In this document: positions 1 to 64,000 of the stretch, in pieces
Layout: each line of letters starts with the position of its first letter
Position numbering within the stretch: position 1 is the first letter of the stretch
Assembly: GCA_016932035.1 (NCBI GenBank)
Contig: JAFGDR010000022.1
Location: 1,226-65,225 of the forward strand
Length of the DNA stretch: 64,000 nucleotides
Direction: 5' to 3'
From: Candidatus Cloacimonadota bacterium
GTDB taxonomy: Bacteria; Cloacimonadota; Cloacimonadia; JGIOTU-2
Position numbers and translations under genes: made by a program
The notes under the pieces: generated by a model
What the model saw: only the letters and a program-made list of their open reading frames with translations
What the model was told of the DNA's origin: nothing
Databases searched by the model: none

Positions 1-16
1 ATTTATCTGCGAGGAT

Positions 17-925
17 ATGTCCTATCTGTGCAAATCTGTGTCCTGTTACATTATGATTAAAAAAAAATCGTACCTCATTTTTAAGATCATCATCAGTATT
101 CTGTTCCTGGTATTTCTTTTCTATATCATCAAACCTCAACAGATACTTTCTGCAATGAGAAATGCCGATGCCGTCTGGATCATCCTTGCTTTACTCCTGC
201 TTCCACTCAATATGTTTCTGCAATCACTGCGCTGGAAAGTACTCGTAACGCTGAGCAAAGAAAAGGTATCCAATAAAGAGATTCTTTCCTCGATCCTTTA
301 CAGTTTTTCATATAGTATCTTTACACCGGCACGTCTGGGTGAGATCGGAAGAGCATTTCATATTACGAATTCTAAAAAAGACGAAATGGTCGTTCTCGCA
401 TTTTATGAAAAATTCTTTGCGTTCTGCGCCCTTATGTTGTTCGGACTTATCTCATTAAGTTTTCACGAGAGCTTTTATTATCTCATCGCTGTTGTGGCAG
501 TAATAGTCCTTATGTTCTCCTCAAAGTATCTCGCGCAACATTTGCCCTATTTCAAGAGATACACATCAATCTTAAGCGGAGTTCATACATCAAAAATATT
601 ACTCATATCACTCCTTTTCGTGTTCGTGTATATTTTCCAGTTTTATTTGATACTTAATGCATTTCGACCCGTGAACATTTTTGGTGCTTTTTTCTTCATC
701 TCGATTGTCATGCTGGTCAATGCTATTCCCATCACCTTTAGCGGTCTGGGTCTGAGAGAATTAGCTTCTGTGTATTTCTTCAAACAAATATTTGTTAACC
801 CAGGGCAGGCAGCAAGCGCATCTCTAATCCTTTTCACAATTAATATACTATTACCGACCTTTACCGGATTTATCCTCCATCTCTTGCCATCACATACGAC
901 TGCATCTCAACAAGAGGAAGAATGA
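17..925 (+). CDS. Integral membrane protein, flippase-like / lysyl-phosphatidylglycerol-synthase TM-domain family (UPF0104-like). The start is ambiguous: an in-frame ATG also lies at 53.
   Basis: 302-aa polytopic hydrophobic ORF with a 'TPARLGEIGRAFH' motif typical of the LPG-synthase TM region family. A GAGGA sequence sits just upstream of ATG 17. Confidence 0.4.
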   Translation: MSYLCKSVSCYIMIKKKSYLIFKIIISILFLVFLFYIIKPQQILSAMRNADAVWIILALLLLPLNMFLQSLRWKVLVTLSKEKVSNKEILSSILYSFSYSIFTPARLGEIGRAFHITNSKKDEMVVLAFYEKFFAFCALMLFGLISLSFHESFYYLIAVVAVIVLMFSSKYLAQHLPYFKRYTSILSGVHTSKILLISLLFVFVYIFQFYLILNAFRPVNIFGAFFFISIVMLVNAIPITFSGLGLRELASVYFFKQIFVNPGQAASASLILFTINILLPTFTGFILHLLPSHTTASQQEEE

Positions 926-1371
926 AAAAAATTTTGGTCTTTTTATCACTTGTTTTTTTCATCACGTCTATACTTTTGGCAGGTGAGAAATTCGATACTG
1001 GACGAAGCTCAACTAAAGCGCTTCTCTGGTCGATCATTCCTGGGGGAGGGCAGATATATAACAAGCAATATATCAAAGCAGGCATCGATATCGCTGCAGA
1101 ATCCATGCTTATAGGAACAGCAATCCAATATCATATATGGATGAACGATGCATATTCGAGATATGAACAATCACATAGCGATACGGATTATGATGAGTAT
1201 AATTATTATTACCAACAACGGCAGAACATGCTATGGTGGTGGGCAACTGTGAAATTGTTGGCATTGGTCGATGCATATGTTGATGCCAAGTTGTTCAATT
1301 ATAATGAGAAGAAAAAAACGTTGGATGTTGAATTCGAGGGATTGGGTGTTTCGTTAAGATATAATTTTTAA
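922..1371 (+). CDS. Small signal-peptide protein of unknown function (DUF5683-like 'PGGGQIYN' motif)
   Basis: N-terminal hydrophobic signal, then a 'WSIIPGGGQIYNKQYIKAGI' motif and a Tyr/Trp-rich C-terminus. Its start overlaps the upstream stop (ATGA). Confidence 0.3.
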   Translation: MKKILVFLSLVFFITSILLAGEKFDTGRSSTKALLWSIIPGGGQIYNKQYIKAGIDIAAESMLIGTAIQYHIWMNDAYSRYEQSHSDTDYDEYNYYYQQRQNMLWWWATVKLLALVDAYVDAKLFNYNEKKKTLDVEFEGLGVSLRYNF

Positions 1372-1402
1372 CAAACACCGGGGTCGATTCGGAGAATCAC
1401 CC

Positions 1403-2074
1403 CTACAAATATTTTACCTGGTAAATCTCCTTTGAGAATACATCGATCGCACTCAATTTTTTGTAATATCCCGCCCCGGTATCTACACCAATTTTATCCT
1501 CAGCCAAGAGCACCTCTCTTTGCGGTGAATGCCCAAAAACCACGATCTTTTTCAATCCTGTAGGATAAAAAATGAACTGGTATCGAATCCACAATAGAAC
1601 ATCCCGATCCTGTTCTTCGAAAGGTATTCCCGGCATGATCCCACCGTGGGCAAAATAGAATAGCTCGGTTTCAAAAAATATCTTCGCATTTTTCATGAAT
1701 TCAATATGATCGGCTGGTATGAGATCTTTGAGGTCATTGATCGTTGAATCCTCATTCCCGTATGAACGAGCAGTAAATTCCCCCCCATTTCTGTAATAGT
1801 AATCACCATTGATCGCATGATCATCCAGTCCTAGAAGATCGAGAAGCATATCTTCATGATTCCCGCGCAGAAACACTGCATCATACTTTTTTTGAAATTT
1901 TATTAAATAATCGATAACCTCTTTTGATTTCCTGCCGCGATCGATATAATCTCCAAGGAAGACAAAAAAATCTTCTTTCGATGGTTTGATCTTTTCCATC
2001 AACCTTTGCAGCATGTCAAACTGACCGTGAATGTCACCTACTGCAATAAGGCGTCTGTAATCCTGTTCCCTCAT
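1403..2074 (-). CDS. Metallophosphoesterase (PPP-family Ser/Thr phosphatase / ApaH-like)
   Basis: Calcineurin-like phosphoesterase motifs: GDIHGQ, GDYIDRG, GNHE. Confidence 0.7.
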   Translation of the reverse strand: MREQDYRRLIAVGDIHGQFDMLQRLMEKIKPSKEDFFVFLGDYIDRGRKSKEVIDYLIKFQKKYDAVFLRGNHEDMLLDLLGLDDHAINGDYYYRNGGEFTARSYGNEDSTINDLKDLIPADHIEFMKNAKIFFETELFYFAHGGIMPGIPFEEQDRDVLLWIRYQFIFYPTGLKKIVVFGHSPQREVLLAEDKIGVDTGAGYYKKLSAIDVFSKEIYQVKYL

Positions 2075-2075
2075 G

Positions 2076-5000
2076 TTAGAATTTGAATTCTACCCAGATA
2101 TTAATGGCTGTCGTCGTGCTTGATGTCTCTGCTTTTACATCCTTTGACGATTCATATCGTGCGGTGAGTCCTGCATTGATATCCCGGCTGAAGTTGTACG
2201 CAATCCTCGGTTCGATCTTCAGAACGTTTTTATGATTTGCATCTTGCCATTGCTGATTTGATGTATCCGTATATTGTGATCTGTTTGATGTATAGCTGAC
2301 ATTCAGATCAATATCAGTCTTATTATTCATTTTCAATCGTCCAAGGAGCGGTATCTTGATACCCTTTGCTGCCTGGAACGAGTATCTGAACGTCATGCTC
2401 AATCCCATCTCGTTTGTATGCGTTTGCTTGAAATTCCCTGTATAACTTTTCTGGTCACTGAATGTATAATTAAAACCAAGATTAGTATTTATCTTATTAA
2501 GTAATTTTGTATTAAATGATAATAAAGGAGTGAATTGGTACTTCTCTGTGGTCTGTTCAGGAGTTTCCCAGAATCCCTGGCCGGTGTTCGATATCAGACG
2601 TGTAAAGCTCGTTGAGAGATTGCTTCCTGTCATAAATTTTGCTTTCAGCAATTTATCGATACTGTTAAAACTCAGCATCACCCCGGGTAGAACGATCGAT
2701 TCTGATTTTGTTTTATTTCCTGAAGCTTTTGTAAGGTCAATCGTGTATTTTGCATTCAGGTCTGCACTGAGGAATGAAAAGACCTCAAACGTTGTTCGCG
2801 TATTGACAGAGAATGCATCCGACTGGCCGGTTGATTGGATGGAACCAGCAGTTTGATCTCGAAGACCAAGCTGGTAATAGATTCCCGGCAAAGAATCAGG
2901 TGGTGCAAAATATTTTGTTTTATATGTATTCGTATAACTAAAATCTGCATTTCCAAGCATTTTCACACTATATCCAACCACTTTTGTGACATACATGACC
3001 ATCTTTTGGAAGTTGAATGCCGCTCGTCCATCATCCTTTTCAGTTATCTCTTCTTCAATCTTCTCGACCTGAACAGAATCGATAAGTTCGTTCTGTTTCC
3101 CCAATTCAGGATCCTCATTCTCCATCTGTTTCTTCCGTTCAATATCTTCAAGCTCTCTCTCGTCTATCTCAGGTATTTCTTCCTTTTCCTCTTCCTCCTC
3201 AATAATCTCCTCTTTTCCATCTTTTTCGACAACCTCCTCAATATCTATAAGCTCCATGATGTCCTTACCCCATTTACTGAACTTGAGTGTGACATTTGCC
3301 GAGGTTGTCTTCTCATTCTCAACTTCATATTGAATCGACAAAGAGTCGTTCTGTAGATTTTCTCTGCGGCTCTGCTTATAAATTGTTTTGTATTTTGTAT
3401 TGAAGTTGAAGAACTTCATGAACTGTGGTACATATTCAAGCGTTACATCCTGGTTTCGAGAACTTTCAACACCAATATTGAGATTCCCGACCTTGTTTGT
3501 TTTGGTCAGATCGCGTGTCATGTTAAGGATATAGTCCGCATCAAAATCAGTGAAAAGTTCATAATTTACTGTCAATTTCGGATTAAGTGTATGAACCGGT
3601 GCTTTTTTATCATTAATAAAGACCGTATCCTGAACCTGCTTTGACCATGAATTAAATTTTGAGTATGTATAATTTGTATTTAAAATTATTTTTTGGGGAA
3701 CGAAGTAAAAGTTAAATTTTTCAAAGATCTTGAGTGTAAGGAGTTTTTTTCCAATATTTAATGTATAATCAAATGTCCCGGTATATTTCAGGGTCGTATC
3801 CCGTTTTGTGGGTGAGAGCGTTTTACTTTGCTGAACTGTAGCTTTGATGAACGTATTATCTAAAAGGAGTTTGGAAAAGAAGTTCGTTGATTTCTTGGAT
3901 TTTCTTAATGAGAGAGATGCATTTCTTGTTTCAGAAAGAGTTTTATATTCATTCTTTTCCTCTGATGTTGTTAGTTTAACATCTGAGTTTGGTTTAAAGC
4001 GAGGTTTGCTTTCTCCATAGGTGTAATCAAATTTCAGTGGAATGTTGAATCCCCAATCGCCAGGCAGGAACTTATGAAGGTAGAGATTATTTCTGAGTGA
4101 ATACGAATAGCTGTCCTGGTTACTTCCACCGGTTGCTCCAAGGGAGTAGAAGTTTGGTGTTTTACGCTCAAAACTAAGCTGCAAATCAGCAAAATCGGCA
4201 AATTTTGTATCCAGTGTTAGCCGTGCTGCCATGCCGACTTCCCCATATGCATCACTCACTCTGATATCATCGAAGAATATTCTTCCGCTGAATGATGTTT
4301 GCATTGAGTCCGGTCTGACAAGTCCCACAACAACCTGTTTGACATATCCAAGGGATGGATTACCTACGATCCTGAGACGGGATGTTGTGTCCGGTACATC
4401 ACTTCTCTTGAGGTTTGTAAATTCTGTAAAATCTATCGTTATGCCCTGCCACCTGCTTTCCAACATCTTCGTATCGATGTCATCATAAACCTGCACTGGT
4501 TGGCGATATTCATAATAGTTCGAAGTGTCTGCTCCAAGCCGGAAAACAATTGTCTCAGTGTTTGAAGCATTTGGAGGAGGTCCTGTTGCATGCTGCGCAT
4601 AGACCCATAACTTTACTTTGCTGTAATTGAGTAGATCGAGTTTTTCTGAGAAGGTCTCTTTAGCATATACGTACCTGTCCGGTTCGAGGTTCTGAATGTT
4701 CAAAACCAGTGACTGCTCGATCTCTTTTTCTTTATCGTCATCGTCTATTAACGATCCCGGAGGTGGTGTGTAATCTGGATTGTTCAGGTTATTTTCAGTG
4801 GCTACTTCAAAAACTTCATCTGGTTGCAGGTTCGATGGTTTATGAAGTGTGGTATCCATGATCGTGGACGCTACCCATTTATTTCCGACAAGTTCAAAAG
4901 TCTCGATATCTATAATTTTATCATCAGAAGTCTCGGTCTTCATCCATAGACGGACACTTTGAATATAATCCCAGGCAACCCCACCCTGTCCAAGGGGTTT

Positions 5001-8000
5001 AAAATAAAGAGTGTCCTGTAATGGGATTCGAATGAACATCCAGTCATTATATTCGGAAATAATTACTTCAGGATCGACGTTCTTAAGATCAATCGCATAC
5101 TGGAAATAGTTATTTCTCGTATCAAGCACATAGTTTTTGTTCAAATCCTCAGTATCCAGACGCCCATTTACTTCTGCTCCGTTAATGCCGCTATAATCTG
5201 TTGAACCTGCAGAATAATTATAATCATCATTTCCATCATCAATACCCTCAATTCCATCAAATTCATGGCTTTTGGGAGGTACCGGATCTGTTCCCTGAAC
5301 ATTATCGAGCCCGACATCTTCACCAGCATCGAGTACTCCATCCTGGTTTAAATCTTCATAGTTCAAAACATTGTTTGGGTGTGTTATCGGATAATAATCC
5401 TCGCTCATCGTGCCAAGATTTATAAAAAGTGTGTCACCCTGATCAGCATCCTTTGCTTTATACGTCAGTTCAAGATATTTTTTCTTCTCAACATCCTCTG
5501 CTGTCCTGCCAAAGCTTTTCATAATACCACCCCAATTCGGAAGTGATGATAGAGGGTCAAGTTTGCATTCCAAGACTGAAACATATTCTCTGCCCTCTTG
5601 TTCAGGAAGATCAGGATAGATATCCTTTTTCTGATATACATTATGAGGATTATACCAGCTAAAGTCACCTCTTGTTATAAGTGAATCAATCATTAATGAA
5701 TCAATAATGAGAGGCCAGCTCGCAAAATCATATTCAGTTCTGCTGAGCCCTATTGAGAATATCTCATTGATCGCTTCCATGTCATCGATATATGCTTCCC
5801 CTTTATCAGTAGCATTGGGATCTGGAATGTTCATGGCAACTTCACCGGAAAGATTCACGGTCGACGTTTCTTTTGTTCGTACAAGCGGTATCATATCGAC
5901 CAGGTCAGTGACAAACGGCAACTCCGCTCGTATAGAACCGTCAATATCCCCCACAAATGCTTTTGTTGGTTCTCCTCCTACTTTTACGTGTTTATTGCCT
6001 GTCGAACCACCCTCATACATAAAAGTTGCACCGATCTTTGCATTATCGTTGAACTCATAGTCCGCTCGAACACCGAACATGCTCTTTTTATCAATATTAA
6101 AGAATGGTTTGTATTCAAAATCAACCTTAACTACTGCATTCGGGTCACTCGCGGCATCTCCTTTAAGGCGAACCGTACCAGAAAAATAGTCGATGTCATA
6201 GTCAACTCCCTTTTTCATAAGTTCACCATCAACATAGACCTTTTCACTGCCTTCAATGATATTGATATGTCCCAGGTTTATGGTACTTCCTACAGTATTT
6301 GATTTTACGCGAACATAGAAAGGATTATAGTCTGTAATGTCCGGATTTCTTTCATTGTAGACCATAGGATTTCCTAACGTTGAGCTATAATCAGAAAACC
6401 AATAGGGTTGGAATGGTTCCCACATACGGAATTGAGCGATCCCTTTTTCAAGATCGATTGTTTCATCACTACCATTTACCTTGCCATCACCGTTCGTATC
6501 TAAATCAAGAATATCGATGAGCTTATGCTGAACATTATTAATAGTAATTTCGAAAGTCTCATTTCCATTATTGTCTGGATCTTCGTAAAATATCTTAACG
6601 TCAAAATCCTGTGGATCTATATTAGTTCCACCAAGGCTATAAATGTTCTTCACCTGATAATTCCATTTTGCATCCGGAAGTTCTGAACTTGGAACCAGAT
6701 AACTCTTTTTAATCATTTTTACATGTGGAACGCCATCTATGTATTCTCCCCACTTTTTACCGCTAACCTCTTCATAGATTACACCAATCGCATAATTGTC
6801 CGAAATACCTACCCCAAATTGTATCATATAGGGAGCATTTTCATAATCGATAAAGAATTCTTTGATCGGATCTGTAAGTTGTCTGAACTTATATTCATTA
6901 CCATGCTGGTCATATCCAGTAACATCGATTGCCGGATCAAAATTCCCATCATCAATAAATACTTGTACTGTTCCCTGTTTGGGCATTTTATCTGCTATAT
7001 AGTACCACTCTGTCATAGGAAGTGTGTCTGGGTTAACAAAATGACCCTGAGCATCTAGAAACAAGCTATCGGGTTGGTTAAACAGAAAATATTTATTCCG
7101 AACAAAGCTTTTATCCAGGTAATCTGTTTCCTGCTCGACTGCGTTGCCTGTGGCAGATGCAGATGCCTGCTGACCTTCCTGCTGACTGACAATGGTGGTG
7201 AGTCGTAGTTTACCGAACTCAAATTCACCCTTTATACCAAAAAGGTCCTCGGAGGAAGCAGAGTAGCTTAAGAACTGGGAACCGGACAAAGACAGCCTCG
7301 TATCACCCAACTCGATAAGTTTTATCGGGTCGTCTTCATCACCAACATATTTGATGCTGATCTTATTCTTTTCAAAAATTGATTCATCTGAGGTTTGTTT
7401 TACTTCGACTTTGATCTTCTTTCCTATAGTACCGCTTATGCCGAGATTGAGTTTCTGCTCCATTTTCAGGTCAGGAAAAAACCCCTTTTTCGTTCCTTCG
7501 GTAACCACTTCAGGTTTTCGGATAGTCGAAGAGCCACCAATCGTGATCTTTTGAGAACCGGTCACTTTCAGGCGTCCGATATTATCCCCAAAGAAACGCT
7601 GCATAGCTTTGGGCATCTTGATCTTAGGAAATTCAATGTCCGGAATGATACCCTGTGACTCCCGATCCTGGAGGCGGAGTTGTTCTGCTTCGTCTATGTC
7701 AACGATCATCATATTATAGAATTTTTCCCGAAAACGGGCGTTCATATAACCGGGAAGTCCAACTGCAAAGGGAGCATGTATTCGTGCATCACCAAACGTA
7801 CTGCTTACTAACACCCTCTTTTTTCGTATATCGATATCATCCGACTGTGCATAGAGAGAATAGCTGTCAAAATACCTACTGAACTTCTTTCTGGGAAATA
7901 CCTCTTTCAGAAGATAGTTCATGACTTCAGCTGAATCTTTTTTAGCCATAAGCGGCATTGAGAATGGATAGTTAAATAGAATCGGGAATGATGAGGTTCG

Positions 8001-8327
8001 TTGGATGTATTTTTTCTTTTTCTCCTTTACCCGAACTGAATCCTGCTGCTTTTCATGCTGTTCGGTCAAGTTCAGTGTATCTGTTTGACTAATTGTATCT
8101 GTAATTCCGAGTTCGGGTGTTTCAATGAAAAGTGTGTCTGTTGCTATCAGCAGTGTATCTTCGTGTACTTCGCCAGCGCTGTCCGTCACCTTCTCTGTTA
8201 CTTCATGTGAGGTTTCTTTCCCTTCATGTATAACAGTCTCCGCCTGTATTGCATTGTATTGCAGCAAGGTGTAACCTATTCCAATAAGAAACAGGAAAAT
8301 GATGGGAAAAACTGACTTATTTTTCAT
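2076..8327 (-). CDS. Giant (2083 aa) outer-membrane protein, candidate SprA/Sov-like type IX secretion translocon. TamB/AsmA-like is an alternative.
   Basis: N-terminal signal/anchor. Long stretches of amphipathic beta-strand-like, Tyr/Thr/Asn/Gly-rich sequence. The C-terminus ends in an aromatic beta-signal ('...INIWVEFKF'). A Glu-rich acidic insert lies at about plus 3040-3260. T9SS-CTD cargo genes occur elsewhere in the window. Confidence 0.4.
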   Translation of the reverse strand: MKNKSVFPIIFLFLIGIGYTLLQYNAIQAETVIHEGKETSHEVTEKVTDSAGEVHEDTLLIATDTLFIETPELGITDTISQTDTLNLTEQHEKQQDSVRVKEKKKKYIQRTSSFPILFNYPFSMPLMAKKDSAEVMNYLLKEVFPRKKFSRYFDSYSLYAQSDDIDIRKKRVLVSSTFGDARIHAPFAVGLPGYMNARFREKFYNMMIVDIDEAEQLRLQDRESQGIIPDIEFPKIKMPKAMQRFFGDNIGRLKVTGSQKITIGGSSTIRKPEVVTEGTKKGFFPDLKMEQKLNLGISGTIGKKIKVEVKQTSDESIFEKNKISIKYVGDEDDPIKLIELGDTRLSLSGSQFLSYSASSEDLFGIKGEFEFGKLRLTTIVSQQEGQQASASATGNAVEQETDYLDKSFVRNKYFLFNQPDSLFLDAQGHFVNPDTLPMTEWYYIADKMPKQGTVQVFIDDGNFDPAIDVTGYDQHGNEYKFRQLTDPIKEFFIDYENAPYMIQFGVGISDNYAIGVIYEEVSGKKWGEYIDGVPHVKMIKKSYLVPSSELPDAKWNYQVKNIYSLGGTNIDPQDFDVKIFYEDPDNNGNETFEITINNVQHKLIDILDLDTNGDGKVNGSDETIDLEKGIAQFRMWEPFQPYWFSDYSSTLGNPMVYNERNPDITDYNPFYVRVKSNTVGSTINLGHINIIEGSEKVYVDGELMKKGVDYDIDYFSGTVRLKGDAASDPNAVVKVDFEYKPFFNIDKKSMFGVRADYEFNDNAKIGATFMYEGGSTGNKHVKVGGEPTKAFVGDIDGSIRAELPFVTDLVDMIPLVRTKETSTVNLSGEVAMNIPDPNATDKGEAYIDDMEAINEIFSIGLSRTEYDFASWPLIIDSLMIDSLITRGDFSWYNPHNVYQKKDIYPDLPEQEGREYVSVLECKLDPLSSLPNWGGIMKSFGRTAEDVEKKKYLELTYKAKDADQGDTLFINLGTMSEDYYPITHPNNVLNYEDLNQDGVLDAGEDVGLDNVQGTDPVPPKSHEFDGIEGIDDGNDDYNYSAGSTDYSGINGAEVNGRLDTEDLNKNYVLDTRNNYFQYAIDLKNVDPEVIISEYNDWMFIRIPLQDTLYFKPLGQGGVAWDYIQSVRLWMKTETSDDKIIDIETFELVGNKWVASTIMDTTLHKPSNLQPDEVFEVATENNLNNPDYTPPPGSLIDDDDKEKEIEQSLVLNIQNLEPDRYVYAKETFSEKLDLLNYSKVKLWVYAQHATGPPPNASNTETIVFRLGADTSNYYEYRQPVQVYDDIDTKMLESRWQGITIDFTEFTNLKRSDVPDTTSRLRIVGNPSLGYVKQVVVGLVRPDSMQTSFSGRIFFDDIRVSDAYGEVGMAARLTLDTKFADFADLQLSFERKTPNFYSLGATGGSNQDSYSYSLRNNLYLHKFLPGDWGFNIPLKFDYTYGESKPRFKPNSDVKLTTSEEKNEYKTLSETRNASLSLRKSKKSTNFFSKLLLDNTFIKATVQQSKTLSPTKRDTTLKYTGTFDYTLNIGKKLLTLKIFEKFNFYFVPQKIILNTNYTYSKFNSWSKQVQDTVFINDKKAPVHTLNPKLTVNYELFTDFDADYILNMTRDLTKTNKVGNLNIGVESSRNQDVTLEYVPQFMKFFNFNTKYKTIYKQSRRENLQNDSLSIQYEVENEKTTSANVTLKFSKWGKDIMELIDIEEVVEKDGKEEIIEEEEEKEEIPEIDERELEDIERKKQMENEDPELGKQNELIDSVQVEKIEEEITEKDDGRAAFNFQKMVMYVTKVVGYSVKMLGNADFSYTNTYKTKYFAPPDSLPGIYYQLGLRDQTAGSIQSTGQSDAFSVNTRTTFEVFSFLSADLNAKYTIDLTKASGNKTKSESIVLPGVMLSFNSIDKLLKAKFMTGSNLSTSFTRLISNTGQGFWETPEQTTEKYQFTPLLSFNTKLLNKINTNLGFNYTFSDQKSYTGNFKQTHTNEMGLSMTFRYSFQAAKGIKIPLLGRLKMNNKTDIDLNVSYTSNRSQYTDTSNQQWQDANHKNVLKIEPRIAYNFSRDINAGLTARYESSKDVKAETSSTTTAINIWVEFKF

Positions 8328-8639
8328 ACCTAAACTTATTACTATCTACATATTATTTTTTTATAATGAACGGACTTTTCCGCGAAACAGTTTTGTGCTC
8401 GATACAAGCAACATCACGATAGTATCAAAGTATATAGGCAGTTTTCCTCTTTTGATTGCCAAAATGTATACCCAAATCCCTTACGGTCAATATTTTGTTC
8501 CTATCAGTTATCATACTTCTGCTCTTATTCATATGAAGTTCGTATATGTACGGCATGGATTTTATCGTCAAGAAATTGATGATTGTTGACAATAACGAGT
8601 GTACATCTCCTATTCATATATCAATTTTTTGGAGGTATC

Positions 8640-9080
8640 ATGCGGCTTCTTGTTCAGCGCGTGAAACGTTCATCAGTATCGGTTGATAACAAACTTGTTT
8701 CCGAAATTGGAACAGGGCTTCTTATCTTCCTGGGAATCGGGCATAAAGACACGAAAGAACAGGTGGAATACCTTGCAAAAAAAGCAATCAATTTGCGCAT
8801 ATTTGAGGATGACGAGGGAAAGATGAACCTCAGTGTCAAGGATATTGGAGGAGAGATTCTCCTTATTTCACAGTTTACACTGTATGCAGATATGAATAAA
8901 GGAAACCGTCCAAGTTTTTCTGAACCGGCTTCTCCCGATAAAGCCGAAGCACTATACGAATATTTTGGAAAGTGTCTTAATGAATTAGGCGTTCCAACAA
9001 AACTTGGTAAATTCGGTGCGCTCATGCAAATCGATCTGCTCAATTTCGGTCCTGCTACGTTTTGGCTGGAGAGGGAATAG
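8640..9080 (+). CDS. dtd: D-aminoacyl-tRNA deacylase
   Basis: 'MRLLVQRV...' N-terminus and a 146-aa length typical of Dtd. GGAGG RBS at 8631-8635. The listed ORF start at 8583 is an N-terminal over-extension. Confidence 0.85.
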   Translation: MRLLVQRVKRSSVSVDNKLVSEIGTGLLIFLGIGHKDTKEQVEYLAKKAINLRIFEDDEGKMNLSVKDIGGEILLISQFTLYADMNKGNRPSFSEPASPDKAEALYEYFGKCLNELGVPTKLGKFGALMQIDLLNFGPATFWLERE

Positions 9081-9147
9081 ATCTTACGGTAACTCGTCAC
9101 CCAAAATCTTGACACAGTTTCCATAGTACGGAAATTTCCCCCTCAAT

Positions 9148-11220
9148 ATGAAAAATAATACCTATCTCTATGAAATTGGAACAGAAGAAATTCCTGCTTC
9201 TTACATACGTCCTGCAGCAACCTATCTTCAGGAATATTTTTCAAAAAAACTAAAAGAAGCACAGCTTGAATTTTCAGAGATAAAACATTTTTCCACACCA
9301 CGAAGATTGTGTCTTATTATTACGGGACTTCCACCCGGTCAAGCAGATTCATCTGAAGAAATAATCGGTCCTCCAAAACGAATTGCATATGATGATAAAG
9401 GGAATCTGAACAAAGTCGGGCTTGGTTTTATGAAAAAACAGGGACTCGATGAAAAGGATGTAATCATCAAAGAACTTTCAAAGGGCGCGTACCTTAGCGC
9501 AACGAAACATTTCAAAGGAAAGTCTACAGAAGAAATTCTCCAAACAATCTCAATCGATGTCATCCCCAACATTCCTTTCCCGAAGAAGATGCATTGGGGT
9601 AACAGTGCTCTTTTTTTTGCCCGTCCGATCCGATGGCTTCTGGCATTATATAATGATAATATTCTTCCATTTGAAGTAGACGGCATAAAAAGTAATAATC
9701 TCACATATGGAAATAGATTTCAGATATTGCAAAATAATATTTATATTAATAATATAAGTAATTATATTTCTTTATTAAATGAACATTTCGTTATCGCAGA
9801 CAGGAATGAGCGAAAATCAAAGATCCGTGAAGAAATAAATGCTGCAGCAGAAAAAGCAGGAGGATATCCAGTCGACGATGAGGAACTCCTCGAAACTGTC
9901 ACAGATTTGGTTGAATATCCCTCGCCTATCATTGGCAGCTTTAATCCTTCATTCCTCGAATTACCTCCGAAAGTGCTGACAACAACCCTTTCAGAAACAC
10001 AAAAATCATTCTCCGTAAAAAATAAACAAGGCGAACTTATACCCTTCTTTATCGGCATCGGAAACAGCAATCCGGCTACAATCGATAAAGTGCTTTATGG
10101 TAATGAACGCGTTATCAATGCGCGTCTCAGTGATGCAAAATTCTATTTCGATACGGACAGGGAAACATCCCTTGAAGCCAGAGTTCCAGAACTGAAAAAG
10201 GTCACGTTCATCAATAATCTCGGTACACTTTATGACAAAATAACGAGGATGAAATCACTCGGCAGCTGGGTTGCACAATCACTTTCCTATGATGAGAATA
10301 AAATTTCACGCGCTGTTCTTCTATGCAAATCCGACCTGACAACACTCATTCTTGGTGAAAAGGAATACACAAAACTTCAGGGCTACATGGGCTGGCAATA
10401 TGCACTCAATGATGGAGAAGATCCTGAAGTAGCACAGGCAATTTTTGAGCAATATCTTCCACGTTTTAAAAATGATGTTCTTCCCGAAACACAAACTGGT
10501 ACAGCTCTCTCCCTCGTGGATAAGATGGATACTGTCACAGGATGTTTTTCGATCGGACTTCAACCAACCGGCACAAGCGATCCGCTCGGTATCAGGAGAG
10601 CAGGAAACGGAATAGTTAGCATTCTTGCTGCAAACAATATTTCCCTCGATCTTGTAGAATGTATCGATCAAAGCATTGCAGCATTCAAGGAAGCCGATCC
10701 TGAGCTTCGTGATGCTGTCGTCGAATTCTTCATTCAGAGGATTCGTATGTACATCGAAAACAAGGGTATCGATTATGATGTCATAAATGCAGTGCTAGAA
10801 GCTGGTTTTTCAGATATCCCGGATACACTCATCAGAGCTCAGTGCCTACAACAATTCAAAACCCATGATGATTTCAAGGATTTCATAGTCGGCTTTAAAA
10901 GAGCTTCCAATATTCTGGAAAGTTCAAAAAAGGAAGTAAAACTTCAAGAAGCGCTTTTGCAAGAAAAAGAAGAATCCAAGCTCTACCAGAAACTACTCGA
11001 GATAATCCCATCATATAAAACTCATCTTGAAGATAGGGATTACGTCGAATGTTTTAATGATCTTCTCGGACTCAAAGTTTCTATAGATAATTTTTTTGAT
11101 AATGTAATGGTGATGGTCGAAGATGAAAAATTGCGTGAAAACCGCATGGCGCTTCTTCGTTTAATACATTCGACCTTTGTAAAAACTGCTGATCTTTCGA
11201 AGATCGTATATGAATTATAA
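9148..11220 (+). CDS. glyS: Glycine--tRNA ligase beta subunit
   Basis: 690 aa, with an 'EIGTEEIPA' N-terminal motif characteristic of GlyS. No adjacent glyQ. Confidence 0.8.
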   Translation: MKNNTYLYEIGTEEIPASYIRPAATYLQEYFSKKLKEAQLEFSEIKHFSTPRRLCLIITGLPPGQADSSEEIIGPPKRIAYDDKGNLNKVGLGFMKKQGLDEKDVIIKELSKGAYLSATKHFKGKSTEEILQTISIDVIPNIPFPKKMHWGNSALFFARPIRWLLALYNDNILPFEVDGIKSNNLTYGNRFQILQNNIYINNISNYISLLNEHFVIADRNERKSKIREEINAAAEKAGGYPVDDEELLETVTDLVEYPSPIIGSFNPSFLELPPKVLTTTLSETQKSFSVKNKQGELIPFFIGIGNSNPATIDKVLYGNERVINARLSDAKFYFDTDRETSLEARVPELKKVTFINNLGTLYDKITRMKSLGSWVAQSLSYDENKISRAVLLCKSDLTTLILGEKEYTKLQGYMGWQYALNDGEDPEVAQAIFEQYLPRFKNDVLPETQTGTALSLVDKMDTVTGCFSIGLQPTGTSDPLGIRRAGNGIVSILAANNISLDLVECIDQSIAAFKEADPELRDAVVEFFIQRIRMYIENKGIDYDVINAVLEAGFSDIPDTLIRAQCLQQFKTHDDFKDFIVGFKRASNILESSKKEVKLQEALLQEKEESKLYQKLLEIIPSYKTHLEDRDYVECFNDLLGLKVSIDNFFDNVMVMVEDEKLRENRMALLRLIHSTFVKTADLSKIVYEL

Positions 11221-11234
11221 TTTATGGAGTTTAA

Positions 11235-12434
11235 ATGAGCACATTCCTTTCCCATCGAGCCCGTGCAATAAAGCCGTCCCCGACACTTACTGTTTCTGCG
11301 CTTGCAAAACAGATGAAAGCCGAAGGCAAAGATGTAATCAATTTTGGTGTTGGTGAACCCGATTTCAACACACCCGATTATATCAAAGAAGCTGCGAAGC
11401 AGGCTTTGGATGATAATTTCACCCGTTATACAGCTGCTGCAGGAATTCCTGAGCTGAGAAATGCAATCGTCGAAAAACTACGCGTGGATAACGGTCTTGA
11501 TTACAGCGCTGATCAAATCCTTGTATCTCCCGGTGCGAAAGCATCTATCATTCATATTCTGCTTGCAATCTGCGATCCTCGTGACGAAGTGGTCATCCCT
11601 TCACCTTATTGGGTAAGCTACACATCGCAGGTCGAAATGGTAGATGGACACCCGATCCTTCTTCTCACTAATATGAGTACAAATTTCAAGATCACAGCGA
11701 AGCAACTTGAAGAAGCACTGAATTCATTAAGCAATCCGAAAGCACTTATTCTTAATTCTCCAAACAATCCTACAGGAAGTGTTTATTCAGAAGAAGATTT
11801 ACTGGGAATTGCTGAAGTATGTGCAAAAAATGATATTTTTATTATTTCTGATGAGATTTATGAGAAACTCATTTATGATGGTGAAAAGCATGTATCGATC
11901 GCATCCCTTTCTCCTGAGGTAAAAGAAAAGACCATTGTCATTAATGGTGTATCAAAGGCATACGCAATGACCGGATGGCGTCTTGGATATGCTGCAGGTC
12001 CTCTTGAAGTTATTAAATATGCAAGCCGCATACAAAGTCATACCACATCAAACGTGAACTCAATGACACAGAAAGCTGCAGTGGTTGCATTGCGGGAGGA
12101 TGACGGAAGTATCGAACGGATGCGCCAGCAGTTTGAAAAGCGCAGAAATTTCCTTGTTGAAGGACTGAATTCGATTCCTAATATTAAATGCACACTTCCA
12201 AAAGGCGCTTTTTATGCTATGCCGGACATATCGTTTTATCTTCAAAACAACTCGAAAAATATCACATCATCTGCAGACCTATGCACATATATTCTTAAAA
12301 ATAATCTGGTCGCAATCGTTCCCGGCTCTGCTTTCGGGGCAAATAATTATGTTCGCTTTTCCTATGCAAATTCAATGGAGAACATCGAAGCTGGTTTGCA
12401 GCGTTTTGCTGATGGATTGAATCGCATTTTATAA
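11235..12434 (+). CDS. Class I/II PLP-dependent aminotransferase (aspartate aminotransferase-like)
   Basis: 'NFGVGEPDF', a 'SKAYAMTGWRLGY' lysine-containing motif, 399 aa. Confidence 0.8.
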   Translation: MSTFLSHRARAIKPSPTLTVSALAKQMKAEGKDVINFGVGEPDFNTPDYIKEAAKQALDDNFTRYTAAAGIPELRNAIVEKLRVDNGLDYSADQILVSPGAKASIIHILLAICDPRDEVVIPSPYWVSYTSQVEMVDGHPILLLTNMSTNFKITAKQLEEALNSLSNPKALILNSPNNPTGSVYSEEDLLGIAEVCAKNDIFIISDEIYEKLIYDGEKHVSIASLSPEVKEKTIVINGVSKAYAMTGWRLGYAAGPLEVIKYASRIQSHTTSNVNSMTQKAAVVALREDDGSIERMRQQFEKRRNFLVEGLNSIPNIKCTLPKGAFYAMPDISFYLQNNSKNITSSADLCTYILKNNLVAIVPGSAFGANNYVRFSYANSMENIEAGLQRFADGLNRIL

Positions 12435-12435
12435 C

Positions 12436-12654
12436 ATGTCATTTTTTACCGACGAATGGAAGAAGCGAAGAACATATCGAAATAAAGACCTTACTTCTGT
12501 CTGGAAATTGATCATACGCATTCTCCTTCTTATTATTCTCATTATTCTTATACGGTTTTTTTCTACAGGTGGTGTTTCAAAATTCTGGAATTACATTCTT
12601 CATGAAAACGACAAACCTGCGACGGTTATCATTGAAGAAGAGGTGGTCGAATAA
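12436..12654 (+). CDS. Small hypothetical membrane protein (72 aa), translationally coupled between the aminotransferase and PfkB kinase genes
   Basis: Single hydrophobic helix 'LIIRILLLIILIILIRFF'. Its stop shares one nucleotide with the downstream start (TAATG). Confidence 0.3.
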   Translation: MSFFTDEWKKRRTYRNKDLTSVWKLIIRILLLIILIILIRFFSTGGVSKFWNYILHENDKPATVIIEEEVVE

Positions 12655-13556
12655 TGAGTCTGCTTGTTGTCGGCTCCATCGGATTAGATACTATAGAAAA
12701 TCATCACGGGAAGGTCCGTGATGTACTTGGAGGTTCTGCGATATATGCCTCTGTTTCAGCCAGCTTTTTGTATGATAATGTGGCAATCGTCGGCATAGTT
12801 GGTAAGGATTTTCCGGAAGAATATATTACGCTTTTAAAAAAACATGGGGTCAATACTGCCGCACTTCAGTTTGCGGATGGTCAAACCTTCCGCTGGAGGG
12901 GACGCTACACCAATCTCAACCAGGCAATCACACTTGAAACTCATCTCAATGTTTTTGCATCTTTTGATCCAACGATTCCTGAAGAACTACAAACCTCTCC
13001 ATTTATTCTACTTGGCAATATTGATCCTGAAATACAACTCAAAGTGATCACACAAATGAAAGAGCCTAAGATCATTGCCGCAGATACAATGAATTACTGG
13101 ATCATCAAAAAACTCGATGCACTCATGGAGATGTTACAGCATATTGATATACTTTTTATTAATGATGAAGAAATTAGATTATTAACCCTGGAACACTATT
13201 TGTATGATGCGTCCCAGAAAATTCTGACATATGGCCCAAAGACGGTTGTCGTCAAAAAGGGTGAGCACGGTGTTATGATCGTAAAAAAGGATTTCTACTT
13301 TTTTGCTCCAGGCTATCCTCTGAAAAAGGTTATGGATACAACAGGTGCAGGTGACTGTTTCTCCGGAGGTTTCATGGGTCATCTTGCTTATTGTAAAACA
13401 CTTAATGAGTCAACGCTTAGGCAGGCAGCGATCATGGGCACCATTACATCGGCTTATAATGTTGAGGGCTTTAGCCTAGACGCACTTACAAAGCTCTCGA
13501 AAGACAAAATTATTTCGCGTTTTAATAAACTAAAAAAATATACACAGTTCGAATAA
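12654..13556 (+). CDS. PfkB-family carbohydrate/nucleoside kinase
   Basis: 'TTGAGDCFSGGFMGHL' PfkB signature 2, 300 aa. Confidence 0.7.
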   Translation: MSLLVVGSIGLDTIENHHGKVRDVLGGSAIYASVSASFLYDNVAIVGIVGKDFPEEYITLLKKHGVNTAALQFADGQTFRWRGRYTNLNQAITLETHLNVFASFDPTIPEELQTSPFILLGNIDPEIQLKVITQMKEPKIIAADTMNYWIIKKLDALMEMLQHIDILFINDEEIRLLTLEHYLYDASQKILTYGPKTVVVKKGEHGVMIVKKDFYFFAPGYPLKKVMDTTGAGDCFSGGFMGHLAYCKTLNESTLRQAAIMGTITSAYNVEGFSLDALTKLSKDKIISRFNKLKKYTQFE

Positions 13557-14575
13557 TGAAAGACTCGATCGATTACAAAAAAGCAGGTGTAGACATTAAG
13601 GCAGGAGAAAAAGCTGTCGATCTTATAAAACCGCTTGCAAAAAATACTTTCTCAAAAGATGTTGTAACTGACATTGGCTCATTCGGGGCACTTTTCAAAC
13701 TCGATCTCTCAAGATGGACAAAACCAATACTCGTTTCGAGCACAGACAGCGTTGGTACAAAAGTACACATTGCAAACATGCTTCAAAAATGGGATACTCT
13801 TGGGCAGGATATCGTTAATCATTGTGTAAATGATATCCTTACCCAGGGTGCGTATCCGCTTTTCTTTTTGGATTATATCGGCATCGGGAAAGTACTGCCT
13901 AGGCATATTCAAGAAATTGTCAAAGGACTCACTCAAGCATGCAAAGAGAATGACTGTGCACTTATCGGTGGAGAGCTCGCCGAGATGCCGTCTCTGTATA
14001 GCGATGATGATTTTGATCTTGTTGGAACGATTATCGGTTGTGTTAATGAGGATAAAGTCATCTCAGGTAAGACTATTTCAGATAGTGATATTCTTCTCGG
14101 ATTTCCTTCAACCGGACTTCATACAAATGGCTATACCCTCGCTCGTAAAATTGTTTTTGACATAATGCAATTAAAACCGGGTTCGTTCATTGAAGACTTA
14201 CATTCTACAATTGCCGAAGTACTTCTTGCTGTTCATAAATCCTACTACCCTATCTTAAAACCGTATATAGAAAATAAAATAATCAAGGGACTTGCACATA
14301 TTACAGGTGGAGGAATACCCGGTAATCTGAAACGGATAATTCCAGGTGGTTTCTCTGCTGTTGTACAAAAGGACTCTTGGGAAATACCGCCACTATTCGA
14401 GATGCTCCAAAAAGGGGGAAATGTACATATTGATGAGATGTATCGAGCATTCAATATGGGTATCGGAATGATTGCAATCGTCGATGAAGAACATGCTGAC
14501 ATTATTATTGAGGAAACTGATGCGATAATCATCGGTTCAATTGAAAAAGGGAAGAAAAAAGTAGTACTTCAATAA
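13556..14575 (+). CDS. purM: Phosphoribosylformylglycinamidine cyclo-ligase (AIR synthetase)
   Basis: N-terminal 'YKKAGVDIKAGEKAV' and PurM-fold motifs, 339 aa. Confidence 0.85.
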   Translation: MKDSIDYKKAGVDIKAGEKAVDLIKPLAKNTFSKDVVTDIGSFGALFKLDLSRWTKPILVSSTDSVGTKVHIANMLQKWDTLGQDIVNHCVNDILTQGAYPLFFLDYIGIGKVLPRHIQEIVKGLTQACKENDCALIGGELAEMPSLYSDDDFDLVGTIIGCVNEDKVISGKTISDSDILLGFPSTGLHTNGYTLARKIVFDIMQLKPGSFIEDLHSTIAEVLLAVHKSYYPILKPYIENKIIKGLAHITGGGIPGNLKRIIPGGFSAVVQKDSWEIPPLFEMLQKGGNVHIDEMYRAFNMGIGMIAIVDEEHADIIIEETDAIIIGSIEKGKKKVVLQ

Positions 14576-15384
14576 TGGCAGAAACCTGGCGCTTCATCAA
14601 TTCCGGAAAACTCAAACCTTATGAGAATATGGCAATGGATGAAGCACTTTTATTTGGTGTCATTAATAGAAATTACCCTCCTGCAGTACGAGTTTATGAT
14701 TGGCATCCCCCCACCGTTTCTTTCGGATATCATCAGAAGATCCACGAGCACATTTGTATTGAAAAAGTAAAAGAATATGGATTTGGACTTGTTCGACGTC
14801 CAACCGGCGGAAGAGCAGTTCTTCATTATGATGAAGTAACCTACGCAGTTATATCCAGAACTGACGGAGTTCTTTCCGGTTCCATACTTGAATCCTACCA
14901 AAAAATAGGAAGAGTGTTACTCTCATCTCTTCATGAGATTGGAATCGATGCTGTTATGTATGACAGCATGCCATCCGAAAGAGAGCAGAAGATTTGGATC
15001 AATCCCTGTTTCACAAGCGCTTCAAAGTATGAGATAAACTATAATGGAAAAAAACTAATAGGTAGCGCTCAGATACGAAAAGGCAATGCCCTTCTTCAGC
15101 ACGGATCAATTCTTTTCAATCATAATCAGGAATTGATGGCAGAGCTATTACCTACGAAAAGCATAAAAGAAAAAGAAACAATAAAGAAACTCTTATCAAA
15201 AAAAACCGTTGCAGTGAATTCACTTCTCGAGAATCCTGTGACATTTAATAATTTTGCAAATGTCTTAAAGAAAAATTTCCAAAATATTCTTGGAATTACT
15301 TTCTCAGAAAACGATGAGTTAACATCATATGAGAAACAATTGTATGAAGGTTTCAAAAATAAGTATAACTTCGATGAAAAGTAA
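14575..15384 (+). CDS. Lipoate-protein ligase / octanoyltransferase family protein (BPL/LPL catalytic domain only)
   Basis: 'RRPTGGRAVLHYDEVTYAVI' LplA-family motif. At 269 aa it lacks the LplA C-terminal domain. Confidence 0.6.
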   Translation: MAETWRFINSGKLKPYENMAMDEALLFGVINRNYPPAVRVYDWHPPTVSFGYHQKIHEHICIEKVKEYGFGLVRRPTGGRAVLHYDEVTYAVISRTDGVLSGSILESYQKIGRVLLSSLHEIGIDAVMYDSMPSEREQKIWINPCFTSASKYEINYNGKKLIGSAQIRKGNALLQHGSILFNHNQELMAELLPTKSIKEKETIKKLLSKKTVAVNSLLENPVTFNNFANVLKKNFQNILGITFSENDELTSYEKQLYEGFKNKYNFDEK

Positions 15385-15444
15385 TGTTTTATTGATGTAC
15401 AAAAAAGTTGACATATGTTTTAGCGCACTTGAAATTAGTTCCGT

Positions 15445-15470
15445 GTCTTAGTACCTAAGACCAATTTTTT
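15445..15470 (+). terminator. Short perfect inverted repeat (gtcttag-tac-ctaagac) followed by caatttttt. Possibly a weak terminator for the purM/lipoyl-ligase operon or an operator ahead of the TonB-dependent receptor.
   Basis: 7-bp perfect inverted repeat with a 3-nt loop and a T-run, read directly from the sequence. Confidence 0.25.
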
Positions 15471-15486
15471 CATGAAGGGAGAAGCT

Positions 15487-18400
15487 ATGAAAAGGTACTT
15501 ATTCGCTTTTACATTCGTTGTGCTTTTTCTTCTAGTAGCCGTACTCCATGCAGGTACGACAGGTAAACTTGCTGGCCGGGTTACTGATATTGATTCTGGA
15601 GAGCCCGTTATCGGCGCCAATGTAATCATTATTGAGAAACAAATAGGTGCAACCACAGACGACAAAGGTCGTTATATGGTAATTAACATTCCTCCTGGCA
15701 CCTATGAAGTCAAAGCTTTCAGAATGGGTTATCAAGCAGTCACCATTACAGATGTAAAGATCAATCTTGACTTGACCACAACCTTAAACTTCGAACTCAA
15801 AAGCACTGATACACAAATTGAAGGTATCACTGTTAGAGCAGAACAGAAGCTTGTTGAGAGAGATATTACAGGTTCGGAAAAAATCATTAGTTCCGAAGAT
15901 ATCGAACAAATGCCGGTTCAATCAATTCAAGAGATCGTTGCTGTTACTGCTGGTGCTGTAGGTTCTGGAGAAAATCTTCACATTAGAGGAGGTCGTGCTA
16001 ATGAGGTTGTGTACACTGTTGACGGTATGTCGGTTTCCAATCCGGTTGATAACGGATTTGGCATGCAGCTCGATATGGACGCTGTTGGAGACATGTCCGT
16101 TCAGACAGGTGGTTTTACTGCTGAGTTCGGTAACGCACAATCAGCCATTATTAACCTTGTGACAAAATCAGGTGGTCCTGAATATTCAGGAAAGCTCGAA
16201 ATGAGTTCCGACCACATCTTTGATGAAGGAAGCAATGAAGACCAGGTCAAATTTGCATTTGGTGGGCCGATCATTCCTTCCGGCTCTCAACATCAAAGAG
16301 ATAAGTTCACATTCTATCTCAACACTACTGGTGCATGGACAGACGGAAGGTACAAAGATTACTATGCTCTTGAAGAAACCAACCCTCTGTCTAATCCTCT
16401 TGGGCAACTTTCTTATTTCGGATTCGGTGATTCATTATATTATTTTAACGAGATCAATTCAATCACAGAAGGAAGAGATAAAATTTGGTTGTTTGATGTA
16501 GGTGACAGGTATGTTAACAGCTATCAAGCTAACTTTAAAACAAAGTTCCAGGTTAGTCCAACTGTCAAACTTACAGCAGCAGTTAGAGGTGATAGGGAAA
16601 CAAATCTTCCTTTCAATTATCTTAACCGATTGTCTCTTCGCTATATGAACCACTGGACAACAGAACATAATCAACTTGCACTCACCTGGGATCAAACGAT
16701 ATCTCCAAAAATGTTCTATACTGTCCGCGCAAGCAGGTTCGAGACAAATATTGATTTGAATTCCGGTGTTGATAGAGGTTGGTATTTCACCGCTCAAAAT
16801 GTTGATTGGAACAATCCGACATGGACTGAAGATCCGACTTCCAATAACTTTGGCGTTCATATTCCCGGGCAGCAGGAAGATCAGATTTTAGAATATTACG
16901 ACCAGTTTAATGATGAACAACCAGTGCCGCTGTTCACAAATCCGGGAACACACGCGGGGAATTTCTGGAAAGACCAGACAATCACCTATTCTTTGAGAAG
17001 TGATTTCACTTACCAGATAAACGAAATACATCAAGCTAAAACCGGTATTGAGATCAAATTCAACGAAATTTATAAAGACCGTCTTAATAATCCCTGGGAC
17101 ATTGATGACGTTACAAGACTTCCTAATTATCTAAAAACAGTAACAAAAGTTGATACAAATGTTACTCCCTATGATCAACTAAATATGGTTGCATATGGCG
17201 AAGATATTTACTGGAAGAATGATTTTATCGACGCAATCAAGTTTGCTGGCGGAAATATTGACGGCTATAAAGCCTTTCCCTGGCAGGGCGCATACTATCT
17301 CCAAGATAAGATGGAGTGGGAAGGTATGATCGTTAATGCCGGTATGCGTTTCGACTTCTGGTATCTTGGAAACAAATACCAGATTAAAAGTGATACAACT
17401 GGTAAATATATTGATGCAGAATGGGACAAGGTTACATACATTGTAGACGATGGCAGCGGTGGATTTGAGACCAGAACTGAAGATGTTAAAAAATTCCAAA
17501 TCATGGTTAGTCCCCGTTTAGGTGTATCACATCCTATTACTGATAAAGATGTGCTTCACTTTGCATATAACTACCAAAGTCAGCTTCCTCCAATGCAGTA
17601 TGTGTTCACCAGCTCAACAGAGCGCGCAGGAGAGGTGGGAGCTCAAGTTGGTAATCCTAACCTGAAGCCCGAAACAACTATCACATATGAGGTTGGTGTC
17701 GAGCATCAGATGGGTGAAGATTACCTTCTTGATGTGACTATTTTCTACAAGAATATCTATAATCTTGTTAGTATTCTTGATAATGACTACTCTCTCCTTC
17801 CGGATAGTATTGCACAAGCCGGCAGACAATACTGGCTTTATATTTCGCAGGACTATGGCAGTGCACGTGGTGTAGAACTTACCCTGAAAAAACGTTTTAG
17901 TAATTTCTGGGGCTTCACACTTGGATACACATATTCCTGGGCAAACGGACGTAACTCCGGTGCCGTTGAAGCAAGAGACAACCTGAGAGAATTTCCTCTT
18001 GATTGGGACATCAGACATAATGCTTCACTGAATTTTGATTTCAGAATTCCCGAAGACGAAGAGTTCTATCTCTTTGGTATCAAGATGCCTGATAAATTCT
18101 ATACAAGCTTGCTCTGGAGAATTCAATCAGGTGCTCCCTATACTCCTTTAACACCTGATCCTGATAGTAATGTCCAACTTGAAACAAATTCCGATAGACT
18201 TCCTTGGACAAATAGTGCAGACCTGAGAGTGAGTAAAGCATTCAACCTTTTTGGTGATACTAAATTCACTATCTTCTGCAATATTTCAAATTTATTTAAT
18301 ACCCTTAATATTAACTACGTTGATACAAAAACCGGTGAAACACCTGATAAAGGCACCCTTACCTATTGGGACACCTATGATTTAAATCATGACGGCAAGA

Positions 18401-18519
18401 TCGAACGAGAAGATGGTGAAGACGTTACAGGCGCTGCCATTTATCTTGAAGGACTTTCCAATCCCAATATCTATTCAATAGGTCGCAGGATTTCCCTTGG
18501 TGTAAGATTTGAATGGTAA
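15487..18519 (+). CDS. TonB-dependent outer-membrane receptor with an N-terminal carboxypeptidase-regulatory-like (CarbD) domain
   Basis: CarbD-like 'GRVTDIDSGEPVIGANVII...GTYEVKAFRMGYQ', a plug domain, a long beta-barrel, and a C-terminal '...VRFEW'. GGGAGA RBS ahead of ATG 15487. The listed ORF start at 15472 is a likely over-extension. Confidence 0.8.
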   Translation: MKRYLFAFTFVVLFLLVAVLHAGTTGKLAGRVTDIDSGEPVIGANVIIIEKQIGATTDDKGRYMVINIPPGTYEVKAFRMGYQAVTITDVKINLDLTTTLNFELKSTDTQIEGITVRAEQKLVERDITGSEKIISSEDIEQMPVQSIQEIVAVTAGAVGSGENLHIRGGRANEVVYTVDGMSVSNPVDNGFGMQLDMDAVGDMSVQTGGFTAEFGNAQSAIINLVTKSGGPEYSGKLEMSSDHIFDEGSNEDQVKFAFGGPIIPSGSQHQRDKFTFYLNTTGAWTDGRYKDYYALEETNPLSNPLGQLSYFGFGDSLYYFNEINSITEGRDKIWLFDVGDRYVNSYQANFKTKFQVSPTVKLTAAVRGDRETNLPFNYLNRLSLRYMNHWTTEHNQLALTWDQTISPKMFYTVRASRFETNIDLNSGVDRGWYFTAQNVDWNNPTWTEDPTSNNFGVHIPGQQEDQILEYYDQFNDEQPVPLFTNPGTHAGNFWKDQTITYSLRSDFTYQINEIHQAKTGIEIKFNEIYKDRLNNPWDIDDVTRLPNYLKTVTKVDTNVTPYDQLNMVAYGEDIYWKNDFIDAIKFAGGNIDGYKAFPWQGAYYLQDKMEWEGMIVNAGMRFDFWYLGNKYQIKSDTTGKYIDAEWDKVTYIVDDGSGGFETRTEDVKKFQIMVSPRLGVSHPITDKDVLHFAYNYQSQLPPMQYVFTSSTERAGEVGAQVGNPNLKPETTITYEVGVEHQMGEDYLLDVTIFYKNIYNLVSILDNDYSLLPDSIAQAGRQYWLYISQDYGSARGVELTLKKRFSNFWGFTLGYTYSWANGRNSGAVEARDNLREFPLDWDIRHNASLNFDFRIPEDEEFYLFGIKMPDKFYTSLLWRIQSGAPYTPLTPDPDSNVQLETNSDRLPWTNSADLRVSKAFNLFGDTKFTIFCNISNLFNTLNINYVDTKTGETPDKGTLTYWDTYDLNHDGKIEREDGEDVTGAAIYLEGLSNPNIYSIGRRISLGVRFEW

Positions 18520-18539
18520 AAATTTAGGAGGATATACAA

Positions 18540-19343
18540 GTGTATACCAATAAGAAATTCAGAATTCTACTCTTGGCATTATTGATAACTGGCATGTTTG
18601 TCGGCAACCTTTGTGCGCAGGATGAAATGACAGTTGAAGACACAACAGCAATTACTGAAGAAGAAGTTGTTGTCGTTGAAGAAACAGTCCAAACTGGAGG
18701 CATTGAAGCCTTCGCACGTAAAATTGTCGGTAGCGGCTTAGTTGATCTTTTCATCAAAGGTGGATGGGTCATGTACCCGATGCTCATTCTCGTTATCTGG
18801 GCATTAGCAACTTCCATCTGGAAAATTATTTCCCTTCGTTACGCAAAAATATCTGTTCACGATTTCTTAGAGAAGCTTCTCCCATTAGTTAAAGAAAAGA
18901 AATTCGATGATGCAATAGCACTGTGTGCGAAGACCCGTGGACCTGTTGCCAGCGTTCTACATGCTGGACTGCTCAAAGCAGATAAAGGTTCAGAAGAAGT
19001 TGAAAAAGCTGTTGAACATGCTGCAATTCTTGAAATGTCATTCCTTGAAAAAGGACTTATTGCTTTGGCAACGACCATTAACCTTGCTCCTATGCTTGGA
19101 TTCCTTGGAACGGTTGTTGGTATGATCCAGGCTTTCGAAGCAATCGCTGCTGCTGGTGAAGTTGAACCAACAATTGTAGCAAGCGGTATTTCAGTAGCTT
19201 TGATCACAACAGCATCAGGTTTGGCAGTCGCTATACCTATCCAGTTATTCAACAATTTCTTTGTATCTGTTATTGATGGATTGATCATCGACATGCAGAC
19301 TGGCTCTGAGAAATTGACGGAAGCATTATTAGAAGTCAAATAG
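18540..19343 (+). CDS. exbB: MotA/TolQ/ExbB proton-channel protein with a signal peptide and an acidic N-terminal extension
   Basis: MotA/ExbB TM core ('LAPMLGFLGTVVGMIQAF'). GTG start with an AGGAGG RBS at 18526-18531. Confidence 0.8.
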   Translation: MYTNKKFRILLLALLITGMFVGNLCAQDEMTVEDTTAITEEEVVVVEETVQTGGIEAFARKIVGSGLVDLFIKGGWVMYPMLILVIWALATSIWKIISLRYAKISVHDFLEKLLPLVKEKKFDDAIALCAKTRGPVASVLHAGLLKADKGSEEVEKAVEHAAILEMSFLEKGLIALATTINLAPMLGFLGTVVGMIQAFEAIAAAGEVEPTIVASGISVALITTASGLAVAIPIQLFNNFFVSVIDGLIIDMQTGSEKLTEALLEVK

Positions 19344-19365
19344 CAATGTAAGGAATTGATTTAGC

Positions 19366-19779
19366 ATGAATATTATAAAAGCAAAAAAACCGCGTCTCAA
19401 TCCTAAGATTCCGACATCGTCGATGGCTGACGTGGCATTTCTTTTGCTCGTATTCTTCCTTGTTACAACAAAGTTCGATGTGAAAGAAGGGCTCGGTTTA
19501 GTGCTTCCACCTCACTCCGAATCAGGCGGTCAAAAGGTCAAGATCAAGCAGGAAAACCTCACAAAGATCAAAGTTAATAGAAGAGGTGATATCGCTGTTG
19601 ATGACAAAATTGTCACACCTGCTGAACTTGAGCAGATCGTCGCTGATGTAATCGTGGAAAATCCGAAAATGGTCTTTGTGCTGGAAGCAGATCGTCAGGC
19701 ACGGTACGAAATGATGGTTCGTGCTCTTGATAGATTACTCGCTGCCGGTGCTCAAACCGTATCACTATCTACCCGATAA
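19366..19779 (+). CDS. exbD: Biopolymer transport protein ExbD/TolR (copy 1)
   Basis: 'SMADVAFLLLVFFLVTT' ExbD TM signature, 137 aa. Confidence 0.8.
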   Translation: MNIIKAKKPRLNPKIPTSSMADVAFLLLVFFLVTTKFDVKEGLGLVLPPHSESGGQKVKIKQENLTKIKVNRRGDIAVDDKIVTPAELEQIVADVIVENPKMVFVLEADRQARYEMMVRALDRLLAAGAQTVSLSTR

Positions 19780-19787
19780 GAGGTTCT

Positions 19788-20195
19788 ATGGCAAAAATAG
19801 TAAGAAAAACAAAAATCGATTCTGAGATCCCAAATGCTTCAATGTCCGATATTGCTTTCTTACTGCTGATATTCTTTATGGTTTCAACAACCTTCGTGAA
19901 AGAAAAAGGGTTGAAGGTAGACCTTCCCCGCGCTCAAGCCATTCAGAAGATCAACAGACGCAACGCTGCAACTATTTATGTCAGCCGTTCAGGCCTTATC
20001 TCTATCGATGATTTTGCTACTCCAGTTGACCAGATACAGTATGTTATGCAGGCAAAAGTTGCAGAAAATCCTGCAATGATAACTAGCTTTAGAACTGATA
20101 AGGATACTGAATACGGCATCATGGTAGATGTGATGAACGAGCTTAAGAAAGCAAATGCTCTAAGGGTCTCCTTTGAAGCCCGGAAATTTAGGTAA
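19788..20195 (+). CDS. exbD: Biopolymer transport protein ExbD/TolR (copy 2)
   Basis: 'SMSDIAFLLLIFFMVSTTF' ExbD TM signature, 135 aa. Confidence 0.8.
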   Translation: MAKIVRKTKIDSEIPNASMSDIAFLLLIFFMVSTTFVKEKGLKVDLPRAQAIQKINRRNAATIYVSRSGLISIDDFATPVDQIQYVMQAKVAENPAMITSFRTDKDTEYGIMVDVMNELKKANALRVSFEARKFR

Positions 20196-20225
20196 TGCAC
20201 TATAAATTACTAAAGGTTTTATATT

Positions 20226-20864
20226 ATGCAAAATAAATCTGTTAATACTCAAAATGATTGGAAAGACGTTGCGAGTTCTTTTTATGAGAAATCATTATCA
20301 CTCGCACTTCTTTTGCTGCTCTTCACTTTCATGGTCTTCCCCAAGATCGAAGTGAAACCTTATCAGCATAAGGCAAAAGAAATCCAAACCATTGAGATCC
20401 CACCCGAAGTACGGCAGAAGTTCAAACCTCCGGAAGAAGTAAAACCTATCATACCTCTCACTATTGAAGAGAGTGATATGGGAGATGAAGATGAGGTTGA
20501 AGAAATCGAGACTATCGGTCCGACCACTCTTGATCTCACAAAACCCCCTCCCGTATCTCGTGAAGGTACAACACCGAAATTTGTTGTTCATGAAGAAGAG
20601 CCAATTCCGATGAAAAAGGTTGAACCCGAATATCCCGATTTTGCTAAAAATGCCGGCATCGAAGGTTCTGTAACACTTCGTGCAGAAGTCTTTGAAGATG
20701 GTTCGGTTGGTGCTGTTGAGATTGTTAAAAGTCTTCAGTCTGGTCCTGGTGGTCTCGACGAAGCAGCAATTGAAGCAGTCAAACAATGGAAATTCATACC
20801 TGCAAAAAATCAAGGAAAACCTGTTGCAGTCTGGGTTACCTTTCCGATAACATTCCAGTTATAA
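20226..20864 (+). CDS. tonB: Energy transducer TonB (Pro/Glu-rich linker plus TonB C-terminal domain)
   Basis: N-terminal anchor, a 'PPEVRQKFKPPEEVKP' linker, and a C-terminal 'EGSVTLRAEVFEDGSVGAVEIVKS...AIEAVKQWKFIPA' TonB_C domain. Confidence 0.75.
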   Translation: MQNKSVNTQNDWKDVASSFYEKSLSLALLLLLFTFMVFPKIEVKPYQHKAKEIQTIEIPPEVRQKFKPPEEVKPIIPLTIEESDMGDEDEVEEIETIGPTTLDLTKPPPVSREGTTPKFVVHEEEPIPMKKVEPEYPDFAKNAGIEGSVTLRAEVFEDGSVGAVEIVKSLQSGPGGLDEAAIEAVKQWKFIPAKNQGKPVAVWVTFPITFQL

Positions 20865-20913
20865 AGTAGTACATATGAAAAATAGAATTTTAAAGAAGAA
20901 AGTAGGAGGTAAT

Positions 20914-23900
20914 ATGCGCTCAAAAATTGGTTTCCTGCCTGTTTTTCTGGTAGTGCTCCTCATGCTGATCCTCTCAAGCTCTGTAGTTTGGGCTCGATCG
21001 GTTAATGGTGGCTCCGGCGCAAATAGAAGACTTGATATCTTTCACTATCATGATGTTGGAAACATATGGTTGCGAGTGAGTAACTATGGTTTCTTTGGCT
21101 CTGGAGATGATGTAGTTCCCCAATGGCCCTCCCTGGAATATCCTGGTGGATCCGGTATCGATTATCTATACCAAGGAGCTCTTTGGTTCGGTGCATGCAA
21201 ACAACGAAGAAATGACTTCGGACAAATGTTGTATTGGCAAGATGCGAACCAAGAGACAACCGGGACAGTTAATATGGGCTATGGAAGGGTTATTGATACA
21301 CTCGTTACTGTTGGTTTTGATGGTGATGATGATTATTACGAATTCCTTCCAGCGTATAATCCGTTAGAAGAAAATGTTCTTGGACCTAAGTACGATATCT
21401 ACAACCTGAAAGATGGTGTTATTGAATCATCGATCCGTGACCAGCAAACTGGTGTGGATGATGATGGAGATGGCAAAATCGATGAAGATCCAGCTGGATT
21501 TGCATTTCCCTATCGTAGTACCGTTCCCTCACAATTCAACACTTTTGAATCAGGCATGAATGAATTCAGAGGTGTAGTAGATAGAACACAGTGTTTACCG
21601 GACGAGATCCTCGCAAACATCGACATCTGGTTCCCTCTCGGTTTCCTTGAACTGGGATATGTAGACCCGGATAGCATCTATAACTTTGCTCAAATACAGG
21701 ACGATGATGGAGATCTGCTTCGTGATGAAGATGGCTATCCTATCTCAGAACAGGACTTCCTTGGCTACTATTATGACTATAGTCCCTTTGGAACACCCGG
21801 CGAACGAGTACAGGAAGCACAATCCTATGCTCAAGAACATATTCCTAATAATATCCGTGTCCGCCAGGTAAGTTTTCAGTGGAGTTATGAATATATTAAA
21901 AATCTGGTTTATGTCGAATTCGATATAACCAACATGAATACTGTCGATACACTCTTCGACTGTGCTATGGCAGTGTACATGGACTGTGATGTTGGTCCTC
22001 AATCATGGGGGGCTCAGGCTCGAGCTGGTGACGATATAAGTAGCTATGTTCCTGGAGAAGGCTTTGAGTTTGCCTATACATACGATGCTGATCAGGATGG
22101 AGGTCTCACCACAGGTTACGTAGGTTCTCGTGTGTGTACTCCTGATCCTGAACAATTAGACTTCGCTTGCTGGACATGGGACGTTGGGGATGGTCCAAGT
22201 CATAATGTTTCGAATGCGGATAGAAACGAAAAATACTGGCTGATGACACATAATAAAGACTCATTCAGCACAAAATACACATCGCTCCGTGAAGATCCTG
22301 GCGCTCAATTAAATGATCCATGCGATACAAGATACCTCTTTGCCTTCTATGGTGATATGCAGGGATTTGATGCACCAACGGATTCAAGCTGGAACCTCCT
22401 TCCCGGTGAAACCATGAAAATCGTTATTGCCGTTTTCCCAGGAGACGATGTTGAAGAGCTGAAGAGAACAGCTATATGGTCAAAAGTATTATATGGTGAA
22501 GCTCAAACTCTTACTACAGTTGTTCTACCGGATACCTTCAAACATTATGAAGCACCAGGACCTCCTGACATTCCACATATGACACTCGATCAATCACTAG
22601 ATGGAGATACAATCTTTGTTTATTGGGACAATCGATCAGAATTTACTGTAGATCGAATGACCCTTACAAAAGAATTTGTAGGTTGGCAGGACAGCATTCC
22701 ATTCCTTGATAGTTACATAGGAAAATATGATGAACAGTTAGCCCATTATGGTTATTTTCCCGAAGAATTTGATCCTTGGCATTGGAATGGTCAAACTTAT
22801 AATATAAATGCTACTGTTAATCCGTGGACAGCGTATCGCTTGCGACATGACTTCCAGGGATACTCGCTTTGGAAAGCTGCAAACTCAGGTGAGCAAGATG
22901 CATACATGAGAATGAATCGATGGGATAAAATAGATACTCAACAGGATATGAGAGATTATAATGTATGTATGAATCTTCCTATTGACAGTATGAATGTTTC
23001 TTACGGTGGACAATTGGGAATCAATAACGGAATTCCAATGGACTACATTGTTGGAACAAATCCAACAGAAGATATCATTTATACTACTGACAGCACAGTG
23101 TACTGGACTGACTATTACAGACTCGACTCGCTATATTCTTTCGTGAAAGTTGTTGATGGAAATATGGTATATGGAATTCCTTTGTATAATATTCTTGATA
23201 GTACAGACCAATGCATACAAGATAGTGTTCAAGAATATTCTACCCTCCCAGAGGAAGAAAGACATAGAAAAGAATCCCTTCTCTTCAAGAATCCCCAAAT
23301 GAGCAATGACCTTTATCTGGACCTCTATGACGACAGATTGATACCTCTACCAGAACATTTAGGTCAGGCACATCCTCAAGGTTTGCTTGAATTGAAAAAG
23401 GAGCGTTTATCTCGAAGATATTATATCAGTGAGATACTCTATCCTGAAAAAGGTGTAGAAAACTACTTTGCTGTCACATCGTTTGACAGAGGTATTCCTT
23501 CTCAAAACTTACAAGCTCTTGAGTCAGGTAAAGATGGAAACCGAATAACAATTTTCGGCGGTCCCTCTGCTGCAACGAATCTTGACGATATCTATGTTGT
23601 CCCAAATCCGTATCTTGGACAAAGTAAATTTGATGGACGACGTGATAAGGATGAGAATGGAGACAGAAGTAAACGTATCTGGTTTGTAAATCTCCCTGAA
23701 AAATGTACAATAAGAATATATACTCTTGCCGGTGATCTCGTTGATGAGATTGAACATGACGGCGTATCAACCGTTGATGTTATTAATCCCAGTAAAGCAA
23801 CACATATAGGTATTGCTCCAGGTGGTATCGAACCTTGGGATCTTCTCTCTAAACACGATCAGATCATTGCAAGCGGTGTGTATCTTTATTCTGTTGAAGA

Positions 23901-23949
23901 CCATGCGACTGGCGATGTTAAAGTCGATAAACTTGTTTTAATTAAATAA
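20914..23949 (+). CDS. Large secreted protein (about 1010 aa) with tandem DxDxDG calcium-binding-loop-like motifs and a T9SS C-terminal sorting domain. Function unknown.
   Basis: Signal peptide. 'DDDGDGKIDEDP' and 'DDDGDLLRDEDGYP' EF-hand-like loops. The C-terminal about 85 aa ('IRIYTLAGDLVDEI...SGVYLYSVE...KLVLIK') match the Por_Secre_tail pattern. GGAGG RBS ahead of ATG 20914. The listed ORF start at 20875 is a likely over-extension. No terminator separates it from tonB. Confidence 0.55.
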   Translation: MRSKIGFLPVFLVVLLMLILSSSVVWARSVNGGSGANRRLDIFHYHDVGNIWLRVSNYGFFGSGDDVVPQWPSLEYPGGSGIDYLYQGALWFGACKQRRNDFGQMLYWQDANQETTGTVNMGYGRVIDTLVTVGFDGDDDYYEFLPAYNPLEENVLGPKYDIYNLKDGVIESSIRDQQTGVDDDGDGKIDEDPAGFAFPYRSTVPSQFNTFESGMNEFRGVVDRTQCLPDEILANIDIWFPLGFLELGYVDPDSIYNFAQIQDDDGDLLRDEDGYPISEQDFLGYYYDYSPFGTPGERVQEAQSYAQEHIPNNIRVRQVSFQWSYEYIKNLVYVEFDITNMNTVDTLFDCAMAVYMDCDVGPQSWGAQARAGDDISSYVPGEGFEFAYTYDADQDGGLTTGYVGSRVCTPDPEQLDFACWTWDVGDGPSHNVSNADRNEKYWLMTHNKDSFSTKYTSLREDPGAQLNDPCDTRYLFAFYGDMQGFDAPTDSSWNLLPGETMKIVIAVFPGDDVEELKRTAIWSKVLYGEAQTLTTVVLPDTFKHYEAPGPPDIPHMTLDQSLDGDTIFVYWDNRSEFTVDRMTLTKEFVGWQDSIPFLDSYIGKYDEQLAHYGYFPEEFDPWHWNGQTYNINATVNPWTAYRLRHDFQGYSLWKAANSGEQDAYMRMNRWDKIDTQQDMRDYNVCMNLPIDSMNVSYGGQLGINNGIPMDYIVGTNPTEDIIYTTDSTVYWTDYYRLDSLYSFVKVVDGNMVYGIPLYNILDSTDQCIQDSVQEYSTLPEEERHRKESLLFKNPQMSNDLYLDLYDDRLIPLPEHLGQAHPQGLLELKKERLSRRYYISEILYPEKGVENYFAVTSFDRGIPSQNLQALESGKDGNRITIFGGPSAATNLDDIYVVPNPYLGQSKFDGRRDKDENGDRSKRIWFVNLPEKCTIRIYTLAGDLVDEIEHDGVSTVDVINPSKATHIGIAPGGIEPWDLLSKHDQIIASGVYLYSVEDHATGDVKVDKLVLIK

Positions 23950-23960
23950 AGGTGGTTAAC

Positions 23961-24998
23961 ATGAAAAGGATAATTTTATTACTATTGGCCCTTTTACTGA
24001 TACCAACCTTGGTTCAAGCTGATATTTTTGCAAAAGTTGGTACTGCCGGTTTACAGTTCTTGAAAATCGGTGTTGATGCTCGTGCTATTGGTATGGCAGA
24101 AGCTTATACTGCATATACAAAGGGAGCTTCATCCACGTATTGGAACGTTGCCGGACTTGCCTATTCTACCGATACAGAGTTATTTTTAAATCATACGCGA
24201 TATGTTGCTGACATTAACTATGATTATCTCACCATTGCCTTCCCAACCTCTTTTGGTGTTTTCGGAATTAACGGTTCACTATTGTATATGGATTGGATGG
24301 ATGTTACTACTGCTGATGAATTTGGTCCAAACGGCGAACAATTTACCTGTAGCGATATGATGGCTGGATTATCTTATGCAACAATGCTGACTGATAAATT
24401 TTCAGTTGGTTTATCATTTAAATATCTAAGGGAAAACCTTGATGAATATGACGTCAACGGCTGGGGTATAGACCTCGGATCACTTTATAATACCGGTTGG
24501 AAAGATCTAACGATTGGAATGAGTTTGAGGAATTTTGGTCCTGAAGTGAAATACACCCTCGATAATGATGGAGATGGGCTTATTGATGAAGACCCATATG
24601 ATCTTCTCGACAATGATGCTGACGGACTTGTTGATGAAGATAGAGAAGAACTCTCTTTCGCACTTCCAATGAACTTCTCTCTTGGTATTGCAATGAGCAT
24701 TTTAGAATCGAACATGCAGTCTCTCGATGCTGTTTTCCAGATTGACAACTGTGTCGATCGTCTTGAAACCTACAATGCTGGACTTGAATACAGAATCGGA
24801 ACCTTCTTCCTGCGTGGTGGATATCAATTTAATCTTGATTGTCAAGCTGCTTCTTTCGGATTGGGCTGGAAACTTGCTACTTCCTTTGCTGTTATGGATA
24901 TTGATGCTGCATACACTCCTTTTGGTAAACTAGAAGAAAAGATGGATGGACAATTCCTGACCGGACCTATACGTCTATCCCTGAAAATGAAATTTTAA
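23961..24998 (+). CDS. FadL-family / PorV-like 14-strand outer-membrane protein with an acidic DxDxDG loop insertion. Candidate T9SS cargo shuttle.
   Basis: Signal peptide, then 'GTAGLQFLKIGVDARAIGMAEAYTA...NVAGLAY', which resembles the FadL N-terminal motif. A 'DNDGDGLIDEDPYDLLDNDADGLVDED' insert. The start lies 9 nt after the upstream stop. Confidence 0.5.
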   Translation: MKRIILLLLALLLIPTLVQADIFAKVGTAGLQFLKIGVDARAIGMAEAYTAYTKGASSTYWNVAGLAYSTDTELFLNHTRYVADINYDYLTIAFPTSFGVFGINGSLLYMDWMDVTTADEFGPNGEQFTCSDMMAGLSYATMLTDKFSVGLSFKYLRENLDEYDVNGWGIDLGSLYNTGWKDLTIGMSLRNFGPEVKYTLDNDGDGLIDEDPYDLLDNDADGLVDEDREELSFALPMNFSLGIAMSILESNMQSLDAVFQIDNCVDRLETYNAGLEYRIGTFFLRGGYQFNLDCQAASFGLGWKLATSFAVMDIDAAYTPFGKLEEKMDGQFLTGPIRLSLKMKF

Positions 24999-25034
24999 TA
25001 TTAATCATTAATTAATTACGGAGGATTAACAAAA

Positions 25035-27203
25035 ATGAAAAAAATTGCTATGTTTAGCGTGATGCTACTCGTGCTCGCTGGAATGGTTTGGGCAAATGAT
25101 ATACCTCAGCCAATCAACAATAATTCATATGTTCCGGCAGAAGCTCCAAAGCATCTCAAAGTTGCCTCTCCAACCCGTAATGACGGCAACTTCGATGTTC
25201 CCGACTGGGAATTCATCCAACAACCAACAACTCTTGCGGGTTTTACTAACTACTATGACTATATGCCAGGTAGTTACTGTGGTCGCCCTTTAATGACTCA
25301 ACCCGATGCATTCGGTGGAGTCTACTTCGTATTCCACGGTCGTCCAAATACAACCGATAATAGAAGAGTTTATTGGGCGTATGTGCATGCTGCTGGTAAT
25401 ATTGAATATGCAACAATTACCACTTCTGACACATGGCAGGGTTATCCTGGAATGACCATGCATCCTGCTTCTGGCGATCCTATTGTCTCATGGCATGATA
25501 TTATGGACTCGGCCACCCCTGAAGACACGAACACTCGTGTAACTTATGATGACTACGGTCTTCTGTTTATACCCGGCTTCTGGAAAACACCTGTAACATT
25601 TGACCAGCCAATTCCTTACGTTGACGAATATATCTGGCCTTATATGTACATTGGAATGGCTCCTGATTATGCTACTACCGGCAACTACCGTGTGTATCAG
25701 ATCAGTGGTCAGAATCCTGATGGTGAAATCGAACACGACATCCTTCGCTGGATCGATGTTCCTGAAGACACCTATGTATATGGCGATCTTGAAATTATGC
25801 TGAACAAGAACAACTGGTCTCCTTACGTAAACATTTCACGTGACTGGTCAGATCCCGCAGCCGGCATCGACTGCCGTCCATATCCCTCATTTGCCGTAGA
25901 TCCATTCACTGCTGGACACGTGGCAATATTCGGTTACGCCGGATACACAAACGGTCTTGTTGGTGGTGAAGTTGTACCTCAGGGCTTCTACGTTTGGGAC
26001 TCTTATGATGGTGGAGCAACATGGGATTATGCAAACTTCCATTCATATCAAACAGATGTTGGTATGTACAATGAATATGTCATGTGGGCTGTTGACAATG
26101 TTCCTGGTTTTGTAGATGACAGCAGTATTCCTTATCCTGAACTTCATGTCTGGATCGGTTGGCCCGGTAACCAGCATTCAACCCACAGAACAGCAACTTT
26201 TGATAGTGAAGGAAATCTTCACCTTCCAGAACAATTCTGGATAAGTAACGTTGATGGTGCAGCAGGAAATGCATCGTACTGGCCATATTATCTCTTCCAA
26301 TATCAAGTTGAAGTTGTTTACAAAACTGATGGCACCTGGGAAATCCGCGAAGTTCCGAATCTACCTGGTGTCGATGCTATGAGCGGACACACAGTACCAT
26401 GGGAAATCGAACCCGTTAGTGGTGATACTCTCATTTACCCTTGGCTTACCATGCCATTTACCGATATTACAACCGTCGGTTTCCATGAAAATACTCAACG
26501 AAATGCTGCTAACTTTGAAAACAGCTGGATGGTTCAGGTATGGGATGACGGCACAAAAACACTCATGGCTGAAAATGCTATTCCTGGATATGACGCATAT
26601 GCAACTCATCCAATTCTTTATGTATCTGCAACCAATAACAACGGTGAAAACTGGAGTGCTCCAATTGAGCTTTCCGATATTTACAGTACTGCATTCCCCG
26701 GTTTTGCAGACATGATCACCATGTATCCATATATCAATCCAACGATCAAAGATCTTGGTGATGGCTGGGGACAGATCGACATGTACTTCTTTGATGATAA
26801 TGATTATGGTAGCTCGATTCAGCAGATGGGTCCGGCAACTGGTGGTGAAATGGTCTATTGTTCATTCAAGATCGATTTTGCAAATATGATCGTATCAACA
26901 GATCCTTCACAGTCACAACCGGAAGCAACTATGACACTTCGCAATGTTCCGAATCCTTTCTTCTCACATACTCAAATCCAGTTCTCGGCTAATGTTGGTG
27001 TTGAAAATGCAAAAGTCACGATCTATAATACTAAAGGTCAGCTTGTAAAATCTATTGATGCAATTGCCGATTCTCATACTGCAGGACATGCAATGTGGGA
27101 TGGTACCGATGAGTTTGGTAAAGATGTAGCAAATGGAATCTACTTCTATAAAGTAGAAACCAATGGTGCTACAATTGCCAAAAAGATGATGCTCAATAGA
27201 TAA
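25035..27203 (+). CDS. Secreted BNR/Asp-box beta-propeller protein with a T9SS C-terminal sorting domain (paralog 1 of 3)
   Basis: Signal peptide. Asp-box motifs 'SYDGGATWD' and 'TNNNGENWS'. C-terminal 'NPFFSHTQIQF...VTIYNTKGQLV...NGIYFYKV...KKMMLNR'. GGAGG RBS. Confidence 0.6.
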   Translation: MKKIAMFSVMLLVLAGMVWANDIPQPINNNSYVPAEAPKHLKVASPTRNDGNFDVPDWEFIQQPTTLAGFTNYYDYMPGSYCGRPLMTQPDAFGGVYFVFHGRPNTTDNRRVYWAYVHAAGNIEYATITTSDTWQGYPGMTMHPASGDPIVSWHDIMDSATPEDTNTRVTYDDYGLLFIPGFWKTPVTFDQPIPYVDEYIWPYMYIGMAPDYATTGNYRVYQISGQNPDGEIEHDILRWIDVPEDTYVYGDLEIMLNKNNWSPYVNISRDWSDPAAGIDCRPYPSFAVDPFTAGHVAIFGYAGYTNGLVGGEVVPQGFYVWDSYDGGATWDYANFHSYQTDVGMYNEYVMWAVDNVPGFVDDSSIPYPELHVWIGWPGNQHSTHRTATFDSEGNLHLPEQFWISNVDGAAGNASYWPYYLFQYQVEVVYKTDGTWEIREVPNLPGVDAMSGHTVPWEIEPVSGDTLIYPWLTMPFTDITTVGFHENTQRNAANFENSWMVQVWDDGTKTLMAENAIPGYDAYATHPILYVSATNNNGENWSAPIELSDIYSTAFPGFADMITMYPYINPTIKDLGDGWGQIDMYFFDDNDYGSSIQQMGPATGGEMVYCSFKIDFANMIVSTDPSQSQPEATMTLRNVPNPFFSHTQIQFSANVGVENAKVTIYNTKGQLVKSIDAIADSHTAGHAMWDGTDEFGKDVANGIYFYKVETNGATIAKKMMLNR

Positions 27204-27225
27204 GCCCGTCTTTGCATAAATATTT

Positions 27226-27259
27226 AGCCTGCTCATTTGGTTGAGCAGGCTTTTTTTTT
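27226..27259 (+). terminator. Rho-independent terminator after paralog 1
   Basis: agcctgctca/tgagcaggct 10-bp stem plus a 9-T run. Confidence 0.65.
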
Positions 27260-27415
27260 GCCTATAACTTCTTGACAAAAAAAATATCAATTTTTTCTTC
27301 CATTTATCATAGTATTTTTGATGTAAAAACAGAAATTTCGCGTATGTCGAATTTCATTATTTGTTATCTTCTTTGACAGGTCAAAAAAAATCATTAAAAA
27401 ATTACGGAGGTTTAC

Positions 27416-29497
27416 ATGAAAAAGATTGGAGTAATTTTACTCTTTTGCTTTCTTCTATCTATAAGCGTACTTCATGCAGAATTTATGAACCCTGACGGTT
27501 CAGAACGAACTGCTATTACAGACATCAACGTCGGCAAATTAGTTCCTATAACACAAGTCGATCATCGAGAAAACACACCGGTTCCCGACTACAGCTTCTA
27601 TACAAATCCAACTACGATCATGACGTCCTACTATGACTATATGCCCGGCTCATATGAAGGATATCCATTACAGAAGCAGACCGATAATGGAGATGGATTG
27701 TATATTACATGGTTTGGCACAGCAACAACGACCGCAACACGTCGTCAATATTACGCATATGCTGATGCATTTGGAAGTATTGGTGGCAACTGGGGAACAA
27801 TTTCAACATACGATCGGACCCAGGGATACGGAAGTGTAGCTGTTCATCCCGCTACTGGTGACTGTTTTGCAACCTGGCATGAAAATCCATCAGGATCAAA
27901 TTATGGTTGTGTAATCTGTTATGATGACTATTCCCTACTTAGCATTCCGGGTTTTTGGTCTTCAGTTACTTTTATACCTTCTCCACTTCCTGATGAATAT
28001 ATCTGGCCCTATGTCTATGTTGGTCCTTCTCCAAATGGAGATGGTTGGATTCGGTTGTATCATATCTCAAAAAACTACACTCACGATGCATGGGATCATC
28101 CGTGTGAAGATCCTCGAATCATGTATATTGATGTTGAGAATACTCTTTTTGCTGATATGACTGTTATCCTGAACCTTAACAATTGGACTACAGTAAATCC
28201 AATGTATTATTGGAGAGCAAAGTCATGCCGTCCTCAATCACAAGCGTTTGCAATTGATCACAGTACTCCCGGACACGTTGCTATCGTAGGATACTGTTCA
28301 TGGCTTGAAGGTGATCTCGGTGATATGCCTGTTGATCCAGGTTTCTATATTTTTGAATCTTTCGACTATGGAACAACATGGGATACGGCAAATCTGCATG
28401 GAGATGGTCCGCAAGACTTTATTTATGCGGTTGAGAATATTCCTCATTTCACAGATAATAGCGGAAACCTTATCGACAGTATTAAAGTAGATTCATACGG
28501 ATGGCATGATACTGCCCAGTTTGATGCAAATGGTGTTGCTCATCTTTGTTACCTGCAACAGTATGGATATACCGATGATGCAGGAGACAGCTATTATTTT
28601 AATCATTTCCTCCCGCAAGCAGAAGCAGTTTGGGATGGTATAGCGTGGGATTGGCATAACGTGCCAGCCTTCCCGGGTATCGATCCCTGGACCGGAAGAG
28701 ATGTTCCTTGGGAAATAGTTGGTAATGATACACTTCTCTACGTCTCTGTTTCTTATAATAAATATCCAGAAGATTCTGAAATATTTCACCAGAACACCCA
28801 GAGAAATGCCATCAATAAAGAAAACAATTGGATGGTACAATTCTGGACTGACGGAACGTATGTTCAACTTGCAGAAGACGGTGACCCAGCATATGCAGCA
28901 TATGCACAACACCCGATCCTCTATCTCTCAGTATCTTCAAACAATGGTGATACATGGTCGGAACCTATTGAACTTTCGGATATTTATAGTACTCAATTTG
29001 ACTTCTCGGGACAGATAACAGTCTATCAAAATTTGTACAACTACATTGAAGCTATTAATGACTCGGTTGGTCGAGTTCATATCATGTACTATGATGATAA
29101 CTCATTCGGCTGCTATATCCGTTCAGGAGCTGGGCAGGATGTTGGCGGTCAAATCACCTATTGTTCAGTTGATATTGTATTCCCACCGTTTTCAAATGAT
29201 CCTCAGCCCTCTGTTCCTGTTACCTCACTTTCAAACTATCCCAATCCATTCTTTGCGTCAACTACCATTAATTTCACGGCAAAGAAAGCATATCAAAATG
29301 CGGAGATCAGTGTGTATAATACAAGGGGACAGCTGATCAACACTTTGCATGTGAATCACGGTGACAATCCTTCAGAAGGATACGCTGTATGGAATGGTAA
29401 AGATGCAGCTGGTAAGAATGTTGCTAACGGTATTTATTTCTATAAGGTAGATGTCGATGGCTCATCTCTTACCCAAAAAATGATGTTAACAAGATAA
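27416..29497 (+). CDS. Secreted BNR/Asp-box beta-propeller protein with a T9SS C-terminal sorting domain (paralog 2 of 3)
   Basis: Signal peptide. Asp-boxes 'SFDYGTTWD' and 'SSNNGDTWS'. C-terminal 'NPFFASTTINF...ISVYNTRGQLI...NGIYFYKVDVDG...KMMLTR'. GGAGG RBS. Confidence 0.6.
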   Translation: MKKIGVILLFCFLLSISVLHAEFMNPDGSERTAITDINVGKLVPITQVDHRENTPVPDYSFYTNPTTIMTSYYDYMPGSYEGYPLQKQTDNGDGLYITWFGTATTTATRRQYYAYADAFGSIGGNWGTISTYDRTQGYGSVAVHPATGDCFATWHENPSGSNYGCVICYDDYSLLSIPGFWSSVTFIPSPLPDEYIWPYVYVGPSPNGDGWIRLYHISKNYTHDAWDHPCEDPRIMYIDVENTLFADMTVILNLNNWTTVNPMYYWRAKSCRPQSQAFAIDHSTPGHVAIVGYCSWLEGDLGDMPVDPGFYIFESFDYGTTWDTANLHGDGPQDFIYAVENIPHFTDNSGNLIDSIKVDSYGWHDTAQFDANGVAHLCYLQQYGYTDDAGDSYYFNHFLPQAEAVWDGIAWDWHNVPAFPGIDPWTGRDVPWEIVGNDTLLYVSVSYNKYPEDSEIFHQNTQRNAINKENNWMVQFWTDGTYVQLAEDGDPAYAAYAQHPILYLSVSSNNGDTWSEPIELSDIYSTQFDFSGQITVYQNLYNYIEAINDSVGRVHIMYYDDNSFGCYIRSGAGQDVGGQITYCSVDIVFPPFSNDPQPSVPVTSLSNYPNPFFASTTINFTAKKAYQNAEISVYNTRGQLINTLHVNHGDNPSEGYAVWNGKDAAGKNVANGIYFYKVDVDGSSLTQKMMLTR

Positions 29498-29511
29498 CAA
29501 AAAGATAATCA

Positions 29512-29547
29512 GGATGCCTGTTCTAAACGGGCAGGCATCCTCTTTTT
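29512..29547 (+). terminator. Rho-independent terminator after paralog 2
   Basis: ggatgcctg/caggcatcc stem plus a T-run. Confidence 0.6.
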
Positions 29548-29626
29548 ACGGAGGTCTTTTTCGGAGTTTTTATGATGTATACTACTTCCTATAAAGACCA
29601 TCAAGTATGATCTGAAAGGAGAAAAA

Positions 29627-31708
29627 ATGAAAACGATTATCTTTACAATTATTCTATTAAGCGTTTTAATCTTTCCAATTCAGGCAAAAACTCTCAATCC
29701 AAATCCCAATGAAGCAATTCCTTTTTCTGAATATCCCGATCTAAAAATTGTTCCTTTTAATACTACTTCAAATAGAGAGAACTATCCGGTTCCGGACTTC
29801 AGTTTTAAAACAGTTCCAACAACGATCATGACATCATATTATGACTATATGCCTGGATCGTATGAAGGATTTCCCTATGGGCTGCAGTCAACAATTGGTA
29901 GTGGATATTATCTGACGTGGTTCGGCACTGCTTCTACAACGGCAAACCGTAGGCAGTATTACGCTTATATTAATAGTTCAGGAGTTAATGAATCATGGGG
30001 CACCATATCGAACTATGATATCTGGCAAGGTTACGGAAACTGCACGGTTCATCCCGCAACCGGTGATTGCTTTGCAACCTGGCATGAAGATGGAGATGCA
30101 ACAGGCTACTTTGGCACAACATTTGTTTATGATGATTATGCTTTATTAGGCATACCGGGATTCTGGTCTACGGTCACATATCTTCCACCAAATCTTCCTG
30201 ATGAATATAATTGGCCATACTTCTATGTTGGTCCTTCACCAATGGGAACAGATTACCTTCGTTTGTACCAGGTGTCTAAAAATTTTACGAATGATGCTTG
30301 GGAGAATCCCTGTGAAGATATGCGCATCATGTATATCGATCTGGAAAACACACCTACTGCCGATCTTTCACCTATGTTGAATATGGCTAATTGGACAACT
30401 CAATGGCCAATGTATTACTGGAGATACAAATCATGTCGTCCCTATTCCCAGGCATTTGCAATCGATTATGAAAATCCCGGTCGAGTTGCGATCATCGGAT
30501 ATGCGGTATGGCTTGAAGGTGATCTTGGTGACATGCCGGTCGATGAAGGATTTTTCGTATGGGAATCCAACGACTATGGAACGACCTGGGATGGAAGCAA
30601 TATTCACGGTGATGGTCCAGGCGAAATAATATATGTTGTGGAAAATATTCCCCAGTTTGAGGACAATAGCGGCAATATTGTAGATGAAGTAGAAGTTCAA
30701 TTGGCTGGATGTCATAACACTGCTGTTTATGACAATGACGGCTCTCTCCATCTAACCTTTTTGCAGCAATATGGTTTTACAGATGATGCCGGTGATTTCT
30801 ACTACTATAATCATTTCCTTCCCCAGGCAGAAGCTGTCTGGACTGGAACTGAGTGGGAATATCATGAAGTACCTGGTATGCCCGGTATTGACCCCTGGTC
30901 TGGGCACACTGTTCCTTGGGAAATTGTCGGTAATGACACGATCCTTTATACTACGGTCGGTTTCAGCAAATATACGGGCACCTCAAATATTTTCCACGAA
31001 AACAATCAGCGAAATACCGTGAACCTTGATAACAACTGGATGGTGCAGCTCTGGTCAGATGGAACATATGTTCAGCTGGCTGAGGATGGTGATCCGGCAT
31101 ATCAAGCTTATGCAGAACACCCAATCCTCTACATTTCTGTATCCTCAGACAATGGTCAAACCTGGTCAGATGTCATCGAATTAACTGACATATATAGCAC
31201 ATTGTACAACTTCTCAAATGAGATAACCGTCTATCCTAACCTTAGTAATCATATTGTTGATATGGGTAATAACTATGGACTTGTTTATCTATATTACTAT
31301 GATGACAATTCTTTTGGCTCATTTGCACAAAGTGGGCAAGGTCAGAATACCGGTGGTCAACTCAACTATTGTGAAGTGCAAATTCTGTTCCCGGATTCTA
31401 TATCGATAGATCCAGCTCATTATAATCCGATCTCATTAGTTTCCAATAATCCCAATCCTTTCTTCGAAACGACCAGGATTAATTTCACGACCAAGAAAAC
31501 ATATCAAGAAGCTGCAATCAAGATCTATAACCCTAAAGGACAACTCATTAACACCCTAGAAGTGAACCATGGTGGTAATCCATTTGAAGGATTTGGCATT
31601 TGGAATGGGAAGGATCTGAAAGGTAAAGATGTTACAAATGGGATCTACCTTTATAGGGTGGAAGTAGATGGATCTTCCTATGTAAACAAGATGTTACTTG
31701 CTCGATAA
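29627..31708 (+). CDS. Secreted BNR/Asp-box beta-propeller protein with a T9SS C-terminal sorting domain (paralog 3 of 3)
   Basis: Signal peptide. Asp-boxes 'SNDYGTTWD' and 'SSDNGQTWS'. C-terminal 'NPFFETTRINF...IKIYNPKGQLI...NGIYLYRVEVDG...KMLLAR'. High identity to paralog 2. Confidence 0.6.
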   Translation: MKTIIFTIILLSVLIFPIQAKTLNPNPNEAIPFSEYPDLKIVPFNTTSNRENYPVPDFSFKTVPTTIMTSYYDYMPGSYEGFPYGLQSTIGSGYYLTWFGTASTTANRRQYYAYINSSGVNESWGTISNYDIWQGYGNCTVHPATGDCFATWHEDGDATGYFGTTFVYDDYALLGIPGFWSTVTYLPPNLPDEYNWPYFYVGPSPMGTDYLRLYQVSKNFTNDAWENPCEDMRIMYIDLENTPTADLSPMLNMANWTTQWPMYYWRYKSCRPYSQAFAIDYENPGRVAIIGYAVWLEGDLGDMPVDEGFFVWESNDYGTTWDGSNIHGDGPGEIIYVVENIPQFEDNSGNIVDEVEVQLAGCHNTAVYDNDGSLHLTFLQQYGFTDDAGDFYYYNHFLPQAEAVWTGTEWEYHEVPGMPGIDPWSGHTVPWEIVGNDTILYTTVGFSKYTGTSNIFHENNQRNTVNLDNNWMVQLWSDGTYVQLAEDGDPAYQAYAEHPILYISVSSDNGQTWSDVIELTDIYSTLYNFSNEITVYPNLSNHIVDMGNNYGLVYLYYYDDNSFGSFAQSGQGQNTGGQLNYCEVQILFPDSISIDPAHYNPISLVSNNPNPFFETTRINFTTKKTYQEAAIKIYNPKGQLINTLEVNHGGNPFEGFGIWNGKDLKGKDVTNGIYLYRVEVDGSSYVNKMLLAR

Positions 31709-31733
31709 CATACTCAAAAGTATACAACAAACC

Positions 31734-31763
31734 AAAGCCTGTTCTCACGAGCAGGCTTTTTTC
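31734..31763 (+). terminator. Rho-independent terminator after paralog 3
   Basis: aagcctg...caggctt stem plus tttttt. Confidence 0.55.
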
Positions 31764-31830
31764 AATCATTAGTTGACAAAAATTAAGCTCGGAATAAATC
31801 ACTTATAAAATTAATCCCAAGGAGGATGTA

Positions 31831-32433
31831 ATGTTAAAAAAAAGTGTTTTATTATTGGCACTTGTTGCACTTATTGTGTCATGCGGAGGACCTACCAAGC
31901 AGGTTTCCCGCGTGGGGGTCGATGAGACTATTGACCTTAGTGGCCGCTGGAACGACTCAGATGCTCGTATGGTTTCTGAAAACATCGTTGAGGATGTTCT
32001 CGATGGTGCATGGCTAATGAACTGGCTGGATGAATATGATGAGAAACCAATTGTTATCGTTGGAACAATCGGAAACAAAACAAGCGAACATATCAATACA
32101 GAGACATTTTCTACTGATATCGAAAGGGAACTTGTCAATTCTGGAGAAGTTCGTTTTGTTGCTGCCAAAGAACAGCGTGATGAAATTCGCGATGAACGTC
32201 TTGATCAGCAAAGTCAGGCAACAGAAGAAACAGCTAAAAGACTTGCCCAGGAACTCGGCGCTGATTTTATGCTTCAGGGAACGCTTTCATCTATCGAAGA
32301 TTCAGTTGATGGTAAAAAAGTAGTGTATTATCAGGCAGATATGAACCTGGTAAATCTCGAAACGAGTGAGATCGTTTGGATGGGATCAAAAAAGATCAAA
32401 AAATTTATGGAACAATCAAAACTTAAATGGTAA
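31831..32433 (+). CDS. LpoB-like lipoprotein (COG3417 penicillin-binding-protein activator LpoB / TolB-N-like fold family)
   Basis: Lipobox 'IVSCGG'. Colinear with E. coli LpoB: 'KPIVIVGTIGNKT', 'RELVNSGEVRFV', 'ELGADFMLQGTLSS', 'ADMNLVNLETSEIVWMGSK'. AAGGAGG RBS. Confidence 0.6.
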   Translation: MLKKSVLLLALVALIVSCGGPTKQVSRVGVDETIDLSGRWNDSDARMVSENIVEDVLDGAWLMNWLDEYDEKPIVIVGTIGNKTSEHINTETFSTDIERELVNSGEVRFVAAKEQRDEIRDERLDQQSQATEETAKRLAQELGADFMLQGTLSSIEDSVDGKKVVYYQADMNLVNLETSEIVWMGSKKIKKFMEQSKLKW

Positions 32434-32438
32434 TCATA

Positions 32439-34040
32439 ATGAAAAAAATATTATTTTCAACTATCATATTATCTCTTGTTATATTGTGCTTTTTAGGATG
32501 CTCGAGCATGAAGACATCAAAAGCTCAATATGCAGGAATGATGGAAAATCTCCGTGCAAATGACTTCAAAACTTGTTTAACTCAAATCGAAGAAGCAAAA
32601 GAGAAGCATTATAAAGAAAAGGAGAAAGTGCTGTTCTACCTTGATGCAGGCATGCTTTATCATTATTGTGGTGATTACCGGAAGAGTAATGAATACCTTG
32701 AAAAAGCTGAATTTGCTATCGAAGATCTCTACACTAAAAGTATCGGGAAAGCTGCAGCTTCTGTCCTTCTCAATGATAATGCACTCGATTATTTCGGTGA
32801 AGATTATGAAGACATCTATCTGAATATCTTTAAAGCACTGAACTATCTTCATCTGAATGATCCTGAAGATGCGTTCGTCGAAATTCGTAGGATCAATAAC
32901 AAACTCAATCTTCTGGAAGACAAGTATAAAAAAATCGCTGATGAGTATAATAAATCCGATGATAAGAAAAGGGATTTCAAGATAGGTGATATAAAATTTT
33001 ATAATTCGGCACTTGCCCGTTACTTGAGTATGCTTCTTTATTACACTGAAGGAAAATATGACGACGCCAGGATCGACCTGAAAGAAATCAGAGAAGCCAT
33101 CGAAAATCAGCCGACAGTCTATAACTTCGAAGTACCACCTCTTGAATCACATATTGCAAAATCAGACAGTATTCCCATCTACTTCCTATCTTTTGTTGGT
33201 AATTCTCCAGACAAGAAATCAAACACACTCTGGGTGCATACAGAAAAAGACATGCTGATCATTGCGACATCTAAAGAAGTTTCTGAAAACAGTAAAAATC
33301 CTGATATTAAAGATGAAGCAGGTAAACTTGCAAAAGAAACTGGTGAATTTGTATCGTCTGTTGGTAATATCTTTAAGAAAACCGATACTGAAGAGAAATC
33401 AAGTTCATCGAGCAGTAGCTCTTCCAGTAAAAAATCATCCGTTTCAATACCACACAAAGAGACCGAAACTGAAGTAGAAACAAAAAATGACAGTCAATAT
33501 GAAGGCACATTGGATATCATCGAATGGGAAGATATGGAAGCTGGGTACCATTTTAAATTTGATCTTCCCTACATGGACTTGATCGGTACAGACATTGCAA
33601 AGATCGCGGTCCTCATTAATGACCAGATGGCCGTTGAGTTAATACCACTTGAAAGTATGGAACAGGTTGCTTTCATTACATATAAAATTAAAGAACCACT
33701 AATATATCTAAAGACAATCACCCGAACAGTTGTAAAAGGAATTCTCGCAGAAAGTGCAAAACAGGAGATGGTAAAACAGACAGGTGATAATCTTTTTGGT
33801 AAACTTGCCATGATTGCTACTGATGTCGGTGTGGACGCAACAGAAAACGCTGATTTAAGAATATCTCGTTTTTTCCCGGCGAAAGCTTTTGTTGGGCATT
33901 TCTTACTACCAGAGGGTATATATAACATTCGTATAAATTATTATAATTCAGACAACAAACTCGTTTATTCGGATTTGAGAAATAAACAACACATAACCAA
34001 AAACGGATTACAGTTGTTTGAGTCGTTTTATTTAGATTAG
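32439..34040 (+). CDS. Lipoprotein with an N-terminal TPR-like region, a poly-Ser linker and a C-terminal domain of unknown function
   Basis: Lipobox 'FLGCSS'. TPR-like 'LFYLDAGMLYHYCGDYRKSNEYLEKA'. 'SSSSSSSSSKKSS' linker. The listed ORF start at 32427 overlaps the upstream gene. Confidence 0.4.
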   Translation: MKKILFSTIILSLVILCFLGCSSMKTSKAQYAGMMENLRANDFKTCLTQIEEAKEKHYKEKEKVLFYLDAGMLYHYCGDYRKSNEYLEKAEFAIEDLYTKSIGKAAASVLLNDNALDYFGEDYEDIYLNIFKALNYLHLNDPEDAFVEIRRINNKLNLLEDKYKKIADEYNKSDDKKRDFKIGDIKFYNSALARYLSMLLYYTEGKYDDARIDLKEIREAIENQPTVYNFEVPPLESHIAKSDSIPIYFLSFVGNSPDKKSNTLWVHTEKDMLIIATSKEVSENSKNPDIKDEAGKLAKETGEFVSSVGNIFKKTDTEEKSSSSSSSSSSKKSSVSIPHKETETEVETKNDSQYEGTLDIIEWEDMEAGYHFKFDLPYMDLIGTDIAKIAVLINDQMAVELIPLESMEQVAFITYKIKEPLIYLKTITRTVVKGILAESAKQEMVKQTGDNLFGKLAMIATDVGVDATENADLRISRFFPAKAFVGHFLLPEGIYNIRINYYNSDNKLVYSDLRNKQHITKNGLQLFESFYLD

Positions 34041-34048
34041 GATAGACT

Positions 34049-35077
34049 ATGAAAAAAATCGTACTATTATTCGTTCTTATATTTATGTCTTGTGCTCCTT
34101 CAATGGTAACAGCAAAAAAGAACAAAACGCCAGATTGGATCATGAATCCTCAGACCAAATACAAGGATTCGTACTACCTTTCGGCTGTTGGATCCGGTGA
34201 TACAAAAAAATCTGCTGAGAAAGACGCATACTCAAATCTCTCCAAAATATTTCAAGCTGAGATAAAATCAGATGAAACACTCGTCCAAAAATTTGAAGAG
34301 ACCACCATTGGTGACAAAACATCACTTTCTGCTGAGGAGAAGATGCGTAATCTCACACAGATTCAGAGTGAGCAGACCTTAAAAAACGTTAAAGTGGGTG
34401 ATTCTTTTTTTGATCCCAATAGTGGTGAGTACTACGTCATCGTATATTTAAATAGGAACGAAACGGAAGACATTTATCATAACGAGATCTTTCAAAACAC
34501 ACAGAAGATAGATCAATATTACGCTCAGTTTGAAGCCGGGTTATCTAAACTCGACAAGCTTAAATATCTCAGCGAAGCGATTGATTTTGCCGAAAAGAAT
34601 GAGATACTGAATGCACAACTTCGTATTATATCACCTTCCAATGCTGGAGTAGAACTCAAACAACCTCTTGAGAAACTTGTTGCTGAGAGAAATACTTTTG
34701 CGCGATCGATCCATGTTATTGTTGAAGGTTCGGGTGAATACAAAGAATATCTCGATGACTATCTTACAGAGGTTTTTAATAATTTTGGTTTCTCGGTTTA
34801 TGATTCACCAAAGGATGCAGACTATATTGATTTCCACATAGAGAGCTCTCTTTCAATATCTCAGATCGACCTTAATCGCGATGAGGAATTCGTGCGTTGG
34901 GAGTTATCAATTACTATAATTGATAAGATCAGCAATGCAGAAGAAGTTGTTTATACAAAGAGTGATCGTGAAGGTCATCTAAATTTAACTGAAGCAGAAA
35001 ATAGAGCTTTGCGTTCAGTAAAAAAAGTTATCCAAAAAGATTTCTTTAAATTCTTTGCAGATAAGTATTTGTCATAA
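34049..35077 (+). CDS. LPP20-family lipoprotein-like protein
   Basis: Lipobox 'FMSCAP'. 'PDWIMNPQTKYKDSYYLSAVGSGDTKKSAEKDAYSNLSKIFQAEI' matches the LPP20 (PF02169-type) N-terminal pattern. Confidence 0.5.
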   Translation: MKKIVLLFVLIFMSCAPSMVTAKKNKTPDWIMNPQTKYKDSYYLSAVGSGDTKKSAEKDAYSNLSKIFQAEIKSDETLVQKFEETTIGDKTSLSAEEKMRNLTQIQSEQTLKNVKVGDSFFDPNSGEYYVIVYLNRNETEDIYHNEIFQNTQKIDQYYAQFEAGLSKLDKLKYLSEAIDFAEKNEILNAQLRIISPSNAGVELKQPLEKLVAERNTFARSIHVIVEGSGEYKEYLDDYLTEVFNNFGFSVYDSPKDADYIDFHIESSLSISQIDLNRDEEFVRWELSITIIDKISNAEEVVYTKSDREGHLNLTEAENRALRSVKKVIQKDFFKFFADKYLS

Positions 35078-35103
35078 CGCTCATTATTTTAATAAAAAAG
35101 TAA

Positions 35104-35131
35104 GGCGAAATCAATTGATTTCGCCTTTTTT
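35104..35131. terminator. Bidirectional rho-independent terminator between convergent genes
   Basis: Perfect 22-nt palindrome ggcgaaatcaa/ttgatttcgcc flanked by an A-run upstream and a T-run downstream. Confidence 0.65.
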
Positions 35132-35152
35132 ATTTGTTGCGTATTATAGTTT

Positions 35153-37648
35153 TTAGTTATGAGCCACACCGACTTCATCAAATACGATATTGATGAAAGT
35201 TTTTGCTTCGTCAGGCATCATGTAGTACAAGGGGAATCCAAGAATATATACAGGTTCATCAACAGAAGGATGAATATATTTCGTCCCAACGGGGGCATCT
35301 GCAAATTGTTCATGGATCGCTAAAGTATCAACAATACTTGTGAAGATTGTTTCTGCTGCATTAACGTTTAAGAAGGTTACATTACTTATTTTTCCTAATG
35401 GTAATAAGTATGGAAAGTATTCAGGGAAGAATTTATCACTTGGAAATGCTGGATTTACATCAGCCCAACAGAGTAATTGCATATTAACATCTAACTGATT
35501 AACAGCACTGAAATCGCCTTGACCATTAGCTCCTATGAACATGGAGTTAGTTGTATTGGGGTTACCCCACAACCAGTTATTCGTATCTAGTTCTTGTGAC
35601 AAAGCCGAAAGAGTGTCAGCAAGTCCACCGTATACCTGAAGGAAATTCCTTGTTGCCGGAGTGAGAGGATCTGATATCTTTGCTGAAGCAGAAAGTAACA
35701 CCGAACCGCCAGATAACATATAATATCTCATAACATCATAGTGCTGTATCATATGAACTTTTGTGACATCGCTATAAAAGCCTTTTGGATCGTTTGCATA
35801 CCAGATCACTAATTTATATTGCTGGATATCTGATGGAGCAAAATACGGAGCCATATCATCGTTTCTTAATTGCTTGTTCATCGTGTAAATGGAGGATAAG
35901 TTCGCTCCTCGAATATCAAACCATTTTTTTGTTTCGGTAGAATGCTCAACAAGATTTTCGTAAAATTGATTTACTGAATCCTCTGGTGCAAAAATCGGTG
36001 TATTCTGTGTATCATCGACTATAAGTAAACCTTCTTTTCCGCCATTCAATATTGGCTCATGAAGATAGAATACTAACTCTGAAGGGGTTGGGTCAACAGC
36101 TCCCTGGAAATCAACAGAACGCACCTTGAAAACGTGCTCGCCAGATGTTAAATCAAATATCTTGCAACTCTGTTCATCATATATTGGGATACGCATCCAA
36201 TTTTCACCTGTTACATTATCTGTAATAACAGTCCCAATAGGAGGTAATCCGCTTGCACTTCCATCAAGCTGAATATCCATGTACTCGACATCGCAATAAT
36301 ACTGAACATATTCATCTAAATTTGCATCATAATAATAGGTATGATTTGCTGCTATCCTGGAGCGTTCAACATCGTATTCATACTGACCGAGATATTCCCA
36401 TTTCAAATATATCTCAATATTACTCGACCAGATAGCAGATAATGTAGTATCTTGAGCCATGTAGAACTGGTTGGCATAATGATTTTCACCTGCAATGACT
36501 CGCTTAGGAATATCTTCATTTTCGCATAAGTAGTTCAACCAAGTATAGTCACTGATGACGAAGATATGAGGTAAAATATCAAGGGAACTATTGCTGAGGA
36601 AGTCTGGAAGATAATCTGCCCATTGTGCCATAAATGGAGCAGTGTCTGGGTGGAAATATCCTCTTACAAAAAATATCATGCTTGCATAATCGGGATCTTC
36701 AATACCAGCTTTATCTACAGATTTAACCTGAATCTCAGTCATCTCATACGTGCCGTCAGCGTACTTTTCATTCACTCTTAGTTGAGGTTTCCCATAAGGA
36801 TTACCATCATGATAGTTTGCCATTAGAAGAACTTCATCTTTTACAGGATAATTCTCTGTTGAATACCACTGTGTGCTATCGGTCTGTTCACCAGCAGCAC
36901 TTATTTCGACAGTATCAGTGCCTGTGCTATGATAGTACACGAGACGGTATTTGAAGTACGCAGCCTCATCTCCGTAACCAAATGGATCATCATCATTGAG
37001 GACATTGAATTCAAATGATATTGCTGCACCAAGTCTTACTGAATCGACAGCACCCTGTGAGGTCTGAACACTGGTACTTGGAACATCCGACCAGCTACAG
37101 AAATATCGGGTTGCGATTTCTGACTCTTCGGCATAATTGTCCTTACATTTAACCTCAAACTTGCCAAAATTTCTTTTATAATCGGCAGTGTCTTTTGCGG
37201 TGAAATATACTTGAGTTTTTGGAAATCTTTCCGCCAGTGGAGTCCAAATATCATATTCACCATTGGGCTGTAAATGTAATACCCATCCGTCTGCACTTAC
37301 GCGAACACCATAGGTTTGGTCATATTGCCAGCTTCCATTTGTGCTATCCCATGTTCCGATTCTGTAGGCATAAGATTTTACAACGCCATCAACATCCCAT
37401 GCTTTCCAATATATTTCCTGAAAATATAGTGAATCATAAATGGTAGGATCAATAAGATTACCTATTACATTATACATGGCTGAATCTGTTAAAACAGTAT
37501 CAGGTCGTGCAATTCCGCTATAATCAGATATCTCAATATAAGGAGCAATATTAGGATTTAATGAACCTTTCCTGCCACAGCTTAGAACAGTTAAGACTGC
37601 AATCACTAATAAAATTAACAAAACTAAAAGAGACCTATTTTTTAACAT
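35153..37648 (-). CDS. Large hypothetical lipoprotein (831 aa), last gene of the minus-strand housekeeping operon string
   Basis: Lipobox 'VLSCGR'. No recognisable catalytic motifs. GGGAGG RBS. Confidence 0.4.
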   Translation of the reverse strand: MLKNRSLLVLLILLVIAVLTVLSCGRKGSLNPNIAPYIEISDYSGIARPDTVLTDSAMYNVIGNLIDPTIYDSLYFQEIYWKAWDVDGVVKSYAYRIGTWDSTNGSWQYDQTYGVRVSADGWVLHLQPNGEYDIWTPLAERFPKTQVYFTAKDTADYKRNFGKFEVKCKDNYAEESEIATRYFCSWSDVPSTSVQTSQGAVDSVRLGAAISFEFNVLNDDDPFGYGDEAAYFKYRLVYYHSTGTDTVEISAAGEQTDSTQWYSTENYPVKDEVLLMANYHDGNPYGKPQLRVNEKYADGTYEMTEIQVKSVDKAGIEDPDYASMIFFVRGYFHPDTAPFMAQWADYLPDFLSNSSLDILPHIFVISDYTWLNYLCENEDIPKRVIAGENHYANQFYMAQDTTLSAIWSSNIEIYLKWEYLGQYEYDVERSRIAANHTYYYDANLDEYVQYYCDVEYMDIQLDGSASGLPPIGTVITDNVTGENWMRIPIYDEQSCKIFDLTSGEHVFKVRSVDFQGAVDPTPSELVFYLHEPILNGGKEGLLIVDDTQNTPIFAPEDSVNQFYENLVEHSTETKKWFDIRGANLSSIYTMNKQLRNDDMAPYFAPSDIQQYKLVIWYANDPKGFYSDVTKVHMIQHYDVMRYYMLSGGSVLLSASAKISDPLTPATRNFLQVYGGLADTLSALSQELDTNNWLWGNPNTTNSMFIGANGQGDFSAVNQLDVNMQLLCWADVNPAFPSDKFFPEYFPYLLPLGKISNVTFLNVNAAETIFTSIVDTLAIHEQFADAPVGTKYIHPSVDEPVYILGFPLYYMMPDEAKTFINIVFDEVGVAHN

Positions 37649-37746
37649 CTATAAACCTCCCATCTTTGAACAAAGATTCCTTTCCTGATATTAATAAGTC
37701 AATAAAAAAATTACGATTTTCACTTTTTCTAAAAATATACTTCAAT

Positions 37747-38613
37747 TCACAACTTACTTGCACGAACCACATTCTTGAGCAACGAAGCCGTCGTAATCGT
37801 GCCAACTCCTCCCGGGACAGGCGTAATAGCCTTCACTATGGGAAATACATCTATATAATTTACATCTCCAACAAAAAGATTTGTCTCAGCGTCAGCATCA
37901 TAAACCTCGTTTATACCAACATCAATAACGTTCGAGTTACTAGAAACATATGCATGATCAACAAATTTTGGTTTGCCTATTGCAACGATCAGAATATCTG
38001 CTTCCAATGCTATTTTCTGTAAATTCGTCGATCTCGAATGACAAACTGTAACAGTTGCATCTGCACCAGCGTTCTTCTGAACAAGAAGATGAAAAAGGGG
38101 TAGCCCAACAATGTTGCTTCGTCCGATGATCACAACCCGGTTTCCTTTAGTTGGTATATTATAATAATGAATTAATTCCATGACTGCGGCAGGTGTACTT
38201 GCAACAAAACAATCCTGACCGAGCACAAGTTTTCCCATATTGATCGGATGGAGACCATCGATGTCTTTTCTGGGATCAATCTGCATCACAACATCATTTT
38301 GATTAAGATGTTTCGGCAAGGGCATTTGTAGCATTATACCATGAACTTTAGGATCTTTGTTTGCTTTCTGTATCTCAGCTATGATCATATCCTGAGAAGT
38401 GTTTACTACGAAGTTCAAAATATCAACGACAACACCGATCTTCTTTGCTTTCTTCTGAATATTTTGAACATAATACTCTGAAGCAGGATCGTTTCCTACC
38501 TTAAAAACCGATAATCGTGGAATGATTCCCTTGTCATATAATTGAGCAACTTCTTCTTTTAGTTCCTGATAAATTTCCTTAGCGACCGGTCTGCCATCCA
38601 AAATTTTATCCAT
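37747..38613 (-). CDS. folD: Bifunctional methylenetetrahydrofolate dehydrogenase/cyclohydrolase
   Basis: 'MDKILDGRPVAKEI...' N-terminus, NAD(P)-binding 'GRSNIVGLP', 288 aa. Confidence 0.85.
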   Translation of the reverse strand: MDKILDGRPVAKEIYQELKEEVAQLYDKGIIPRLSVFKVGNDPASEYYVQNIQKKAKKIGVVVDILNFVVNTSQDMIIAEIQKANKDPKVHGIMLQMPLPKHLNQNDVVMQIDPRKDIDGLHPINMGKLVLGQDCFVASTPAAVMELIHYYNIPTKGNRVVIIGRSNIVGLPLFHLLVQKNAGADATVTVCHSRSTNLQKIALEADILIVAIGKPKFVDHAYVSSNSNVIDVGINEVYDADAETNLFVGDVNYIDVFPIVKAITPVPGGVGTITTASLLKNVVRASKL

Positions 38614-38619
38614 GTTTAT

Positions 38620-39402
38620 CTAATCAACCTGATACTTTCTTTGAATGCGCTTAATACTTGCAACGGTCCCATCTTCGTCAATAGAAATAAAAACGCCGTT
38701 AAGCATGAGGTTTTCCTTTGCGGGATTAAATCTGTTAGGAATTTGTGTTAGAAATCGTTCGATACCATCTTCGCGACGCAGACCAATAATAGAATCTTGA
38801 GGACCTGTCATACCGGCATCAGTGATATATGCTGTGCCTTGAGGTAGGATTCGCTCGTCGGCAGTTTGAACATGCGTATGAGATCCGATGAGTGCCGTAA
38901 TCCTTCCGTCTAGATACCAAGCCATTGCTTGTTTCTCTGCAGTTGCTTCGGCATGAAAGTCAACAATTATAATCTGATCATCTCTCGTTAATCTTTCAAG
39001 ATAGGTATCCATGACTCTAAAGGGACAATCCACAGTAACGGTAAAGACTCTTCCCATTAAGCATAGAATAACAACTCGTTTCCCTTGAACTTCAATTTCA
39101 AAAACATCATTTCCGGGTACGGCTGGGGGATAGTTAATTGGCTTAACAACGCGCTTTTCCTGTTCAAGGTATGCAATAATCTCTTTCTTATCCCATAAAT
39201 GATTACCTGAAGTAAGCACATCGACACCGCTTTCGAACATCGCCTTTGCAGTATCTGGAGTCATGCCAAGTCCACCAGCGAGATTCTCACCGTTTGCTAT
39301 AACAAGATCAAGTCCAAATTCTTCTCTAAGGCCAGGCAGTAATCCCTGAACTGTTTTTCTCCCGGGTTTCCCGAAGATATCACCGATATAGAGAATATTC
39401 AT
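38620..39402 (-). CDS. ymdB: YmdB-like metallophosphoesterase (2',3'-cyclic-nucleotide phosphodiesterase family, TIGR00282)
   Basis: 'ILYIGDIFGKPGR...VIANGENLAGGLGMT...LTSGNHLWDKKE'. Immediately downstream of rny, as in Firmicutes. Confidence 0.8.
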   Translation of the reverse strand: MNILYIGDIFGKPGRKTVQGLLPGLREEFGLDLVIANGENLAGGLGMTPDTAKAMFESGVDVLTSGNHLWDKKEIIAYLEQEKRVVKPINYPPAVPGNDVFEIEVQGKRVVILCLMGRVFTVTVDCPFRVMDTYLERLTRDDQIIIVDFHAEATAEKQAMAWYLDGRITALIGSHTHVQTADERILPQGTAYITDAGMTGPQDSIIGLRREDGIERFLTQIPNRFNPAKENLMLNGVFISIDEDGTVASIKRIQRKYQVD

Positions 39403-39404
39403 TA

Positions 39405-40958
39405 TTATTTCGCCAGAACGGTTTTTCGTATCTCCCGAATAACGGTGACTTTTATCTGTCCCGGATACTGAAGATCATTTTCTATTTTTTTAGCAACGTC
39501 AGATGCTAGCAGTTCAGCTTGAGCATCATCGATAGTAGTATGTTCGACCATTATACGGATTTCTCTTCCTGCCTGTATCGCAAAACATTTATGAACACCC
39601 TCAAAGGAATATGCGATCTCTTCTAATTTTTCAAGACGTTTCAGATATGATTCAAGGGTCTCTCGTCGTGCACCTGGGCGAGCTCCTGAGACTGCATCAG
39701 CAACTTGAACGAGTACAGCGTAAACCGATTCAGGATCAACTTCTTCATGATGTGCTTCAATTGCATTTACAATAACGGGTTGTAAGCCATTTCTTCGTGC
39801 TAGGTCTGCACCGATAGTTGCATGAGATCCGTCAATTTCGTGATCGACTGCTTTTCCAATATCATGCAACAATCCGATCTTTCTTGCGAGTGCTTGATCC
39901 AGACCCAACTCTGCAGCAAGCATGCCACAGATCCATGCACTTTCTATACTATGTTTCAACATGTTCTGTCCATAACTGGTTCTGTATTTTAGACGTCCGA
40001 TCAATGTTTTCAAGTTGTCGGGCAGATCATGGATTGCAAGATCAAGGAGTGTCTTCTTTCCGGTTTCCTCGATTATCTTATTCACTTCTTTTTCTGATTT
40101 AGCGATTATGTCTTCAATCCTACCAGGATGTATTCTTCCGTCAGATATCAATTTTTCAAGAGCTCGTTTTGCGATCTCTCTTCGTACTGGATCAAAACTT
40201 GAAACGATAACAGCTTCCGGTGTATCATCAACGATGATCTCTACCCCAGAGCTACTTTCAAAGGTGCGAATATTTCTACCTTCTCTACCAATAATACGAC
40301 CTTTCATTTCTTCAGATGGTAGATCGACGACCGAAACAGTTGATTCTGTCACATAATCAACCGCAGTTCGCTGTATCGCATTTGCAATGATTTTCACTGC
40401 TTCGTCATCAGCTTCTGAATTAGCTTTATCGATAATTGTCTTCCTCAATTTTGCAGCATCGATACGCGCTTCATTTTCGTATTTTTTCAGCAACATTTCG
40501 ATTGCCTGCTCTTTTGTCAGGTTTGCGATTTCCATTAATCGCTTTGCTTCCTGCTCGAGCATTTCTTTCAACTTTGCTTCATCGTCATCAAGCTTTGTCT
40601 GCTTATTTTGGAGATGTCTTTCTCTGTCGGTTATTGATTGCTCACGTCTGTCCAATTTACTCAGACGTTCATCGATATTACTGATTCTCTGATTGTAATT
40701 CGACTCAATTTTTCGGAGTTCTTTTTTCCTCTCCTCAATTTCCTTTTCCAGATTAGCTTTTCGTTTATACCAATCTTCTTTTGCTTCAATTTCTGCTTCT
40801 TTTTTAATTACTTTTGCTTCTAAGCGTGCTTCATCTTTGATCTTCTGGGATTCGATATGTGCTTGTTTGACTTTTTTGGATGTGAGTAGTCTGAAAGACA
40901 GCCAACCGATGAACACCCCTACAACTAATCCAATTATTGCTAACAGTATCTCGTTCAT
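39405..40958 (-). CDS. rny: Ribonuclease Y
   Basis: N-terminal TM, a coiled-coil, a KH domain ('IIGREGRNIRTFE'), and an HD domain ('HDIGKAVDHE'). Confidence 0.85.
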   Translation of the reverse strand: MNEILLAIIGLVVGVFIGWLSFRLLTSKKVKQAHIESQKIKDEARLEAKVIKKEAEIEAKEDWYKRKANLEKEIEERKKELRKIESNYNQRISNIDERLSKLDRREQSITDRERHLQNKQTKLDDDEAKLKEMLEQEAKRLMEIANLTKEQAIEMLLKKYENEARIDAAKLRKTIIDKANSEADDEAVKIIANAIQRTAVDYVTESTVSVVDLPSEEMKGRIIGREGRNIRTFESSSGVEIIVDDTPEAVIVSSFDPVRREIAKRALEKLISDGRIHPGRIEDIIAKSEKEVNKIIEETGKKTLLDLAIHDLPDNLKTLIGRLKYRTSYGQNMLKHSIESAWICGMLAAELGLDQALARKIGLLHDIGKAVDHEIDGSHATIGADLARRNGLQPVIVNAIEAHHEEVDPESVYAVLVQVADAVSGARPGARRETLESYLKRLEKLEEIAYSFEGVHKCFAIQAGREIRIMVEHTTIDDAQAELLASDVAKKIENDLQYPGQIKVTVIREIRKTVLAK

Positions 40959-40974
40959 CTCTATTCCTTTCCAT

Positions 40975-41180
40975 AATGAGACCTGCCCTTGCCGTGTAAC
41001 AACGAGTTTGAACTATTATTTCAAAAAGATGGGAATTCTATATGTACTTTATGAGTCCTACTGCAATGCAGGCATTCACGCCATACACAATCGAACACCC
41101 TATAGTTCCTGTTTAGCACAAAACAAGATTGCTATCACGAACAGGGCAGGCCTACCGGAAAGAGCAATAATCTATCTTAT
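40975..41180 (-). ncRNA. Structured intergenic RNA. It is a candidate 6S RNA (ssrS-like) or a structured rny leader.
   Basis: A 231-nt non-coding gap immediately downstream of zapA, which is the conserved position of ssrS in some Proteobacteria, E. coli being the example I know. Long-range complementarity of about 14 bp between 40981-40996 and 41136-41151. An internal hairpin ctgca-at-tgcag. Confidence 0.25.
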
Positions 41181-41189
41181 AGAACAAAA

Positions 41190-41510
41190 TTATTCTTCGT
41201 CCAAAGAATCCAATAGTTTTGAAATTTTTTGTACGAAACTTTCTAACTTCTCTTGTTCCTTTTTCTTTCTGAACATCTCTTCTACGATATTAAGTCCACA
41301 CAGGATGGCAAGATCATATCTCTTTCTGGGATTGTACTCTTCAGAAAGTTCAACAAGTTTTCTATCCAAAAAACTCGCGTATTGCCTGATCTCGTCAGGA
41401 TCAACATCTCCTGCAATTGAGTATGTATCACCCAAAATATCGACAGAAATATTATTCGTATATTTTAAATTATTCATTATTTCCAGCAGACTGAGAAACT
41501 GATTCTCCAA
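41190..41510 (-). CDS. zapA: Cell division protein ZapA. An alternative start at 41477 is possible.
   Basis: 'ISVDILGDTYSIAGDVDPDEIRQYASFLDRKL' ZapA core, then a C-terminal coiled-coil. Confidence 0.65.
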   Translation of the reverse strand: MENQFLSLLEIMNNLKYTNNISVDILGDTYSIAGDVDPDEIRQYASFLDRKLVELSEEYNPRKRYDLAILCGLNIVEEMFRKKKEQEKLESFVQKISKLLDSLDEE

Positions 41511-41835
41511 TTATTGTATCAATTTCCTGAAGCATCGAGCCAACTCGTGAATCGATTTCGTTTGCCTGTTCTGTAAAGTTTTGTATCTGCTCTTCCTTGA
41601 GAGCTAGTTTATTCTGCAAATCTTGGTTCTGTTCTTTATACTGCTCCACGGCTTTCTGGAGCTCGCCTATCGTTTCTTGCGAATTCTCCGTGTTATAGAA
41701 CAGATCTTTATATTTATTATTGAGATTTTCATTTTCTTTTAAAACCTGAATATATTTATCTTGTAAAATTTTATATTTAGAAATTAAATTTCTAATCTTT
41801 TCTTCTATCAGATCAAGTACATGCGTATCCATCAC
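41470..41835 (-). CDS. Coiled-coil protein, possible ZapB-like or cell-division-associated factor
   Basis: 121 aa, with heptad-rich 'LQNKLALKEEQIQNF'. Sits between pheT and zapA. Confidence 0.35.
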   Translation of the reverse strand: MMDTHVLDLIEEKIRNLISKYKILQDKYIQVLKENENLNNKYKDLFYNTENSQETIGELQKAVEQYKEQNQDLQNKLALKEEQIQNFTEQANEIDSRVGSMLQEIDTIIGESVSQSAGNNE

Positions 41836-44231
41836 TCCTGCCTCAATTCTATTTGATGTTCACGTGATAATTTGTTTACAATATTGTCAAATAATTTATC
41901 CACATATTTGTCTGTGAGTGTCGATGTGTCAGACTGAAAACTGATATTAAAAGCTAGACTGCGAAAACCTTGTTTGATCTGTTTTCCAGTATAGACATCA
42001 AACAATTGAACATCTCTGATGATCTTTGGTTCAACTGAAATAATTATCTCCTGGATCGAAGCCACATCGGCATTCAAAGGTGCTATTAATGCTATATCTC
42101 TCAGCACAGAAGGATACTTCACGATCTCCTTAAAACGAAGTTCCTTTTCATGATAATAAGGAATAAGTTTTGATACATCAATATCAAAAAGTATTACAGG
42201 TGCATCGACGTCATATGATTCAAGAATATCCTGATCCATCACACCAACCGATCCGATCTTCTCCTCTTTCAAGTATAGATCTGCAGCAGAATTCTTTTTA
42301 AAATAAGGTTCGCTTGATATTTTATAAGAAATCTTTTCTGCACAATGGATTTTAACAAATATAGATTCAAGTATACCTTTAGCATCATAAAAGGACGTCT
42401 CTTTTTGAGTGTCTCCCCAAAAAAATGACTCATATTTACCAACGATGACACCGGTGAGGTAAGTAGGTTCTACAAATGCATCTTCTTGCTTGAGATAAAT
42501 TCTATTCAATTCAAAAAGTTTAAAGTCATTGAATTTATAAGAGATATTTAATGCTGCATTTTTTAGCAGATCCGGAATAAGCGTAGGTCTCATTATGGAA
42601 AACTGCTCTCCGATCGGATTGGTAAGTTCTACAACCTGACGCCTGTAATCATCATCCGATATTCTAAGTATATTTAAATCATCGGGAGTTCCGAAACTCA
42701 TATTATTAACTTCATAGAAGCCTAATGAGATGAGATGATTTTTTATCGAACGAACAACCGTTCTTTTCTGTTTATCATCGATTCTGTACGTGACAAAATG
42801 TGATTCAACATTATTGTAGCCATAGCAACGGGCAAGTTCTTCGATAATGTCTATCTCGCGCTCGATATCGGGACGAAATGTAGGGATAGTAACTTCAAAT
42901 TTATCATCTGAAATTTGTTTTGTTTTGAACTCGAATGCCTGAAGATAATGTTCCACTTCTTTTGCATTCATCGAAGCATTAAGAATACTATTCGTTCTTG
43001 AAACGCGTAGTGGTAATGTATTAGGATCTATCTTCTTAGGATAGCAATCAACAACACCTTGAGAGATTTTACCACCGCCGGTTAGCTGAATGAGTTGTTC
43101 TGCCCTATCGATCACTTCAATAAGTCCATTTGGATCCATTCCTCTCTCGAATCGGTATGATGATTCAGTTTGAAGTCCATATTCGAGAGCTGAGGCACGA
43201 ATATTTTTCGGATCAAAATATGCACATTCAATAACAACATCCTTGGTGTCCTCATTAATAGAACTATCAAGTCCTCCCATGATACCTGCCAGTGCAAGTG
43301 GATGCTTTGGATCGGTGATTAGAAGATTATTCGAATTGAGTGTGAGCTCCGTATCATCGAGAAGCATCATTATCTCTTTATCTTTAGCTGTGCGTACAAC
43401 GATGGTATTATCTGAAATTTTAGAATAATCAAATGCATGCAATGGATGACCATACTCGAGAAGCACATAATTTGTTACATCAACAATATTATTTATCGGA
43501 CGCAGTCCAGCTGCGATCAGCTTTTTTTGCATCCACATAGGTGACGGTTGAACAGTTATCCCCCGAATAACTCGAGCACAATATCTCGGGCATTTCTTGC
43601 TATCTTCAATAATTACTAAGATCTCTTCTTCAGCTTGATGATTTGATTCTTCAAATGTAATTTCCGGATGTGCATATTCAGTATCGAGCATAACCGAGAC
43701 TTCTCGAGCAACACCGATCATGCCGAGTAGGTCTGGACGGTTTGGTGTAACTTCCACTTCAATGATATGATCGTTAAGCCCCATCGCATCCGCAAATGCT
43801 GTACCCGGTTCGATGTCTTGGGTTATGACCATAATACCAGAATGATCATCTGAAATACCGAGCTCTCGCTCTGAACAGATCATACCATAGGATTCAACAC
43901 CGCGCAGTTTTGCCTTTTTGATCTCGAAATCTCCAAGCTTTGCACCGATCATGGCAACTGGAACGAGGATACCTTCGACGACATTCGGTGCACCGCAAAT
44001 GATACTGAGAGGATCGTCTTTTCCAACTTCAACACTGCAGAGGTGCAACTTATCTGCATTAGGATGTTTTTCGACAGTTAAAACCTTACCCACAACAATA
44101 TTATCAAGGTCTTTAGCCGGTTGAGTAACTTCTTCAACTTCAAGACCGAACATGGTCAGCTTTTCGCAAAACTCATCTATCTGCAACTGAGTGGGTACTA
44201 ATTCTTTCAACCAATTATAGCTTATTTTCAT
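41832..44231 (-). CDS. pheT: Phenylalanine--tRNA ligase beta subunit
   Basis: 'MKISYNWLKELV' N-terminus, 799 aa, with tRNA-binding, B3/B4 and B5 regions. Confidence 0.9.
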   Translation of the reverse strand: MKISYNWLKELVPTQLQIDEFCEKLTMFGLEVEEVTQPAKDLDNIVVGKVLTVEKHPNADKLHLCSVEVGKDDPLSIICGAPNVVEGILVPVAMIGAKLGDFEIKKAKLRGVESYGMICSERELGISDDHSGIMVITQDIEPGTAFADAMGLNDHIIEVEVTPNRPDLLGMIGVAREVSVMLDTEYAHPEITFEESNHQAEEEILVIIEDSKKCPRYCARVIRGITVQPSPMWMQKKLIAAGLRPINNIVDVTNYVLLEYGHPLHAFDYSKISDNTIVVRTAKDKEIMMLLDDTELTLNSNNLLITDPKHPLALAGIMGGLDSSINEDTKDVVIECAYFDPKNIRASALEYGLQTESSYRFERGMDPNGLIEVIDRAEQLIQLTGGGKISQGVVDCYPKKIDPNTLPLRVSRTNSILNASMNAKEVEHYLQAFEFKTKQISDDKFEVTIPTFRPDIEREIDIIEELARCYGYNNVESHFVTYRIDDKQKRTVVRSIKNHLISLGFYEVNNMSFGTPDDLNILRISDDDYRRQVVELTNPIGEQFSIMRPTLIPDLLKNAALNISYKFNDFKLFELNRIYLKQEDAFVEPTYLTGVIVGKYESFFWGDTQKETSFYDAKGILESIFVKIHCAEKISYKISSEPYFKKNSAADLYLKEEKIGSVGVMDQDILESYDVDAPVILFDIDVSKLIPYYHEKELRFKEIVKYPSVLRDIALIAPLNADVASIQEIIISVEPKIIRDVQLFDVYTGKQIKQGFRSLAFNISFQSDTSTLTDKYVDKLFDNIVNKLSREHQIELRQE

Positions 44232-44252
44232 GATACTCTCTTAAGAAAAGAT

Positions 44253-45269
44253 TTACTGAAATTGATGCAATATTCTCAAATCGTTCGTAACCAATTTCCG
44301 TATATCAGATATTCCATACCGAAGCATCGCGATCCTTTCGATTCCAAGTCCAAATGCATATCCGGTATATTTTTCCGAATCGTATCCAACCTCTTCGAGA
44401 ACAGCAGGATCAACCATTCCAGCACCACCCATTTCGAGCCAGCCGGAATTCTTGCAGAGTTTACATCCAGTACCTTTACAGTTTATGCAAAGGATATCCA
44501 TCTCTGCACTCGGTTCTGTGAAAGGAAAGAAATGTGGGCGAAAACGAGAACGAGTATCAGGACTGAAGATCTGCTTCACCAGCGAATCGAGAGCTCCTTT
44601 CAGGTCGGACATGGTGATACTTTCATCAACCATGAGTGCTTCAACCTGATGGAATACCGGCAGATGTGAGGGATCGACCTTATCAACCCGGTAGCAACGA
44701 CCTGTTGAGATGATCTTTATCGGCGGTTTGAACTTCTCCATGACTCTGATCTGCATCGGTGAGGTCTGTGTCCTGAGAAGCATTCCGCCTTTGAGATAGA
44801 ACGTATCCTGCTCATTTCTTGCCGGATGCCAACTCGGTGTATTCAATGCATCGAAATTGTAATATTCACTTTCAATTTCAGGACCTTCTGCAACCTCGAA
44901 ACCAAGACCGAGAAAAATATCTTCGATCTCTTCCCAAATTTTATACAGGGGATGCTTTGCACCCAATGGAAAAGGTTTTCCAGGCATGGTCACGTCGAGT
45001 TTGTGAATATCAGAAGCTTCTGATTTTTGCTTCAGTGCAACTTTTTTATCCTCGAGAAGCTGACCAATTTCCTTTTTTGCTTTGTTCAGAAATGCTCCCA
45101 TCAGAGGGCGTTCTTCTTTGGGAAGTGTTCCGATCTTGCTCAGTAAATCTGAAAGAGAACTTTTTTTACCAAGATATTTAATACGAAGCTCTTCCAGATT
45201 TTTATCTGACTCACAAGAAGGTATACTTCTTCTCGCTTCTTCTAAAATCTCTTGTATTTGTTCTTTCAC
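44253..45269 (-). CDS. pheS: Phenylalanine--tRNA ligase alpha subunit
   Basis: Class II aaRS motifs ('FRPHFFPFTEPSAE', 'GWLEMGGAGMV'), 338 aa. Confidence 0.9.
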   Translation of the reverse strand: MKEQIQEILEEARRSIPSCESDKNLEELRIKYLGKKSSLSDLLSKIGTLPKEERPLMGAFLNKAKKEIGQLLEDKKVALKQKSEASDIHKLDVTMPGKPFPLGAKHPLYKIWEEIEDIFLGLGFEVAEGPEIESEYYNFDALNTPSWHPARNEQDTFYLKGGMLLRTQTSPMQIRVMEKFKPPIKIISTGRCYRVDKVDPSHLPVFHQVEALMVDESITMSDLKGALDSLVKQIFSPDTRSRFRPHFFPFTEPSAEMDILCINCKGTGCKLCKNSGWLEMGGAGMVDPAVLEEVGYDSEKYTGYAFGLGIERIAMLRYGISDIRKLVTNDLRILHQFQ

Positions 45270-45275
45270 AATAGG

Positions 45276-45632
45276 TTATTTTCCTAATTTCTTTTTTACA
45301 TTATCAACGATCTTTGCAAAATCTGCTGGATTGTTGATCGCAATCTCGGATAACATTTTTCTGTTTATCTCGATATTCAACTCTTTCAAACCGTTCATAA
45401 ACTGGCTGTAACTCAACCCATGTTCATGTACTGCTGCATTGATTCTTATGATCCAAAGTCTTCTAAACTCTCGTTTACGGGCTTTTCTGTCACGATAGGC
45501 ATATTGCCAGCCTTTTTCGACTGCTTCACGCGCTGCACGATAAAGCTTTCTACCACCACGATATCCTTTTGCCTCTTTGAGGATTTTTTTTCTTCTAGTT
45601 CTGGAAGCTACTTTATTTTTTGCTCTAGCCAT
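45276..45632 (-). CDS. rplT: 50S ribosomal protein L20
   Basis: '[26 protein letters not shown]'. Confidence 0.9.
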
Positions 45633-45665
45633 AACAACTCCTTGTAAAAATTTAATATTTTGATA

Positions 45666-45860
45666 TTATGATTCTAACATGTCTTTTACACGTTTCTCAT
45701 CGGCTTTTGCAACATACCCGCCCTTTCGCAGGTTTGATTTTTGATCTGATGTCTTTTTTTCCATAAAATGACCGCGATACGCTTTGTTTCTTTTTATCTT
45801 ACCACTCGCTGTCTTTTTAAACCTTTTAGCTGCTGCTCTTCTTGTTTTAAGTTTTGGCAT
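45666..45860 (-). CDS. rpmI: 50S ribosomal protein L35
   Basis: 'MPKLKTRRAAAKRFKKTASGKIKR'. Confidence 0.9.
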   Translation of the reverse strand: MPKLKTRRAAAKRFKKTASGKIKRNKAYRGHFMEKKTSDQKSNLRKGGYVAKADEKRVKDMLES

Positions 45861-45900
45861 AATGAAAACTCCTAACGATTCCTTTATCTGCGTCTGTTCG

Positions 45901-46401
45901 CTATTTCTGAATTTTTTTGGGAGATACGAATCCGATCAGGAAACGACCTTCCATCTTTGGTTCCTGTTCGAAGTCACCATACTCCTCAAGTTCTTCCTGG
46001 ATTCTCTGGATGAGTTCCCAGCCCAATTCTTTATGAGCCATTTCTCGTCCTCTGAACTGGATGGTGACTTTTACCTTATTGCCCTTATCGAGGAATTCTT
46101 TGATGTGCTTGACCTTGAAATTATAGTCATGCTCATCTGTTCTGGGTCTGAATTTGACCTCTTTGAGCTGGGTAGAATGCTGCTTCTTTTTTGCTTCACG
46201 AGCTTTTTTGGACTCTTCAAAGATCAGTTTGCTGTAATCGATAATTTTGCAAACTGGCGGATCAGCATCAGGTGCTATCTCGACGAGATCCATGTTATAC
46301 TCTCTTGCTTTTCGAAGCGCTTCCTGAGTCGGAACAATACCCAGTGCTTCCTTTTCGGGACCAATCAAACGAACTCTTCTTGCAGTGATTTGCTCATTAA
46401 T
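45901..46401 (-). CDS. infC: Translation initiation factor IF-3, probably initiating at a non-AUG AUU codon
   Basis: IF-3 core 'INEQITARRVRLIGPEKEALGIV...'. The in-frame ATT at minus 46401-46399 encodes the Ile immediately preceding the conserved core. The only upstream in-frame ATG (46536) adds 45 hydrophobic residues that do not look like IF-3. Confidence 0.7.
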   Translation of the reverse strand: MNEQITARRVRLIGPEKEALGIVPTQEALRKAREYNMDLVEIAPDADPPVCKIIDYSKLIFEESKKAREAKKKQHSTQLKEVKFRPRTDEHDYNFKVKHIKEFLDKGNKVKVTIQFRGREMAHKELGWELIQRIQEELEEYGDFEQEPKMEGRFLIGFVSPKKIQK

Positions 46402-46691
46402 TTTTTTGTCATTCTTATAGCTTTCCCGCTGTTTCCAGGGTTTAAACCGTCTATTGATAGCGATTCTGCACCTCCAAATAAAAAAAGCGAACAACTGCGG
46501 TTCACTTTCAATATTTATTGAATTATTTTTTCTCACCTTATTAACAGCATCGGCGTCATAAGGTAGGAACTCGCAGTTCCTTTATTGGTGCTACTTATTT
46601 TTGTGCTATTTCACACGTCAAGTTTTTGAGGAGTAGTACATGAGAAATTTCTTTTTCTTGACGTTTATCATCACAAAATTGTCCTGCTCCT

Positions 46692-47828
46692 ATGAAAAAT
46701 ATATTCATACTTGTTGGTGAACGGTCTGCAGATGTTCATGCTGCTGAAGTTATAGCCCAACTTCAGACAAAGGACCCTTCGATCAAGTTATGGGGTATCG
46801 GTGGACCTCGCATGCAAAAGCTTGGTTTTGAACCACTCTTTCCATTTATCAAATTTTCTATCATAGGGTTTGCTGAAGTGATCGGACATCTTGGCTTTAT
46901 TATGAAGGTTTTCAAAAAGTTGAAAGTTGAATTTTCATCTCGAAAGCCAGACCTTGCCATACTCGTTGATTACCCCGGTATGAATATCCGCATTGCCAAC
47001 ATACTTCATAGTATGAACATTCCTGTTCTCTATTACATTAGCCCGCAAGTCTGGGCTTGGAAAAAAAAACGCATTTATAAGATTGCTGAGTATTCTGACA
47101 AAATAGCAGTCATTTTTCCTTTTGAAAAAGAGATGTATAACGAAATAGGTGCAGATGTTGACTATGTTGGACACCCGATTTCAGAAGAAATAGATATACA
47201 ACATACTAAGGAAGAATTTACTCACCGATATGCTCTTGATCCTCAAAAGGAATGGATCGGTTTCATTCCTGGCAGCCGAAACATTGAAATAAAAAGAATA
47301 CTTCCGGAAATCGTAGAAACCATTAAGCTTCTTAAAAAGAAAAATAAAAAAACACAGGAATATCTCATCTCAAAAGCTGACTCTGTTTCTGATGATATTT
47401 TTAATGAAATACTTCATCCAATTAAAAATGATATAAAAATCGTTGATGACACACACGGCTTGATGAAATATTCTAAAGTAGTGGTGTGTAAATCCGGCAC
47501 ATCAACACTTGAAACAGGATTTCTCGGTACGCCACTGGTCGTAATATATAAAACTTCATGGCTATCATATTTAATTGCGCGAGCTTTCATTAAGATCAAC
47601 ATGATCGCTCTTGCAAATATCGTTCTTGGGAAAAAGGTTGTTCCCGAACTCATTCAACATAATGCCTGCCCGAAGAAAATAGCATACCAAGTCACACGTT
47701 ACCTCGATAATGAAGAATATTATATGGAAACAAAAAAAGATTTGAATAATATACAAAAAGAACTTGGCTCCTTAAATGCATCTGAGAAAGTAGCATCAAT
47801 TGTATTGGAAATGATCCATGAAGCGTAA
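46692..47828 (+). CDS. lpxB: Lipid-A-disaccharide synthase
   Basis: 'IFILVGERSADVHAAEVI' corresponds to the LpxB N-terminus, 378 aa. Confidence 0.85.
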   Translation: MKNIFILVGERSADVHAAEVIAQLQTKDPSIKLWGIGGPRMQKLGFEPLFPFIKFSIIGFAEVIGHLGFIMKVFKKLKVEFSSRKPDLAILVDYPGMNIRIANILHSMNIPVLYYISPQVWAWKKKRIYKIAEYSDKIAVIFPFEKEMYNEIGADVDYVGHPISEEIDIQHTKEEFTHRYALDPQKEWIGFIPGSRNIEIKRILPEIVETIKLLKKKNKKTQEYLISKADSVSDDIFNEILHPIKNDIKIVDDTHGLMKYSKVVVCKSGTSTLETGFLGTPLVVIYKTSWLSYLIARAFIKINMIALANIVLGKKVVPELIQHNACPKKIAYQVTRYLDNEEYYMETKKDLNNIQKELGSLNASEKVASIVLEMIHEA

Positions 47829-48426
47829 AACACTTCTCCATTTCGTTGATATTTTCGGTCCGTCTCTTATAAAACTGCTGATTGGTACGCTTCGTATTAA
47901 GAAATACAATCAGTCATACATGGATGCTATGAGGGAAGCTCATGGCACTGTCATTTATGCCTTCTGGCACAACAGGATGCTCATACCAGCATACACTCAT
48001 ATCAACCAGAATGTTCATGTGTTGATATCCCAGCACCGTGACGGAGAATTTATTGCACGCGTTATTACAGGACTCGGATTCGGTACGATCCGGGGTTCGT
48101 CCAGACGTGGTGGCATGAAAGCACTGAAAGAAGCAATCGGTATTTCAAAAAAGTATGATCTTGCGATAACTCCTGATGGTCCGACAGGTCCAAAAGAAAT
48201 CGTAAAGGATGGAGCTCTCTTCCTTGCATTGAAAACAGGGAAACCAATCGTACCGGGTATTTTCTTGATGAAGTCTAAGTGGATGTTACACAGCTGGGAT
48301 AATTTCATGATCCCCAAACCCTTCTCCCCTGTAAAAATGATCTATGGAAAACCGATATTTGTCAGGTTAAAAGAGGAAATTCCTCAAAAAAAGATAGAGT
48401 TACAAAAAGCGTTAGAAAACCTTTAG
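47818..48426 (+). CDS. DUF374-family protein (lysophospholipid-acyltransferase-like, commonly found in lipid A/Kdo gene clusters)
   Basis: 'AFWHNRMLIPAY...ISQHRDGEFIARVI...AITPDGPTGP'. Overlaps the lpxB stop. Confidence 0.6.
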   Translation: MKRKTLLHFVDIFGPSLIKLLIGTLRIKKYNQSYMDAMREAHGTVIYAFWHNRMLIPAYTHINQNVHVLISQHRDGEFIARVITGLGFGTIRGSSRRGGMKALKEAIGISKKYDLAITPDGPTGPKEIVKDGALFLALKTGKPIVPGIFLMKSKWMLHSWDNFMIPKPFSPVKMIYGKPIFVRLKEEIPQKKIELQKALENL

Positions 48427-48747
48427 TATCTGGATCAGCTTAATTAAGAAGAAAATTATTACGATCCCACTTCCTGTTACAATAAAAGCTCTCACCATTT
48501 CAGGCGTGAAAAACGATCCCTTCTCCCTTTCTTTGCTTCTGTTTTTTTTGGTTGGTTTTGCGTGAGCCCTTTTCACAACAGACATAATACGGAACTGCTC
48601 CTTTTTGAGCCATACGATCCCATCTTCAGGTGTCCTGAAAGGATATAATCCACGACGACGCTTATGATAGAAATCCTTCATATTCATGCCGGAACGTTCA
48701 GCGTCTTCTTTAAAAATTCTGTACAGTATTTCGTTATCTGTGCTCAT
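48412..48747 (-). CDS. Hypothetical small protein with a C-terminal TM helix
   Basis: Basic N-terminal half and a hydrophobic C-terminus 'FIVTGSGIVIIFFLIKLI'. Confidence 0.3.
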   Translation of the reverse strand: MSTDNEILYRIFKEDAERSGMNMKDFYHKRRRGLYPFRTPEDGIVWLKKEQFRIMSVVKRAHAKPTKKNRSKEREKGSFFTPEMVRAFIVTGSGIVIIFFLIKLIQILKVF

Positions 48748-48884
48748 GGTAAAACAAGTTATGCTGCATTACGTTTGTGTCAATAAAATCATCATAGTCC
48801 AATTGCATTCTCTAAAAAACTTGCATTAATTTTGCGGTCCTCAAGATTTTATCCACTAATATATACTTCAAGGAGTTTATCAGT

Positions 48885-50678
48885 ATGTTAGACAAGATGC
48901 GTGGTATTTCTCGACCTGTTATCTGGATCGTTGCGATCGTTTTTATCGGCGGTATGGCTACGATGGGGATCAGCAGCGTATTCCAGGAAAAGCCCTTTGT
49001 TGGCAAGATCGCAGGTGAAAAAATAAAATATGATGAATACTATAAATTATTACAAAACACCTATACAAATTACATGCAGGATCCCGCTAACCAGGGAAAA
49101 GAGATGGATGAAGCAACCTATCGCAGGTTGAATGATCAGACCTGGGAACAGCTTGTGCAAAGGGTCATTCTTACCAAGGCGATAAAGGATTTCGACATCA
49201 AGATCTCTCCAAAAGAAGTCGCAGCTAAGATGGTTAATGAACCCCCGGAAATGATAACGACCTATGAAGCATTCCTAACTGACGGACAGTTTGACAAGAG
49301 TAAATATCTGCAGGCTTTGCAAAATCCGCAGATTGACTGGTCATGGCTTTCTGATTACTATGAGCAGATCCTCGAATTTGATAAGCTGAAAAATTTAGTA
49401 AATTCAGAAGTTATCATCACCGAGCAGATGGTTCTGGAAGATTATGTTAAAAAGGAAACAAAGGTCAAGGCAGATGTCATCGTATTCTCCATCGATCAAA
49501 TCGATTCGGTCTATGTTTCTGATGAAGAAGTCCAGACTTATTACGAAGATCATCTTGATGAGTATGAAGAGAAACCTCAACGCAAATATCGCTATGTGAA
49601 AATTCCATTAACTCCAAGTCCGGAAGATGTTAAAAATTCCGAAGATAAGATAAATAAGGTTTATGAATATGCGATCGCAGGTGAGGATTTTGCAGAGCTT
49701 GCTCGTGAATATTCAGAAGGTCCTTCCGGTCCTGAAGGTGGAGATCTCGGCTATTTTCCGAAAGGAAAAATGGTCAAAGAGTTCGAAGACGCTGCTTTTG
49801 CTATGAAAGTTGGTGAAATCAGCAAACCTGTTAAGACCCAGTTCGGATGGCATGTCATATTGGTGACAGATCGCAGAACGAATGAGATGGGACAGGAAGA
49901 GATGCGAGCTAGTCACATTCTCGTCAAAGAAGAACCGGGTGCCGATGCGCGAAGAAATATCGAAACTATAGCCCAAAGTATCTATGAAAATGCATTGATC
50001 GACAGCTTTGATGTTGTGGCTGATGAACATGGACTTGAAGTTGAAGAAACAAATCCCTTTGCGATCGATTCACGTTATGTACCGGGTCTTGGAAGAACAC
50101 AAATGCTCATAGATTTTGCATTTGATAATGAAGTTGGTGATATTGCACCTCCTTACCGTAATGATACCGGTGATTATTACGTCGCTCAAATCTCCTATGC
50201 CATTGGTGAACACTATAAACCTTTCGAGGATGTTGAAAGACAGATTCATGATAAGATTGCAAAAGAAATGAAAATGAAAATGAAGAAAGAAGAAGTTGAT
50301 GCAATCGCACCGGTTGTTACATCGGATAATTTCGATGCCGTAGTGAAAGATAACGAGTTAAAACTCGTCAATACCGATTTCGTTGCTGAAAATATGTACA
50401 TTCAAGATGTCGGCAAAGAACCCATGCTTGTAAAAGAATTGATAGAGCTTCAAACACCTGGTTCAATAACAGGTATTATAAGAGGAGCCAAAGGATATTA
50501 TATCGCCAAGCTGGTCGAAATTCAAGCAGCTGATATGGCTCAATTTGAAGAAAAGAAAGATGAGCAGCGAATTCAGGTAGAGAATCAACTCTTCAATCAA
50601 AACTACAATCAGTGGTATAATAAAGTGAAAGAGCAAGCGAACGTAAAAGACTGGAGAAGTAAATTCTTTAGATTATAA
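48885..50678 (+). CDS. Periplasmic chaperone / peptidyl-prolyl isomerase PpiD-like (SurA-family, parvulin domain)
   Basis: N-terminal TM anchor 'ISRPVIWIVAIVFIGGMA'. Parvulin 'GGDLGYFPKGKMVKEFEDAAF...FGWHVILV'. Confidence 0.7.
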   Translation: MLDKMRGISRPVIWIVAIVFIGGMATMGISSVFQEKPFVGKIAGEKIKYDEYYKLLQNTYTNYMQDPANQGKEMDEATYRRLNDQTWEQLVQRVILTKAIKDFDIKISPKEVAAKMVNEPPEMITTYEAFLTDGQFDKSKYLQALQNPQIDWSWLSDYYEQILEFDKLKNLVNSEVIITEQMVLEDYVKKETKVKADVIVFSIDQIDSVYVSDEEVQTYYEDHLDEYEEKPQRKYRYVKIPLTPSPEDVKNSEDKINKVYEYAIAGEDFAELAREYSEGPSGPEGGDLGYFPKGKMVKEFEDAAFAMKVGEISKPVKTQFGWHVILVTDRRTNEMGQEEMRASHILVKEEPGADARRNIETIAQSIYENALIDSFDVVADEHGLEVEETNPFAIDSRYVPGLGRTQMLIDFAFDNEVGDIAPPYRNDTGDYYVAQISYAIGEHYKPFEDVERQIHDKIAKEMKMKMKKEEVDAIAPVVTSDNFDAVVKDNELKLVNTDFVAENMYIQDVGKEPMLVKELIELQTPGSITGIIRGAKGYYIAKLVEIQAADMAQFEEKKDEQRIQVENQLFNQNYNQWYNKVKEQANVKDWRSKFFRL

Positions 50679-50702
50679 TTAACAAAGATATATAAAACGA
50701 AA

Positions 50703-50731
50703 GGGCGAAAATTAATTCGCCCTTTTTTTTT
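50703..50731. terminator. Bidirectional rho-independent terminator
   Basis: gggcgaa-aattaa-ttcgccc hairpin plus a 9-T run, with an A-rich stretch upstream. Confidence 0.55.
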
Positions 50732-50745
50732 GAAAATATTATTTT

Positions 50746-51108
50746 TTATGGCAACACGTGATCCGGGAATTCAGCTTCATTTGGACAAATTACAACAATC
50801 TCTCCTGTTTCAAAATCTCCGCTAGCAATATATTTATCACCATTTCCATTTTCCGGGCATTCATAAGCATGCCGTAGATAGCCGGTTCGGACAAGTTCCA
50901 CAAGATCACCGTTAAAAGACTGTTTTCTTTCAAACATATAGTCATCAACGGCATCCCTGATCTTTTTCATATTCTCAATACATTGGTCTGTTTTTTCTTG
51001 TGCTTTAACATTATAGAACTGTGGAATAAGGAGAATAGCAGCAAGCGCAATGATCGCTATTATGCTTATTACTGTATAAATTGAGAACCCTTTACTATTT
51101 CTGAGCAT
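50746..51108 (-). CDS. Hypothetical protein with a prepilin/pseudopilin-like N-terminal hydrophobic segment
   Basis: 'KGFSIYTVISIIAIIALAAILL' resembles class III signal peptides, but it lacks the canonical Glu at +5. Confidence 0.3.
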   Translation of the reverse strand: MLRNSKGFSIYTVISIIAIIALAAILLIPQFYNVKAQEKTDQCIENMKKIRDAVDDYMFERKQSFNGDLVELVRTGYLRHAYECPENGNGDKYIASGDFETGEIVVICPNEAEFPDHVLP

Positions 51109-51176
51109 TTATTATCTCCTAAAAATTTTGTTTAAATGAATTTCATCGCTCTGTTCAGTCAAGTTTTTAATCTAAA

Positions 51177-51740
51177 TCAATTTTTCAAACTGTGACCTGC
51201 AGATACAGGTATCAATGCTTTTATCTGCACCTTTGCACCGTGAATTATATCAAGTACCTTTCCTTGATTTTGTTCGATCTTATAGAGCATTTCACCAAGT
51301 TCTTTATAGGTTGTTTCAAGGATGATTTCCTTCTTATTTGTTATAACAACGATCTTTGCATTTTTAATCGCTTCCTGCGTAGTTTCCGTATATGCTTTGA
51401 CCAGCCCACCAATCCCAAGTTTTGTACCACCAAAATATCGAACAACGACCAGGAGCACGTTCACAAGTTCTTCTCCGATAAGCACTTTTAAGATAGGAGG
51501 TCCGGAAGAATGAGTCGGCTCTCCTGCATCAGTAGCATATTCATACACATTCTCATCTTCAAGCAGACGATAGGCATAGACAATATGTGTCGGTTTTTTG
51601 AACTCATCCTCAACAGATCGAAGAACATCATTGACTTCACTTTCAGACCTGACGTGAAAAATCTTACCATGAAATTTGGAATTTCTGATTGTCAGTTTGA
51701 TCCACGTTGATGTAGCTACTGTTTTATATTGCTCTATCAT
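51177..51740 (-). CDS. yigZ: IMPACT/YigZ family protein (UPF0029)
   Basis: 'VVVRYFGGTKLGIGGLVKAY' signature. The listed ORF start at 51788 is an N-terminal over-extension. Confidence 0.7.
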   Translation of the reverse strand: MIEQYKTVATSTWIKLTIRNSKFHGKIFHVRSESEVNDVLRSVEDEFKKPTHIVYAYRLLEDENVYEYATDAGEPTHSSGPPILKVLIGEELVNVLLVVVRYFGGTKLGIGGLVKAYTETTQEAIKNAKIVVITNKKEIILETTYKELGEMLYKIEQNQGKVLDIIHGAKVQIKALIPVSAGHSLKN

Positions 51741-51825
51741 CTTGTATTTGCAATATTCACTTGAGTTTTTGTCAATATTTGTTGACATAATTTTACCATC
51801 GGGGTGGGTTATAACCGTGAAAGAA

Positions 51826-52284
51826 ATGATCGTTGTCAGTGCTTGCCTTCTTGGATTAGGTTGTTGTTATAATGGATGTAATAACACTGATGAGAGAGTT
51901 TTGGAATTAAGAGATACATACACACTTATTCCCCTGTGCCCGGAACAACTTGGCGGCATGCAAACCCCCCGTTCTCCATCGTTCTTCATCGAAGGCGACG
52001 GATCATTAACCCTTCAGGGAATCAATAATATGATAAATGATCAAAATGAAAATGTTTCCCATCTTTTTAGAAAAGGTGCAGAGGAAGCCTTGAAGATTTG
52101 TCGCCTTTTTGATGTTAAAAAAGCGATCCTTAAAGAAAACAGTCCATCATGTGGCACACATCAGATTTATTTGAAAGAAAAATTGACAAAAGGAATGGGT
52201 GTAACAGCTACAATACTTAAATCCAATGGCATACGTGTTATGTCGGAAAATGATATAAGGAGACCAGATGAAAGGAAAGACTAA
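51826..52284 (+). CDS. DUF523 (YbbK/TudS-like) family protein
   Basis: '[16 protein letters not shown]' cysteine motif typical of DUF523. Start re-called at the in-frame ATG 51826. The listed ORF start at 51676 is an over-extension. Confidence 0.55.
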
Positions 52285-52474
52285 ATGGTTTAGTAAAAAC
52301 AAGGGATACGGCTTCATCACAGGAGATGACGGCAAAGAATATTTTGTCCACTGGCGATCCATCGAGAGCGATGGTTATCGTACTCTTGTGGAGGATGAAG
52401 AAGTAGAATTTGAAGCAGTTGAAACAGAAAAGGGAGTTCAGGCGACAAAAGTCCGCAGAACACATGATTTATAA
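52268..52474 (+). CDS. Cold-shock protein (CspA family)
   Basis: '[31 protein letters not shown]' cold-shock domain, 68 aa. Confidence 0.8.
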
Positions 52475-52488
52475 TTTCTATAACATGT

Positions 52489-53652
52489 ATGCTTGAGAAA
52501 GAACATTTCTTAGAAAAGCTTTTTAAAGAGACAAATCTTCATGATGAACATCAACTTTCCAGGTTTGCCACAAAAAACGAGGATGCATACAGGAAAGTTG
52601 AAGAACATGAAAAACGTTTGCGCGGTCCGTTTGCTGTAGATAGAGTCAGGATACTCTATACTGGCGCATATAGACGATATCAGGGAAAAACACAGGTTGT
52701 ATATTTCTCAAATCTCTTCGATGAAGAGATGTCCAACAGGAGTCTACACACAACCTATGTAGCACAAGTCTCCCGTAGTATTGGTAAGATGCTTAGGTTA
52801 AATCTTGATCTTATCGAAGCAATAGCACTGGGTCATGATCTCGGCCACCCTCCCTTTGGACATGATGGTGAGGAAATGCTCAGTGAATGCTGTGTGAATC
52901 ATGGCATTGGACGTTTTCATCATAATATTGAAAGTTTGTATATTGTCGATCAGATCACGAACCATGGGAAGGGATTGAATCTTACTTTCCAGGTTCGTGA
53001 TGGGATCGTATCTCATGACGGCGAAGTGCACGATGAGGAGCTTCATCCCAAACGGCATAAAACAGAAAAAGATCTTCAGGAATTTCTCAAGATAATGAAA
53101 ACAGAGGACACAACTAGTCCACCCGCTACTCTGGAAGCATGTGTTGTTCGCATTGCAGACACGATTGCATATATCGGTCAGGATATAGAAGATGCAATAC
53201 GGCTTGGTTTTCTTAAGCGGGATGAATTGCCAAAAGATGCGGTTCAAAAATTGGGGTCCACAAACGAACAAATCGTCAGCACACTTATCATGAATGTTGT
53301 CTACCATAGTTTTGATAAAGATTTTGTCGCCTTTGGAAAAGACACTTCGGACGCATTGTACACTCTCAAAAAATTCAATTATCAAAAAATTTATACCCAC
53401 CCATGGATCAAAAAAGAAAAATATACGATCCGTCGCGGCATGAAAATTCTTTTCGGAAAATATATGAATGATCTCGAGAAAAAGAATGATGATTCAAAGA
53501 TCTACAATCACTTTTTAAATCATAAAAGTGAACAATATCTTGAGAGCACGAATAATGCCGAAAAGGTACGTGATTTTATAGCTACAATGACCGACCGATA
53601 TTTCAACCAGGAGCTCGAAGACTATGTTCTCCCGGGAAGAGCGCTGGAATAA
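52489..53652 (+). CDS. HD-domain deoxyguanosinetriphosphate triphosphohydrolase-like protein
   Basis: 'ALGHDLGHPPFGHDGE' dGTPase-family HD motif, 387 aa. Confidence 0.7.
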   Translation: MLEKEHFLEKLFKETNLHDEHQLSRFATKNEDAYRKVEEHEKRLRGPFAVDRVRILYTGAYRRYQGKTQVVYFSNLFDEEMSNRSLHTTYVAQVSRSIGKMLRLNLDLIEAIALGHDLGHPPFGHDGEEMLSECCVNHGIGRFHHNIESLYIVDQITNHGKGLNLTFQVRDGIVSHDGEVHDEELHPKRHKTEKDLQEFLKIMKTEDTTSPPATLEACVVRIADTIAYIGQDIEDAIRLGFLKRDELPKDAVQKLGSTNEQIVSTLIMNVVYHSFDKDFVAFGKDTSDALYTLKKFNYQKIYTHPWIKKEKYTIRRGMKILFGKYMNDLEKKNDDSKIYNHFLNHKSEQYLESTNNAEKVRDFIATMTDRYFNQELEDYVLPGRALE

Positions 53653-53672
53653 CAAATAATTATAGGAAGAAT

Positions 53673-54777
53673 ATGGATGTTAATGTTTTCGCAAAAGATA
53701 TAGAAGATCTGAAAGAAAAAATACTCGAATTGCGGAGGTATCTTTGACGTAGAAACTAAAGATGCAAAGATATCACGGCTTGAAAAAGATATGAGCAGTC
53801 CTGATTTCTGGGATGATCAGGAACGAGCTCGTCAAACTGCGGAAGAACTCAGCAATTTAAAAGATGACATCGCTACATCAGACAATCTAACAAATTCTCT
53901 TGAAGAACTCGAAGCATTCCTTGCACTTTTACAGGAAGATAAGGACAAGGAGCTCGAAACTGAAGCAGAAAACAAACTCTTGCTGACAAAGAAGTTTTTA
54001 GACAAACTCGAAACCCAACTCATTCTCAGTGATCCATATGATAAGAAAAATGCGTTGCTCGAAATCCATCCCGGAGCAGGAGGTACAGAATCTCACGATT
54101 GGGCAGAGATGCTTCTCCGTATGTATATTCGATGGGCTGAAAACCAGGGATTTGGAGTTGAGCTTCTCGATAAACAGCCCGGTGACATCGCTGGTATCAG
54201 TTCTGCAACGCTTGAAATTAAAGGCAAATATGCATATGGATACTTGAAATCCGAAATAGGAATTCACAGACTTGTGCGAATCTCCCCTTTCGATGCAAAC
54301 AAACGAAGACATACTTCCTTTGCATCGGTCTTTGTTTATCCAGAAGTTGATGATAATATTGAAGTGGAGATCAGCGAAAATGATCTAAGAATTGACACAT
54401 TTCGCGCAAGCGGTGCAGGTGGGCAACATGTCAATAAGGTTAGTAGCGCAGTTCGGATCACGCATATTCCAACTGGTATCGTAGCGCAATGTCAGTCCGA
54501 ACGCTCGCAGCTTCATAATAAAGATAATGCAATGAAAGTGCTCAAATCCCGGCTCTATCAGATGTATAAAGAAGAGCAGGATAAAGAGCGTCAAAAAATA
54601 GAAAACGAGAAGAAAAGCATCGAATGGGGCAACCAGATCAGGTCATACGTATTCCAGCCATATTCAATGGTCAAAGATCATCGAACAGATGAGCAGACCG
54701 GAAATGTTCAAGCAGTTATGGACGGAAATATTGACCAATTCATCGATGCATTTTTAAAAAATAAATCATTGAATTAA
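53673..54777 (+). CDS. prfB: Peptide chain release factor 2, with a programmed +1 ribosomal frameshift
   Basis: Frame 0 runs from ATG 53673 to CUU 53742-53744, then hits an in-frame UGA at 53745-53747. The remaining ~1 kb continues in the +1 frame from 53746 to 54777. The site is 'AGG AGG UAU CUU UGA C', the canonical RF2 site. The 'SPF' motif and 'RASGAGGQHVNKVSSAVRITH' (GGQ) are present. Confidence 0.85.
53733..53748 (+). other. RF2 +1 frameshift site (internal SD-like AGGAGG, then CUU UGA C)
   Basis: Read directly from the sequence: cgg agg tat ctt tga c. Confidence 0.8.
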
Positions 54778-54788
54778 TTGAGGTCCTC

Positions 54789-56291
54789 ATGGATAATGAA
54801 AATCAACTCATTCATGCAAGAAAAGAGAAACTTGGACGCCTGCTCGAATTGGGAGCTAATCCGTTCCCGACAAAAGCAGCACGCACAAATCATATAAAAG
54901 AAATATTTGATAATCCCGAATTATTCATCAAGGGCAAAAAAAGTGTCGATATCGTAGGCAGGATACGTTCACTCAGAAAAATGGGCAAAGCCAGCTTCTG
55001 TCATATTGAAGATGAAACCGGCAAAATCCAGATTTACGTAAAAAGAGACGACATTGGTACTGATAAGTATCAAATATTCAAACAATGCGACCTCGGGGAT
55101 TTTGTTCATGTGAAAGGATTTGTCTTTTATACTCAGACAAATGAACTTTCCATTCATGCCGAGGAATTCACCTTCCTTGCAAAAGCGATCAGGCCGCTGC
55201 CAGTAGTCAAAGAAAAGATCGAAGACGGAAAAAAGGTCATGTATGATCAATTTGCAGATAAAGAACTTCGATATCGCAAACGCTATCTCGACCTTCTCCT
55301 CAATCCTGAGGTGAAACATACCTTCCAAACCCGCAGCAAGATCATTAAAATGATGAGAGATTTTCTCGATGCCCGAGGATATATCGAAGTTGAAACTCCG
55401 ATCCTTCAGCCCATATATGGTGGCGCGGCAGCTCAACCATTTATTACAAAGCATAACAAACTCGATATGGAACTCTACCTGCGTATCGCTGACGAACTGT
55501 ATCTAAAACGTCTGATCATCGGGGGATTCGAAAAAGTATACGAGGTGTGCAAAGATTTTCGTAATGAAGGAATGGACAGAACCCACAATCCGGAATTCAC
55601 GCAGATAGAACTGTATGAAGCATATGCTGACTATCATGATATTATGGACCTGGTGGAGGATATGCTAACCGGAATTGCTCAGGAAGTGTGCGGTACCTTG
55701 GACATCACCTACGATGATAAAACCATACATCTTGAAAAACCATGGCAGCGTAAACCAATGCTTGAACTCATCAAAGAACATGCAGGTATCGATGTTGAGA
55801 ATTCACGTATGGAGGAGCTTATAGCATTCTGTAAAGAGCATGAAATTGAACTCGAAGTCGAGAATTTTGGTAAAATCGTCGATGAAATTTTCAAGAGATT
55901 TGTTGAAGACAATCTTATCCAGCCGACCTTTGTTATCGATTTCCCTAAAGAAATTTCACCTCTTGCAAAATCCAAACCGGATAATCCACGTCTTGTTGAA
56001 AGGTTCGAAATATTTATTGCAGGACTTGAACTGGGTAATTGTTTCAGTGAATTGAATGATCCAATCGATCAGAGAGAACGTCTCGAAGGACAGGCAAAAC
56101 AGCGTGAACTTGGAGATGTCGAAGCAAGCGAAGTCGACGAAGATTTCCTCGAAGCAATGGAATACGGTATGCCCCCGACTGGCGGACTTGGTCTTGGTAT
56201 CGACAGGATCGTGATGCTGCTCACAAATTCGCATAATATAAAGGATGTCATCTTATTCCCACAGATGCGACCGGATAGTCACAACGAATAG
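54789..56291 (+). CDS. lysS: Lysine--tRNA ligase (class II)
   Basis: OB-fold N-domain and class II motifs ('FRNEGMDRTHNPEFT', 'GGLGLGIDR'), 500 aa. Downstream of prfB, as in E. coli. Confidence 0.9.
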   Translation: MDNENQLIHARKEKLGRLLELGANPFPTKAARTNHIKEIFDNPELFIKGKKSVDIVGRIRSLRKMGKASFCHIEDETGKIQIYVKRDDIGTDKYQIFKQCDLGDFVHVKGFVFYTQTNELSIHAEEFTFLAKAIRPLPVVKEKIEDGKKVMYDQFADKELRYRKRYLDLLLNPEVKHTFQTRSKIIKMMRDFLDARGYIEVETPILQPIYGGAAAQPFITKHNKLDMELYLRIADELYLKRLIIGGFEKVYEVCKDFRNEGMDRTHNPEFTQIELYEAYADYHDIMDLVEDMLTGIAQEVCGTLDITYDDKTIHLEKPWQRKPMLELIKEHAGIDVENSRMEELIAFCKEHEIELEVENFGKIVDEIFKRFVEDNLIQPTFVIDFPKEISPLAKSKPDNPRLVERFEIFIAGLELGNCFSELNDPIDQRERLEGQAKQRELGDVEASEVDEDFLEAMEYGMPPTGGLGLGIDRIVMLLTNSHNIKDVILFPQMRPDSHNE

Positions 56292-56302
56292 GAGGTCTTT
56301 CA

Positions 56303-58357
56303 ATGACTATACAAGAAATATATAATGAAGAAAACAAAAAAACTCGAAACGTCTATGAAAAATCAATTGAATCAATAAAAGACATCGTTCTTAAAACCGA
56401 AAATTTCGAAGCGTATCCGGACAAGCAGGAATTCATGCGATTCTTCTATGATGTCGGAATATTCATTCTTAAAATGTACGAATTCGAGAAACGATGCACA
56501 CCAGAGCATTTTTCGAACGAATCAACTCTTACTTTAATGGAAGAGAATACATCATTTTTCCTATCGATCTTACCGGAAGATTACGATACAAGCTGGGCAA
56601 ATCCCACCTATGCTGTTTCGAAACTTGGTGATAATTTTGGACAACTTTTCTCATACTTTTTCACGAGGATCAGACAGTTCATAATGAATGCTTTCCAGCA
56701 TAAACGATTTGAGATGGCTGAATGGAATGTGATCTACATCGAAGCATTCGAAGTTGTTGAATATTCGATGCCAGATTATGAAAAACTGAGACAAATCATA
56801 ACGAAGATTGATGCTGCTTACAGCTTGAGAGAAGAGCAGATACGTCTTTCAGAAAACTATGATCCAACTTTCGATTTTTTTAAGAATATCATAGAAACCG
56901 CAGATTTCTCTGATGAGCGATACCTTTTTCAGCTTGGTTGTTATATCAACGACGATACGATCCGAATCTCAAAACACCTGCAAACATTGACCAAAGCCAA
57001 AATTGTCGAGTTGGCGAACCTTATGGCGGATTCGTATGAACGGGGGTTTGTGACATCAGACAAGGATATGGCGCTAAAATCTACTGCAATGTTGATCTAT
57101 CCTGCTGGTTTTGAGCGTATTATAAAGTACCTGATTCCAGCGATGAAGAAAAAAGGACTCGACCTAATCATCAAAAGACCTTCAGGTGCGAAAACAAATA
57201 AGCAGTATCAATATGATCACCGGTTCGACAGAGCTTTATTCCTTGATGAAGCACTCCTCGAACGAGCAGAAAAAACCATTAAAGAATCCTATGAATCAAT
57301 TAAGGAACTCACCGACCAGTATTCCGGACTAATCTATTTCGAAACCTTTGGTGAAGAACCTTTCAGTCCTGTAGCAAAGAAAGAATGTCTTAAGCTGAAT
57401 GAAGAGCAGCAGGTTCTCTTGCAAAAACTTCAACAAATTGCTAATCAGATAACCTTCACTTTCATCCCTCGTGAACAAACAAGTTTTTGCATCATCGCGT
57501 TCCCAACACCGGAGATCGGTGCTGATTTTGAAGAAATTTTCAATGACACTTATGCAATCAACACGCTGAAAAATGAGGTATATGAACCAATCCAGCAGAA
57601 GATCATAGATGCACTCGATACTGCAGAATATGCACACATCAAAGGTAAAGGAACAAACAAAACAGACCTTAAGGTCATGCTTGCCAAAATTGATGATCCT
57701 CAAAAGCAAACGAACTTTGTAAATTGTACTGCAGATGTAAATGTGCCGCTTGGTGAAGTCTTTACCACCCCTCAACTTAAGGGCACAAATGGAGTACTTC
57801 ATATTGAAGACACATACCTTCGAGGGTTACGCTATAAAGATTTACAGCTTGTTTTCAAAGATGGTTTCATCGAAGATTATTCATGCACCAACTTCGACAA
57901 TGATCAAGAGAACAAAAAATATATCGAAGAAAATATACTCTTCCCGCATAAGACCCTTCCCATGGGTGAATTCGCGATTGGCACGAACACACTTGCATAC
58001 ATCGTTGCTCAAAAATATAAAATTCTTCGTCTCCTTCCCGTATTGATTATCGAAAAAATGGGTCCTCATTTTGCAGTGGGTGACACCTGCTTCACATTCG
58101 AAGAGGATAAGAAGGTCTGCAATCCCGACGGAAAAGAGATCATTGCGCGCGATAATGAGAAGACCATTCTTCGAAAAGAGGACATGAGCAAAGCATACAC
58201 ATATACACATATCGATATTACGCTTCCCTATGAATCGATCGGTTTTATTACGGCAGTTAGTAAAAATGGCACAAAAATTGACATTCTGCGGAATGAAAGA
58301 TTTGTTTTGGAAGGTACAGAAAAACTCAATGAACCATTAAATGAATATTATTCATAA
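56303..58357 (+). CDS. Peptidase M29 (aminopeptidase T/AmpS)-like protein with a long N-terminal extension
   Basis: C-terminal half has 'VNVPLGEVFTTP', 'HFAVGDTCF' and 'THIDITLP', which resemble M29 motifs. 684 aa. Confidence 0.35.
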   Translation: MTIQEIYNEENKKTRNVYEKSIESIKDIVLKTENFEAYPDKQEFMRFFYDVGIFILKMYEFEKRCTPEHFSNESTLTLMEENTSFFLSILPEDYDTSWANPTYAVSKLGDNFGQLFSYFFTRIRQFIMNAFQHKRFEMAEWNVIYIEAFEVVEYSMPDYEKLRQIITKIDAAYSLREEQIRLSENYDPTFDFFKNIIETADFSDERYLFQLGCYINDDTIRISKHLQTLTKAKIVELANLMADSYERGFVTSDKDMALKSTAMLIYPAGFERIIKYLIPAMKKKGLDLIIKRPSGAKTNKQYQYDHRFDRALFLDEALLERAEKTIKESYESIKELTDQYSGLIYFETFGEEPFSPVAKKECLKLNEEQQVLLQKLQQIANQITFTFIPREQTSFCIIAFPTPEIGADFEEIFNDTYAINTLKNEVYEPIQQKIIDALDTAEYAHIKGKGTNKTDLKVMLAKIDDPQKQTNFVNCTADVNVPLGEVFTTPQLKGTNGVLHIEDTYLRGLRYKDLQLVFKDGFIEDYSCTNFDNDQENKKYIEENILFPHKTLPMGEFAIGTNTLAYIVAQKYKILRLLPVLIIEKMGPHFAVGDTCFTFEEDKKVCNPDGKEIIARDNEKTILRKEDMSKAYTYTHIDITLPYESIGFITAVSKNGTKIDILRNERFVLEGTEKLNEPLNEYYS

Positions 58358-58365
58358 GGAGTTTC

Positions 58366-59274
58366 ATGAAAGCATACAAGATTGTACTCGTCATATTACT
58401 GGTCGGCATTCTCATCATTGGATGCAGCCAGAAAGCCCCGCTCGGGACAAAGAAGAATCCGATCAAAATGTATTTTGTTCCATCAATGGAAGCAGGAAAG
58501 ATCGTGACAAGCGGTCAGGAAATTGCAGATTATCTTCATGAAAAAACAGGATACTTTTTCAGAGTCGCAGTCCCCACAAGCTATGCCTCGGTCATCGAAG
58601 CCATTGGAACCAAAGAAACCGATATTGCATGGCTTGCCACTTTCGCCTACATCCTCGCCAATGAAAAGTTCGGAGCAGAAGTTGAGCTGACAACCGTGAG
58701 AAACGGGCTTGAGAAGTATAAGGGCCAATTCGTCGCTCTTGCAGGAAGTGGGATCGACAGTGTTGAGGATATCCAAGGTAAAGTGATTGCTTATACAGAT
58801 GCCGCATCGACGTCTGGTTACATCTACCCTTCTGCGCTCCTTGCAAAAAAAGGTATCAAACCGGCTCGTTCACTCTTTGCAGGTGGTCATCCCCAAGCAA
58901 TTCTTGCAGTATATCAGGGAACTGCTGATGTCGGATGCACATTCTGGTCTCCAACCGATGAAAATGGCACCATTCGAGATGCACGACGAGCTGTTATCGA
59001 AACGTATCCAGATATTGTTGATAAAGTAAAGATCATAGGATATACTGAATGGATTCCAAATGATACCGTTACCTTCAGAAAAGAATTTCCTGAAGACATG
59101 AAGAATGCAATCGTCGATGCTCTAATAGAATTTGCAAACACAGAAGAAGGACATCAAACTTTGCTGGATATTTTAGATATTGATAACTTTGTCCGAGCCA
59201 ATAATTCAGATTATGACGTTGTTCGTGAAACCCTCCAGGCATTGGGCACAGACGCATCCCAGTTCATACAATGA
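58366..59274 (+). CDS. phnD: Phosphonate/phosphite/phosphate ABC transporter substrate-binding lipoprotein (PhnD-like)
   Basis: Lipobox 'IIGCSQ', about 300 aa, and the first gene of the ABC operon that PhnC and PhnE follow. Confidence 0.6.
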   Translation: MKAYKIVLVILLVGILIIGCSQKAPLGTKKNPIKMYFVPSMEAGKIVTSGQEIADYLHEKTGYFFRVAVPTSYASVIEAIGTKETDIAWLATFAYILANEKFGAEVELTTVRNGLEKYKGQFVALAGSGIDSVEDIQGKVIAYTDAASTSGYIYPSALLAKKGIKPARSLFAGGHPQAILAVYQGTADVGCTFWSPTDENGTIRDARRAVIETYPDIVDKVKIIGYTEWIPNDTVTFRKEFPEDMKNAIVDALIEFANTEEGHQTLLDILDIDNFVRANNSDYDVVRETLQALGTDASQFIQ

Positions 59275-60038
59275 AAAATATTATAAAACTCACAGACGTC
59301 CATAAGGTTTATAAGGGGGGTACCCATGCACTTAAAGGTATCAATCTCGAAGTGAAAGAAGGTGAATTTCTTATACTCCTTGGTTTGTCCGGTTCGGGCA
59401 AATCAACGTTGCTTCGGTGCATGAACAGATTGATCGAACCAACATCTGGTGAAATAGAGATTGACGAAGAGAATGTGATCACTGCAAAAGGAAAACGGCT
59501 TCGCAAAATACGTCGCCATATCGGCATGATTTTTCAGCAATTCAATCTCATTAAAAACCTGAGTGCTTTGACAAATGTTCTTTCAGGCAAACTGGGTTAT
59601 GTTTCTCTCTGGCATGCAATCACCTTTTCGATGCACAAAAATGATGTTGAGATTGCAATGAGTAATCTCAAGAGAGTGGGACTCGAAACATTCGCAAGAA
59701 ACAAAGCGCGCAATCTAAGCGGTGGTCAGCAGCAGCGTGTTGCCATTGCCCGTGCGCTCATGCAGAATCCCAAAGTGATCTTCGCTGATGAGCCCGTCGC
59801 CAGTCTTGACCCGGCAACTGCAGATTCAGTGATGAGATATCTCGGTGAGCTCAATAAGAAAGATAATATCACAATTCTATGCTCTCTTCACTTCCTCAGT
59901 CTGGCACGCAAATACGGCACCCGGGTTGTTGCTTTAAAAGATGGTAATATTGTGTTCGATGGAACGCCAATTGAAATAGACGAGAAGAAATTCAAAGATA
60001 TTTATGGAGAAGATGCTGAGGAGGTTGAAATAAGATGA
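59271..60038 (+). CDS. phnC: Phosphonate-type ABC transporter ATP-binding protein (PhnC-like)
   Basis: Walker A 'GLSGSGKST', signature 'LSGGQQQRVAIARAL', Walker B 'IFADEPVASLD'. Confidence 0.8.
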   Translation: MKNIIKLTDVHKVYKGGTHALKGINLEVKEGEFLILLGLSGSGKSTLLRCMNRLIEPTSGEIEIDEENVITAKGKRLRKIRRHIGMIFQQFNLIKNLSALTNVLSGKLGYVSLWHAITFSMHKNDVEIAMSNLKRVGLETFARNKARNLSGGQQQRVAIARALMQNPKVIFADEPVASLDPATADSVMRYLGELNKKDNITILCSLHFLSLARKYGTRVVALKDGNIVFDGTPIEIDEKKFKDIYGEDAEEVEIR

Positions 60039-61246
60039 AGAAACATAGCAGAACAAAAGCATTTATTCAATCGATTGCAACCGATCTTCTTTTCTGGATA
60101 TACCTTTTCTCATGCCTGTACTATCTCTTTCATAAATGGACCGGATTCACTGCGGATTTATTGTACATCGGTCTCGCAGCAGTCATCGCTACAATCCTTT
60201 TCCAGATATTACGAATCTCAATCGGTGTAAAAGTATTTTTTTCCAAAAAGAAAGCAAAGAAAAGCCTTTTCAGGTCCGCTTTAAGCTATTTTATAATCAT
60301 TGCATTGCTTGTAACATTTATAGTAGGAATAAATATTGTTGGTGTGGATTTTTATAAATTCTTCACAAAATTCCAGAATGCAGGTGGAATTGCATCCGGT
60401 ATTTTTGATCCAAGTATTACTGGCTATTCACTTTCTGCGACCTCCATTGATAATTTACAAAAAGAGAATGTACCGCAAGATGTACTCAGTTCCCTGGAAG
60501 GTGTTGTTAACAGAAAATTTGCCACAAAAAAAGTATTCCTTGATGAACTCAAAAAACGTCTGGACGACTCGCAACTTCGAGAATATAAATCAGAAATATT
60601 TAAAAATGCCGATAAGAATAATGAACTATTAAACAAAGCTCTTTCTGCGCTTGCTGAAACGATTTTCCTTGCACTTCTGGCAACGGTTTTTGCCATCCCT
60701 TTTGCATTTATTCTCAGTTTCTTTGCAGCGCGAAACCTCATGCCGAAAACCTGGCTGGGAAATACTGTATATATTGTAATACGAACCGTTGCAACGATTT
60801 TTAGGTCAATCGAAGCGATCGTATGGGCAATCATATTCAGTGTATGGGTCGGTATTGGTCCTTTTGCCGGTATGCTTGCCCTTATGATACATTCCATTGC
60901 TGCACTAACCAAACTCTACTCGGAACAGATCGAGAACATTGATTCCGGTCCTGTCGAAGCAATCAAGGCAACAGGGGCAAGTACACTTCAGACATGGATA
61001 TATGCAGTTATTCCACAGATCGTTTCCCCATTCCTTGCATTTACCATATATCGTTGGGACATTAATGTACGAATGGCTACGATCGTTGGTTTTGTTGGGG
61101 GCGGTGGTATCGGTCTCCTTCTTCTCCAGCAACAGCAACTCCTTCGCTGGCACAACGTCGGCTTATTGATATGGCTCATTGCTTTCGTGGTCTGGGTTAT
61201 GGATATGGTCAGTGCAAAAGTGCGTGAGAAACTGGTTGGGATGTAG
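60035..61246 (+). CDS. phnE: ABC transporter permease (PhnE-like) with an additional N-terminal region of about 150 aa
   Basis: 'EAIKATGAS' EAA-loop motif in the C-terminal permease core, 403 aa. Confidence 0.65.
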   Translation: MKKHSRTKAFIQSIATDLLFWIYLFSCLYYLFHKWTGFTADLLYIGLAAVIATILFQILRISIGVKVFFSKKKAKKSLFRSALSYFIIIALLVTFIVGINIVGVDFYKFFTKFQNAGGIASGIFDPSITGYSLSATSIDNLQKENVPQDVLSSLEGVVNRKFATKKVFLDELKKRLDDSQLREYKSEIFKNADKNNELLNKALSALAETIFLALLATVFAIPFAFILSFFAARNLMPKTWLGNTVYIVIRTVATIFRSIEAIVWAIIFSVWVGIGPFAGMLALMIHSIAALTKLYSEQIENIDSGPVEAIKATGASTLQTWIYAVIPQIVSPFLAFTIYRWDINVRMATIVGFVGGGGIGLLLLQQQQLLRWHNVGLLIWLIAFVVWVMDMVSAKVREKLVGM

Positions 61247-61261
61247 TCCATACAATTCTTC

Positions 61262-61924
61262 ATGAATTTCAAAGCAGTTATATTCGATCTCGACGGTACA
61301 TTGATCGACTCCATGGGTTTATGGACCCAGGTGGATCGTGAATTCCTTGGAAAAAGAAATATTCCTGTACCGGACGATTTATTTGATGATATTCAGGTTG
61401 GAAACAGTTACGTCGAGGTCGCAGAACATTTCAAAAGAAAATTTAATTTACCCGATAGTGCTGAAGATATCATGAACGAATGGACGGATATGGTCGCCTG
61501 GCATTACAAGAATGATATTCCCCTCAAAGCTGGCGCTAAAGAATTTCTCACCTTCCTCCACGAGAATGGAATCAAGATAGGTGTAGGCACAAGCAATATT
61601 CACCACCTCACGGAAGTTGTACTTTCAGCGAATGATGTGTGGCATTATGTCGATGCAGTTGTTGACGGACAGGAAAATCTCAGGGGAAAGCCGATGCCGG
61701 ATATCTTCCTTCGGGTTGCAGAAAAGCTTGGTGTCAAGCCGGAAGACTGCCTGGTTATTGAAGATGTGATAGCAGGTGTGATGGCTGCAAAAAATGCAGG
61801 GATGAACTCCTTTGCAATCGAGGATGACTATTCAATAAAGGATAAAGATCAGATCAAGGAATATGTGGATTTCTATGCTCGTGATTTTCATGAGATAAAA
61901 GATAAACTTACATCTTCAGCCTAA
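61262..61924 (+). CDS. HAD-superfamily hydrolase (beta-phosphoglucomutase-like subfamily)
   Basis: 'VIFDLDGTLIDS' motif I and downstream HAD motifs, 220 aa. Confidence 0.7.
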   Translation: MNFKAVIFDLDGTLIDSMGLWTQVDREFLGKRNIPVPDDLFDDIQVGNSYVEVAEHFKRKFNLPDSAEDIMNEWTDMVAWHYKNDIPLKAGAKEFLTFLHENGIKIGVGTSNIHHLTEVVLSANDVWHYVDAVVDGQENLRGKPMPDIFLRVAEKLGVKPEDCLVIEDVIAGVMAAKNAGMNSFAIEDDYSIKDKDQIKEYVDFYARDFHEIKDKLTSSA

Positions 61925-61938
61925 AAGAGGATCACATC

Positions 61939-62922
61939 ATGAAAAAGTACCTTCTCGGCATTTTCTGCTTATTCTTAGTCATCTCCTTTCTTTCCGCTGA
62001 GGAAGTCATGATGTTCACTGCAAACCAATATTTTGATTCGAGGATTTACACCCTTTCACCAAGTGGAACAGTTCAAAATTTCTTCCATTATGAAAATTAT
62101 CATTTCTGTGATATGGCGGTTGTGAATAATGAACTCTACGTTGCAGAAGCATTTGCTCCCCGTGTTCTGAAAGTCGATCTCGAAACAGGTGATCTCGATG
62201 TGGTTGTCGATGACTGGAGTTTATTCTACTTCTACGATCTTGCTTTTGATGGCAGCTATTTTTATGTAACAGAATGGGATCTGAACCGCTACGACATTAA
62301 TGGTGTTAAAGACGGCACCGCGTCTTTCGATGAGGATGTGTTCGGCAGTACGTGGGATGGGCAATATTTCTGGATGCTGAATGATAATGCTCAAATAAAA
62401 TGCTGGGATATAACCTTCTGGCCAAATCTCACTGAGATCACTGCAAATAATTTCTATCCACCTTCAGATTCCTGCCGCGGCTTATGGTTCGATGGCACCT
62501 ACTTCTGGTCTGCGGAAAGTCTCGATGGTTCCCTTGGATACATTTACCAATTCGATTATTCCGGTCAAATCATCGAGCAGACCCTTTCACCTGCATGGGT
62601 TGGATTCGGTGTTTGTAAACTCGATATGCCCGTTGCGGTTGATGGATCTACTCAGCAAGATGTTCCCACATTCAGTATTTCCCCAAATCCTTTTACAGAC
62701 ACCATCAGTATGACCCTACTTCTCAAGTATAGCGATTACATCGAATACGAATTATATGATATAAAAGGAAGAAAGCTTATGCAATTCTGCCCGGGTTACC
62801 TGAGCGCAGGCACGTATAATTTTGATTGGAACTTACATGATATTCCACCTGGAATTTATTTTCTGAAGGTAAAAAATCATACGGATATTAGTCCCATAAA
62901 AATACTTCATCTCTCTTCGTAA
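61939..62922 (+). CDS. Secreted beta-propeller-like protein with a T9SS C-terminal sorting domain. A glutaminyl-cyclase-like fold is possible.
   Basis: Signal peptide. Repeated aromatic-rich blades ('LYVAEAFAPRVLKVDLETGDL'). C-terminal 'NPFTDTISMTL...YELYDIKGRKL...PGIYFLKV'. Confidence 0.45.
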   Translation: MKKYLLGIFCLFLVISFLSAEEVMMFTANQYFDSRIYTLSPSGTVQNFFHYENYHFCDMAVVNNELYVAEAFAPRVLKVDLETGDLDVVVDDWSLFYFYDLAFDGSYFYVTEWDLNRYDINGVKDGTASFDEDVFGSTWDGQYFWMLNDNAQIKCWDITFWPNLTEITANNFYPPSDSCRGLWFDGTYFWSAESLDGSLGYIYQFDYSGQIIEQTLSPAWVGFGVCKLDMPVAVDGSTQQDVPTFSISPNPFTDTISMTLLLKYSDYIEYELYDIKGRKLMQFCPGYLSAGTYNFDWNLHDIPPGIYFLKVKNHTDISPIKILHLSS

Positions 62923-63000
62923 AAAGCCCTTGCCCAAATAACATTTAGCTTGACGTCTTCAGCCCACTTTTTGTTCTCTACATACACGAGGTTTGTAAAT

Positions 63001-64000
63001 ATGGCAAAACAAGACAAAGGATATCCTTCCTTTGAATTCATAGCAGTTGATACTGAAACCACAGGTCTGGATGCGAAAACCGATAATGTGATCGAGATCG
63101 GTGCTGTCCATTTTAAAGAGGGGAAACAGGTTGGAGAATTCCAGACCTTCATTCATATCGACAGACCACTTCCCGATGCCATAAAAGTACTCACACACAT
63201 AACGGATAAAAACCTCGTGAATGCCCCTTCTATTAAGATGGCTTTGGAGGATTTTATTGAGTTTATTGGAGATACTCCGCTTTGTTTTCATAATGCAGGT
63301 TTTGATCTTGGTTTTCTGAACGAATCGCTGGGATCATGCAGATTATCACCAATCAAAAATGCTTATTATGATACAGTCGAGATTTCACGTATTTTCCTTC
63401 CACATCTTAAATCCCACTCGCTCGATACCGTTGCAGAATACTTCGATATTCTTAATCCGCAAGCACATAGAGCTCAGCACGACGCTCGAGCAACAGGTGA
63501 GATATTTCTAAAGCTGACTGATTTTATCATTCAATATATCGATCTCAAGCTGGTAAAACAGATCGAGGAGATCGCTTCTTTTGCCTATCAGCAGAATGGT
63601 ATGCTGGACTACCTTCAAAAGATACTCGGATACCTTACAAAGATGTATCTTCAAAGGCAGGGGCAAAAGGTTCCTGAAATTCCTTTCTTCACCAGACCAA
63701 ACTACCTGAATAACCTTCCAAAGAGTGAACCTCCTAGCATACTTTTTAATGAGGATGATATCCTGCAACTCTTTGAAGAGGGCGGTTCACTTGCTGAGAA
63801 TTTTGGTCAGTATGAATATCGTCAAGGACAGATCGACATGGCTTCCTGGGTTACAGAAGCATACCAGGACGGCAAGATACTGCTTATCGAAGCTGGAACT
63901 GGAGTCGGCAAGTCCCTGGCATATCTGGTTCCCTCCATTTATTTTTCTAAATTTGCAAACCAACGCGTCATCATCTCCACTAATACAAAAAATCTCCAAG
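63001..64000 (+). CDS. DnaQ-like 3'-5' exonuclease domain fused to a DinG-family helicase (5' part; continues beyond the window)
   Basis: 'FIAVDTETTGLD' Exo I motif, and further on 'GQIDMASWVTEAYQDGKILLIEAGTGVGKSLAYLVP' helicase motif I. No stop codon before the window end. Confidence 0.6.
   Translation, partial: MAKQDKGYPSFEFIAVDTETTGLDAKTDNVIEIGAVHFKEGKQVGEFQTFIHIDRPLPDAIKVLTHITDKNLVNAPSIKMALEDFIEFIGDTPLCFHNAGFDLGFLNESLGSCRLSPIKNAYYDTVEISRIFLPHLKSHSLDTVAEYFDILNPQAHRAQHDARATGEIFLKLTDFIIQYIDLKLVKQIEEIASFAYQQNGMLDYLQKILGYLTKMYLQRQGQKVPEIPFFTRPNYLNNLPKSEPPSILFNEDDILQLFEEGGSLAENFGQYEYRQGQIDMASWVTEAYQDGKILLIEAGTGVGKSLAYLVPSIYFSKFANQRVIISTNTKNLQ

Follow-up and report, generated by a model that had tools for sequence, protein, structure and literature searches.

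TonB-dependent receptors that work with a surface partner play a central part in nutrient capture, as in SusCD of gut Bacteroidota and TbpAB of pathogens. In the T9SS, PorV serves as a cargo shuttle, and in Porphyromonas the barrels PorQ and PorV are the docking sites of PorZ and PorU, respectively. In the SusC/SusD (RagA/RagB) systems a TonB-dependent receptor with a CarboxypepD_reg-type extension adjoins the gene of its surface partner, and secreted glycan-related proteins are encoded nearby. The Slam, or type XI, loci of Proteobacteria (TbpA-TbpB-Slam, HrpA-HrpB-HrpC) bring together a receptor, a co-receptor that is secreted or at the surface, and a barrel devoted to handling the C-terminal domain of that co-receptor, often with TonB in the same locus (PMC8406197). 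The Oar protein of Myxococcus xanthus consists of a CarboxypepD_reg domain, a plug with a TonB box and a barrel, and is encoded beside a Ton module of four genes, two of them for ExbD (PMC6434023).

Here we describe a locus from the phylum Cloacimonadota, contained in a window of 64,000 nucleotides (the whole stretch of DNA that was analysed), that shares, or is proposed to share, features just named with these systems and also differs from each of them. An Oar-type receptor and a Ton motor are followed by a predicted secreted protein, P1024, and by a PorV/PorQ-like (PorV/Q) outer-membrane barrel. Compared with SusC, the receptor reaches 54.4 bits on the SusC/RagA model TIGR04056, the cutoff of which is 368.25, and the match is limited to the N-terminal 180 residues. 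Whereas SusD is a TPR lipoprotein, the proposed partner here has several domains, a predicted CTD among them, is about 660-1100 aa long and has no Pfam family, and the PorV/Q-like barrel is added as a third component. Moreover, the Cloacimonadota locus is single and core, while PULs are many and variable. The resemblance to Slam loci is one of logic only: Pfam gave no match to a DUF560 barrel or a TbpB-like cargo at the locus, the barrel is of the PorV/PorQ family, the putative handle is a T9SS-type CTD and the phyla are those of the FCB group. The PorQ-PorZ and PorV-PorU pairs of the P. gingivalis T9SS attachment complex differ as well: PorZ has a double propeller and PorU a C25 peptidase where the body of P1024 is predicted to be a beta-supersandwich plus FN3 domains, the P1024-barrel pair is linked in the genome to the gene of a TonB-dependent receptor, and the PorQ, PorV and PorZ thresholds are missed. 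Oar differs in that it exports the protease PopC and does so without a PorV-like barrel or a CTD protein.

RESULTS

The features of the locus and of its surroundings are as follows.

2076..8327, minus strand: SprA-like T9SS translocon (2083-aa ORF; PF14349 SprA_N, 112.7 bits); context, outside the operon
15385..15471, plus strand: intergenic region 5' of the receptor gene; promoter-like TTGACA at about 15410-15415; the housekeeping genes stop here
15472..18519, plus strand: TonB-dependent receptor, Oar-type (PF13620, PF07715, PF00593; C-terminus ...RFEW)
18540..19343, plus strand: ExbB-type proton channel subunit (PF01618, MotA_ExbB, 104 bits)
19366..19779, plus strand: ExbD, copy 1 (PF02472, 85 bits)
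19788..20195, plus strand: ExbD, copy 2 (PF02472, 87 bits)
20226..20864, plus strand: TonB (PF03544, 77.5 bits; TIGR01352, 64.7 bits against a cutoff of 27.1)
20875..23949, plus strand: P1024 (1024 aa as annotated; likely true start 20914, giving 1011 aa)
23952..24998, plus strand: PorV/PorQ-family outer-membrane barrel (NF033709; likely start 23961)
25035..27203, plus strand: P722, predicted seven-bladed beta-propeller with a type-A T9SS CTD (TIGR04183, 36.6 bits); last gene of the operon
27226..27251, plus strand: intrinsic terminator closing the eight-gene unit (10-bp stem, 6 GC pairs, T9 tail)
27416..29497, plus strand: P693a, propeller and CTD paralog (TIGR04183, 32.3 bits); putative own transcription unit
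29511..29541, plus strand: intrinsic terminator 3' of P693a (13-bp stem, 7 GC pairs)
29627..31708, plus strand: P693b, third propeller and CTD paralog (TIGR04183, 21.2 bits); putative own unit
31735..31764, plus strand: terminator-like hairpin 3' of P693b (8-bp stem AAAGCCTG/CAGGCTTT, then a T-run); end of the block

As read from the sequence, the receptor, ExbB, the two ExbD copies, TonB, P1024, the PorV/Q-like barrel and P722 are one compact eight-gene operon, downstream of which the two propeller paralogs P693a and P693b would each be transcribed as a unit of their own. Recomputation of the ORFs returned exactly the coordinates of the initial annotation. The intergenic gaps from the receptor through P722 are 20, 22, 8, 30, 10, 2 and 36 nt as annotated, followed by 212 nt between P722 and P693a and 129 nt between P693a and P693b; the compactness claimed earlier stands. 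The start of P1024 is probably at 20914, because GGAGG lies 5 nt upstream of it and M14 is near-invariant, and with the revised starts of P1024 and the barrel the gaps become 49 nt (TonB-P1024) and 11 nt (P1024-PorV/Q). Hairpins before 27226 are weak and intragenic only, so that the first strong terminator is the one at 27226-27251, in agreement with the initial annotation. The genes glyS, aminotransferase, PfkB, AIRS and LplA lie 5' of the operon. An Rfam search for a riboswitch that might hint at the substrate found none.

In the receptor, the plug and the barrel are preceded by a CarboxypepD_reg extension at the N-terminus and a TonB-box-like motif. Its plug (PF07715, 40.5 bits) and barrel (PF00593, 75.1 bits) both exceed the Pfam gathering scores, which bears out its earlier assignment as a TonB-dependent receptor, and the extension (PF13620/PF13715, 63.9 and 59.6 bits) occupies residues 33-121, the feature by which the Oar-type subclass is defined (PMC6434023). 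At the level of a motif, a TonB-box-like QIEGITVRA is found at about residues 114-122, between extension and plug; among 53 Cloacimonadota receptor orthologs the V of the motif [IL]EG[VI][TV]V[TR]A is kept in 48 and the A in 45. A sequence search of the receptor against PDB chains gave no matches.

The four genes named earlier as exbB, two exbD and tonB each matched the corresponding Pfam domain, and the TonB_C domain was also recognised by TIGR01352. In TonB, a linker rich in Pro, Glu and Lys joins the N-terminal transmembrane segment to the TonB_C domain. The ExbB-type protein stays below both equivalog cutoffs (TolQ, 82 bits against 221; ExbB, 48 bits against 206), and we favour a Ton over a Tol assignment because a TonB_C partner is present and TolA, TolB and Pal are absent nearby.

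The barrel, earlier called FadL/PorV-like, falls in the PorV/PorQ family: it matches NF033709 over the full length with 186.3 bits (cutoff 90) and F. johnsoniae PorV (PDB 6h3i_F) at 2e-12. Its scores are below the equivalog cutoffs for PorQ (99.6 against 220 bits), PorV (76.1 against 250) and PorV2 (61.6 against 325). The alignment shows an acidic insert of 30 residues that is specific for Cloacimonadota; inserts of the DxDGDG type occur both in the barrel and in P1024, in this phylum only.

P1024, which is predicted to be secreted, has several domains and belongs to a family for which Pfam has no model. It comprises a conserved N-terminal motif region and an acidic DxDGDG insert, together with a predicted beta-supersandwich, FN3-like domains and, by fold, a divergent CTD of the T9SS type. 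A fold search, proposed in the initial annotation, was run on the predicted structures and pointed to a galactose-mutarotase-like sandwich in P1024 and to a GH145/PL42-like fold in the propeller; the P1024 model is of moderate quality (pLDDT 66), with the N-terminal 320 residues poor. The C-terminus of the model resembles CTD folds, PorZ among them. TIGR04183 and PF18962 did not detect this CTD, and the dependence of P1024 on the T9SS is therefore something that we infer. The only HMM match of P1024 is to the PorZ C-terminus, well under the equivalog cutoff; among the members of the family Pfam and NCBIfam gave no assignment, and a search of P1024 against PDB chains gave no matches. Neither an enzyme active site nor a ligand was recognised for the proteins of the locus. 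Between phyla, the conservation of P1024 is highest in its C-terminal 170 residues (41% identity). Across the phylum P1024 is about 51% identical, compared with about 28% for the propellers, which places it among the best-conserved genes of the operon, and it is conserved together with the barrel to the same degree as housekeeping genes. Of the earlier description as a T9SS-CTD cargo protein of 1024 aa, the CTD is suggested by fold only, and the protein is too well conserved to be ordinary cargo. Clustered at 50%, the P1024-like family counts about 3,500 representatives.

The earlier call of T9SS CTD proteins holds for P722 and P693a, which pass the TIGR04183 cutoff of 23, with P693b just below it. 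P693b is 62% identical to P693a, and P722 is a paralog of both. They had been described as BNR propellers; no BNR HMM matched them, and the predicted propeller has seven blades, in contrast to the six of the GH33-like sialidase fold, with GH145/PL42 enzymes as nearest folds. CAZyme HMMs gave no recognisable match at the locus. The SprA-like gene indicates that the T9SS export channel required by CTD proteins is present in the organism; GldK/L/M/N (PorK/L/M/N) and the PorU sortase were not found within the 64-kb window.

The initial annotation had likened the locus to a Bacteroidota PUL, on a tentative phylum assignment; homologs and a 100%-identical protein come from Cloacimonadota MAGs, so that the organism belongs to this phylum and not to Bacteroidota. 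We found 273 species-level relatives and read the gene order in 80 fetched loci. In these Cloacimonadota loci, the order receptor-ExbB-ExbD-ExbD-TonB-P1024-PorV/Q-P700 is kept wherever the flanks allow, a P700-type gene being present 3' of PorV/Q in most of them. Gaps of ≤50 nt were observed in 62 of 71 cases for TonB-P1024 and in 65 of 70 for P1024-PorV/Q; the median operon gaps are 9-33 nt, and extra propeller copies are always more than 100 nt apart. The tight gaps and the linkage kept across the phylum support the earlier view of the genes as a linked unit, and the association of an energised receptor with T9SS-type surface proteins and a PorV-like barrel is no accident. The locus is single, syntenic and phylum-wide, beside housekeeping genes, and the conservation of the eight-gene unit in essentially all Cloacimonadota makes it a core locus, not a variable PUL. 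Some Cloacimonadota have second P1024-like copies among ordinary cargo genes.

Comparative genomics, likewise proposed in the initial annotation, found the linkage conserved phylum-wide and, in other phyla, a conserved kernel of receptor, P1024-like gene and PorV/Q-like barrel, in this order. In Calditrichota (L082) the receptor is followed by a P1024 homolog and a PorV/Q-family barrel (199.6 bits), in Delongbacteria (L083) we observed a receptor and P1024-like pair, and in Ignavibacteria the gene set of the kernel is present in permuted order. Outside Cloacimonadota the kernel usually has no adjacent Ton genes; it also occurs on many unlabelled metagenomic contigs. The metagenomes were scanned with a profile from a 15-sequence subset of the P1024 family, since the 37-sequence alignment was too diverse. 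A family receptor lay upstream of the P1024-like gene in 32 of 42 informative loci and a PorV/Q-family gene directly 3' of it in 45 of 66 informative cases. The other informative P1024-like genes, about a quarter to a third, have no receptor or no barrel beside them. On the family HMM, receptors from distant triads reach 400-525 bits, compared with 52 for an unrelated receptor; the triad receptors make up one specific family. Behind a single receptor, the P1024-PorV/Q pair is doubled as a unit in four loci (L115, L122, L136 and L147), P1024-like genes also form arrays, and several lineages have CTD cargo genes next to their triads.

Supposed P700 homologs beside the triads of other lineages were CTD-only matches, so that the propellers are an accessory of Cloacimonadota outside the cross-phylum kernel. 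A rule by which orphan P1024-like proteins have a canonical CTD and triad members a divergent one was dropped, since the orphans were mixed (2 with Por_Secre_tail, 5 without), and no CTD rule is claimed for P1024-like genes.

The strict phylum-wide conservation of a single locus is also compatible with a structural or biogenesis role as opposed to nutrient uptake.

DISCUSSION

Gene content, operon compactness, linkage within and across phyla and the predicted folds are what the analysis shows. We propose, giving the idea about an even chance, that the locus encodes an energised importer whose surface co-receptor would be exported by the T9SS and would retain its CTD to dock on a PorV/Q barrel of its own. 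Sec would carry P1024 and the propeller proteins across the inner membrane and the T9SS across the outer membrane, the SprA gene being 7 kb away. P1024 would keep its unusually conserved divergent CTD and dock it at the cell surface on the co-encoded barrel, which we propose as a putative dock or shuttle for this domain, in the manner of PorZ with PorQ and of PorU with PorV in Porphyromonas. There, P1024 may serve the neighbouring receptor as co-receptor or lid and capture a substrate, probably a glycan or glycoconjugate, that the propeller proteins may process beforehand. The dedicated ExbB-ExbD2-TonB motor would open the receptor plug, and the substrate would be imported. We infer the surface location, CTD retention and physical contacts of P1024, as well as the class of substrate, hinted to be a glycan by the predicted galactose-mutarotase-like sandwich and the GH145/PL42-like propellers, and the direction of transport. 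A receptor with a surface partner and a dedicated barrel has a precedent in the Slam/TXISS loci (PMC8406197).

In the literature searched, on Cloacimonadota/Cloacimonetes with T9SS, PorV or TonB, and in the Caldithrix genome paper, we found no account of the cluster. Together with this, the recurrence of the three genes across related phyla points to an unrecognised receptor-plus-surface-partner machine. It suggests a third, independent receptor-partner solution in Cloacimonadota, Calditrichota and Ignavibacteria, and probably in Zixibacteria and Delongbacteria, in which the partner bears a T9SS-type CTD and has its own PorV/PorQ-like barrel. Anaerobic digesters, sediments and anoxic waters harbour all five groups in large numbers. 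The proposal offers a candidate role for the P1024 family, for a PorV/PorQ clade that is neither PorV nor PorQ and for an Oar-type receptor clade, and it bears on what PorV-family barrels do beyond the canonical T9SS and on whether Oar-type receptors import or export.

The same components could instead serve export, with the Oar-type receptor and ExbB-ExbD2-TonB moving, inserting or displaying P1024-family proteins and the PorV/Q-like barrel collecting them by the CTD. PorV shuttles cargo in the T9SS, the CTD of P1024 is atypical and escapes T9SS CTD HMMs, and receptor and P1024-like genes adjoin across phyla. Oar, which shares the CarboxypepD_reg, plug and barrel architecture and adjoins tonB-exbB-exbD-exbD, is needed for PopC secretion (PMC6434023). 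However, SprA in the window means that a conventional route for CTD proteins exists, a folded protein of ∼110 kDa would need unfolding to cross a 22-strand barrel, the triads of other lineages are mostly without adjacent Ton genes, and Slam-type loci link receptor, partner and barrel though TonB serves uptake only. We therefore regard export as unlikely. It is just as doubtful that receptor, motor, barrel and P1024 make up an unrecognised TonB-powered display or secretion pathway of non-Bacteroidota FCB lineages, and we set the same low probability on this pathway being T9SS-like and minimal, with a TonB-dependent barrel that, instead of or alongside SprA, handles the CTD protein and passes it to a cognate PorV-like carrier. 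Alternatively, P1024 and the barrel might be the Cloacimonadota/FCB analogue of the PorZ-PorQ/PorU-PorV attachment complex, processing or anchoring CTD cargo such as the propellers, with a receptor that supplies something the complex needs or is co-regulated only. The best equivalog score of the barrel is indeed that of PorQ, the sole HMM match of P1024 is to PorZ, both genes are conserved like housekeeping genes and CTD cargo genes lie beside triads in several lineages. But all the PorQ, PorV and PorZ equivalog cutoffs are widely missed, the core of P1024 is a supersandwich and not a double propeller, and tandem duplication of the P1024-barrel pair and P1024-like arrays would be unusual for core machinery. 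As an attachment complex would also leave the tight link to one receptor family unexplained, we hold this to be distinctly unlikely.

The logic of a PUL with T9SS cargo in place of SusD had been suggested earlier, and a T9SS-sorted protein in the place of SusD is a reasonable reading because the linkage is conserved in Cloacimonadota and the kernel in other phyla. A Bacteroidota-type PUL, substrate-specific, variable and regulated for one glycan, is a different matter and very unlikely. It would account for a receptor that has a SusC-like N-terminal extension and whose locus also encodes secreted proteins of glycan-related fold, but the host phylum is Cloacimonadota, the SusC/RagA cutoff is missed, the 10 ORFs contain no SusD by Pfam and NCBIfam, there is no CAZyme HMM match and no regulator, and the locus is a single syntenic one beside housekeeping genes throughout the phylum; the membership tests have largely refuted it. 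That the main Ton system and receptor merely share an operon with functionally unrelated surface-protein genes is in our judgement highly improbable. Bacterial operons may mix functions, sequence by itself gives no proof of read-through and promoters inside tonB are conceivable; yet the linkage of receptor, P1024 and barrel survives without Ton genes in other phyla and reordered in Ignavibacteria, and the triad receptors belong to one specific family.

Gene content and predicted transcription units

All ORF positions in the initial annotation agreed exactly with our re-check, and profile searches upheld its naming of a TonB-dependent receptor, exbB, two exbD genes and tonB. The gene that it called FadL/PorV-like encodes a member of the PorV/PorQ family (PorV/Q). 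The features of the block are as follows:

15472-18519, +: TonB-dependent receptor with CarboxypepD_reg N-terminal extension, plug and barrel (profile searches)
18540-19343, +: ExbB (profile searches)
19366-19779 and 19788-20195, +: two ExbD proteins (profile searches)
20226-20864, +: TonB, with a TonB_C domain (profile searches)
23952-24998, +: PorV/PorQ-family protein (NF033709, 186 bits, cutoff 90)
25035-27203, 27416-29497 and 29627-31708, +: P722, P693a and P693b, three paralogs of ∼700 aa with type-A T9SS C-terminal domains (CTDs; profile searches)
27226-27251, +: first convincing intrinsic terminator
29511-29541, +: second intrinsic terminator
∼31735-31764, +: third hairpin with a T-run

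Between TonB and PorV/Q lies P1024 (ORF 20875-23949, 1024 aa as called). The successive intergenic gaps from the receptor to P722 are 20, 22, 8, 30, 10, 2 and 36 nt, those before P693a and P693b are 212 and 129 nt, and the first terminator stands at 27226, as had been proposed. Terminators and gap sizes together imply one putative transcription unit of eight genes (receptor, ExbB, ExbD, ExbD, TonB, P1024, PorV/Q and P722), followed by P693a and P693b as separate predicted units. For P1024 the most likely start is ATG 20914 rather than the mechanical ORF call, because this codon is preceded at 5 nt by a GGAGG, M14 is near-invariant in the family and homologs have 1007-1012 aa; the PorV/Q gene, likewise called mechanically, most likely starts at ATG 23961.

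The 5′ neighbours are housekeeping genes (glyS, aminotransferase, PfkB, AIRS, LplA). On the 3′ side lies a lipoprotein trio (31831-35077, +) of an LpoB-like protein (PF13036), a 537-aa protein without a Pfam match and an LPP20-like protein; the trio comes with a promoter-like site of the TTGACA type and is kept 3′ of the block in the close relatives L006 and L016.

The locus is conserved across Cloacimonadota

The Bacteroidota setting suggested earlier was not borne out: the host is a member of Cloacimonadota. The close homologs of P1024 and the propellers are all from Cloacimonadota/Cloacimonetes MAGs, and an NCBI MAG labelled 'Candidatus Cloacimonetes bacterium' encodes a protein with 100% identity to P693a. 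Pattern scanning, with each species represented by one genome, turned up 273 P1024 relatives, essentially all in Cloacimonadota. When all window proteins were mapped onto 80 kept loci, the proposed linkage held: the order receptor-ExbB-ExbD-ExbD-TonB-P1024-PorV/Q-propeller recurs wherever the flank suffices. It persists down to 49% P1024 identity and is present in Ca. Syntrophosphaera, Ca. Cloacimonas and three complete Cloacimonadales chromosomes, usually with the same housekeeping genes 5′ of it.

Table. Gene junctions in the Cloacimonadota loci
Receptor to ExbB: median gap 25 nt; ≤50 nt in 50/58
ExbB to ExbD: median gap 9 nt; ≤50 nt in 60/65
ExbD to ExbD: median gap 9 nt; ≤50 nt in 66/68
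ExbD to TonB: median gap 9 nt; ≤50 nt in 68/70
TonB to P1024: median gap 18 nt; ≤50 nt in 62/71
P1024 to PorV/Q: median gap 10 nt; ≤50 nt in 65/70
PorV/Q to propeller: median gap 33 nt; ≤50 nt in 37/55

Extra propeller copies are set off by gaps of >100 nt without exception. In distant members, P1024 (∼51% identity) and the PorV/Q barrel (∼52%) are conserved at the level of ExbB, above the receptor (∼40%) and the propellers (∼28%). The locus is a core one throughout the phylum, unlike a variable utilisation island. Second P1024 copies, amid ordinary CTD-cargo genes and without a Ton module, occur in a few genomes (L036, L076). A Cloacimonadota-type operon (P1024 identity 53-54%) also occurs in a MAG labelled Armatimonadota (L020, L078; JAUWNO010000124.1, JAUWNO010000260.1), a label that is probably due to mis-binning.

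The P1024 family and a three-gene kernel in other lineages

Neither Pfam nor NCBIfam has a model for the P1024 family. At E≤1e-3, 3,470 representatives were recovered in an exhaustive profile search; full-length P1024 reduces to about two of them and is therefore a tight family, and many shorter relatives match it in the N-terminal motif region, in the core and most of all over the final ∼180 residues. Named members, all annotated as hypothetical, come from Ignavibacteria, Zixibacteria, Calditrichota, Delongbacteria and Cloacimonadota. The Calditrichota member (661 aa) lacks the Cloacimonadota-specific inserts and has three stretches that align to P1024: one N-terminal, one in the core (residues 278-592) and one C-terminal (41% identity).

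Receptor, P1024-like protein and PorV/Q barrel form a kernel that crosses phyla. In Calditrichota (L082), an Oar-type receptor is followed by the P1024-like gene and a PorV/PorQ-family barrel (199.6 bits), without intervening Ton genes; in Delongbacteria the P1024-like gene lies directly 3′ of an Oar-type receptor; in Ignavibacteria the order is permuted (P1024-like, CTD protein, unknown, receptor, PorV-like gene). Zixibacteria probably have the triad as well. A metagenome scan queried with 15 distant P1024 members returned at least 523 relatives, whose neighbours were classed with HMMs built from Cloacimonadota loci. A family receptor (400-525 bits with the Cloacimonadota-derived HMM, vs 52 for an unrelated receptor) lies just upstream in 32 of the 42 loci with enough upstream sequence, and a PorV/Q-like barrel directly downstream of 45 of the 66 P1024-like genes whose downstream flank is long enough. 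The P1024-barrel pair is duplicated in tandem behind one receptor in L115, L122, L136 and L147, and on the non-Cloacimonadota contig L097 the Ton module lies between receptor and P1024-like gene, as in the window. Apparent propeller homologs near the triads of other lineages were rejected, as the matches cover the CTD only; this makes the propellers an accessory of the Cloacimonadota form.

The Calditrichota locus also has a BamG/FadL-like 446-aa barrel 5′ of the receptor (5759-7099) and two EB_dh (DOMON-like) proteins 3′ of the PorV/Q gene (13052-15353), which may be extra accessory parts in that lineage. In four metagenomic loci (L124, L126, L151, L153), two or three P1024-like genes stand in tandem and neither a receptor nor a PorV/Q gene adjoins them, so the family occurs outside the triad too.

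A possible surface co-receptor for TonB-driven import

The receptor is of the Oar type with a conserved TonB-box-like motif, its Ton motor is encoded alongside, and P1024, secreted like the propeller proteins, combines several domains with a divergent CTD that is strongly conserved. An SprA-like translocon gene (2076-8327, −; 2083 aa; SprA_N 112.7 bits) indicates that this genome encodes the T9SS channel; GldK/L/M/N and PorU were not seen within the 64-kb window. In Porphyromonas, PorQ is the docking site of PorZ, and PorV that of PorU. By analogy, P1024 would leave through the T9SS with its CTD retained, be held by it on the co-encoded barrel and serve as surface co-receptor for the adjoining receptor, with import driven by TonB. 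We give this reading about an even chance. A cognate P1024-barrel pairing is supported because conservation within the family is highest in the C-terminal module, the two genes are duplicated together, and both partners have similar acidic inserts of the DxDGDGxxDED type (calcium-binding-like; barrel residues ∼205-235 counted from 23961, P1024 residues ∼190-290 counted from 20914). These occur in Cloacimonadota orthologs and are missing from the triads of other lineages; they may mark a lineage-specific contact. A glycan or glycoconjugate is the putative substrate, as hinted by the galactose-mutarotase-like domain of P1024 and the resemblance of the propellers to GH145/PL42 enzymes.

A serious, if unlikely, alternative is TonB-powered export for surface display along a T9SS-like pathway, since Oar, which exports PopC (PMC6434023), shares the receptor architecture and the four-gene Ton neighbourhood. 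However, SprA is encoded in the window, most triads have no Ton genes next to them, and a 22-strand barrel would be too narrow for a folded protein of 110 kDa. Weak PorZ and PorQ signals agree with P1024 and its barrel being the analogue of a PorZ/PorQ-like attachment complex, but this would explain neither the receptor linkage nor the tandem duplications, and we regard it as rather improbable.

The locus resembles SusC/SusD in logic, and the initial annotation had likened it to a Bacteroidota-type PUL. Yet the receptor misses the SusC model (54 vs 368 bits), there is no SusD at the locus and the locus is not a variable island, making a classical PUL very improbable. Slam/type XI loci, which also combine receptor, co-receptor and dedicated barrel (PMC8406197), are closer in logic, but no DUF560 barrel is present; the locus belongs to neither system. 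Mere adjacency of unrelated genes is hardly credible, as the linkage persists across phyla and survives changes in gene order. The parts themselves (TonB-dependent transporter, Ton motor, PorV/PorQ family, T9SS CTD superfamilies) are known, and no description of the three-gene unit was found in the literature searched, whose coverage omits most subscription journals.

Propeller identity and other features of the window

The label 'BNR propeller' was dropped: no BNR HMM matched, and loose Asp-box-like motifs number just two or three. The propeller ectodomain is also present in Thermoplasmatota archaea (43-47% identity to P693a; homologs P0187, P0213, P0215), where it is fused with PKD domains and the protein ends in a hydrophobic tail, not a CTD. 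An extracellular enzyme or binder of modular build would fit this context, and the sharing looks like inter-domain exchange of a surface module.

Elsewhere in the window, an 831-aa ORF (35153-37648, −) is without a Pfam or NCBIfam match, and a 6S (SsrS) RNA gene (40976-41155, −; Rfam RF00013, 88.8 bits, gathering score 46.4) lies just downstream of the RNase Y gene.

Follow-up and report, generated by a model that had tools for sequence, protein, structure and literature searches.

Genetic organization of the locus

The analyzed window (the whole 64-kb stretch of DNA) contains a conserved gene cluster, whose first gene encodes a TonB-dependent transporter of the Oar type (positions 15472–18519, + strand), built of a CarboxypepD_reg N-terminal extension (PF13620, 63.9 bits), a Plug domain (PF07715, 40.5 bits) and a TonB_dep_Rec barrel (PF00593, 75.1 bits). 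It is followed, on the same strand, by genes encoding an ExbB/MotA-family protein (18540–19343), two copies of ExbD (19366–19779 and 19788–20195) and TonB (20226–20864; PF03544 TonB_C, 77.5 bits; TIGR01352). The ExbB and ExbD assignments are based on the conserved gene order and on orthologues, which match PF01618 (ExbB, loci L001 and L003) or PF02472 (both ExbD copies). Further downstream (all + strand) are genes for an exported protein of 1024 aa, here termed BIG (20875–23949), for an outer-membrane barrel of the PorV/PorQ family, termed PorVL (23961–24998), and for three paralogues of ~700 aa with T9SS type A C-terminal domains (PF18962/TIGR04183), which together occupy positions 25035–31708 (25035–27203, 27416–29497 and 29627–31708). 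The opposite strand encodes a homologue of the T9SS translocon SprA/Sov (2076–8327, − strand; TIGR04189, 582.8 bits, cutoff 200; PF14349), which indicates that the genome has a T9SS.

The start codon of PorVL is most likely the ATG at 23961, placed behind a Shine-Dalgarno sequence (AGGTGG, 23950–23955), and not the GTG at 23952 given by the ORF finder (the residue numbers used below follow the 348-aa ORF starting at this GTG). Since the ATG lies 11 nt after the BIG stop codon (23947–23949), the two genes, described in the earlier note as translationally coupled, are adjacent and do not overlap; they are probably co-transcribed.

The position of the transporter gene is unchanged in 83 related loci, as well as in other phyla, and one to three genes for proteins with type A C-terminal domains follow PorVL in most of the related loci. 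Conservation of the gene order extends over several FCB-type phyla: the transporter, a BIG-family protein whose C-terminal domain is T9SS-like, and PorVL follow one another (with BIG or its short homologues) in Cloacimonadota, Latescibacterota, KSB1, Fermentibacteria and related uncultured lineages.

Acidic motifs of BIG and PorVL

BIG contains the peptides DDDGDGKIDEDP (nt 21457–21492) and DDDGDLLRDEDGYP (from nt 21700), and PorVL the peptide DNDGDGLIDEDPYDLLDNDADGLVDED (nt 24561–24641). The strict 11-residue signature D-x-[DN]-x-D-G-x-[ILVM]-D-E-D had exactly three matches in the six-frame translation of the 64 kb, all on the + strand: BIG motif 1 (DDDGDGKIDED, residues 195–205; 21457–21489), PorVL motif 1 (DNDGDGLIDED; 24561–24593) and PorVL motif 2 (DNDADGLVDED; 24609–24641). 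About 5×10⁻⁶ matches would be expected from composition, and none appeared in 20 000 shuffles of either protein. A fourth, degenerate copy, BIG motif 2 (DDDGDLLRDED, residues 276–286; 21700–21732, + strand), has Leu in place of the Gly of the motif; in most orthologues it reads D-D-D-x-D-G-L-x-D-E-D, with the Gly kept. The near-identical motifs described earlier are thus present in both genes, but only those of PorVL (16 residues apart) are in tandem, the BIG copies being separated by 81 residues. At the DNA level, identity between the copies is confined to codons forced by the peptide, and the flanks show no similarity.

Features of BIG

In BIG, a signal peptide precedes a strongly conserved N-terminal segment, after which come a beta-rich central core and, at the C-terminus, a divergent T9SS-like domain. 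A Pfam search with this protein gave no match; it belongs to no curated family, and deposited annotations for its relatives read “hypothetical”. GTDB genomes contain 274 relatives, the best 80 of which are all from Cloacimonadota. The AF2 model (pLDDT 76.5 overall, 63–72 around the motifs) gave only partial matches in Foldseek, among them C-terminal stretches of PorZ (5m11, 160 columns) and PorU (6za2, 189 columns).

Other phyla contain short homologues (584–630 aa; termed X), and blastp with these proteins covers only residues 26–107, 327–605 and 858–1024 of BIG. Both BIG motifs are located within the expansion absent from X (about residues 108–326; 21196–21852, + strand), an insertion of about 220 residues found only in Cloacimonadota. 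The C-terminal region of BIG (about residues 905–1024; 23587–23946, + strand) resembles a T9SS-type domain into which a basic segment is inserted, and no other part of BIG is as well conserved in the X proteins (33–37% identity). It aligned with the PorZ profile NF052228 over profile positions 667–756 only (E = 1.4e-4; 20.4 bits, cutoff 260). BIG matched neither model of the T9SS type A C-terminal domain (TIGR04183, PF18962), and its short homologues scored 18.2 and 17.8 bits with these models, below the cutoff of 23. The BIG/X tail does match, in blastp, the tails of the neighboring type A proteins. A segment common to BIG and X (MDCDV) contains a Cys residue, where one X homologue has Trp.

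Two identities considered for BIG were not supported. PorZ resembles BIG in the tail only, in both sequence and fold, and of the PorU sortase BIG has no C25 catalytic domain, with no Pfam match and no match to NF033707 at E ≤0.01. The label “cargo” is probably too weak for BIG, a syntenic, fixed partner of the barrel across several phyla.

Features of PorVL

The earlier description of the downstream product as a PorV/FadL-like outer-membrane protein is supported: it is a FadL-fold barrel of the PorV/PorQ family. PorVL scored 186.3 bits with NF033709 (cutoff 90; residues 31–347 on profile positions 1–325 of 326) and 39.3 bits with PF19572 (threshold 27), and was below the equivalog cutoffs for PorV (NF033710, 76.1 against 250), PorQ (NF033711, 99.6 against 220) and PorV2 (61.6 against 325). 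Its AF2 model (pLDDT 81.5) has 14 strands by count, and the best Foldseek match was PorV of F. johnsoniae (8gl6_F, E = 7e-14, and 6h3i_F), with FadL and TodX ranking next.

The PorVL motif pair falls within a long loop, L4 (residues 194–240; 24531–24671, + strand), connecting strands 7 and 8. Counting back from the C-terminal strand of the model, L4 shares its side of the barrel with the remaining long connections, whereas the turns of 2–6 residues are at the other end. It is therefore predicted to face outside, which agrees with the earlier suggestion that the insert occupies a surface loop and not a periplasmic turn. The model is of low confidence within L4 itself (pLDDT 50–57), and this region has no alignable counterpart in F. 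johnsoniae PorV.

Conservation and distribution of the motifs

On the question raised earlier, whether orthologues retain the insert, both motif sets are kept among orthologues from Cloacimonadota, even where identity is as low as about 50%. The PorVL pair was found in 113 of 120 homologues; of the 120 compared for BIG, 115 have the pair and all have motif 1. Residues D195, D196, D197, D199, D203, E204 and D205 of BIG motif 1 are invariant (69 sequences), as are D206, D208, E213 and D214 of PorVL motif 1 and D220, N221, D222, D224, D228, E229 and D230 of PorVL motif 2.

All four combinations of presence and absence of the motifs in BIG/X and PorVL exist. Two motifs in each protein were found in 65 Cloacimonadota loci, two in BIG and none in PorVL in locus L043 (also Cloacimonadota), none in X and two in PorVL in L084 (Latescibacterota), L085 and L088, and none in either protein in L089 (KSB1) and L090 (Fermentibacteria). 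BIG paralogues without a PorVL neighbor keep the motifs, and PorVL of a Zixibacteria cluster has a single copy. Since the two families carry or lack the motifs independently, the idea of a shared calcium-dependent interaction module of cargo and shuttle, put forward in the earlier note, is unsupported.

Within the 64 kb, the signature marks only this gene pair, but in a metagenome sample of 120 loci, 62 of the 125 motif-bearing ORFs belong to other families, among them M14 carboxypeptidases, TSP3_bac (TSP3-repeat) proteins, a pilin-like protein and Cys-rich repeat arrays. The 11-residue signature is therefore not private to BIG and PorVL. In ~1 Mb of Cloacimonadota loci, the form ending in D-E-D was found only in this pair (274 copies) and in none of the 67 Dx[DN]xDG loops of the transporter and C-terminal-domain proteins, which leaves room for a lineage-specific link.

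The motifs as putative calcium loops

In our opinion, the four motifs are probably Dx[DN]xDG-type calcium loops, located on surface-exposed parts of two proteins of one conserved module. The two proteins would have gained them independently, and the loops would serve as structural sites for a metal ion instead of providing a code for mutual recognition. The residues expected in such loops (D1, D3, D5, G6, the backbone oxygen of residue 7, and D9) all fit, the carbonyl of the residue that follows the Gly and a further Asp two residues on being known ligands (PMC3123361). The complete linear pattern with the later acidic ligand occurs in three of the four copies, the exception being BIG copy 2 (Leu at the Gly position). 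Loops of this type have been described in at least 16 unrelated folds, mostly of extracellular proteins, are considered convergent in origin, and often separate short-loop homologues from longer, motif-bearing ones (PMC3123361). The same pattern is seen in the PorV family, where the length of L4 is hypervariable (about 5 to 35 residues) and the motif pattern is present in only 13 of 150 representatives, each taken from a separate cluster at 50% identity.

The EF-hand and thrombospondin type 3 patterns named in the earlier note were not recognized by the profiles of these families. The best EF-hand hit (PF00036, PF13405, PF13202) had an E value of 0.48 (10.7 bits against 25), covered the loop only and remained below the threshold for a helix-loop-helix; where EF-hands have Glu, at loop position 12, the present loops have Pro, Gly or Arg. 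No match to PF02412 or PF18884 (thrombospondin type 3 and bacterial TSP3) was obtained at E values up to 10 with the PorVL insert, the BIG insertion or a doubled motif string.

Calcium is abundant outside the cell. In PorVL, the two loops would fill the predicted extracellular loop L4, and bound Ca2+ may stiffen its 47 residues, which otherwise lack secondary structure. The extracellular loops of F. johnsoniae PorV bind and wrap the C-terminal domain of the substrate (PMC10994853), and by analogy L4 may form part of the surface holding the C-terminal domain of a partner. In BIG, the two loops probably stabilize the extra domain specific to Cloacimonadota. A simple calcium-site reading is weakened by the missing Gly of BIG motif 2, by the low confidence of the models around the motifs and by the invariant D-E-D tail. 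This tail is longer than a minimal set of ligands requires, and selection may thus concern more than a single Ca2+ site.

Other explanations for the motifs

The invariant acidic residues of both loop sets, the adjacency and phylum-wide synteny of the two genes, the confinement of the D-E-D form to them in the related DNA, and the binding of partner domains by PorV-family loops (PMC10994853) would all be expected if the BIG and PorVL loops met, directly or via a bridging Ca2+, to hold the surface protein on the barrel. Such calcium-dependent docking nevertheless appears improbable, as every combination of presence and absence occurs in nature: X is partnered with PorVL in Latescibacterota, KSB1 and Fermentibacteria without having motifs, and BIG paralogues keep them where PorVL is not a neighbor. 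Moreover, Dx[DN]xDG loops normally fill the coordination sphere of the ion within one chain (PMC3123361). A loop that is common in exported bacterial proteins, and has been gained and lost independently, is unlikely to be a private docking code. An equally improbable explanation is that the acidic loops form a charged surface patch, e.g. for cationic ligands, lipopolysaccharide-bridging ions or a substrate of the neighboring transporter. The PorVL insert matches no calcium-binding Pfam model above threshold (the EF-hand hit mentioned above; none for TSP_3 or dockerin), and the D-E-D tail with the REE that follows carries more charge than one ion needs; mere charge, however, does not require the strictly kept spacing D1-D3-D5-G6-x-x-D9, with its Gly.

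Local transfer of the motif between the neighboring genes was also suggested earlier. A recent transfer is not supported, since both sets are conserved across the phylum and their DNA shares no flanks. An ancient event, in which the PorVL loop coding sequence was copied into BIG in an ancestor of Cloacimonadota, is unlikely, although slightly less so than docking or a charged patch. The PorVL pair is the older one, being found in Latescibacterota, the Zixibacteria cluster (one copy) and other lineages whose X proteins have none; the BIG motifs lie in a lineage-specific insertion, and all four copies have the extended form D-[DN]-D-x-D-G-x-x-D-E-D. On the other hand, similarity ends outside the forced codons, the distance between the BIG copies is not that of a copied 16-residue tandem, and many families unrelated to these have evolved the extended form as well; for Dx[DN]xDG motifs in general, convergence is the favored origin (PMC3123361).

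Comparison with known systems

Separately acquired structural calcium loops, the preferred reading, agree with the loops described by Rigden, Galperin and co-workers (PMC3123361) in the linear pattern (including the Gly and the acidic ligand two residues on), in the (here predicted) extracellular setting and in the restriction of the longer loop to some family members, as in L4. They differ in the invariant D-E-D tail, and in that calcium binding is putative here. As a widespread calcium-loop signature, the motif alone is ordinary. If it is a calcium loop, the extracellular loop of a PorV/FadL barrel, not found among its contexts in the literature searched, would be one more structural setting for this convergent motif. 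Thrombospondin type 3 and bacterial TSP3 repeats are similar in that Asp-rich loops follow one another, contain little secondary structure and wrap around calcium (here putatively), and the 11-residue signature also occurs in TSP3_bac proteins of the metagenome; the present loops match neither repeat profile, have no cysteines and number only two.

PorVL resembles the T9SS substrate carrier PorV of F. johnsoniae (6H3I, 8GL6), its best profile and fold match, in its 14-strand barrel and N-terminal plug region, but it belongs to a transporter/TonB operon, has an unalignable L4 and misses the equivalog cutoffs; no calcium loops in PorV were found in the literature searched. The PorU-PorV and PorZ-PorQ pairs of Porphyromonas gingivalis likewise combine a large exported protein having a T9SS C-terminal domain with a PorV-family barrel, and PorU and PorZ retain these domains in the attachment complex (PMC11285876). 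BIG has a similar tail, but no C25 peptidase domain and no model match beyond the tail.

The transporter of the cluster shares the CarboxypepD_reg, Plug and barrel architecture (PMC6434023) of Oar-type proteins (SusC-like importers; Oar of Myxococcus), and has its own ExbB-ExbD-ExbD-TonB set. In contrast to SusC systems, the cluster contains no SusD-like gene; a BIG/X protein and a PorV-like barrel are found in its place. No description of the transporter-BIG-PorVL gene order was found in the literature searched. We tentatively propose that the Oar-type transporter (with or without its own ExbB-ExbD-ExbD-TonB), BIG/X with its T9SS-like tail and the PorV-like barrel might constitute an undescribed outer-membrane machine, in which a dedicated PorV-family barrel beside the transporter would hold a surface protein exported by the T9SS, either taking the part of the SusD-like lipoproteins of SusC or using Ton energy for export, as Oar does; in some lineages, the L4 calcium loops would belong to the holding surface.

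This gene trio is more interesting than the motif that it surrounds. T9SS biology rests almost wholly on Bacteroidota, and here a PorV-family barrel is fixed in several uncultured phyla, next to an uncharacterized family whose tail is T9SS-like and to an Oar-type transporter, often equipped with a Ton motor of its own. Should the three proteins act together, surface display by the T9SS would be linked to TonB-dependent transport, and the BIG family, with its 274 relatives in GTDB species genomes, would gain a testable function.

Motif copies and genetic organization of the locus

The whole window was scanned in six frames with the strict pattern D-x-[DN]-x-D-G-x-[ILVM]-D-E-D. Three matches were identified, all on the + strand: one (21457–21489) in BIG (20875–23949, + strand), which encodes an exported protein of 1024 aa, and two (24561–24593 and 24609–24641) in PorVL (23961–24998, + strand), the PorV/PorQ-family barrel gene located 3′ of it. 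The scan also detected a second, degenerate copy in BIG (DDDGDLLRDED; 21700–21732, + strand), with Leu at the position where the motif requires Gly. The number of strict matches expected by chance from composition is ~5e-6 per window, and none was obtained in 20000 shuffles of either BIG or PorVL. The matching loops that the earlier note had described in the two proteins are therefore real, the quoted peptides being located in adjacent + strand ORFs. The term “tandem” does not apply to BIG, whose copies lie 81 residues apart. The two genes, described earlier as translationally coupled, are adjacent but do not overlap, the most likely start of PorVL being the ATG at 23961, preceded by AGGTGG and placed 11 nt past the BIG stop codon. 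Depending on the start, PorVL has 345–348 aa.

The pair is preceded, on the + strand, by genes encoding an Oar-type TonB-dependent transporter (15472–18519), ExbB (18540–19343), two ExbD proteins (19366–19779 and 19788–20195) and TonB (20226–20864), and is followed by three paralogues of ~700 aa each with T9SS type A C-terminal domains (25035–31708, + strand). The presence of a SprA/Sov translocon gene (2076–8327, − strand; TIGR04189, 582.8 bits) indicates that the organism possesses a T9SS. Judged by the source organisms of its homologues, the window belongs to Cloacimonadota and is nearest to Candidatus Celaenobacter.

The transporter has its own Dx[DN]xDG loop near the C-terminus (DLNHDGKIERED; 18379–18396), which recurs in some orthologues, there without the D-E-D tail. 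Similar loops are present in the SprA homologue (DLDTNGDGKVNGSD and DLNQDGVLDAGED, at 6483–6506 and 5337–5354, respectively, − strand). The tandem paralogues have no family match beyond their T9SS type A tail; orthologues in some related loci contain loops such as DLDEDGVVDEFY. Further downstream, a 200-aa protein (31831–32433) barely reaches the model of the penicillin-binding protein activator LpoB (112.2 bits, cutoff 110.55), and the genes 3′ of it (32427–34040, 34049–35077 and 35153–37648, the last on the − strand) have no family match.

Predicted structures of PorVL and BIG

PorVL was matched by the PorV/PorQ family model NF033709 (186 bits, cutoff 90) and by PF19572, and scored below the cutoffs of the equivalog models for PorV, PorQ and PorV2. 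Its AF2 model (pLDDT 81.5) gave Flavobacterium johnsoniae PorV (8gl6_F, E = 7e-14) as the best Foldseek match, then 6h3i_F, followed by FadL and TodX, which bears out the earlier description of a PorV/FadL-like outer-membrane protein. The model contains a plug-like N-terminal region and 14 strands, as grouped in this analysis (76–83, 88–99, 102–119, 126–145, 150–162, 167–180, 187–193, 241–253, 256–266, 273–282, 285–293, 300–309, 314–321 and 340–347; numbering of the 348-aa ORF starting at GTG 23952).

Both PorVL motifs are located in the 47-residue connection 194–240. The C-terminal end of outer-membrane barrels is periplasmic; counting the strands back from the C-terminal one therefore assigns this connection, termed L4, to the outside. 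An 18-residue connection (322–339) lies on the same side of the model, and all turns of 2–6 residues on the opposite one. Strand parity thus predicts an extracellular L4, in accordance with the surface-loop insertion noted earlier and away from the periplasmic turns. The pLDDT within L4 is low (50–57), which is to be expected when a metal site is modelled with no metal present.

BIG was matched by no Pfam family, and a sequence-profile search with the BIG family gave no PDB match (E up to 1); the sole NCBIfam match, below threshold, was to the tail of PorZ. Foldseek matches of the AF2 model (pLDDT 76.5) were only partial. They comprised a beta-supersandwich similar to that at the N-terminus of GH94/GH116 enzymes, as well as the C-terminal parts of PorZ and PorU. 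BIG and its short homologues in other phyla (X, 584–630 aa) end in a T9SS-like domain nearest to those of PorU and PorZ, but BIG has no homology to either protein outside this tail; the family models and the fold rule out that it is PorU or PorZ. These two T9SS components retain their C-terminal domains and act together with PorV and PorQ in an attachment complex (PMC11285876). Given this precedent, the PorZ/PorU-like tail and the neighbours fixed across phyla, BIG should rather be regarded as a partner dedicated to PorVL than as ordinary cargo. The earlier label “T9SS cargo” probably understates its role, BIG/X being the constant neighbour of PorVL across phyla.

Residues ~50–107 of BIG (21022–21195) form the densest invariant run in the family; no other part of BIG is as well conserved in X of other phyla. 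Despite this conservation, their AF2 pLDDT is only 33–45, and they may fold only against a partner.

Conservation and distribution of the motif

The motifs are retained in orthologues of both genes. Among the best 120 PorVL homologues (52–89% identity), 113 contain two copies exactly 16 residues apart and 7 a single copy; two copies, separated by 73–88 residues, are present in 115 of the best 120 BIG homologues (50–86% identity). In both alignments, the columns of the acidic motif positions are invariant. In a sample of the best 80 Cloacimonadota loci retrieved with BIG and 2 further contigs retrieved with PorVL, 65 loci show two motifs in BIG as well as two in PorVL. The cluster is also carried by a culturable relative, Candidatus Syntrophosphaera thermopropionivorans W5 (L026). 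The PorVL of locus L043 (8982–9974) has lost both motifs and has a shortened L4 (DLSDQEPEYDPLGLTVEEMQFQLP), while the neighbouring BIG keeps both; a comparable relative without the motif is P0243. BIG-family genes without adjoining PorVL or Ton genes also keep the motifs (L039, 4169–7138; L044, 3681–6683; L081, 5884–9006).

The BIG genes of L039 and L081 are flanked by genes for proteins with T9SS C-terminal domains. L039 is a second BIG copy in an assembly that also carries the full cluster (L042), and two BIG loci per assembly were likewise found in L006/L007, L018/L020, L023/L083 and L031/L046; such genes may represent paralogues or result from mixed bins. The BIG proteins of L023 and L083, labelled “Armatimonadota bacterium” (MAG CSMAG_2426), are 53–54% identical to that of the window, and the label is probably a binning error.

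To survey the PorVL family, 1.84 billion protein representatives, each standing for one 50%-identity cluster, were searched with a profile. L4 proved to be the hypervariable part of the PorV family (~5 to 35 residues), and among the best 150 representatives only 13 matched the motif pattern. Outside Cloacimonadota, the twin motif is present in one Latescibacterota protein and several further groups, while a Zixibacteria cluster has one copy. In those genomes, an Oar-type transporter and X precede PorVL. X aligns to BIG residues 26–107, 327–605 and 858–1024, the stretch 108–326 with both BIG motifs being absent, and no motif was found in the X proteins beside motif-bearing PorVL. In KSB1 and Fermentibacteria, the trio of transporter, BIG-family protein and PorV-like barrel is present with the motif in neither partner. 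Together with the Cloacimonadota loci and L043, all four combinations of presence and absence exist. Judged from these sequences, the PorVL loops are older than the BIG loops, and the BIG motifs arose inside a Cloacimonadota-specific expansion.

When metagenome contigs were scanned for D-[DN]-D-G-D-G-x-[IVM]-D-E-D, at least 120 loci and at least 125 carrier ORFs were identified. The 125 ORFs among the matches listed comprise 36 PorVL, 20 BIG, 4 transporters, 2 C-terminal-domain proteins, 1 SprA (with the full D-E-D form, i.e. the loop with the invariant D-E-D tail) and 62 members of other families. Sampled carriers of the last group include M14 zinc carboxypeptidases, a bacterial-TSP3-repeat protein, a pilin-like protein and long Cys-rich repeat arrays. 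In the M14 carboxypeptidases (L103, L120, L123, L138 and others), 1–2 copies of D-[DN]-D-G-D-G-x-[IV]-D-E-D are inserted in the catalytic domain. Within ~1 Mb around the cluster in Cloacimonadota, the D-E-D form was counted 147 times in BIG and 127 in PorVL, and is present in none of the 67 Dx[DN]xDG loops of transporters and C-terminal-domain proteins; in these neighbourhoods it is confined to the pair.

Origin and putative role of the loops

The earlier note had explained the shared motif by an interaction module of the two proteins or by local motif transfer. The pattern of co-occurrence, the wider distribution of the motif and its metagenome carriers, 62 of the 125 listed belonging to other families, argue against the first explanation. 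As for transfer, invariance across homologues excludes a recent local event, and at the DNA level the four copies resemble each other only at codons dictated by the peptide, which rules out recent DNA transfer between them. The original observation is confirmed and its interpretation partly supported, namely as regards the family, the surface loop and the calcium-type pattern.

The copies fit the Dx[DN]xDG loop, the putative ligands being Asp 1, 3 and 5, Gly 6, the residue 7 carbonyl and, two positions on, one more Asp. EF-hand, TSP3 and dockerin profiles gave no significant match to the inserts, which by profile belong to none of these families. According to Rigden and co-workers, the loop is known from at least 16 unrelated folds, with convergent origin favoured, and is biased towards extracellular proteins; some families have a short loop in certain members and a longer motif-bearing one in others (PMC3123361). 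PorVL L4 shows exactly this pattern. From the residue fit, these precedents and the variation of L4, we infer that the four copies are most likely structural calcium sites, which would stiffen surface-exposed loops of BIG and PorVL. The extracellular loops of F. johnsoniae PorV are disordered until they wrap the C-terminal domain of the substrate (PMC10994853); by analogy, a metal-stiffened L4 could form part of a surface holding such a domain. No calcium loops in PorV were found in the searched literature, and the motif represents a known, highly convergent loop in a new context.

The conserved trio, of which no description was found in the searched literature, is a lead worth following. The transporter of the window has the Oar architecture, a class that includes importers and, in Myxococcus, a protein required for Ton-dependent secretion (PMC6434023). 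Outside Cloacimonadota, the trio was located at L084 (5188–11011), L085 (534–6441), L088 (3022–9014), L089 (2426–9032) and L090 (59–8978); the trio loci span Latescibacterota, KSB1, Fermentibacteria and further lineages. The Fermentibacteria version is accompanied by ExbB-ExbD-ExbD-TonB, like the Cloacimonadota cluster. Outside Cloacimonadota, GWxTD-domain (PF20094) proteins are repeatedly encoded a few genes 3′ of PorVL (L085, 10563–11963; L087, 5281–8214; L090, 10174–11502).

Follow-up and report, generated by a model that had tools for sequence, protein, structure and literature searches.

What do three adjacent, related genes for exported proteins in a genome of Candidatus Cloacimonadota encode, and how long have they stood side by side? 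Cloacimonadota abound in anoxic sediments and in anaerobic digesters, few members have been cultured, and the surface biology of the phylum has been deduced largely from genomes; our literature search on Cloacimonadota type IX secretion (T9SS) or propeller proteins returned general statements only. In the window (the whole stretch of 64,000 nucleotides that was analysed), the initial annotation had described the array as a recent, diversifying duplication of sialidase-like genes and a hazard for assembly. The main outcome of our analysis is corrective, as we found the array to be old and stable, representing neither a recent duplication nor an assembly risk. Gene arrays of this kind are ordinary, and it is the protein family itself that is unnamed.

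Results

Three colinear open reading frames are present on the + strand, as previously described, at 25035-27203 (P1, 722 aa), 27416-29497 (P2, 693 aa) and 29627-31708 (P3, 693 aa). They share a common layout of a putative signal peptide, a beta-propeller of ~540 aa (aa 55-595 in P2), a short linker and a C-terminal type A T9SS domain (CTD; nt 26949-27200, 29237-29494 and 31451-31705, respectively). Pairwise alignment showed the three proteins to be homologous along their full length, with amino-acid identities of 41.6% for both P1/P2 and P1/P3 and 62.4% for P2/P3, and the view that they are tandem paralogs, each a predicted surface protein with an Asp-box beta-propeller and exported by T9SS, was supported. 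However, the copies were less alike than had been claimed. The "long identical peptide blocks" extend over no more than 9-10 aa in pairs containing P1 and 18 aa in P2/P3, and P2 and P3, reported as very close at the nucleotide level, are only 64.3% identical, and 43% identical at third codon positions, with a longest exact match of 18 nt and best stretches of 72% across ~190 nt.

We considered recent duplication and assembly collapse as explanations of the array, and both were ruled out by this nucleotide identity, by a repeat search and by the saturation of synonymous sites. Synonymous differences among the copies were saturated (pS 0.74-0.77), and each copy has its own one-to-one ortholog in GCA_049903145.1 (L001), at 83% identity for P1, 79% for P2 and 71% for P3; the duplications that gave P1, P2 and P3 are old. 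The repeat search across P1-P3 revealed no near-identical cassettes and no recombination tracts, and because P2 and P3 are diverged, their synonymous sites saturated and their orthologs separate elsewhere, there is no assembly-collapse hazard. The L001 genome additionally encodes a fourth propeller paralog, giving a copy number of three here versus four there, and a search between P3 and the LpoB-like gene downstream found no remnant of this fourth paralog. The ortholog pairs of P1-P3 had dN/dS values of 0.07-0.11, indicating purifying selection rather than the diversification that had been proposed, and these orthologs (71-83% identity) evolve faster than the flanking genes (85-91%).

The C-terminal type A domain of ~85 aa is carried by all three proteins, with P3 falling just under the cut-offs: P1, P2 and P3 scored 36.6, 32.3 and 21.2 bits with TIGR04183 (cut-off 23) and 30.6, 31.1 and 21.7 bits with PF18962 (cut-off 27). 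The P3 CTD is colinear with the other CTDs and 66% identical to that of P2. The CTD as modelled with AF2 has seven strands, in agreement with the 3+4 beta-sandwich of the canonical T9SS CTD (PMC11285876). The N-termini, read by eye, begin with MKK or MKT, followed by a run of hydrophobic residues and then a site of small residues (VWA/N, LHA/E and IQA/K). Two T9SS core genes lie in the same window, namely the SprA translocon gene (2076-8327, a 2082-aa ORF with an SprA_N match) and a PorV/PorQ-family barrel gene (23952-24998). P1-P3 resemble T9SS type A cargo (TIGR04183/PF18962) of Bacteroidota and the FCB group in their succession of putative signal peptide, functional domain and CTD with PNPF and GIYFYK motifs, in the predicted seven-strand sandwich, and in having SprA and a PorV-family gene within the window, but unlike typical type A cargo they carry a cargo domain of an unannotated family. 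Their CTD scores as FlgD_ig as well, which was common among the Cloacimonadota matches here.

P1 is the final gene of a cluster that is conserved in the phylum and encoded on the + strand. The first gene encodes a TonB-dependent receptor (15472-18519; CarboxypepD_reg, Plug and barrel by Pfam), and it is followed by genes for an ExbB/MotA-family proton channel (18540-19343; Pfam MotA_ExbB, E 6e-30), a 137-aa ExbD paralog assigned by its position and its resemblance to the adjacent ExbD (19366-19779), a second ExbD (19788-20195; Pfam ExbD, E 1e-24), TonB (20226-20864; C-terminal domain, Pfam TonB_C, E 1e-21), a 1024-aa orphan protein (20875-23949) and the PorV/PorQ-family outer-membrane beta-barrel. 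Two ExbD genes occupy this position also in L001 and in L012, a distant Cloacimonadaceae contig in which the operon recurs with identities of 53% for the 1024-aa protein, 49% for PorV, 41% for the receptor and 27-29% for the propeller. The barrel scored 186 bits with the NF033709 PorV_fam model (cut-off 90) and remained below both the PorV and the PorQ equivalog cut-offs, at 76 and 99.6 bits. The orphan is conserved across Cloacimonadota (578 homologs, the 120 listed being at least 49% identical) and contains two acidic motifs of the DDDGDG type as well as a tail that resembles a T9SS CTD and weakly matches the PorZ CTD. It had no PDB match, as a sequence or as a 30-member profile, and no Pfam match in 30 members; a divergent PorU sortase was considered for it and rejected, as only the CTD was similar to the genuine C25 PorU of contig L010. 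Contig L013 has a second gene of the 1024-aa family, flanked by four propeller genes.

The suggestion that P1 shares the upstream operon was borne out by the terminator-free gap of 36 nt that separates it from the PorV-like gene, a linkage that is equally tight in two other genomes. Each of the three genes ends, as had been observed, at a stem-loop and T-run (hairpins 27226-27251, 29511-29541 and 31734-31759, + strand). By pattern matching, terminator 1 (27226-27260) has a 10-bp stem with six GC pairs followed by T9, terminator 2 (29511-29546) a 13-bp stem with seven GC pairs followed by CTTTTT, and terminator 3 (31734-31762), which was absent from the list of our first terminator scan, an 11-bp stem, one pair of which is G-U, and then a T-run. 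The spacers that contain them (27204-27275, 29498-29560 and 31709-31775) fold at -21.7, -25.0 and -17.8 kcal/mol, respectively. A promoter-like site precedes P2 on the + strand (27373-27402; TTGACA, 18 nt, AAAAAT) and a second TTGACA site lies immediately past terminator 1 (27256-27281, + strand), both being matches to a consensus that may not be that of Cloacimonadota. The proposal that P2 and P3 are transcribed separately was therefore sustained for P2, which stands behind a terminator and a TTGACA-type site, but not for P3, as no separate promoter was evident in the 129-nt P2-P3 spacer. A search of Rfam across 15000-36000 found nothing.

In a representative library, the propeller family comprised 269 clusters (50% identity clustering, E 1e-30), mostly from Cloacimonadota; the counts at E 1e-3 and 1e-10 were discarded as CTD/PKD noise, because CTD columns had leaked into the search profile. 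One clade belongs to Thermoplasmatota archaea and has PKD domains in place of the T9SS domain, indicating that the propeller domain works without T9SS. In every case the propeller occupies the N-terminus, with stalk modules (PKD, CarboxypepD_reg, dockerin, CHB_HEX_C_1) behind it. Contigs L011 and L013 each contain eight propeller paralogs within ~30 kb, and other members occur as singletons, doublets or triplets in unrelated contexts, which limits the link with a TonB system to one locus type. In view of the ~270 clusters, the up to eight copies per ~30 kb and the dockerin and PKD fusions, we consider the family a major unnamed part of the exported proteome of Cloacimonadota. Dozens of near-invariant polar residues hold throughout the family, archaeal members included. 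In members down to 27% identity, R213, D239 and D561 are foremost among the invariant or near-invariant polar residues, and D74, Q88, R109, H155, D170, R272 and D479 are the next most conserved.

The SxDxGxTW Asp-box reported for each protein is present, with one strict motif at residue 323 of P1, 315 of P2 and 314 of P3 (nt 26001-26024, 28358-28381 and 30566-30589, + strand), the S, D, G and W positions of which are conserved over 85 family members. A second Asp-box (residues 533, 507 and 506; nt 26631-26654, 28934-28957 and 31142-31165, + strand) is looser in P1 and P2 and strict in P3. In the AF2 modelling of P2, both Asp-boxes start on the final residue of a predicted strand (309-315 and 501-507). 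The model of the propeller (pLDDT 95.6, pTM 0.94) has ~32 strands in ~540 aa, compared with 24 strands in a six-bladed core, which suggests a propeller with more than six blades. When the family profile was aligned to itself with hhalign in a search for blade periodicity, only the two Asp-box segments were alike (E 0.06). None of the Pfam and NCBIfam models matches the propeller of P1-P3, and in this they differ from members of the Pfam BNR/BNR_2 clan: BNR was found in P1 only, below threshold (E 0.071), and the matches among 64 family members were weak (BNR in 28 and BNR_2 in 6, the best BNR_2 E of 0.0018 being sub-threshold).

Discussion

The initial annotation had called the propeller sialidase-like and had proposed structure prediction to place its Asp-boxes on six blades and to look for an arginine triad. 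The Asp-boxes are present and the best Foldseek E-values were to sialidases, bacterial and human (1.2e-8 to 2e-10), but a six-bladed sialidase-like propeller with an arginine triad was not supported. P1-P3 share with the GH33 sialidases 1EUT, S. pneumoniae NanA (3H71) and human NEU2 (1SO7) an all-beta propeller in which SxDxGxTW Asp-boxes stand at the ends of strands, and with 1EUT, from Micromonospora viridifaciens, an Ig-like beta-sandwich after the propeller, and the family profile matched PDB sialidases weakly (E 0.005-0.8) over ~55 residues in the Asp-box region only. They differ from GH33 in the length of the domain (~540 versus ~360 aa), in the ~32 strands and in having only two Asp-boxes, 192 residues apart. 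Against sialidases, query-normalised TM-scores were 0.30-0.39 and target-normalised scores reached no more than 0.54, with identities of 9-12%, and the best query-normalised score of the model, 0.46, was to a CylK chain; hhalign to human NEU2 aligned only 22 columns, all within one Asp-box. Neither at the sequence level nor at family-conserved positions did we find a FRIP, Arg triad or Tyr/Glu signature: no FRIP motif was seen on reading the P1-P3 translations by eye, no Glu is conserved in at least 90% of family members (E156, E231, E314 and E403 reach 80-88%), and the three conserved Arg (109, 213 and 272) are confined to the first half of the propeller domain. With no Pfam BNR_2 or sialidase match above threshold either, it is extremely improbable that P1-P3 are true GH33-type exo-sialidases with six blades, an Arg triad and a Tyr/Glu nucleophile. 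The propeller belongs very remotely to the BNR/sialidase-like superfamily and is very probably not a GH33 sialidase.

Two further explanations concern the function of the proteins rather than their fold. The operon copy of the P1 type might belong to the T9SS machinery, as a PorZ-like partner of the PorQ/PorV-like barrel beside a PorU-like 1024-aa protein. Its propeller and CTD next to a PorV/PorQ-family barrel gene do recall PorZ, the barrel has a higher score with the PorQ model than with the PorV model, the linkage is conserved throughout the phylum, and a genuine Peptidase_C25 PorU gene immediately precedes a family member in L010. However, the NF052228 PorZ model matched the CTD only (positions 673-740 of 757; 22.8-27.2 bits, cut-off 260), PorZ was absent from the best 50 fold matches, and the P1-P3 propeller matched the PorZ propellers neither in sequence nor in fold. 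Neither the 1024-aa sequence nor its family profile is similar to PorU, and unlike PorZ, which has two propellers, P1-P3 have one and belong to a multi-copy, variable and fast-evolving family that is fused to dockerin and PKD domains and occurs in archaea without T9SS. A part in the secretion machinery is thus very unlikely. Non-enzymatic adhesins, or an S-layer-like coat, diverging for antigenic or phage-receptor variation, would fit the large number of paralogs in a genome, which often form arrays, the copy number that differs between related genomes, the orthologs less similar than the genes that flank them, and the fact that no catalytic motif of known enzyme families was identified in the propeller. 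Against this reading stand the strong purifying selection (dN/dS ~0.1), the polar residues that are invariant or nearly so from Cloacimonadota to archaea, and the lack of near-identical cassettes and recombination tracts. The low dN/dS together with the conserved residues argues for a conserved site over an adhesin that is simply variable, and we regard an adhesin or coat as unlikely.

We favour, as probable, the reading that P1-P3 are ancient tandem paralogs of a surface family expanded in Cloacimonadota, the propeller of which binds or cleaves an extracellular polymer for TonB-dependent uptake. Each protein would be exported by Sec through its N-terminal signal peptide, and its type A CTD would then be recognised by T9SS, with SprA as the translocon and the PorV/PorQ-like protein encoded directly upstream as a putative shuttle, so that the propeller protein would most likely be displayed on the outer membrane or released from it. 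P1 would be the ancestral operon copy, in last position, and P2 and P3 old extra copies behind it. At the cell surface the propeller would most likely bind or cleave a polymer, either glycan or peptide, and the co-encoded TonB-dependent transporter would in turn most likely import the products; the paralogs may cover different substrates. The PKD, CarboxypepD_reg, dockerin and CHB_HEX_C_1 stalks seen in the family are typical of extracellular enzymes, and we counted them in favour of this reading. The operon that joins the propeller, the receptor, the PorV/Q-like barrel and the unnamed 1024-aa protein offers a concrete, testable unit in which to study how Cloacimonadota take up substrates.

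The logic of this arrangement, and only its logic, is that of the polysaccharide-utilisation loci of Bacteroidota, in which a CarboxypepD_reg-Plug-barrel receptor is likewise co-encoded with exported surface proteins. Unlike these loci, the propeller operon has no SusD and no known glycoside hydrolase, its surface proteins would be T9SS-anchored instead of lipoproteins, and ExbBD/TonB is encoded inside the operon. It is conceivable, although we hold this only tentatively, that the propellers form a new extracellular enzyme family, such as one of glycoside hydrolases or lyases built on an Asp-box propeller of 7 or 8 blades, in Cloacimonadota and Thermoplasmatota, with the ancestral copy feeding the TonB-dependent transporter. 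If so, the ancestral propeller, the 1024-aa orphan and the PorV/Q-like barrel would make up a phylum-specific module that feeds a dedicated TonB-dependent transporter, and the arrangement would parallel the Sus paradigm of Bacteroidota with T9SS as its basis.

Downstream of P3, on the + strand, lies a trio of genes for an LpoB-like lipoprotein, a 537-aa protein and an LPP20 lipoprotein (31831-35077), and in L001 and L010, too, this trio stands behind a propeller gene.

An old tandem array of three paralogs

The region contains a genuine tandem array, of an ordinary kind, that encodes three paralogous exported surface proteins, each composed of a signal peptide, a beta-propeller and a T9SS C-terminal domain (CTD). 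The open reading frames of P1 (25035-27203, 722 aa), P2 (27416-29497, 693 aa) and P3 (29627-31708, 693 aa) are all on the + strand, and their alignment showed the proteins to be colinear over their full length, with amino-acid identities of 41.6% for both P1/P2 and P1/P3, and 62.4% for P2/P3. The initial annotation had considered the duplication recent, and its near-identical stretches an assembly-collapse hazard. However, no two copies shared an exact nucleotide match of more than 18 nt, which removes the concern about collapse. P2 and P3 were 64.3% identical in nucleotide sequence (72% across ~190 nt in their best stretches), synonymous differences were saturated (pS 0.74-0.77), and the same locus of a related genome (L001, GCA_049903145.1), which has four copies, contained one-to-one orthologs of P1 (83% identity), P2 (79%) and P3 (71%). 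The array duplication is therefore old. The fourth L001 copy, a 695-aa tandem paralog between the P3 ortholog and an LpoB-like gene (L001 12184-14271), was 37-49% identical to any window copy, and no remnant of it was found in the window, where a 122-nt spacer alone is present at the equivalent place. The dN/dS of the propeller orthologs was 0.07-0.11, compared to 0.03-0.06 for flanking genes, so that selection on these genes is purifying and only mildly relaxed, and not diversifying (positive) as had been proposed. What remains of interest is a propeller family that has no name and spans two domains of life, together with the conserved operon that surrounds it.

Transcription signals

The gene upstream of P1 ends 36 nt before the P1 start with no terminator in between, and spacers of 212, 129 and 122 nt follow P1, P2 and P3, respectively. 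As initially annotated, each copy has its own putative terminator, a pattern match to a GC-rich hairpin and T-run on the + strand, at 27226-27251 (P1), 29511-29541 (P2) and 31734-31759 (P3); the third was detected by folding the spacer and was absent from the consensus scan. Promoter-like TTGACA boxes (pattern matches only) immediately followed the first and third terminators, both within a TTGACAAAAA box (window 27256-27281 and 31757-31782). The 41 nt located 5' of the P1 and P2 start codons (24988-25028 and 27374-27414) were 76% identical, and this shared segment, which reads ATCATTAA..AATTACGGAGG.TTA, includes a ribosome-binding site, ACGGAGG, common to both genes. No promoter-like site was evident upstream of P3, and a search of Rfam returned no RNA family in 15000-36000.

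Domain content and predicted structure

The N-termini of P1-P3, read by eye, resemble Sec signal peptides. The only library matches were C-terminal (Por_Secre_tail/TIGR04183 and FlgD_ig), above the cut-off in P1 and P2 and just below it in P3, which upholds the annotated T9SS tag. No Pfam or NCBIfam model matched the first ~600 residues, except for a sub-threshold BNR match in P1 (E 0.071). The proposed Asp-box motifs were nonetheless present, two in each protein (315-SFDYGTTW and 507-SSNNGDTW in P2); the first was kept across 85 relatives, and the second likewise kept its G and W. Weak BNR matches occurred in 28 of 64 relatives and BNR_2 matches in six, none above threshold.

An AlphaFold2 model of P2, built from an 85-sequence alignment, was confident (pLDDT 92) and consisted of an all-beta domain (residues 59-588), a low-confidence linker (589-601) and a seven-strand sandwich (602-691) that agrees with the canonical 3+4 CTD fold (PMC11285876). 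The propeller modelled by itself (pLDDT 95.6, pTM 0.94) had ~32 strands, and the two Asp-boxes were 192 residues apart, or about three blades, a strand number and spacing that suggest a seven- or eight-bladed propeller, not a six-bladed one.

The description of these propellers as sialidase-like held for the Asp-boxes and for a Foldseek search against the PDB, in which GH33 sialidases ranked first by E-value (1EUT, 2e-10; NanA, 1.2e-8; NEU2, 6e-8), but not for the strand count or the fold comparison itself, as TM-scores were low (0.30-0.39 query-normalised, at most 0.54 target-normalised) at 9-12% identity. The best query-normalised TM-score, 0.46, belonged to a CylK chain. Furthermore, comparison of the family profile with human NEU2, whose sequence was checked against the PDB, aligned one Asp-box over only 22 columns, no FRIP motif was seen on reading the P1-P3 translations, and no Glu was conserved in at least 90% of family members. 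Three Arg were conserved, all within the first half of the propeller domain. A true sialidase is scarcely credible, and we conclude that the propeller belongs to the Asp-box propeller superfamily only as a very remote and atypical member, and that it is not a GH33 sialidase. P1, P2 and P3 go back to old duplications within a family of T9SS-type cargo proteins, the functional domain of which is this unnamed Asp-box propeller.

A conserved operon from receptor to propeller

Upstream of P1, on the same strand and with short spacers, are genes for a TonB-dependent receptor, ExbB, two ExbD, TonB, a 1024-aa protein (20875-23949, +) and a PorV/PorQ-family barrel. The same order, ending in one propeller+CTD gene, was found in the window (15472-27251, +) and on a distant Cloacimonadaceae contig (L012 4487-16354); identity between the two was 53% for the 1024-aa protein, 49% for PorV, 41% for the receptor and 27-29% for the propeller. 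The glyS, aminotransferase, PfkB and PurM genes upstream of the receptor cluster were also conserved. P1, as the last gene of this conserved TonB/PorV-like operon, is in the ancestral position. SprA, the outer-membrane translocon of the T9SS, is encoded in the window as well (2076-8327, - strand; 2082-aa ORF with a SprA_N match).

The 1024-aa protein had 578 homologs, with conservation across Cloacimonadota and at least 49% identity among the 120 listed. It had no Pfam, NCBIfam or PDB match, the Pfam and PDB searches remaining blank even with a profile, and it has no detectable similarity to PorU. Its sequence has two acidic motifs resembling DDDGDGxIDED and a tail similar to a T9SS CTD, and its gene was immediately 5' of the PorV/PorQ-like gene in all three TonB-cluster loci examined (window, L001 and L012).

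Downstream of P3 are genes for an LpoB-like lipoprotein, a 537-aa unknown and an LPP20 lipoprotein. This trio (the unknown being ~470-540 aa) lay 3' of a propeller gene in three genomes (window 31831-35077, +; L001 14394-17565; L010 8486-11561), in one of which the propeller was only ~32% identical to the window copies. In L010, the trio is preceded by a family member that has a genuine PorU gene (Peptidase_C25) on its other side. In another genome (L013), the 1024-aa family was represented by a second copy, flanked by four propeller genes, with four more in an adjoining array. Other family members were found singly, in pairs or in threes, in unrelated contexts.

The propeller proteins are probably displayed at the cell surface, where they would bind or cleave an extracellular substrate for import by the co-encoded TonB-dependent receptor, and the paralogs would widen the substrate range. 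No catalytic signature was identified in the propeller. A non-enzymatic role as a coat or adhesin is unlikely; the many invariant polar residues of the propeller and its low dN/dS lead us to favor a putative specific site, and to think less of an adhesin that simply varies. We regard a PorZ-like role in the secretion machinery as highly improbable.

Distribution of the propeller family

The P2 sequence was matched exactly by a protein from a Candidatus Cloacimonetes MAG whose locus tags begin with JW794_. A word-indexed search found 145 relatives. At E <=1e-30, a full HMMER scan yielded 269 clusters (50% identity); CTD and PKD columns contaminated its counts at weaker E-values. The propeller was N-terminal in every member, and longer members insert PKD, CarboxypepD_reg, dockerin or CHB_HEX_C_1/Fn3_assoc modules ahead of the CTD. 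One set of members has PKD domains and no CTD, and includes Thermoplasmatota archaeal proteins (L004 10001-12355, from Thermoplasmatales archaeon CP070798.1; P0046, P0081 and P0085), one of them encoded on a 1.9-Mb contig. In a neighbour-joining tree without support values, this set formed one clade nested within the bacterial radiation, and the archaeal members were 47-49% identical to P2 and P3, nearer than many Cloacimonadota paralogs. The nested position and the presence of PKD in place of the CTD suggest that the propeller may have been transferred from bacteria to archaea with a swap of its anchoring module.

Two giant proteins, P0173 (6259 aa, propeller at residues 1874-2411) and P0242 (2608 aa), each had one propeller copy. 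In all, L011 and L013 (JGI 3300082323 Ga0675941_000160, ~267-308 kb) contained eight family members and one 1024-aa paralog within ~30 kb, and among these genes lay two two-component systems of the sigma-54 type (TPR histidine kinase and Sigma54_activat response regulator).

Follow-up and report, generated by a model that had tools for sequence, protein, structure and literature searches.

The described systems closest to the locus analysed here are the cj0089-cj0090-cj0091 operon of Campylobacter jejuni and, in Helicobacter pylori, the HP1454-HP1456-HP1457 cluster together with HP0018, rather than the Neisseria GNA1162-type loci with which the original prediction had compared it. Another point of reference is NlpI, an E. 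coli TPR lipoprotein proposed to dock wall hydrolases, whose loss leads to hypervesiculation, as does that of HP0018. NlpI has neither a COG3014 C-terminal domain nor an LpoB-like partner gene. LpoA, LpoB and NlpI are narrowly distributed, and to our knowledge it is largely unknown how most non-enteric diderms coordinate the building and cutting of the cell wall with their outer membrane. The genes cj0089-cj0091 are co-transcribed and encode lipoproteins, of which Cj0089 fractionates with the inner membrane and Cj0091 with the outer membrane (Oakland et al. 2011, PMC3100323). In H. pylori the related components are divided between two loci. The lpp20 operon includes the gene for HP1454, a three-domain protein whose first domain is Lpp20-like (PMC11756786), and the LpoB-like HP1457 flanks lpp20 (PMC12029599). 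Deletion of hp0018 gives rise to chains of outer-membrane vesicles and to cells whose helical shape is less pronounced; the HP0018 protein localises to foci at the poles and along the sides of the cell and co-immunoprecipitates AmiA and MltD, partners identified by co-immunoprecipitation and modelling only (PMC11394524). In enterohepatic Helicobacter, hp0018 adjoins the LpoB-like hp1457 (PMC11394524). No functional study of the module was found in the literature on LpoB with DUF1425 or on COG3014.

In the window, the entire 64-kb stretch of DNA from a Cloacimonetes bacterium that was analysed, the operon consists of three ORFs on the forward strand: gene 1 (protein A, 200 aa) at 31831-32433, gene 2 (protein B) at 32427/32439-34040 and gene 3 (protein C, 342 aa) at 34049-35077. 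The two possible starts of gene 2 give products of 537 and 533 aa. The ATG at 32439, 5 nt past the stop codon of gene 1 (32433), is favoured because homologues begin with MK; the alternative ATG at 32427 would overlap gene 1 by 7 nt. Eight nucleotides separate the gene 2 stop at 34040 from the gene 3 ATG. A lipobox cysteine closes the signal peptide in all three proteins (LIVS-C18, FLG-C and FMS-C15 in A, B and C, respectively; the cysteine of B is Cys21 in the 533-aa numbering), in agreement with the predicted tight linkage of three lipobox-bearing genes. The presence of lpxB in the window points to an outer membrane with LPS in this organism, and sorting of lipoproteins between the outer and inner membranes cannot be predicted for this phylum.

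Among the three genes only gene 1 is preceded by a strong Shine-Dalgarno sequence, AAGGAGG, read from the forward strand at 31819-31825, 5 nt upstream of the ATG. Further upstream, a possible -35 element, TTGACA, lies at 31773-31778, and the promoter scan called no promoter around it. A hairpin at 31734-31759 on the forward strand, with an 11-bp stem followed by a T-run, terminates the preceding gene; its folding energy is -16.2 kcal/mol (z = -6.6), and none of 200 shuffled sequences was as stable. The perfect palindromic terminator predicted at the end of the operon is present at 35102-35127. These 26 nt form an 11-bp stem with a 4-nt loop and T-runs on each strand, fold at -19.8 kcal/mol (z = -7.1, matched by none of 200 shuffles) and scored positive on both strands in the terminator scan, so that this bidirectional intrinsic terminator is common to the operon and the convergent gene at 35153-37648. 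The strong hairpins on either side insulate the three genes, which thus constitute one self-contained transcription unit. The C. jejuni operon is likewise a co-transcribed lipoprotein triplet with stem-loops at its borders.

Conservation of the arrangement was assessed in 80 diverse metagenome loci, representing 39 clusters at 70% identity. Of the 70 loci with room to test, 69 have gene 1 directly ahead of gene 2, and gene 3 lies after gene 2 in 50 of 54 testable loci. A and B, usually with C, are inherited together. In the loci that lack gene 3 the downstream genes are unrelated. Other Cloacimonadota contigs and one Spirochaetaceae MAG also have the A-B-C order, and a Treponemataceae MAG contains A-B only. 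A COG3014-DUF1425-LpoB arrangement is found in Campylobacter and in a MAG of the gammaproteobacterium Thiopseudomonas, and E. coli retains only ycfL-lpoB. The Campylobacter locus was found through a nucleotide pattern for FKINMPAM, degenerate at the wobble positions; the chance matches that it gave in Fibrobacter, Bacillus and Verrucomicrobia contained no member of the family.

The C. jejuni operon shares with this one a COG3014 TPR lipoprotein, Cj0089, corresponding to B, and a short-tether LpoB-family lipoprotein, Cj0091, corresponding to A. However, its gene order is B-x-A rather than A-B-C, and its third gene encodes a 122-aa DUF1425/YcfL protein, Cj0090, with which C aligns in the signal peptide only. 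The DUF1425 profile has no match within the three-gene operon, and a relationship of C to a Cj0092-like DUF6844 protein was rejected (1% probability, not significant). Regulation of the C. jejuni operon by CmeR is a feature specific to Campylobacter. In H. pylori, HP0018 corresponds to the gene 2 family, the LpoB-like HP1457 to A and HP1454 to the fold of C, and all of them are proteins of the cell envelope. There Lpp20 is a separate small protein, whereas here the LPP20 domain is part of C, at its N-terminal end as in HP1454, and all components are encoded in one operon.

Protein A, which the original prediction had called LpoB-like, matches the Pfam LpoB family PF13036 with an E-value of 1.4e-39 and 135.8 bits (cut-off 22.3) and the LpoB equivalog model TIGR02722 with 112.2 bits, just 1.7 bits above the cut-off of 110.55 and far below the 210 bits of Cj0091. 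Its sequence also matches solved LpoB structures (PDB accession number 4q6z at 6.6e-4), and it resembles Cj0091 (BLASTP 2e-6) and Helicobacter HP1457. The lipoprotein anchor and the LpoB family domain are common to A and E. coli LpoB. Cys18 of A aligns with the lipobox of homologues and is separated from the LpoB domain by ~25 residues. In the alignment, a 31-residue proline-rich linker insertion is confined to E. coli LpoB and is absent from A, Cj0091 and the spirochaete homologues. A lacks the long tether by which E. coli LpoB reaches PBP1B, and the term LpoB-like denotes fold and family here rather than a proven function.

The family and structure matches of A would be expected if it were a genuine LpoB acting as the activator of a class A penicillin-binding protein of the PBP1B type, with genes 2 and 3 as mere co-transcribed accessories. 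We consider this unlikely. Not only is the tether insertion missing and the TIGR02722 margin narrow, but LpoB and the UB2H docking domain were found in enterobacteria alone when stringent cut-offs were applied, and PBP1B activation through UB2H is reported to be confined to that group (Typas et al. 2010, PMC3060616). Moreover, the near-obligate pairing with a COG3014 gene does not hold for E. coli lpoB, which is preceded by the DUF1425 gene ycfL, the same pair that lies inside the COG3014-DUF1425-LpoB clusters, and has no adjoining COG3014 gene. No PBP family occurs among the 25 of 58 Pfam families listed for the ORFs of the window.

Gene 2, which had been left unexplained, is assigned by sequence to the COG3014 family of C. 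jejuni Cj0089 and H. pylori HP0018 over its full length. BLASTP aligns it with Cj0089, which NCBI names 'COG3014 family protein', at 1e-17, and hhalign aligns the two family profiles with 99.4% probability and an E-value of 7.6e-22 over 397 columns that span both domains. Cj0089 itself matches 266 of the 269 collected relatives at E <= 10 (best 1.3e-25). The ENADLR / ADVR motif of the COG3014/Cj0089 family is conserved in the C-terminal domain of B, and Tyr118, Glu124, Glu148, Asp472 and Arg474 are invariant in 113 diverse family members. At E <= 1e-3, matches are found in 3016 representative clusters. Long relatives bear Ig-like (Big_2), GYF_2 or unannotated extensions, which are uninformative on function.

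The AF2 model of B (pLDDT 79.4, pTM 0.78) comprises TPR-like helices at residues 34–223 followed by a β-rich C-terminal domain with a helical hairpin at residues 407–468. Foldseek, with matches listed down to an E-value of 0.04, returned generic TPR proteins only, with low TM scores. The modeled C-terminal domain has no match among solved structures, and a profile of gene 2 relatives found no relative among PDB sequences. A CsgG- or TolB-N-like fold, which the original prediction had named as one to test for in this domain, was not found there by Foldseek; a CsgG/TolB-N/GNA1162-like fold occurs instead in the C-terminal domain of C. The comparison of B with NlpI is one of functional analogy only, and NlpI is not among the top Foldseek matches. 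Residues 284–352 (33288-33494, forward strand) form a disordered Ser/Lys/Glu-rich insertion with pLDDT below 50 throughout, within which a poly-Ser run is encoded by mixed serine codons at 33399-33428. The insertion is missing from 464-aa homologues and ranges from 0 to ~70 aa in close relatives. The poly-Ser stretch lies in a hypervariable, disordered and lineage-specific loop, and may be a dispensable decoration of this lineage.

The LPP20-like character proposed for protein C was borne out by a match to PF02169 with an E-value of 4.8e-10 and 40.2 bits (cut-off 25.9), which spans residues 28–134, only the first third of the protein. In the AF2 model (pLDDT 83.4, pTM 0.73) the LPP20 domain is followed by a helical linker and a C-terminal α/β domain resembling LptE, CsgG and GNA1162. 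The top Foldseek match is HP1454 (PDB accession number 4kzs) with an E-value of 1.2e-7 and probability of 1.00 over 303 aligned columns, a target-normalised TM score of 0.52 and 16% sequence identity; it is followed by FlgT, LptE, HpaA, CsgG, GNA1162 and PelC. A profile of 24 gene 3 relatives searched against PDB sequences detected no relative, and 4kzs was not among the matches at E <= 10. The likeness of the modeled C to HP1454 is therefore one of fold, with no signal detected at the sequence level, and common descent of the two is not established. Local hhalign comparisons of the N- and C-terminal domains of C and the C-terminal domain of B with the LpoB-like domain and with each other gave nothing significant, the best being the two C-terminal domains of B and C at 23.6% probability.

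The matches of C to FlgT (3w1e at 3.3e-5 and the LPHT ring 8z5n at 4.2e-4) would fit a ring or disk associated with the outer membrane, like those of FlgT, FlgP and FapH at flagellar motors, which would here serve as general reinforcement of the outer membrane. A weak match of A to the FlgT_M profile (0.0022, below cut-off) is in line with this. A structural similarity to Lpp20/HP1456, whose domain type is present in C, has been reported for FlgT and for FlgP, which forms the basal disk, and HP1454 and HP1456 bind FlgP and FapH in co-immunoprecipitation and two-hybrid assays (PMC11756786). However, deletion of hp1456 alters neither motor structure nor motility in H. pylori (PMC11756786), no flagellar gene occurs among the 25 of 58 Pfam families listed for the large ORFs of the window, and the module is distributed across taxa regardless of any flagellar context seen. 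Such a ring is, in our estimate, improbable.

The C-terminal domain of C leads to a different possibility, as its Foldseek matches include LptE (about 1e-4), CsgG (4.9e-4), GNA1162 (4hrv, 6.1e-4) and PelC (1.3e-3). These would fit a device for secretion or outer-membrane biogenesis comparable with CsgG/CsgE/CsgF curli export, the plugging of LptD by LptE, or PelC, and the TPR domain of B recalls the TPR scaffolds of polysaccharide export systems. Nonetheless, the three genes encode neither a β-barrel partner nor a transmembrane hairpin, the genes flanking the module differ among loci and are unrelated to export, the CsgG profile matches A at noise level (E-value of 0.11, 12.2 bits versus a cut-off of 20.8), and the common fold is a generic α/β fold of small lipoproteins. 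We regard an export function as quite unlikely. The Neisseria clusters share with this operon the small periplasmic lipoproteins and the GNA1162-like domain of C, but consist of DUF799, DUF4810 and CsgG-like genes, whereas the partner families here are COG3014 and LPP20; none of the three genes matched the DUF799, DUF4810 or CsgG profiles above threshold.

A matches LpoB, C matches LPP20 and the three genes are conserved together; none of the outcomes named in advance as refuting the original prediction was observed, and the earlier description of the locus as an envelope- or peptidoglycan-associated module was fair. We regard the operon as one form of an already described, though poorly understood, module, whose gene relatives at separate Campylobacter and Helicobacter loci affect envelope integrity. 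Gene identities and co-inheritance are established here; the mechanism is inferred. The reading that we find most likely, although we hold it with somewhat less than even confidence, is that the operon encodes three lipoproteins of a conserved cell-envelope module that may form a periplasmic complex coupling peptidoglycan remodelling to outer-membrane attachment. A, B and C would assemble into a membrane-anchored complex within the periplasm. Docking or regulation of enzymes that remodel peptidoglycan would fall to the TPR platform of B, much as has been proposed for HP0018 and the hydrolases AmiA and MltD. A would interact with the sacculus or with a peptidoglycan synthase, and C would supply contacts close to the outer membrane. 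Wall remodelling and outer-membrane attachment would in this way be kept coordinated, and loss of the module would be expected to cause blebbing and shape defects. Several observations count against such an envelope complex: a cj0089 mutant has no adherence phenotype (PMC3100323), hp1456 deletion has no detectable phenotype in H. pylori (PMC11756786), and A exceeds the LpoB equivalog cut-off, if narrowly, which leaves some probability to a classical LpoB role. The lack of any solved structural or sequence relative for the C-terminal domain of B and the purely structural resemblance of C to HP1454 also weigh against it.

The three proteins might alternatively be adhesins or antigens at the cell surface, roles that have been reported for Cj0091 and Lpp20. 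A cj0091 mutant shows reduced adherence to INT 407 cells and is a poor coloniser of chicks (PMC3100323), and Lpp20 is a known H. pylori antigen present in vesicles. However, the adherence defect may stem indirectly from envelope changes, each of the folds is one typically seen in periplasmic lipoproteins, and the module is common in Cloacimonadota from metagenomes of environmental origin, for which an association with hosts is unlikely. Of the readings considered, a surface function appears the most remote.

The proposed envelope complex can be extended to a broader and more doubtful view, in which the pair of LpoB-fold and COG3014 proteins is an ancient two-component core, shared by Cloacimonadota, Spirochaetota, Campylobacterota and at least one gammaproteobacterial lineage, that acts from the membrane side to regulate peptidoglycan hydrolases and/or synthases and keeps the outer membrane attached. 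The third partners, HP1454/LPP20-like or DUF1425, would be interchangeable, and enterobacterial LpoB would be a late derivative that lost COG3014, kept ycfL and gained the long tether for PBP1B. 'LpoB' annotations outside enterics probably do not imply PBP1B activation. One transcription unit unites relatives of proteins that have been studied apart (HP1457/Cj0091, HP0018/Cj0089 and HP1454/Lpp20), and the fact that LpoB-like and COG3014 genes are nearly always inherited jointly speaks for one machine and indicates which proteins are best deleted or pulled down in combination. If the view of an ancient core is correct, non-enteric diderms would possess a general equivalent to the Lpo and NlpI systems.

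The three genes lie on the + strand of a Candidatus Cloacimonetes window: gene 1 (window positions 31831–32433, 200 aa), gene 2 (32427 or 32439–34040, 537 or 533 aa) and gene 3 (34049–35077, 342 aa). Each open reading frame begins with a hydrophobic signal peptide followed by a lipobox cysteine (LIVS-C, FLG-C and FMS-C, respectively). The gene 1 stop codon is separated by 5 nt from the gene 2 ATG at 32439, and an alternative ATG at 32427 overlaps gene 1; the start at 32439 is favored because the homologues begin with MK. Gene 3 starts 8 nt after the gene 2 stop codon, and a strong Shine-Dalgarno sequence (AAGGAGG, 31819–31825) is present only before gene 1. The unit is insulated by hairpins on both sides, the terminator of the preceding gene (31734–31759, −16.2 kcal/mol, z = −6.6) and a perfect 26-nt palindrome (35102–35127, −19.8 kcal/mol, z = −7.1) with T-runs on either strand; the latter serves the operon and a convergent gene alike. 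The original prediction of three linked lipoprotein genes with a palindromic terminator is thus fully borne out. The convergent gene (35153–37648, − strand) encodes an 831-aa predicted lipoprotein whose signal peptide ends in LTVLS-C and for which a Pfam search returned no family at E ≤ 1e-5.

Immediately upstream of the operon are tandem 693-aa paralogues, 62% identical to each other (27416–29497 and 29627–31708, + strand). A C-terminal sorting tail for type IX secretion (Por_Secre_tail, FlgD_ig) was recognized in the first; the second shares that C-terminal sequence but scores under the Pfam threshold used. Just ahead of them is the gene of a third cargo protein bearing this tail (25035–27203, + strand). 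A 2083-aa protein encoded elsewhere in the window (2076–8327, − strand) matches SprA_N at 2.9e-32; it probably forms the translocon of type IX secretion, in agreement with the presence of such cargo in this window.

The gene 1 protein matches Pfam LpoB (PF13036) at 1.4e-39 and narrowly passes the NCBI LpoB equivalog model TIGR02722 (112.2 bits, cut-off 110.55). Its sequence also matches solved LpoB structures (4q6z, 6.6e-4), so the predicted LpoB likeness holds. Such a protein could be a classical activator of PBP1B. However, Typas et al. argue that LpoB, being anchored in the outer membrane, has to span the sacculus before it can contact the PBP1B domain UB2H, and they report LpoB and UB2H to be confined to enterobacteria at stringent cut-offs (PMC3060616). 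In an alignment of the gene 1 protein, E. coli LpoB, C. jejuni Cj0091 and three other homologues, a proline-rich insertion of 31 residues lengthens the N-terminal tether of E. coli LpoB alone; in the gene 1 protein, just ~25 residues connect the lipid-anchored cysteine to the globular domain. The activator explanation is weakened both by this missing tether and by the narrow distribution of UB2H. By sequence, the gene 1 protein thus belongs to the LpoB fold family but lacks one defining functional feature of LpoB proper.

Searches of Pfam and NCBIfam with the gene 2 protein returned sub-threshold TPR matches and nothing else, and no relative was found among PDB sequences. The family is nonetheless large, with 3016 representative clusters at E ≤ 1e-3 and 338 at E ≤ 1e-30, and a typical length of 440–470 aa. 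TPR lipoproteins of ~450–470 aa linked to LpoB-like genes are known from H. pylori (HP0018) and C. jejuni (Cj0089) (PMC11394524, PMC3100323). The C. jejuni locus was retrieved via a degenerate pattern based on a published primer. A BLASTP-type comparison of the gene 2 protein with Cj0089 gave 1e-17 and 32% identity over 153 residues, and Cj0089 as query recovered 266 of the 269 collected gene 2 relatives. The profile-profile alignment of 84 Cloacimonetes with 28 Campylobacterota sequences spans both domains (99.4% probability, E of 7.6e-22, 397 columns) and pairs the conserved motif ENADLRISRFFP with ADVRSWRGLP. NCBI names Cj0089 a 'COG3014 family protein'. The original prediction assigned a TPR to the middle protein but left the protein unexplained; it is a COG3014 family member and a homologue of Cj0089 and HP0018. 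The NCBI MAG protein JW794_03200 is 100% identical to it over 510 aa, 96% of the query. This record begins ~23–27 residues downstream (window region 32427–32520) and therefore lacks the signal peptide and lipobox; its start codon looks misannotated, which would hide the lipoprotein nature.

The AlphaFold model of the gene 2 protein (pLDDT 79.4, pTM 0.78) comprises TPR-like helices (residues 34–223) and a β-rich domain (residues 245–280 and 354–531) with a long helical hairpin (residues 407–468). Foldseek matched the model to generic TPR proteins only, with no match to the C-terminal domain better than E 0.04. Y118, E124, E148, D472 and R474 are invariant across 113 diverse family members. Residues 284–352, including the poly-Ser run, are predicted to be disordered. 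Among close relatives the length of this hypervariable insertion ranges from 0 to ~70 residues. Its serine codons are mixed, and the common 464-aa form of the family lacks it. Some COG3014 proteins carry C-terminal extensions, with Big_2/Ig-like domains in one relative (P0228) and a GYF_2 domain in another (P0243); those of P0191 (949 aa), P0259 and P0251 are unannotated. No LpoB-like gene lies upstream at the P0191 locus.

Residues 28–134 of the gene 3 protein match LPP20 (PF02169) with 40.2 bits against a cut-off of 25.9, in line with the predicted LPP20 likeness. Full-length relatives are fewer; the 28 that were found come from Cloacimonadota, Treponema and further Spirochaetes. In the model (pLDDT 83.4, pTM 0.73), a pair of long helices separates the LPP20 domain from a C-terminal β-α-β-α-β-β-β-α domain. 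Among PDB structures it is closest to H. pylori HP1454 (4kzs; E 1.2e-7 over 303 columns, target TM 0.52), a secreted protein of three domains, the first Lpp20-like, encoded in the lpp20 operon (PMC11756786). The lpp20 gene itself is flanked by LpoB-like HP1457 (PMC12029599, PMC11394524). The likeness of the modeled protein to HP1454 is at the fold level only, because the gene 3 family profile did not find 4kzs among PDB sequences. The subsequent matches are FlgT, Cj1090c/LptE, HpaA, CsgG, GNA1162 and PelC. A FlgT/FlgP-like ring is weakened by the lack of a flagellar family among the 25 Pfam families inspected, of 58 matched by the window's large ORFs, and by the hp1456 (lpp20) deletion, which has no motor phenotype (PMC11756786). 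A CsgG/LptE-like export or biogenesis device is likewise weakened, as the three genes include no barrel partner, and an adhesin role fits poorly with the environmental Cloacimonadota carriers. Two conserved motifs of the family are alike, 'AVGSGxxxxxAExxA' within the LPP20 domain (residues 45–60) and 'REGHxxxxEAENRA' near the C-terminus (residues 307–320), a hint that a structural element is repeated. The former is also similar to GxGxSKKxAE of a double-stranded-RNA-binding domain, a chance PDB match.

Neighbors were searched with profiles built from the three window proteins at 80 metagenome loci with gene 2 relatives (32–74% identity, 39 clusters at 70% identity). An LpoB-like gene is directly upstream on the same strand at 69 of the 70 loci with at least 700 nt of upstream sequence, and a gene 3 relative follows gene 2 at 50 of the 54 with at least 1150 nt of downstream sequence (median distance from the gene 2 end 13.5 nt), confirming the expected co-conservation. 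The same order occurs in two long Cloacimonadota contigs and one Spirochaetaceae MAG; a Treponemataceae MAG has genes 1 and 2 only, and where gene 3 is absent, unrelated genes follow. The order COG3014-DUF1425-LpoB is found in Campylobacter, a Helicobacter-labelled MAG and a Thiopseudomonas MAG. Because the first two genes are kept while gene 3, DUF1425 or unrelated genes differ, the stable core is the LpoB-fold and COG3014 pair with a variable third partner. In E. coli K-12 only ycfL (DUF1425) is kept, directly upstream of lpoB (positions 4248–5280 of the fetched locus). As this pair recurs within the COG3014-DUF1425-LpoB clusters, the E. coli locus looks like a reduced version of the larger module. 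In the Helicobacter-labelled and Thiopseudomonas MAGs, a DUF6844 gene comes next after the LpoB-like gene (positions 2374–3759 and 6386–7852 of the respective loci). The ~460–490-aa DUF6844 protein has a short stretch like the LPP20 β-hairpin motif; as a gene 3 relative it was rejected, the profile comparison not being significant. Perhaps it is a fourth member of the module in its proteobacterial form.

The linkage of the three genes is demonstrated here, and we are highly confident of the identities of the proteins; the mechanism proposed is tentative. Tight spacing, one ribosome-binding site and near-obligate co-inheritance are the pattern expected of subunits of a single complex. LpxB is encoded in the window, and the organism therefore has an LPS outer membrane. 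In the preferred model, the three proteins would assemble as a membrane-anchored periplasmic complex. Its COG3014 TPR platform would serve to dock enzymes of wall remodelling or to hold them in check, contacts to a synthase or the sacculus would come from the LpoB-fold subunit, and outer-membrane-proximal contacts from the HP1454-like subunit. This model is akin to that proposed for NlpI in E. coli. The published phenotypes of relatives point to an envelope role. Cells deleted for hp0018 are less helical and show outer-membrane vesicles in chains; the protein localizes to polar and lateral foci, and AmiA and MltD, both wall hydrolases, co-precipitate with it (PMC11394524). Cj0089 is found in the inner-membrane fraction and Cj0091 in the outer-membrane fraction (PMC3100323).

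All three proteins have described relatives, and nothing here is categorically new. In the literature searched, we found no description of the three genes in one operon, in this order, across Cloacimonadota and Spirochaetes, nor any report that this arrangement unites the separately studied proteins of Helicobacter and Campylobacter, together with E. coli ycfL-lpoB, in a single module. The value of the module finding lies mainly in guiding experiments and in urging caution over 'LpoB' annotations outside enterics.
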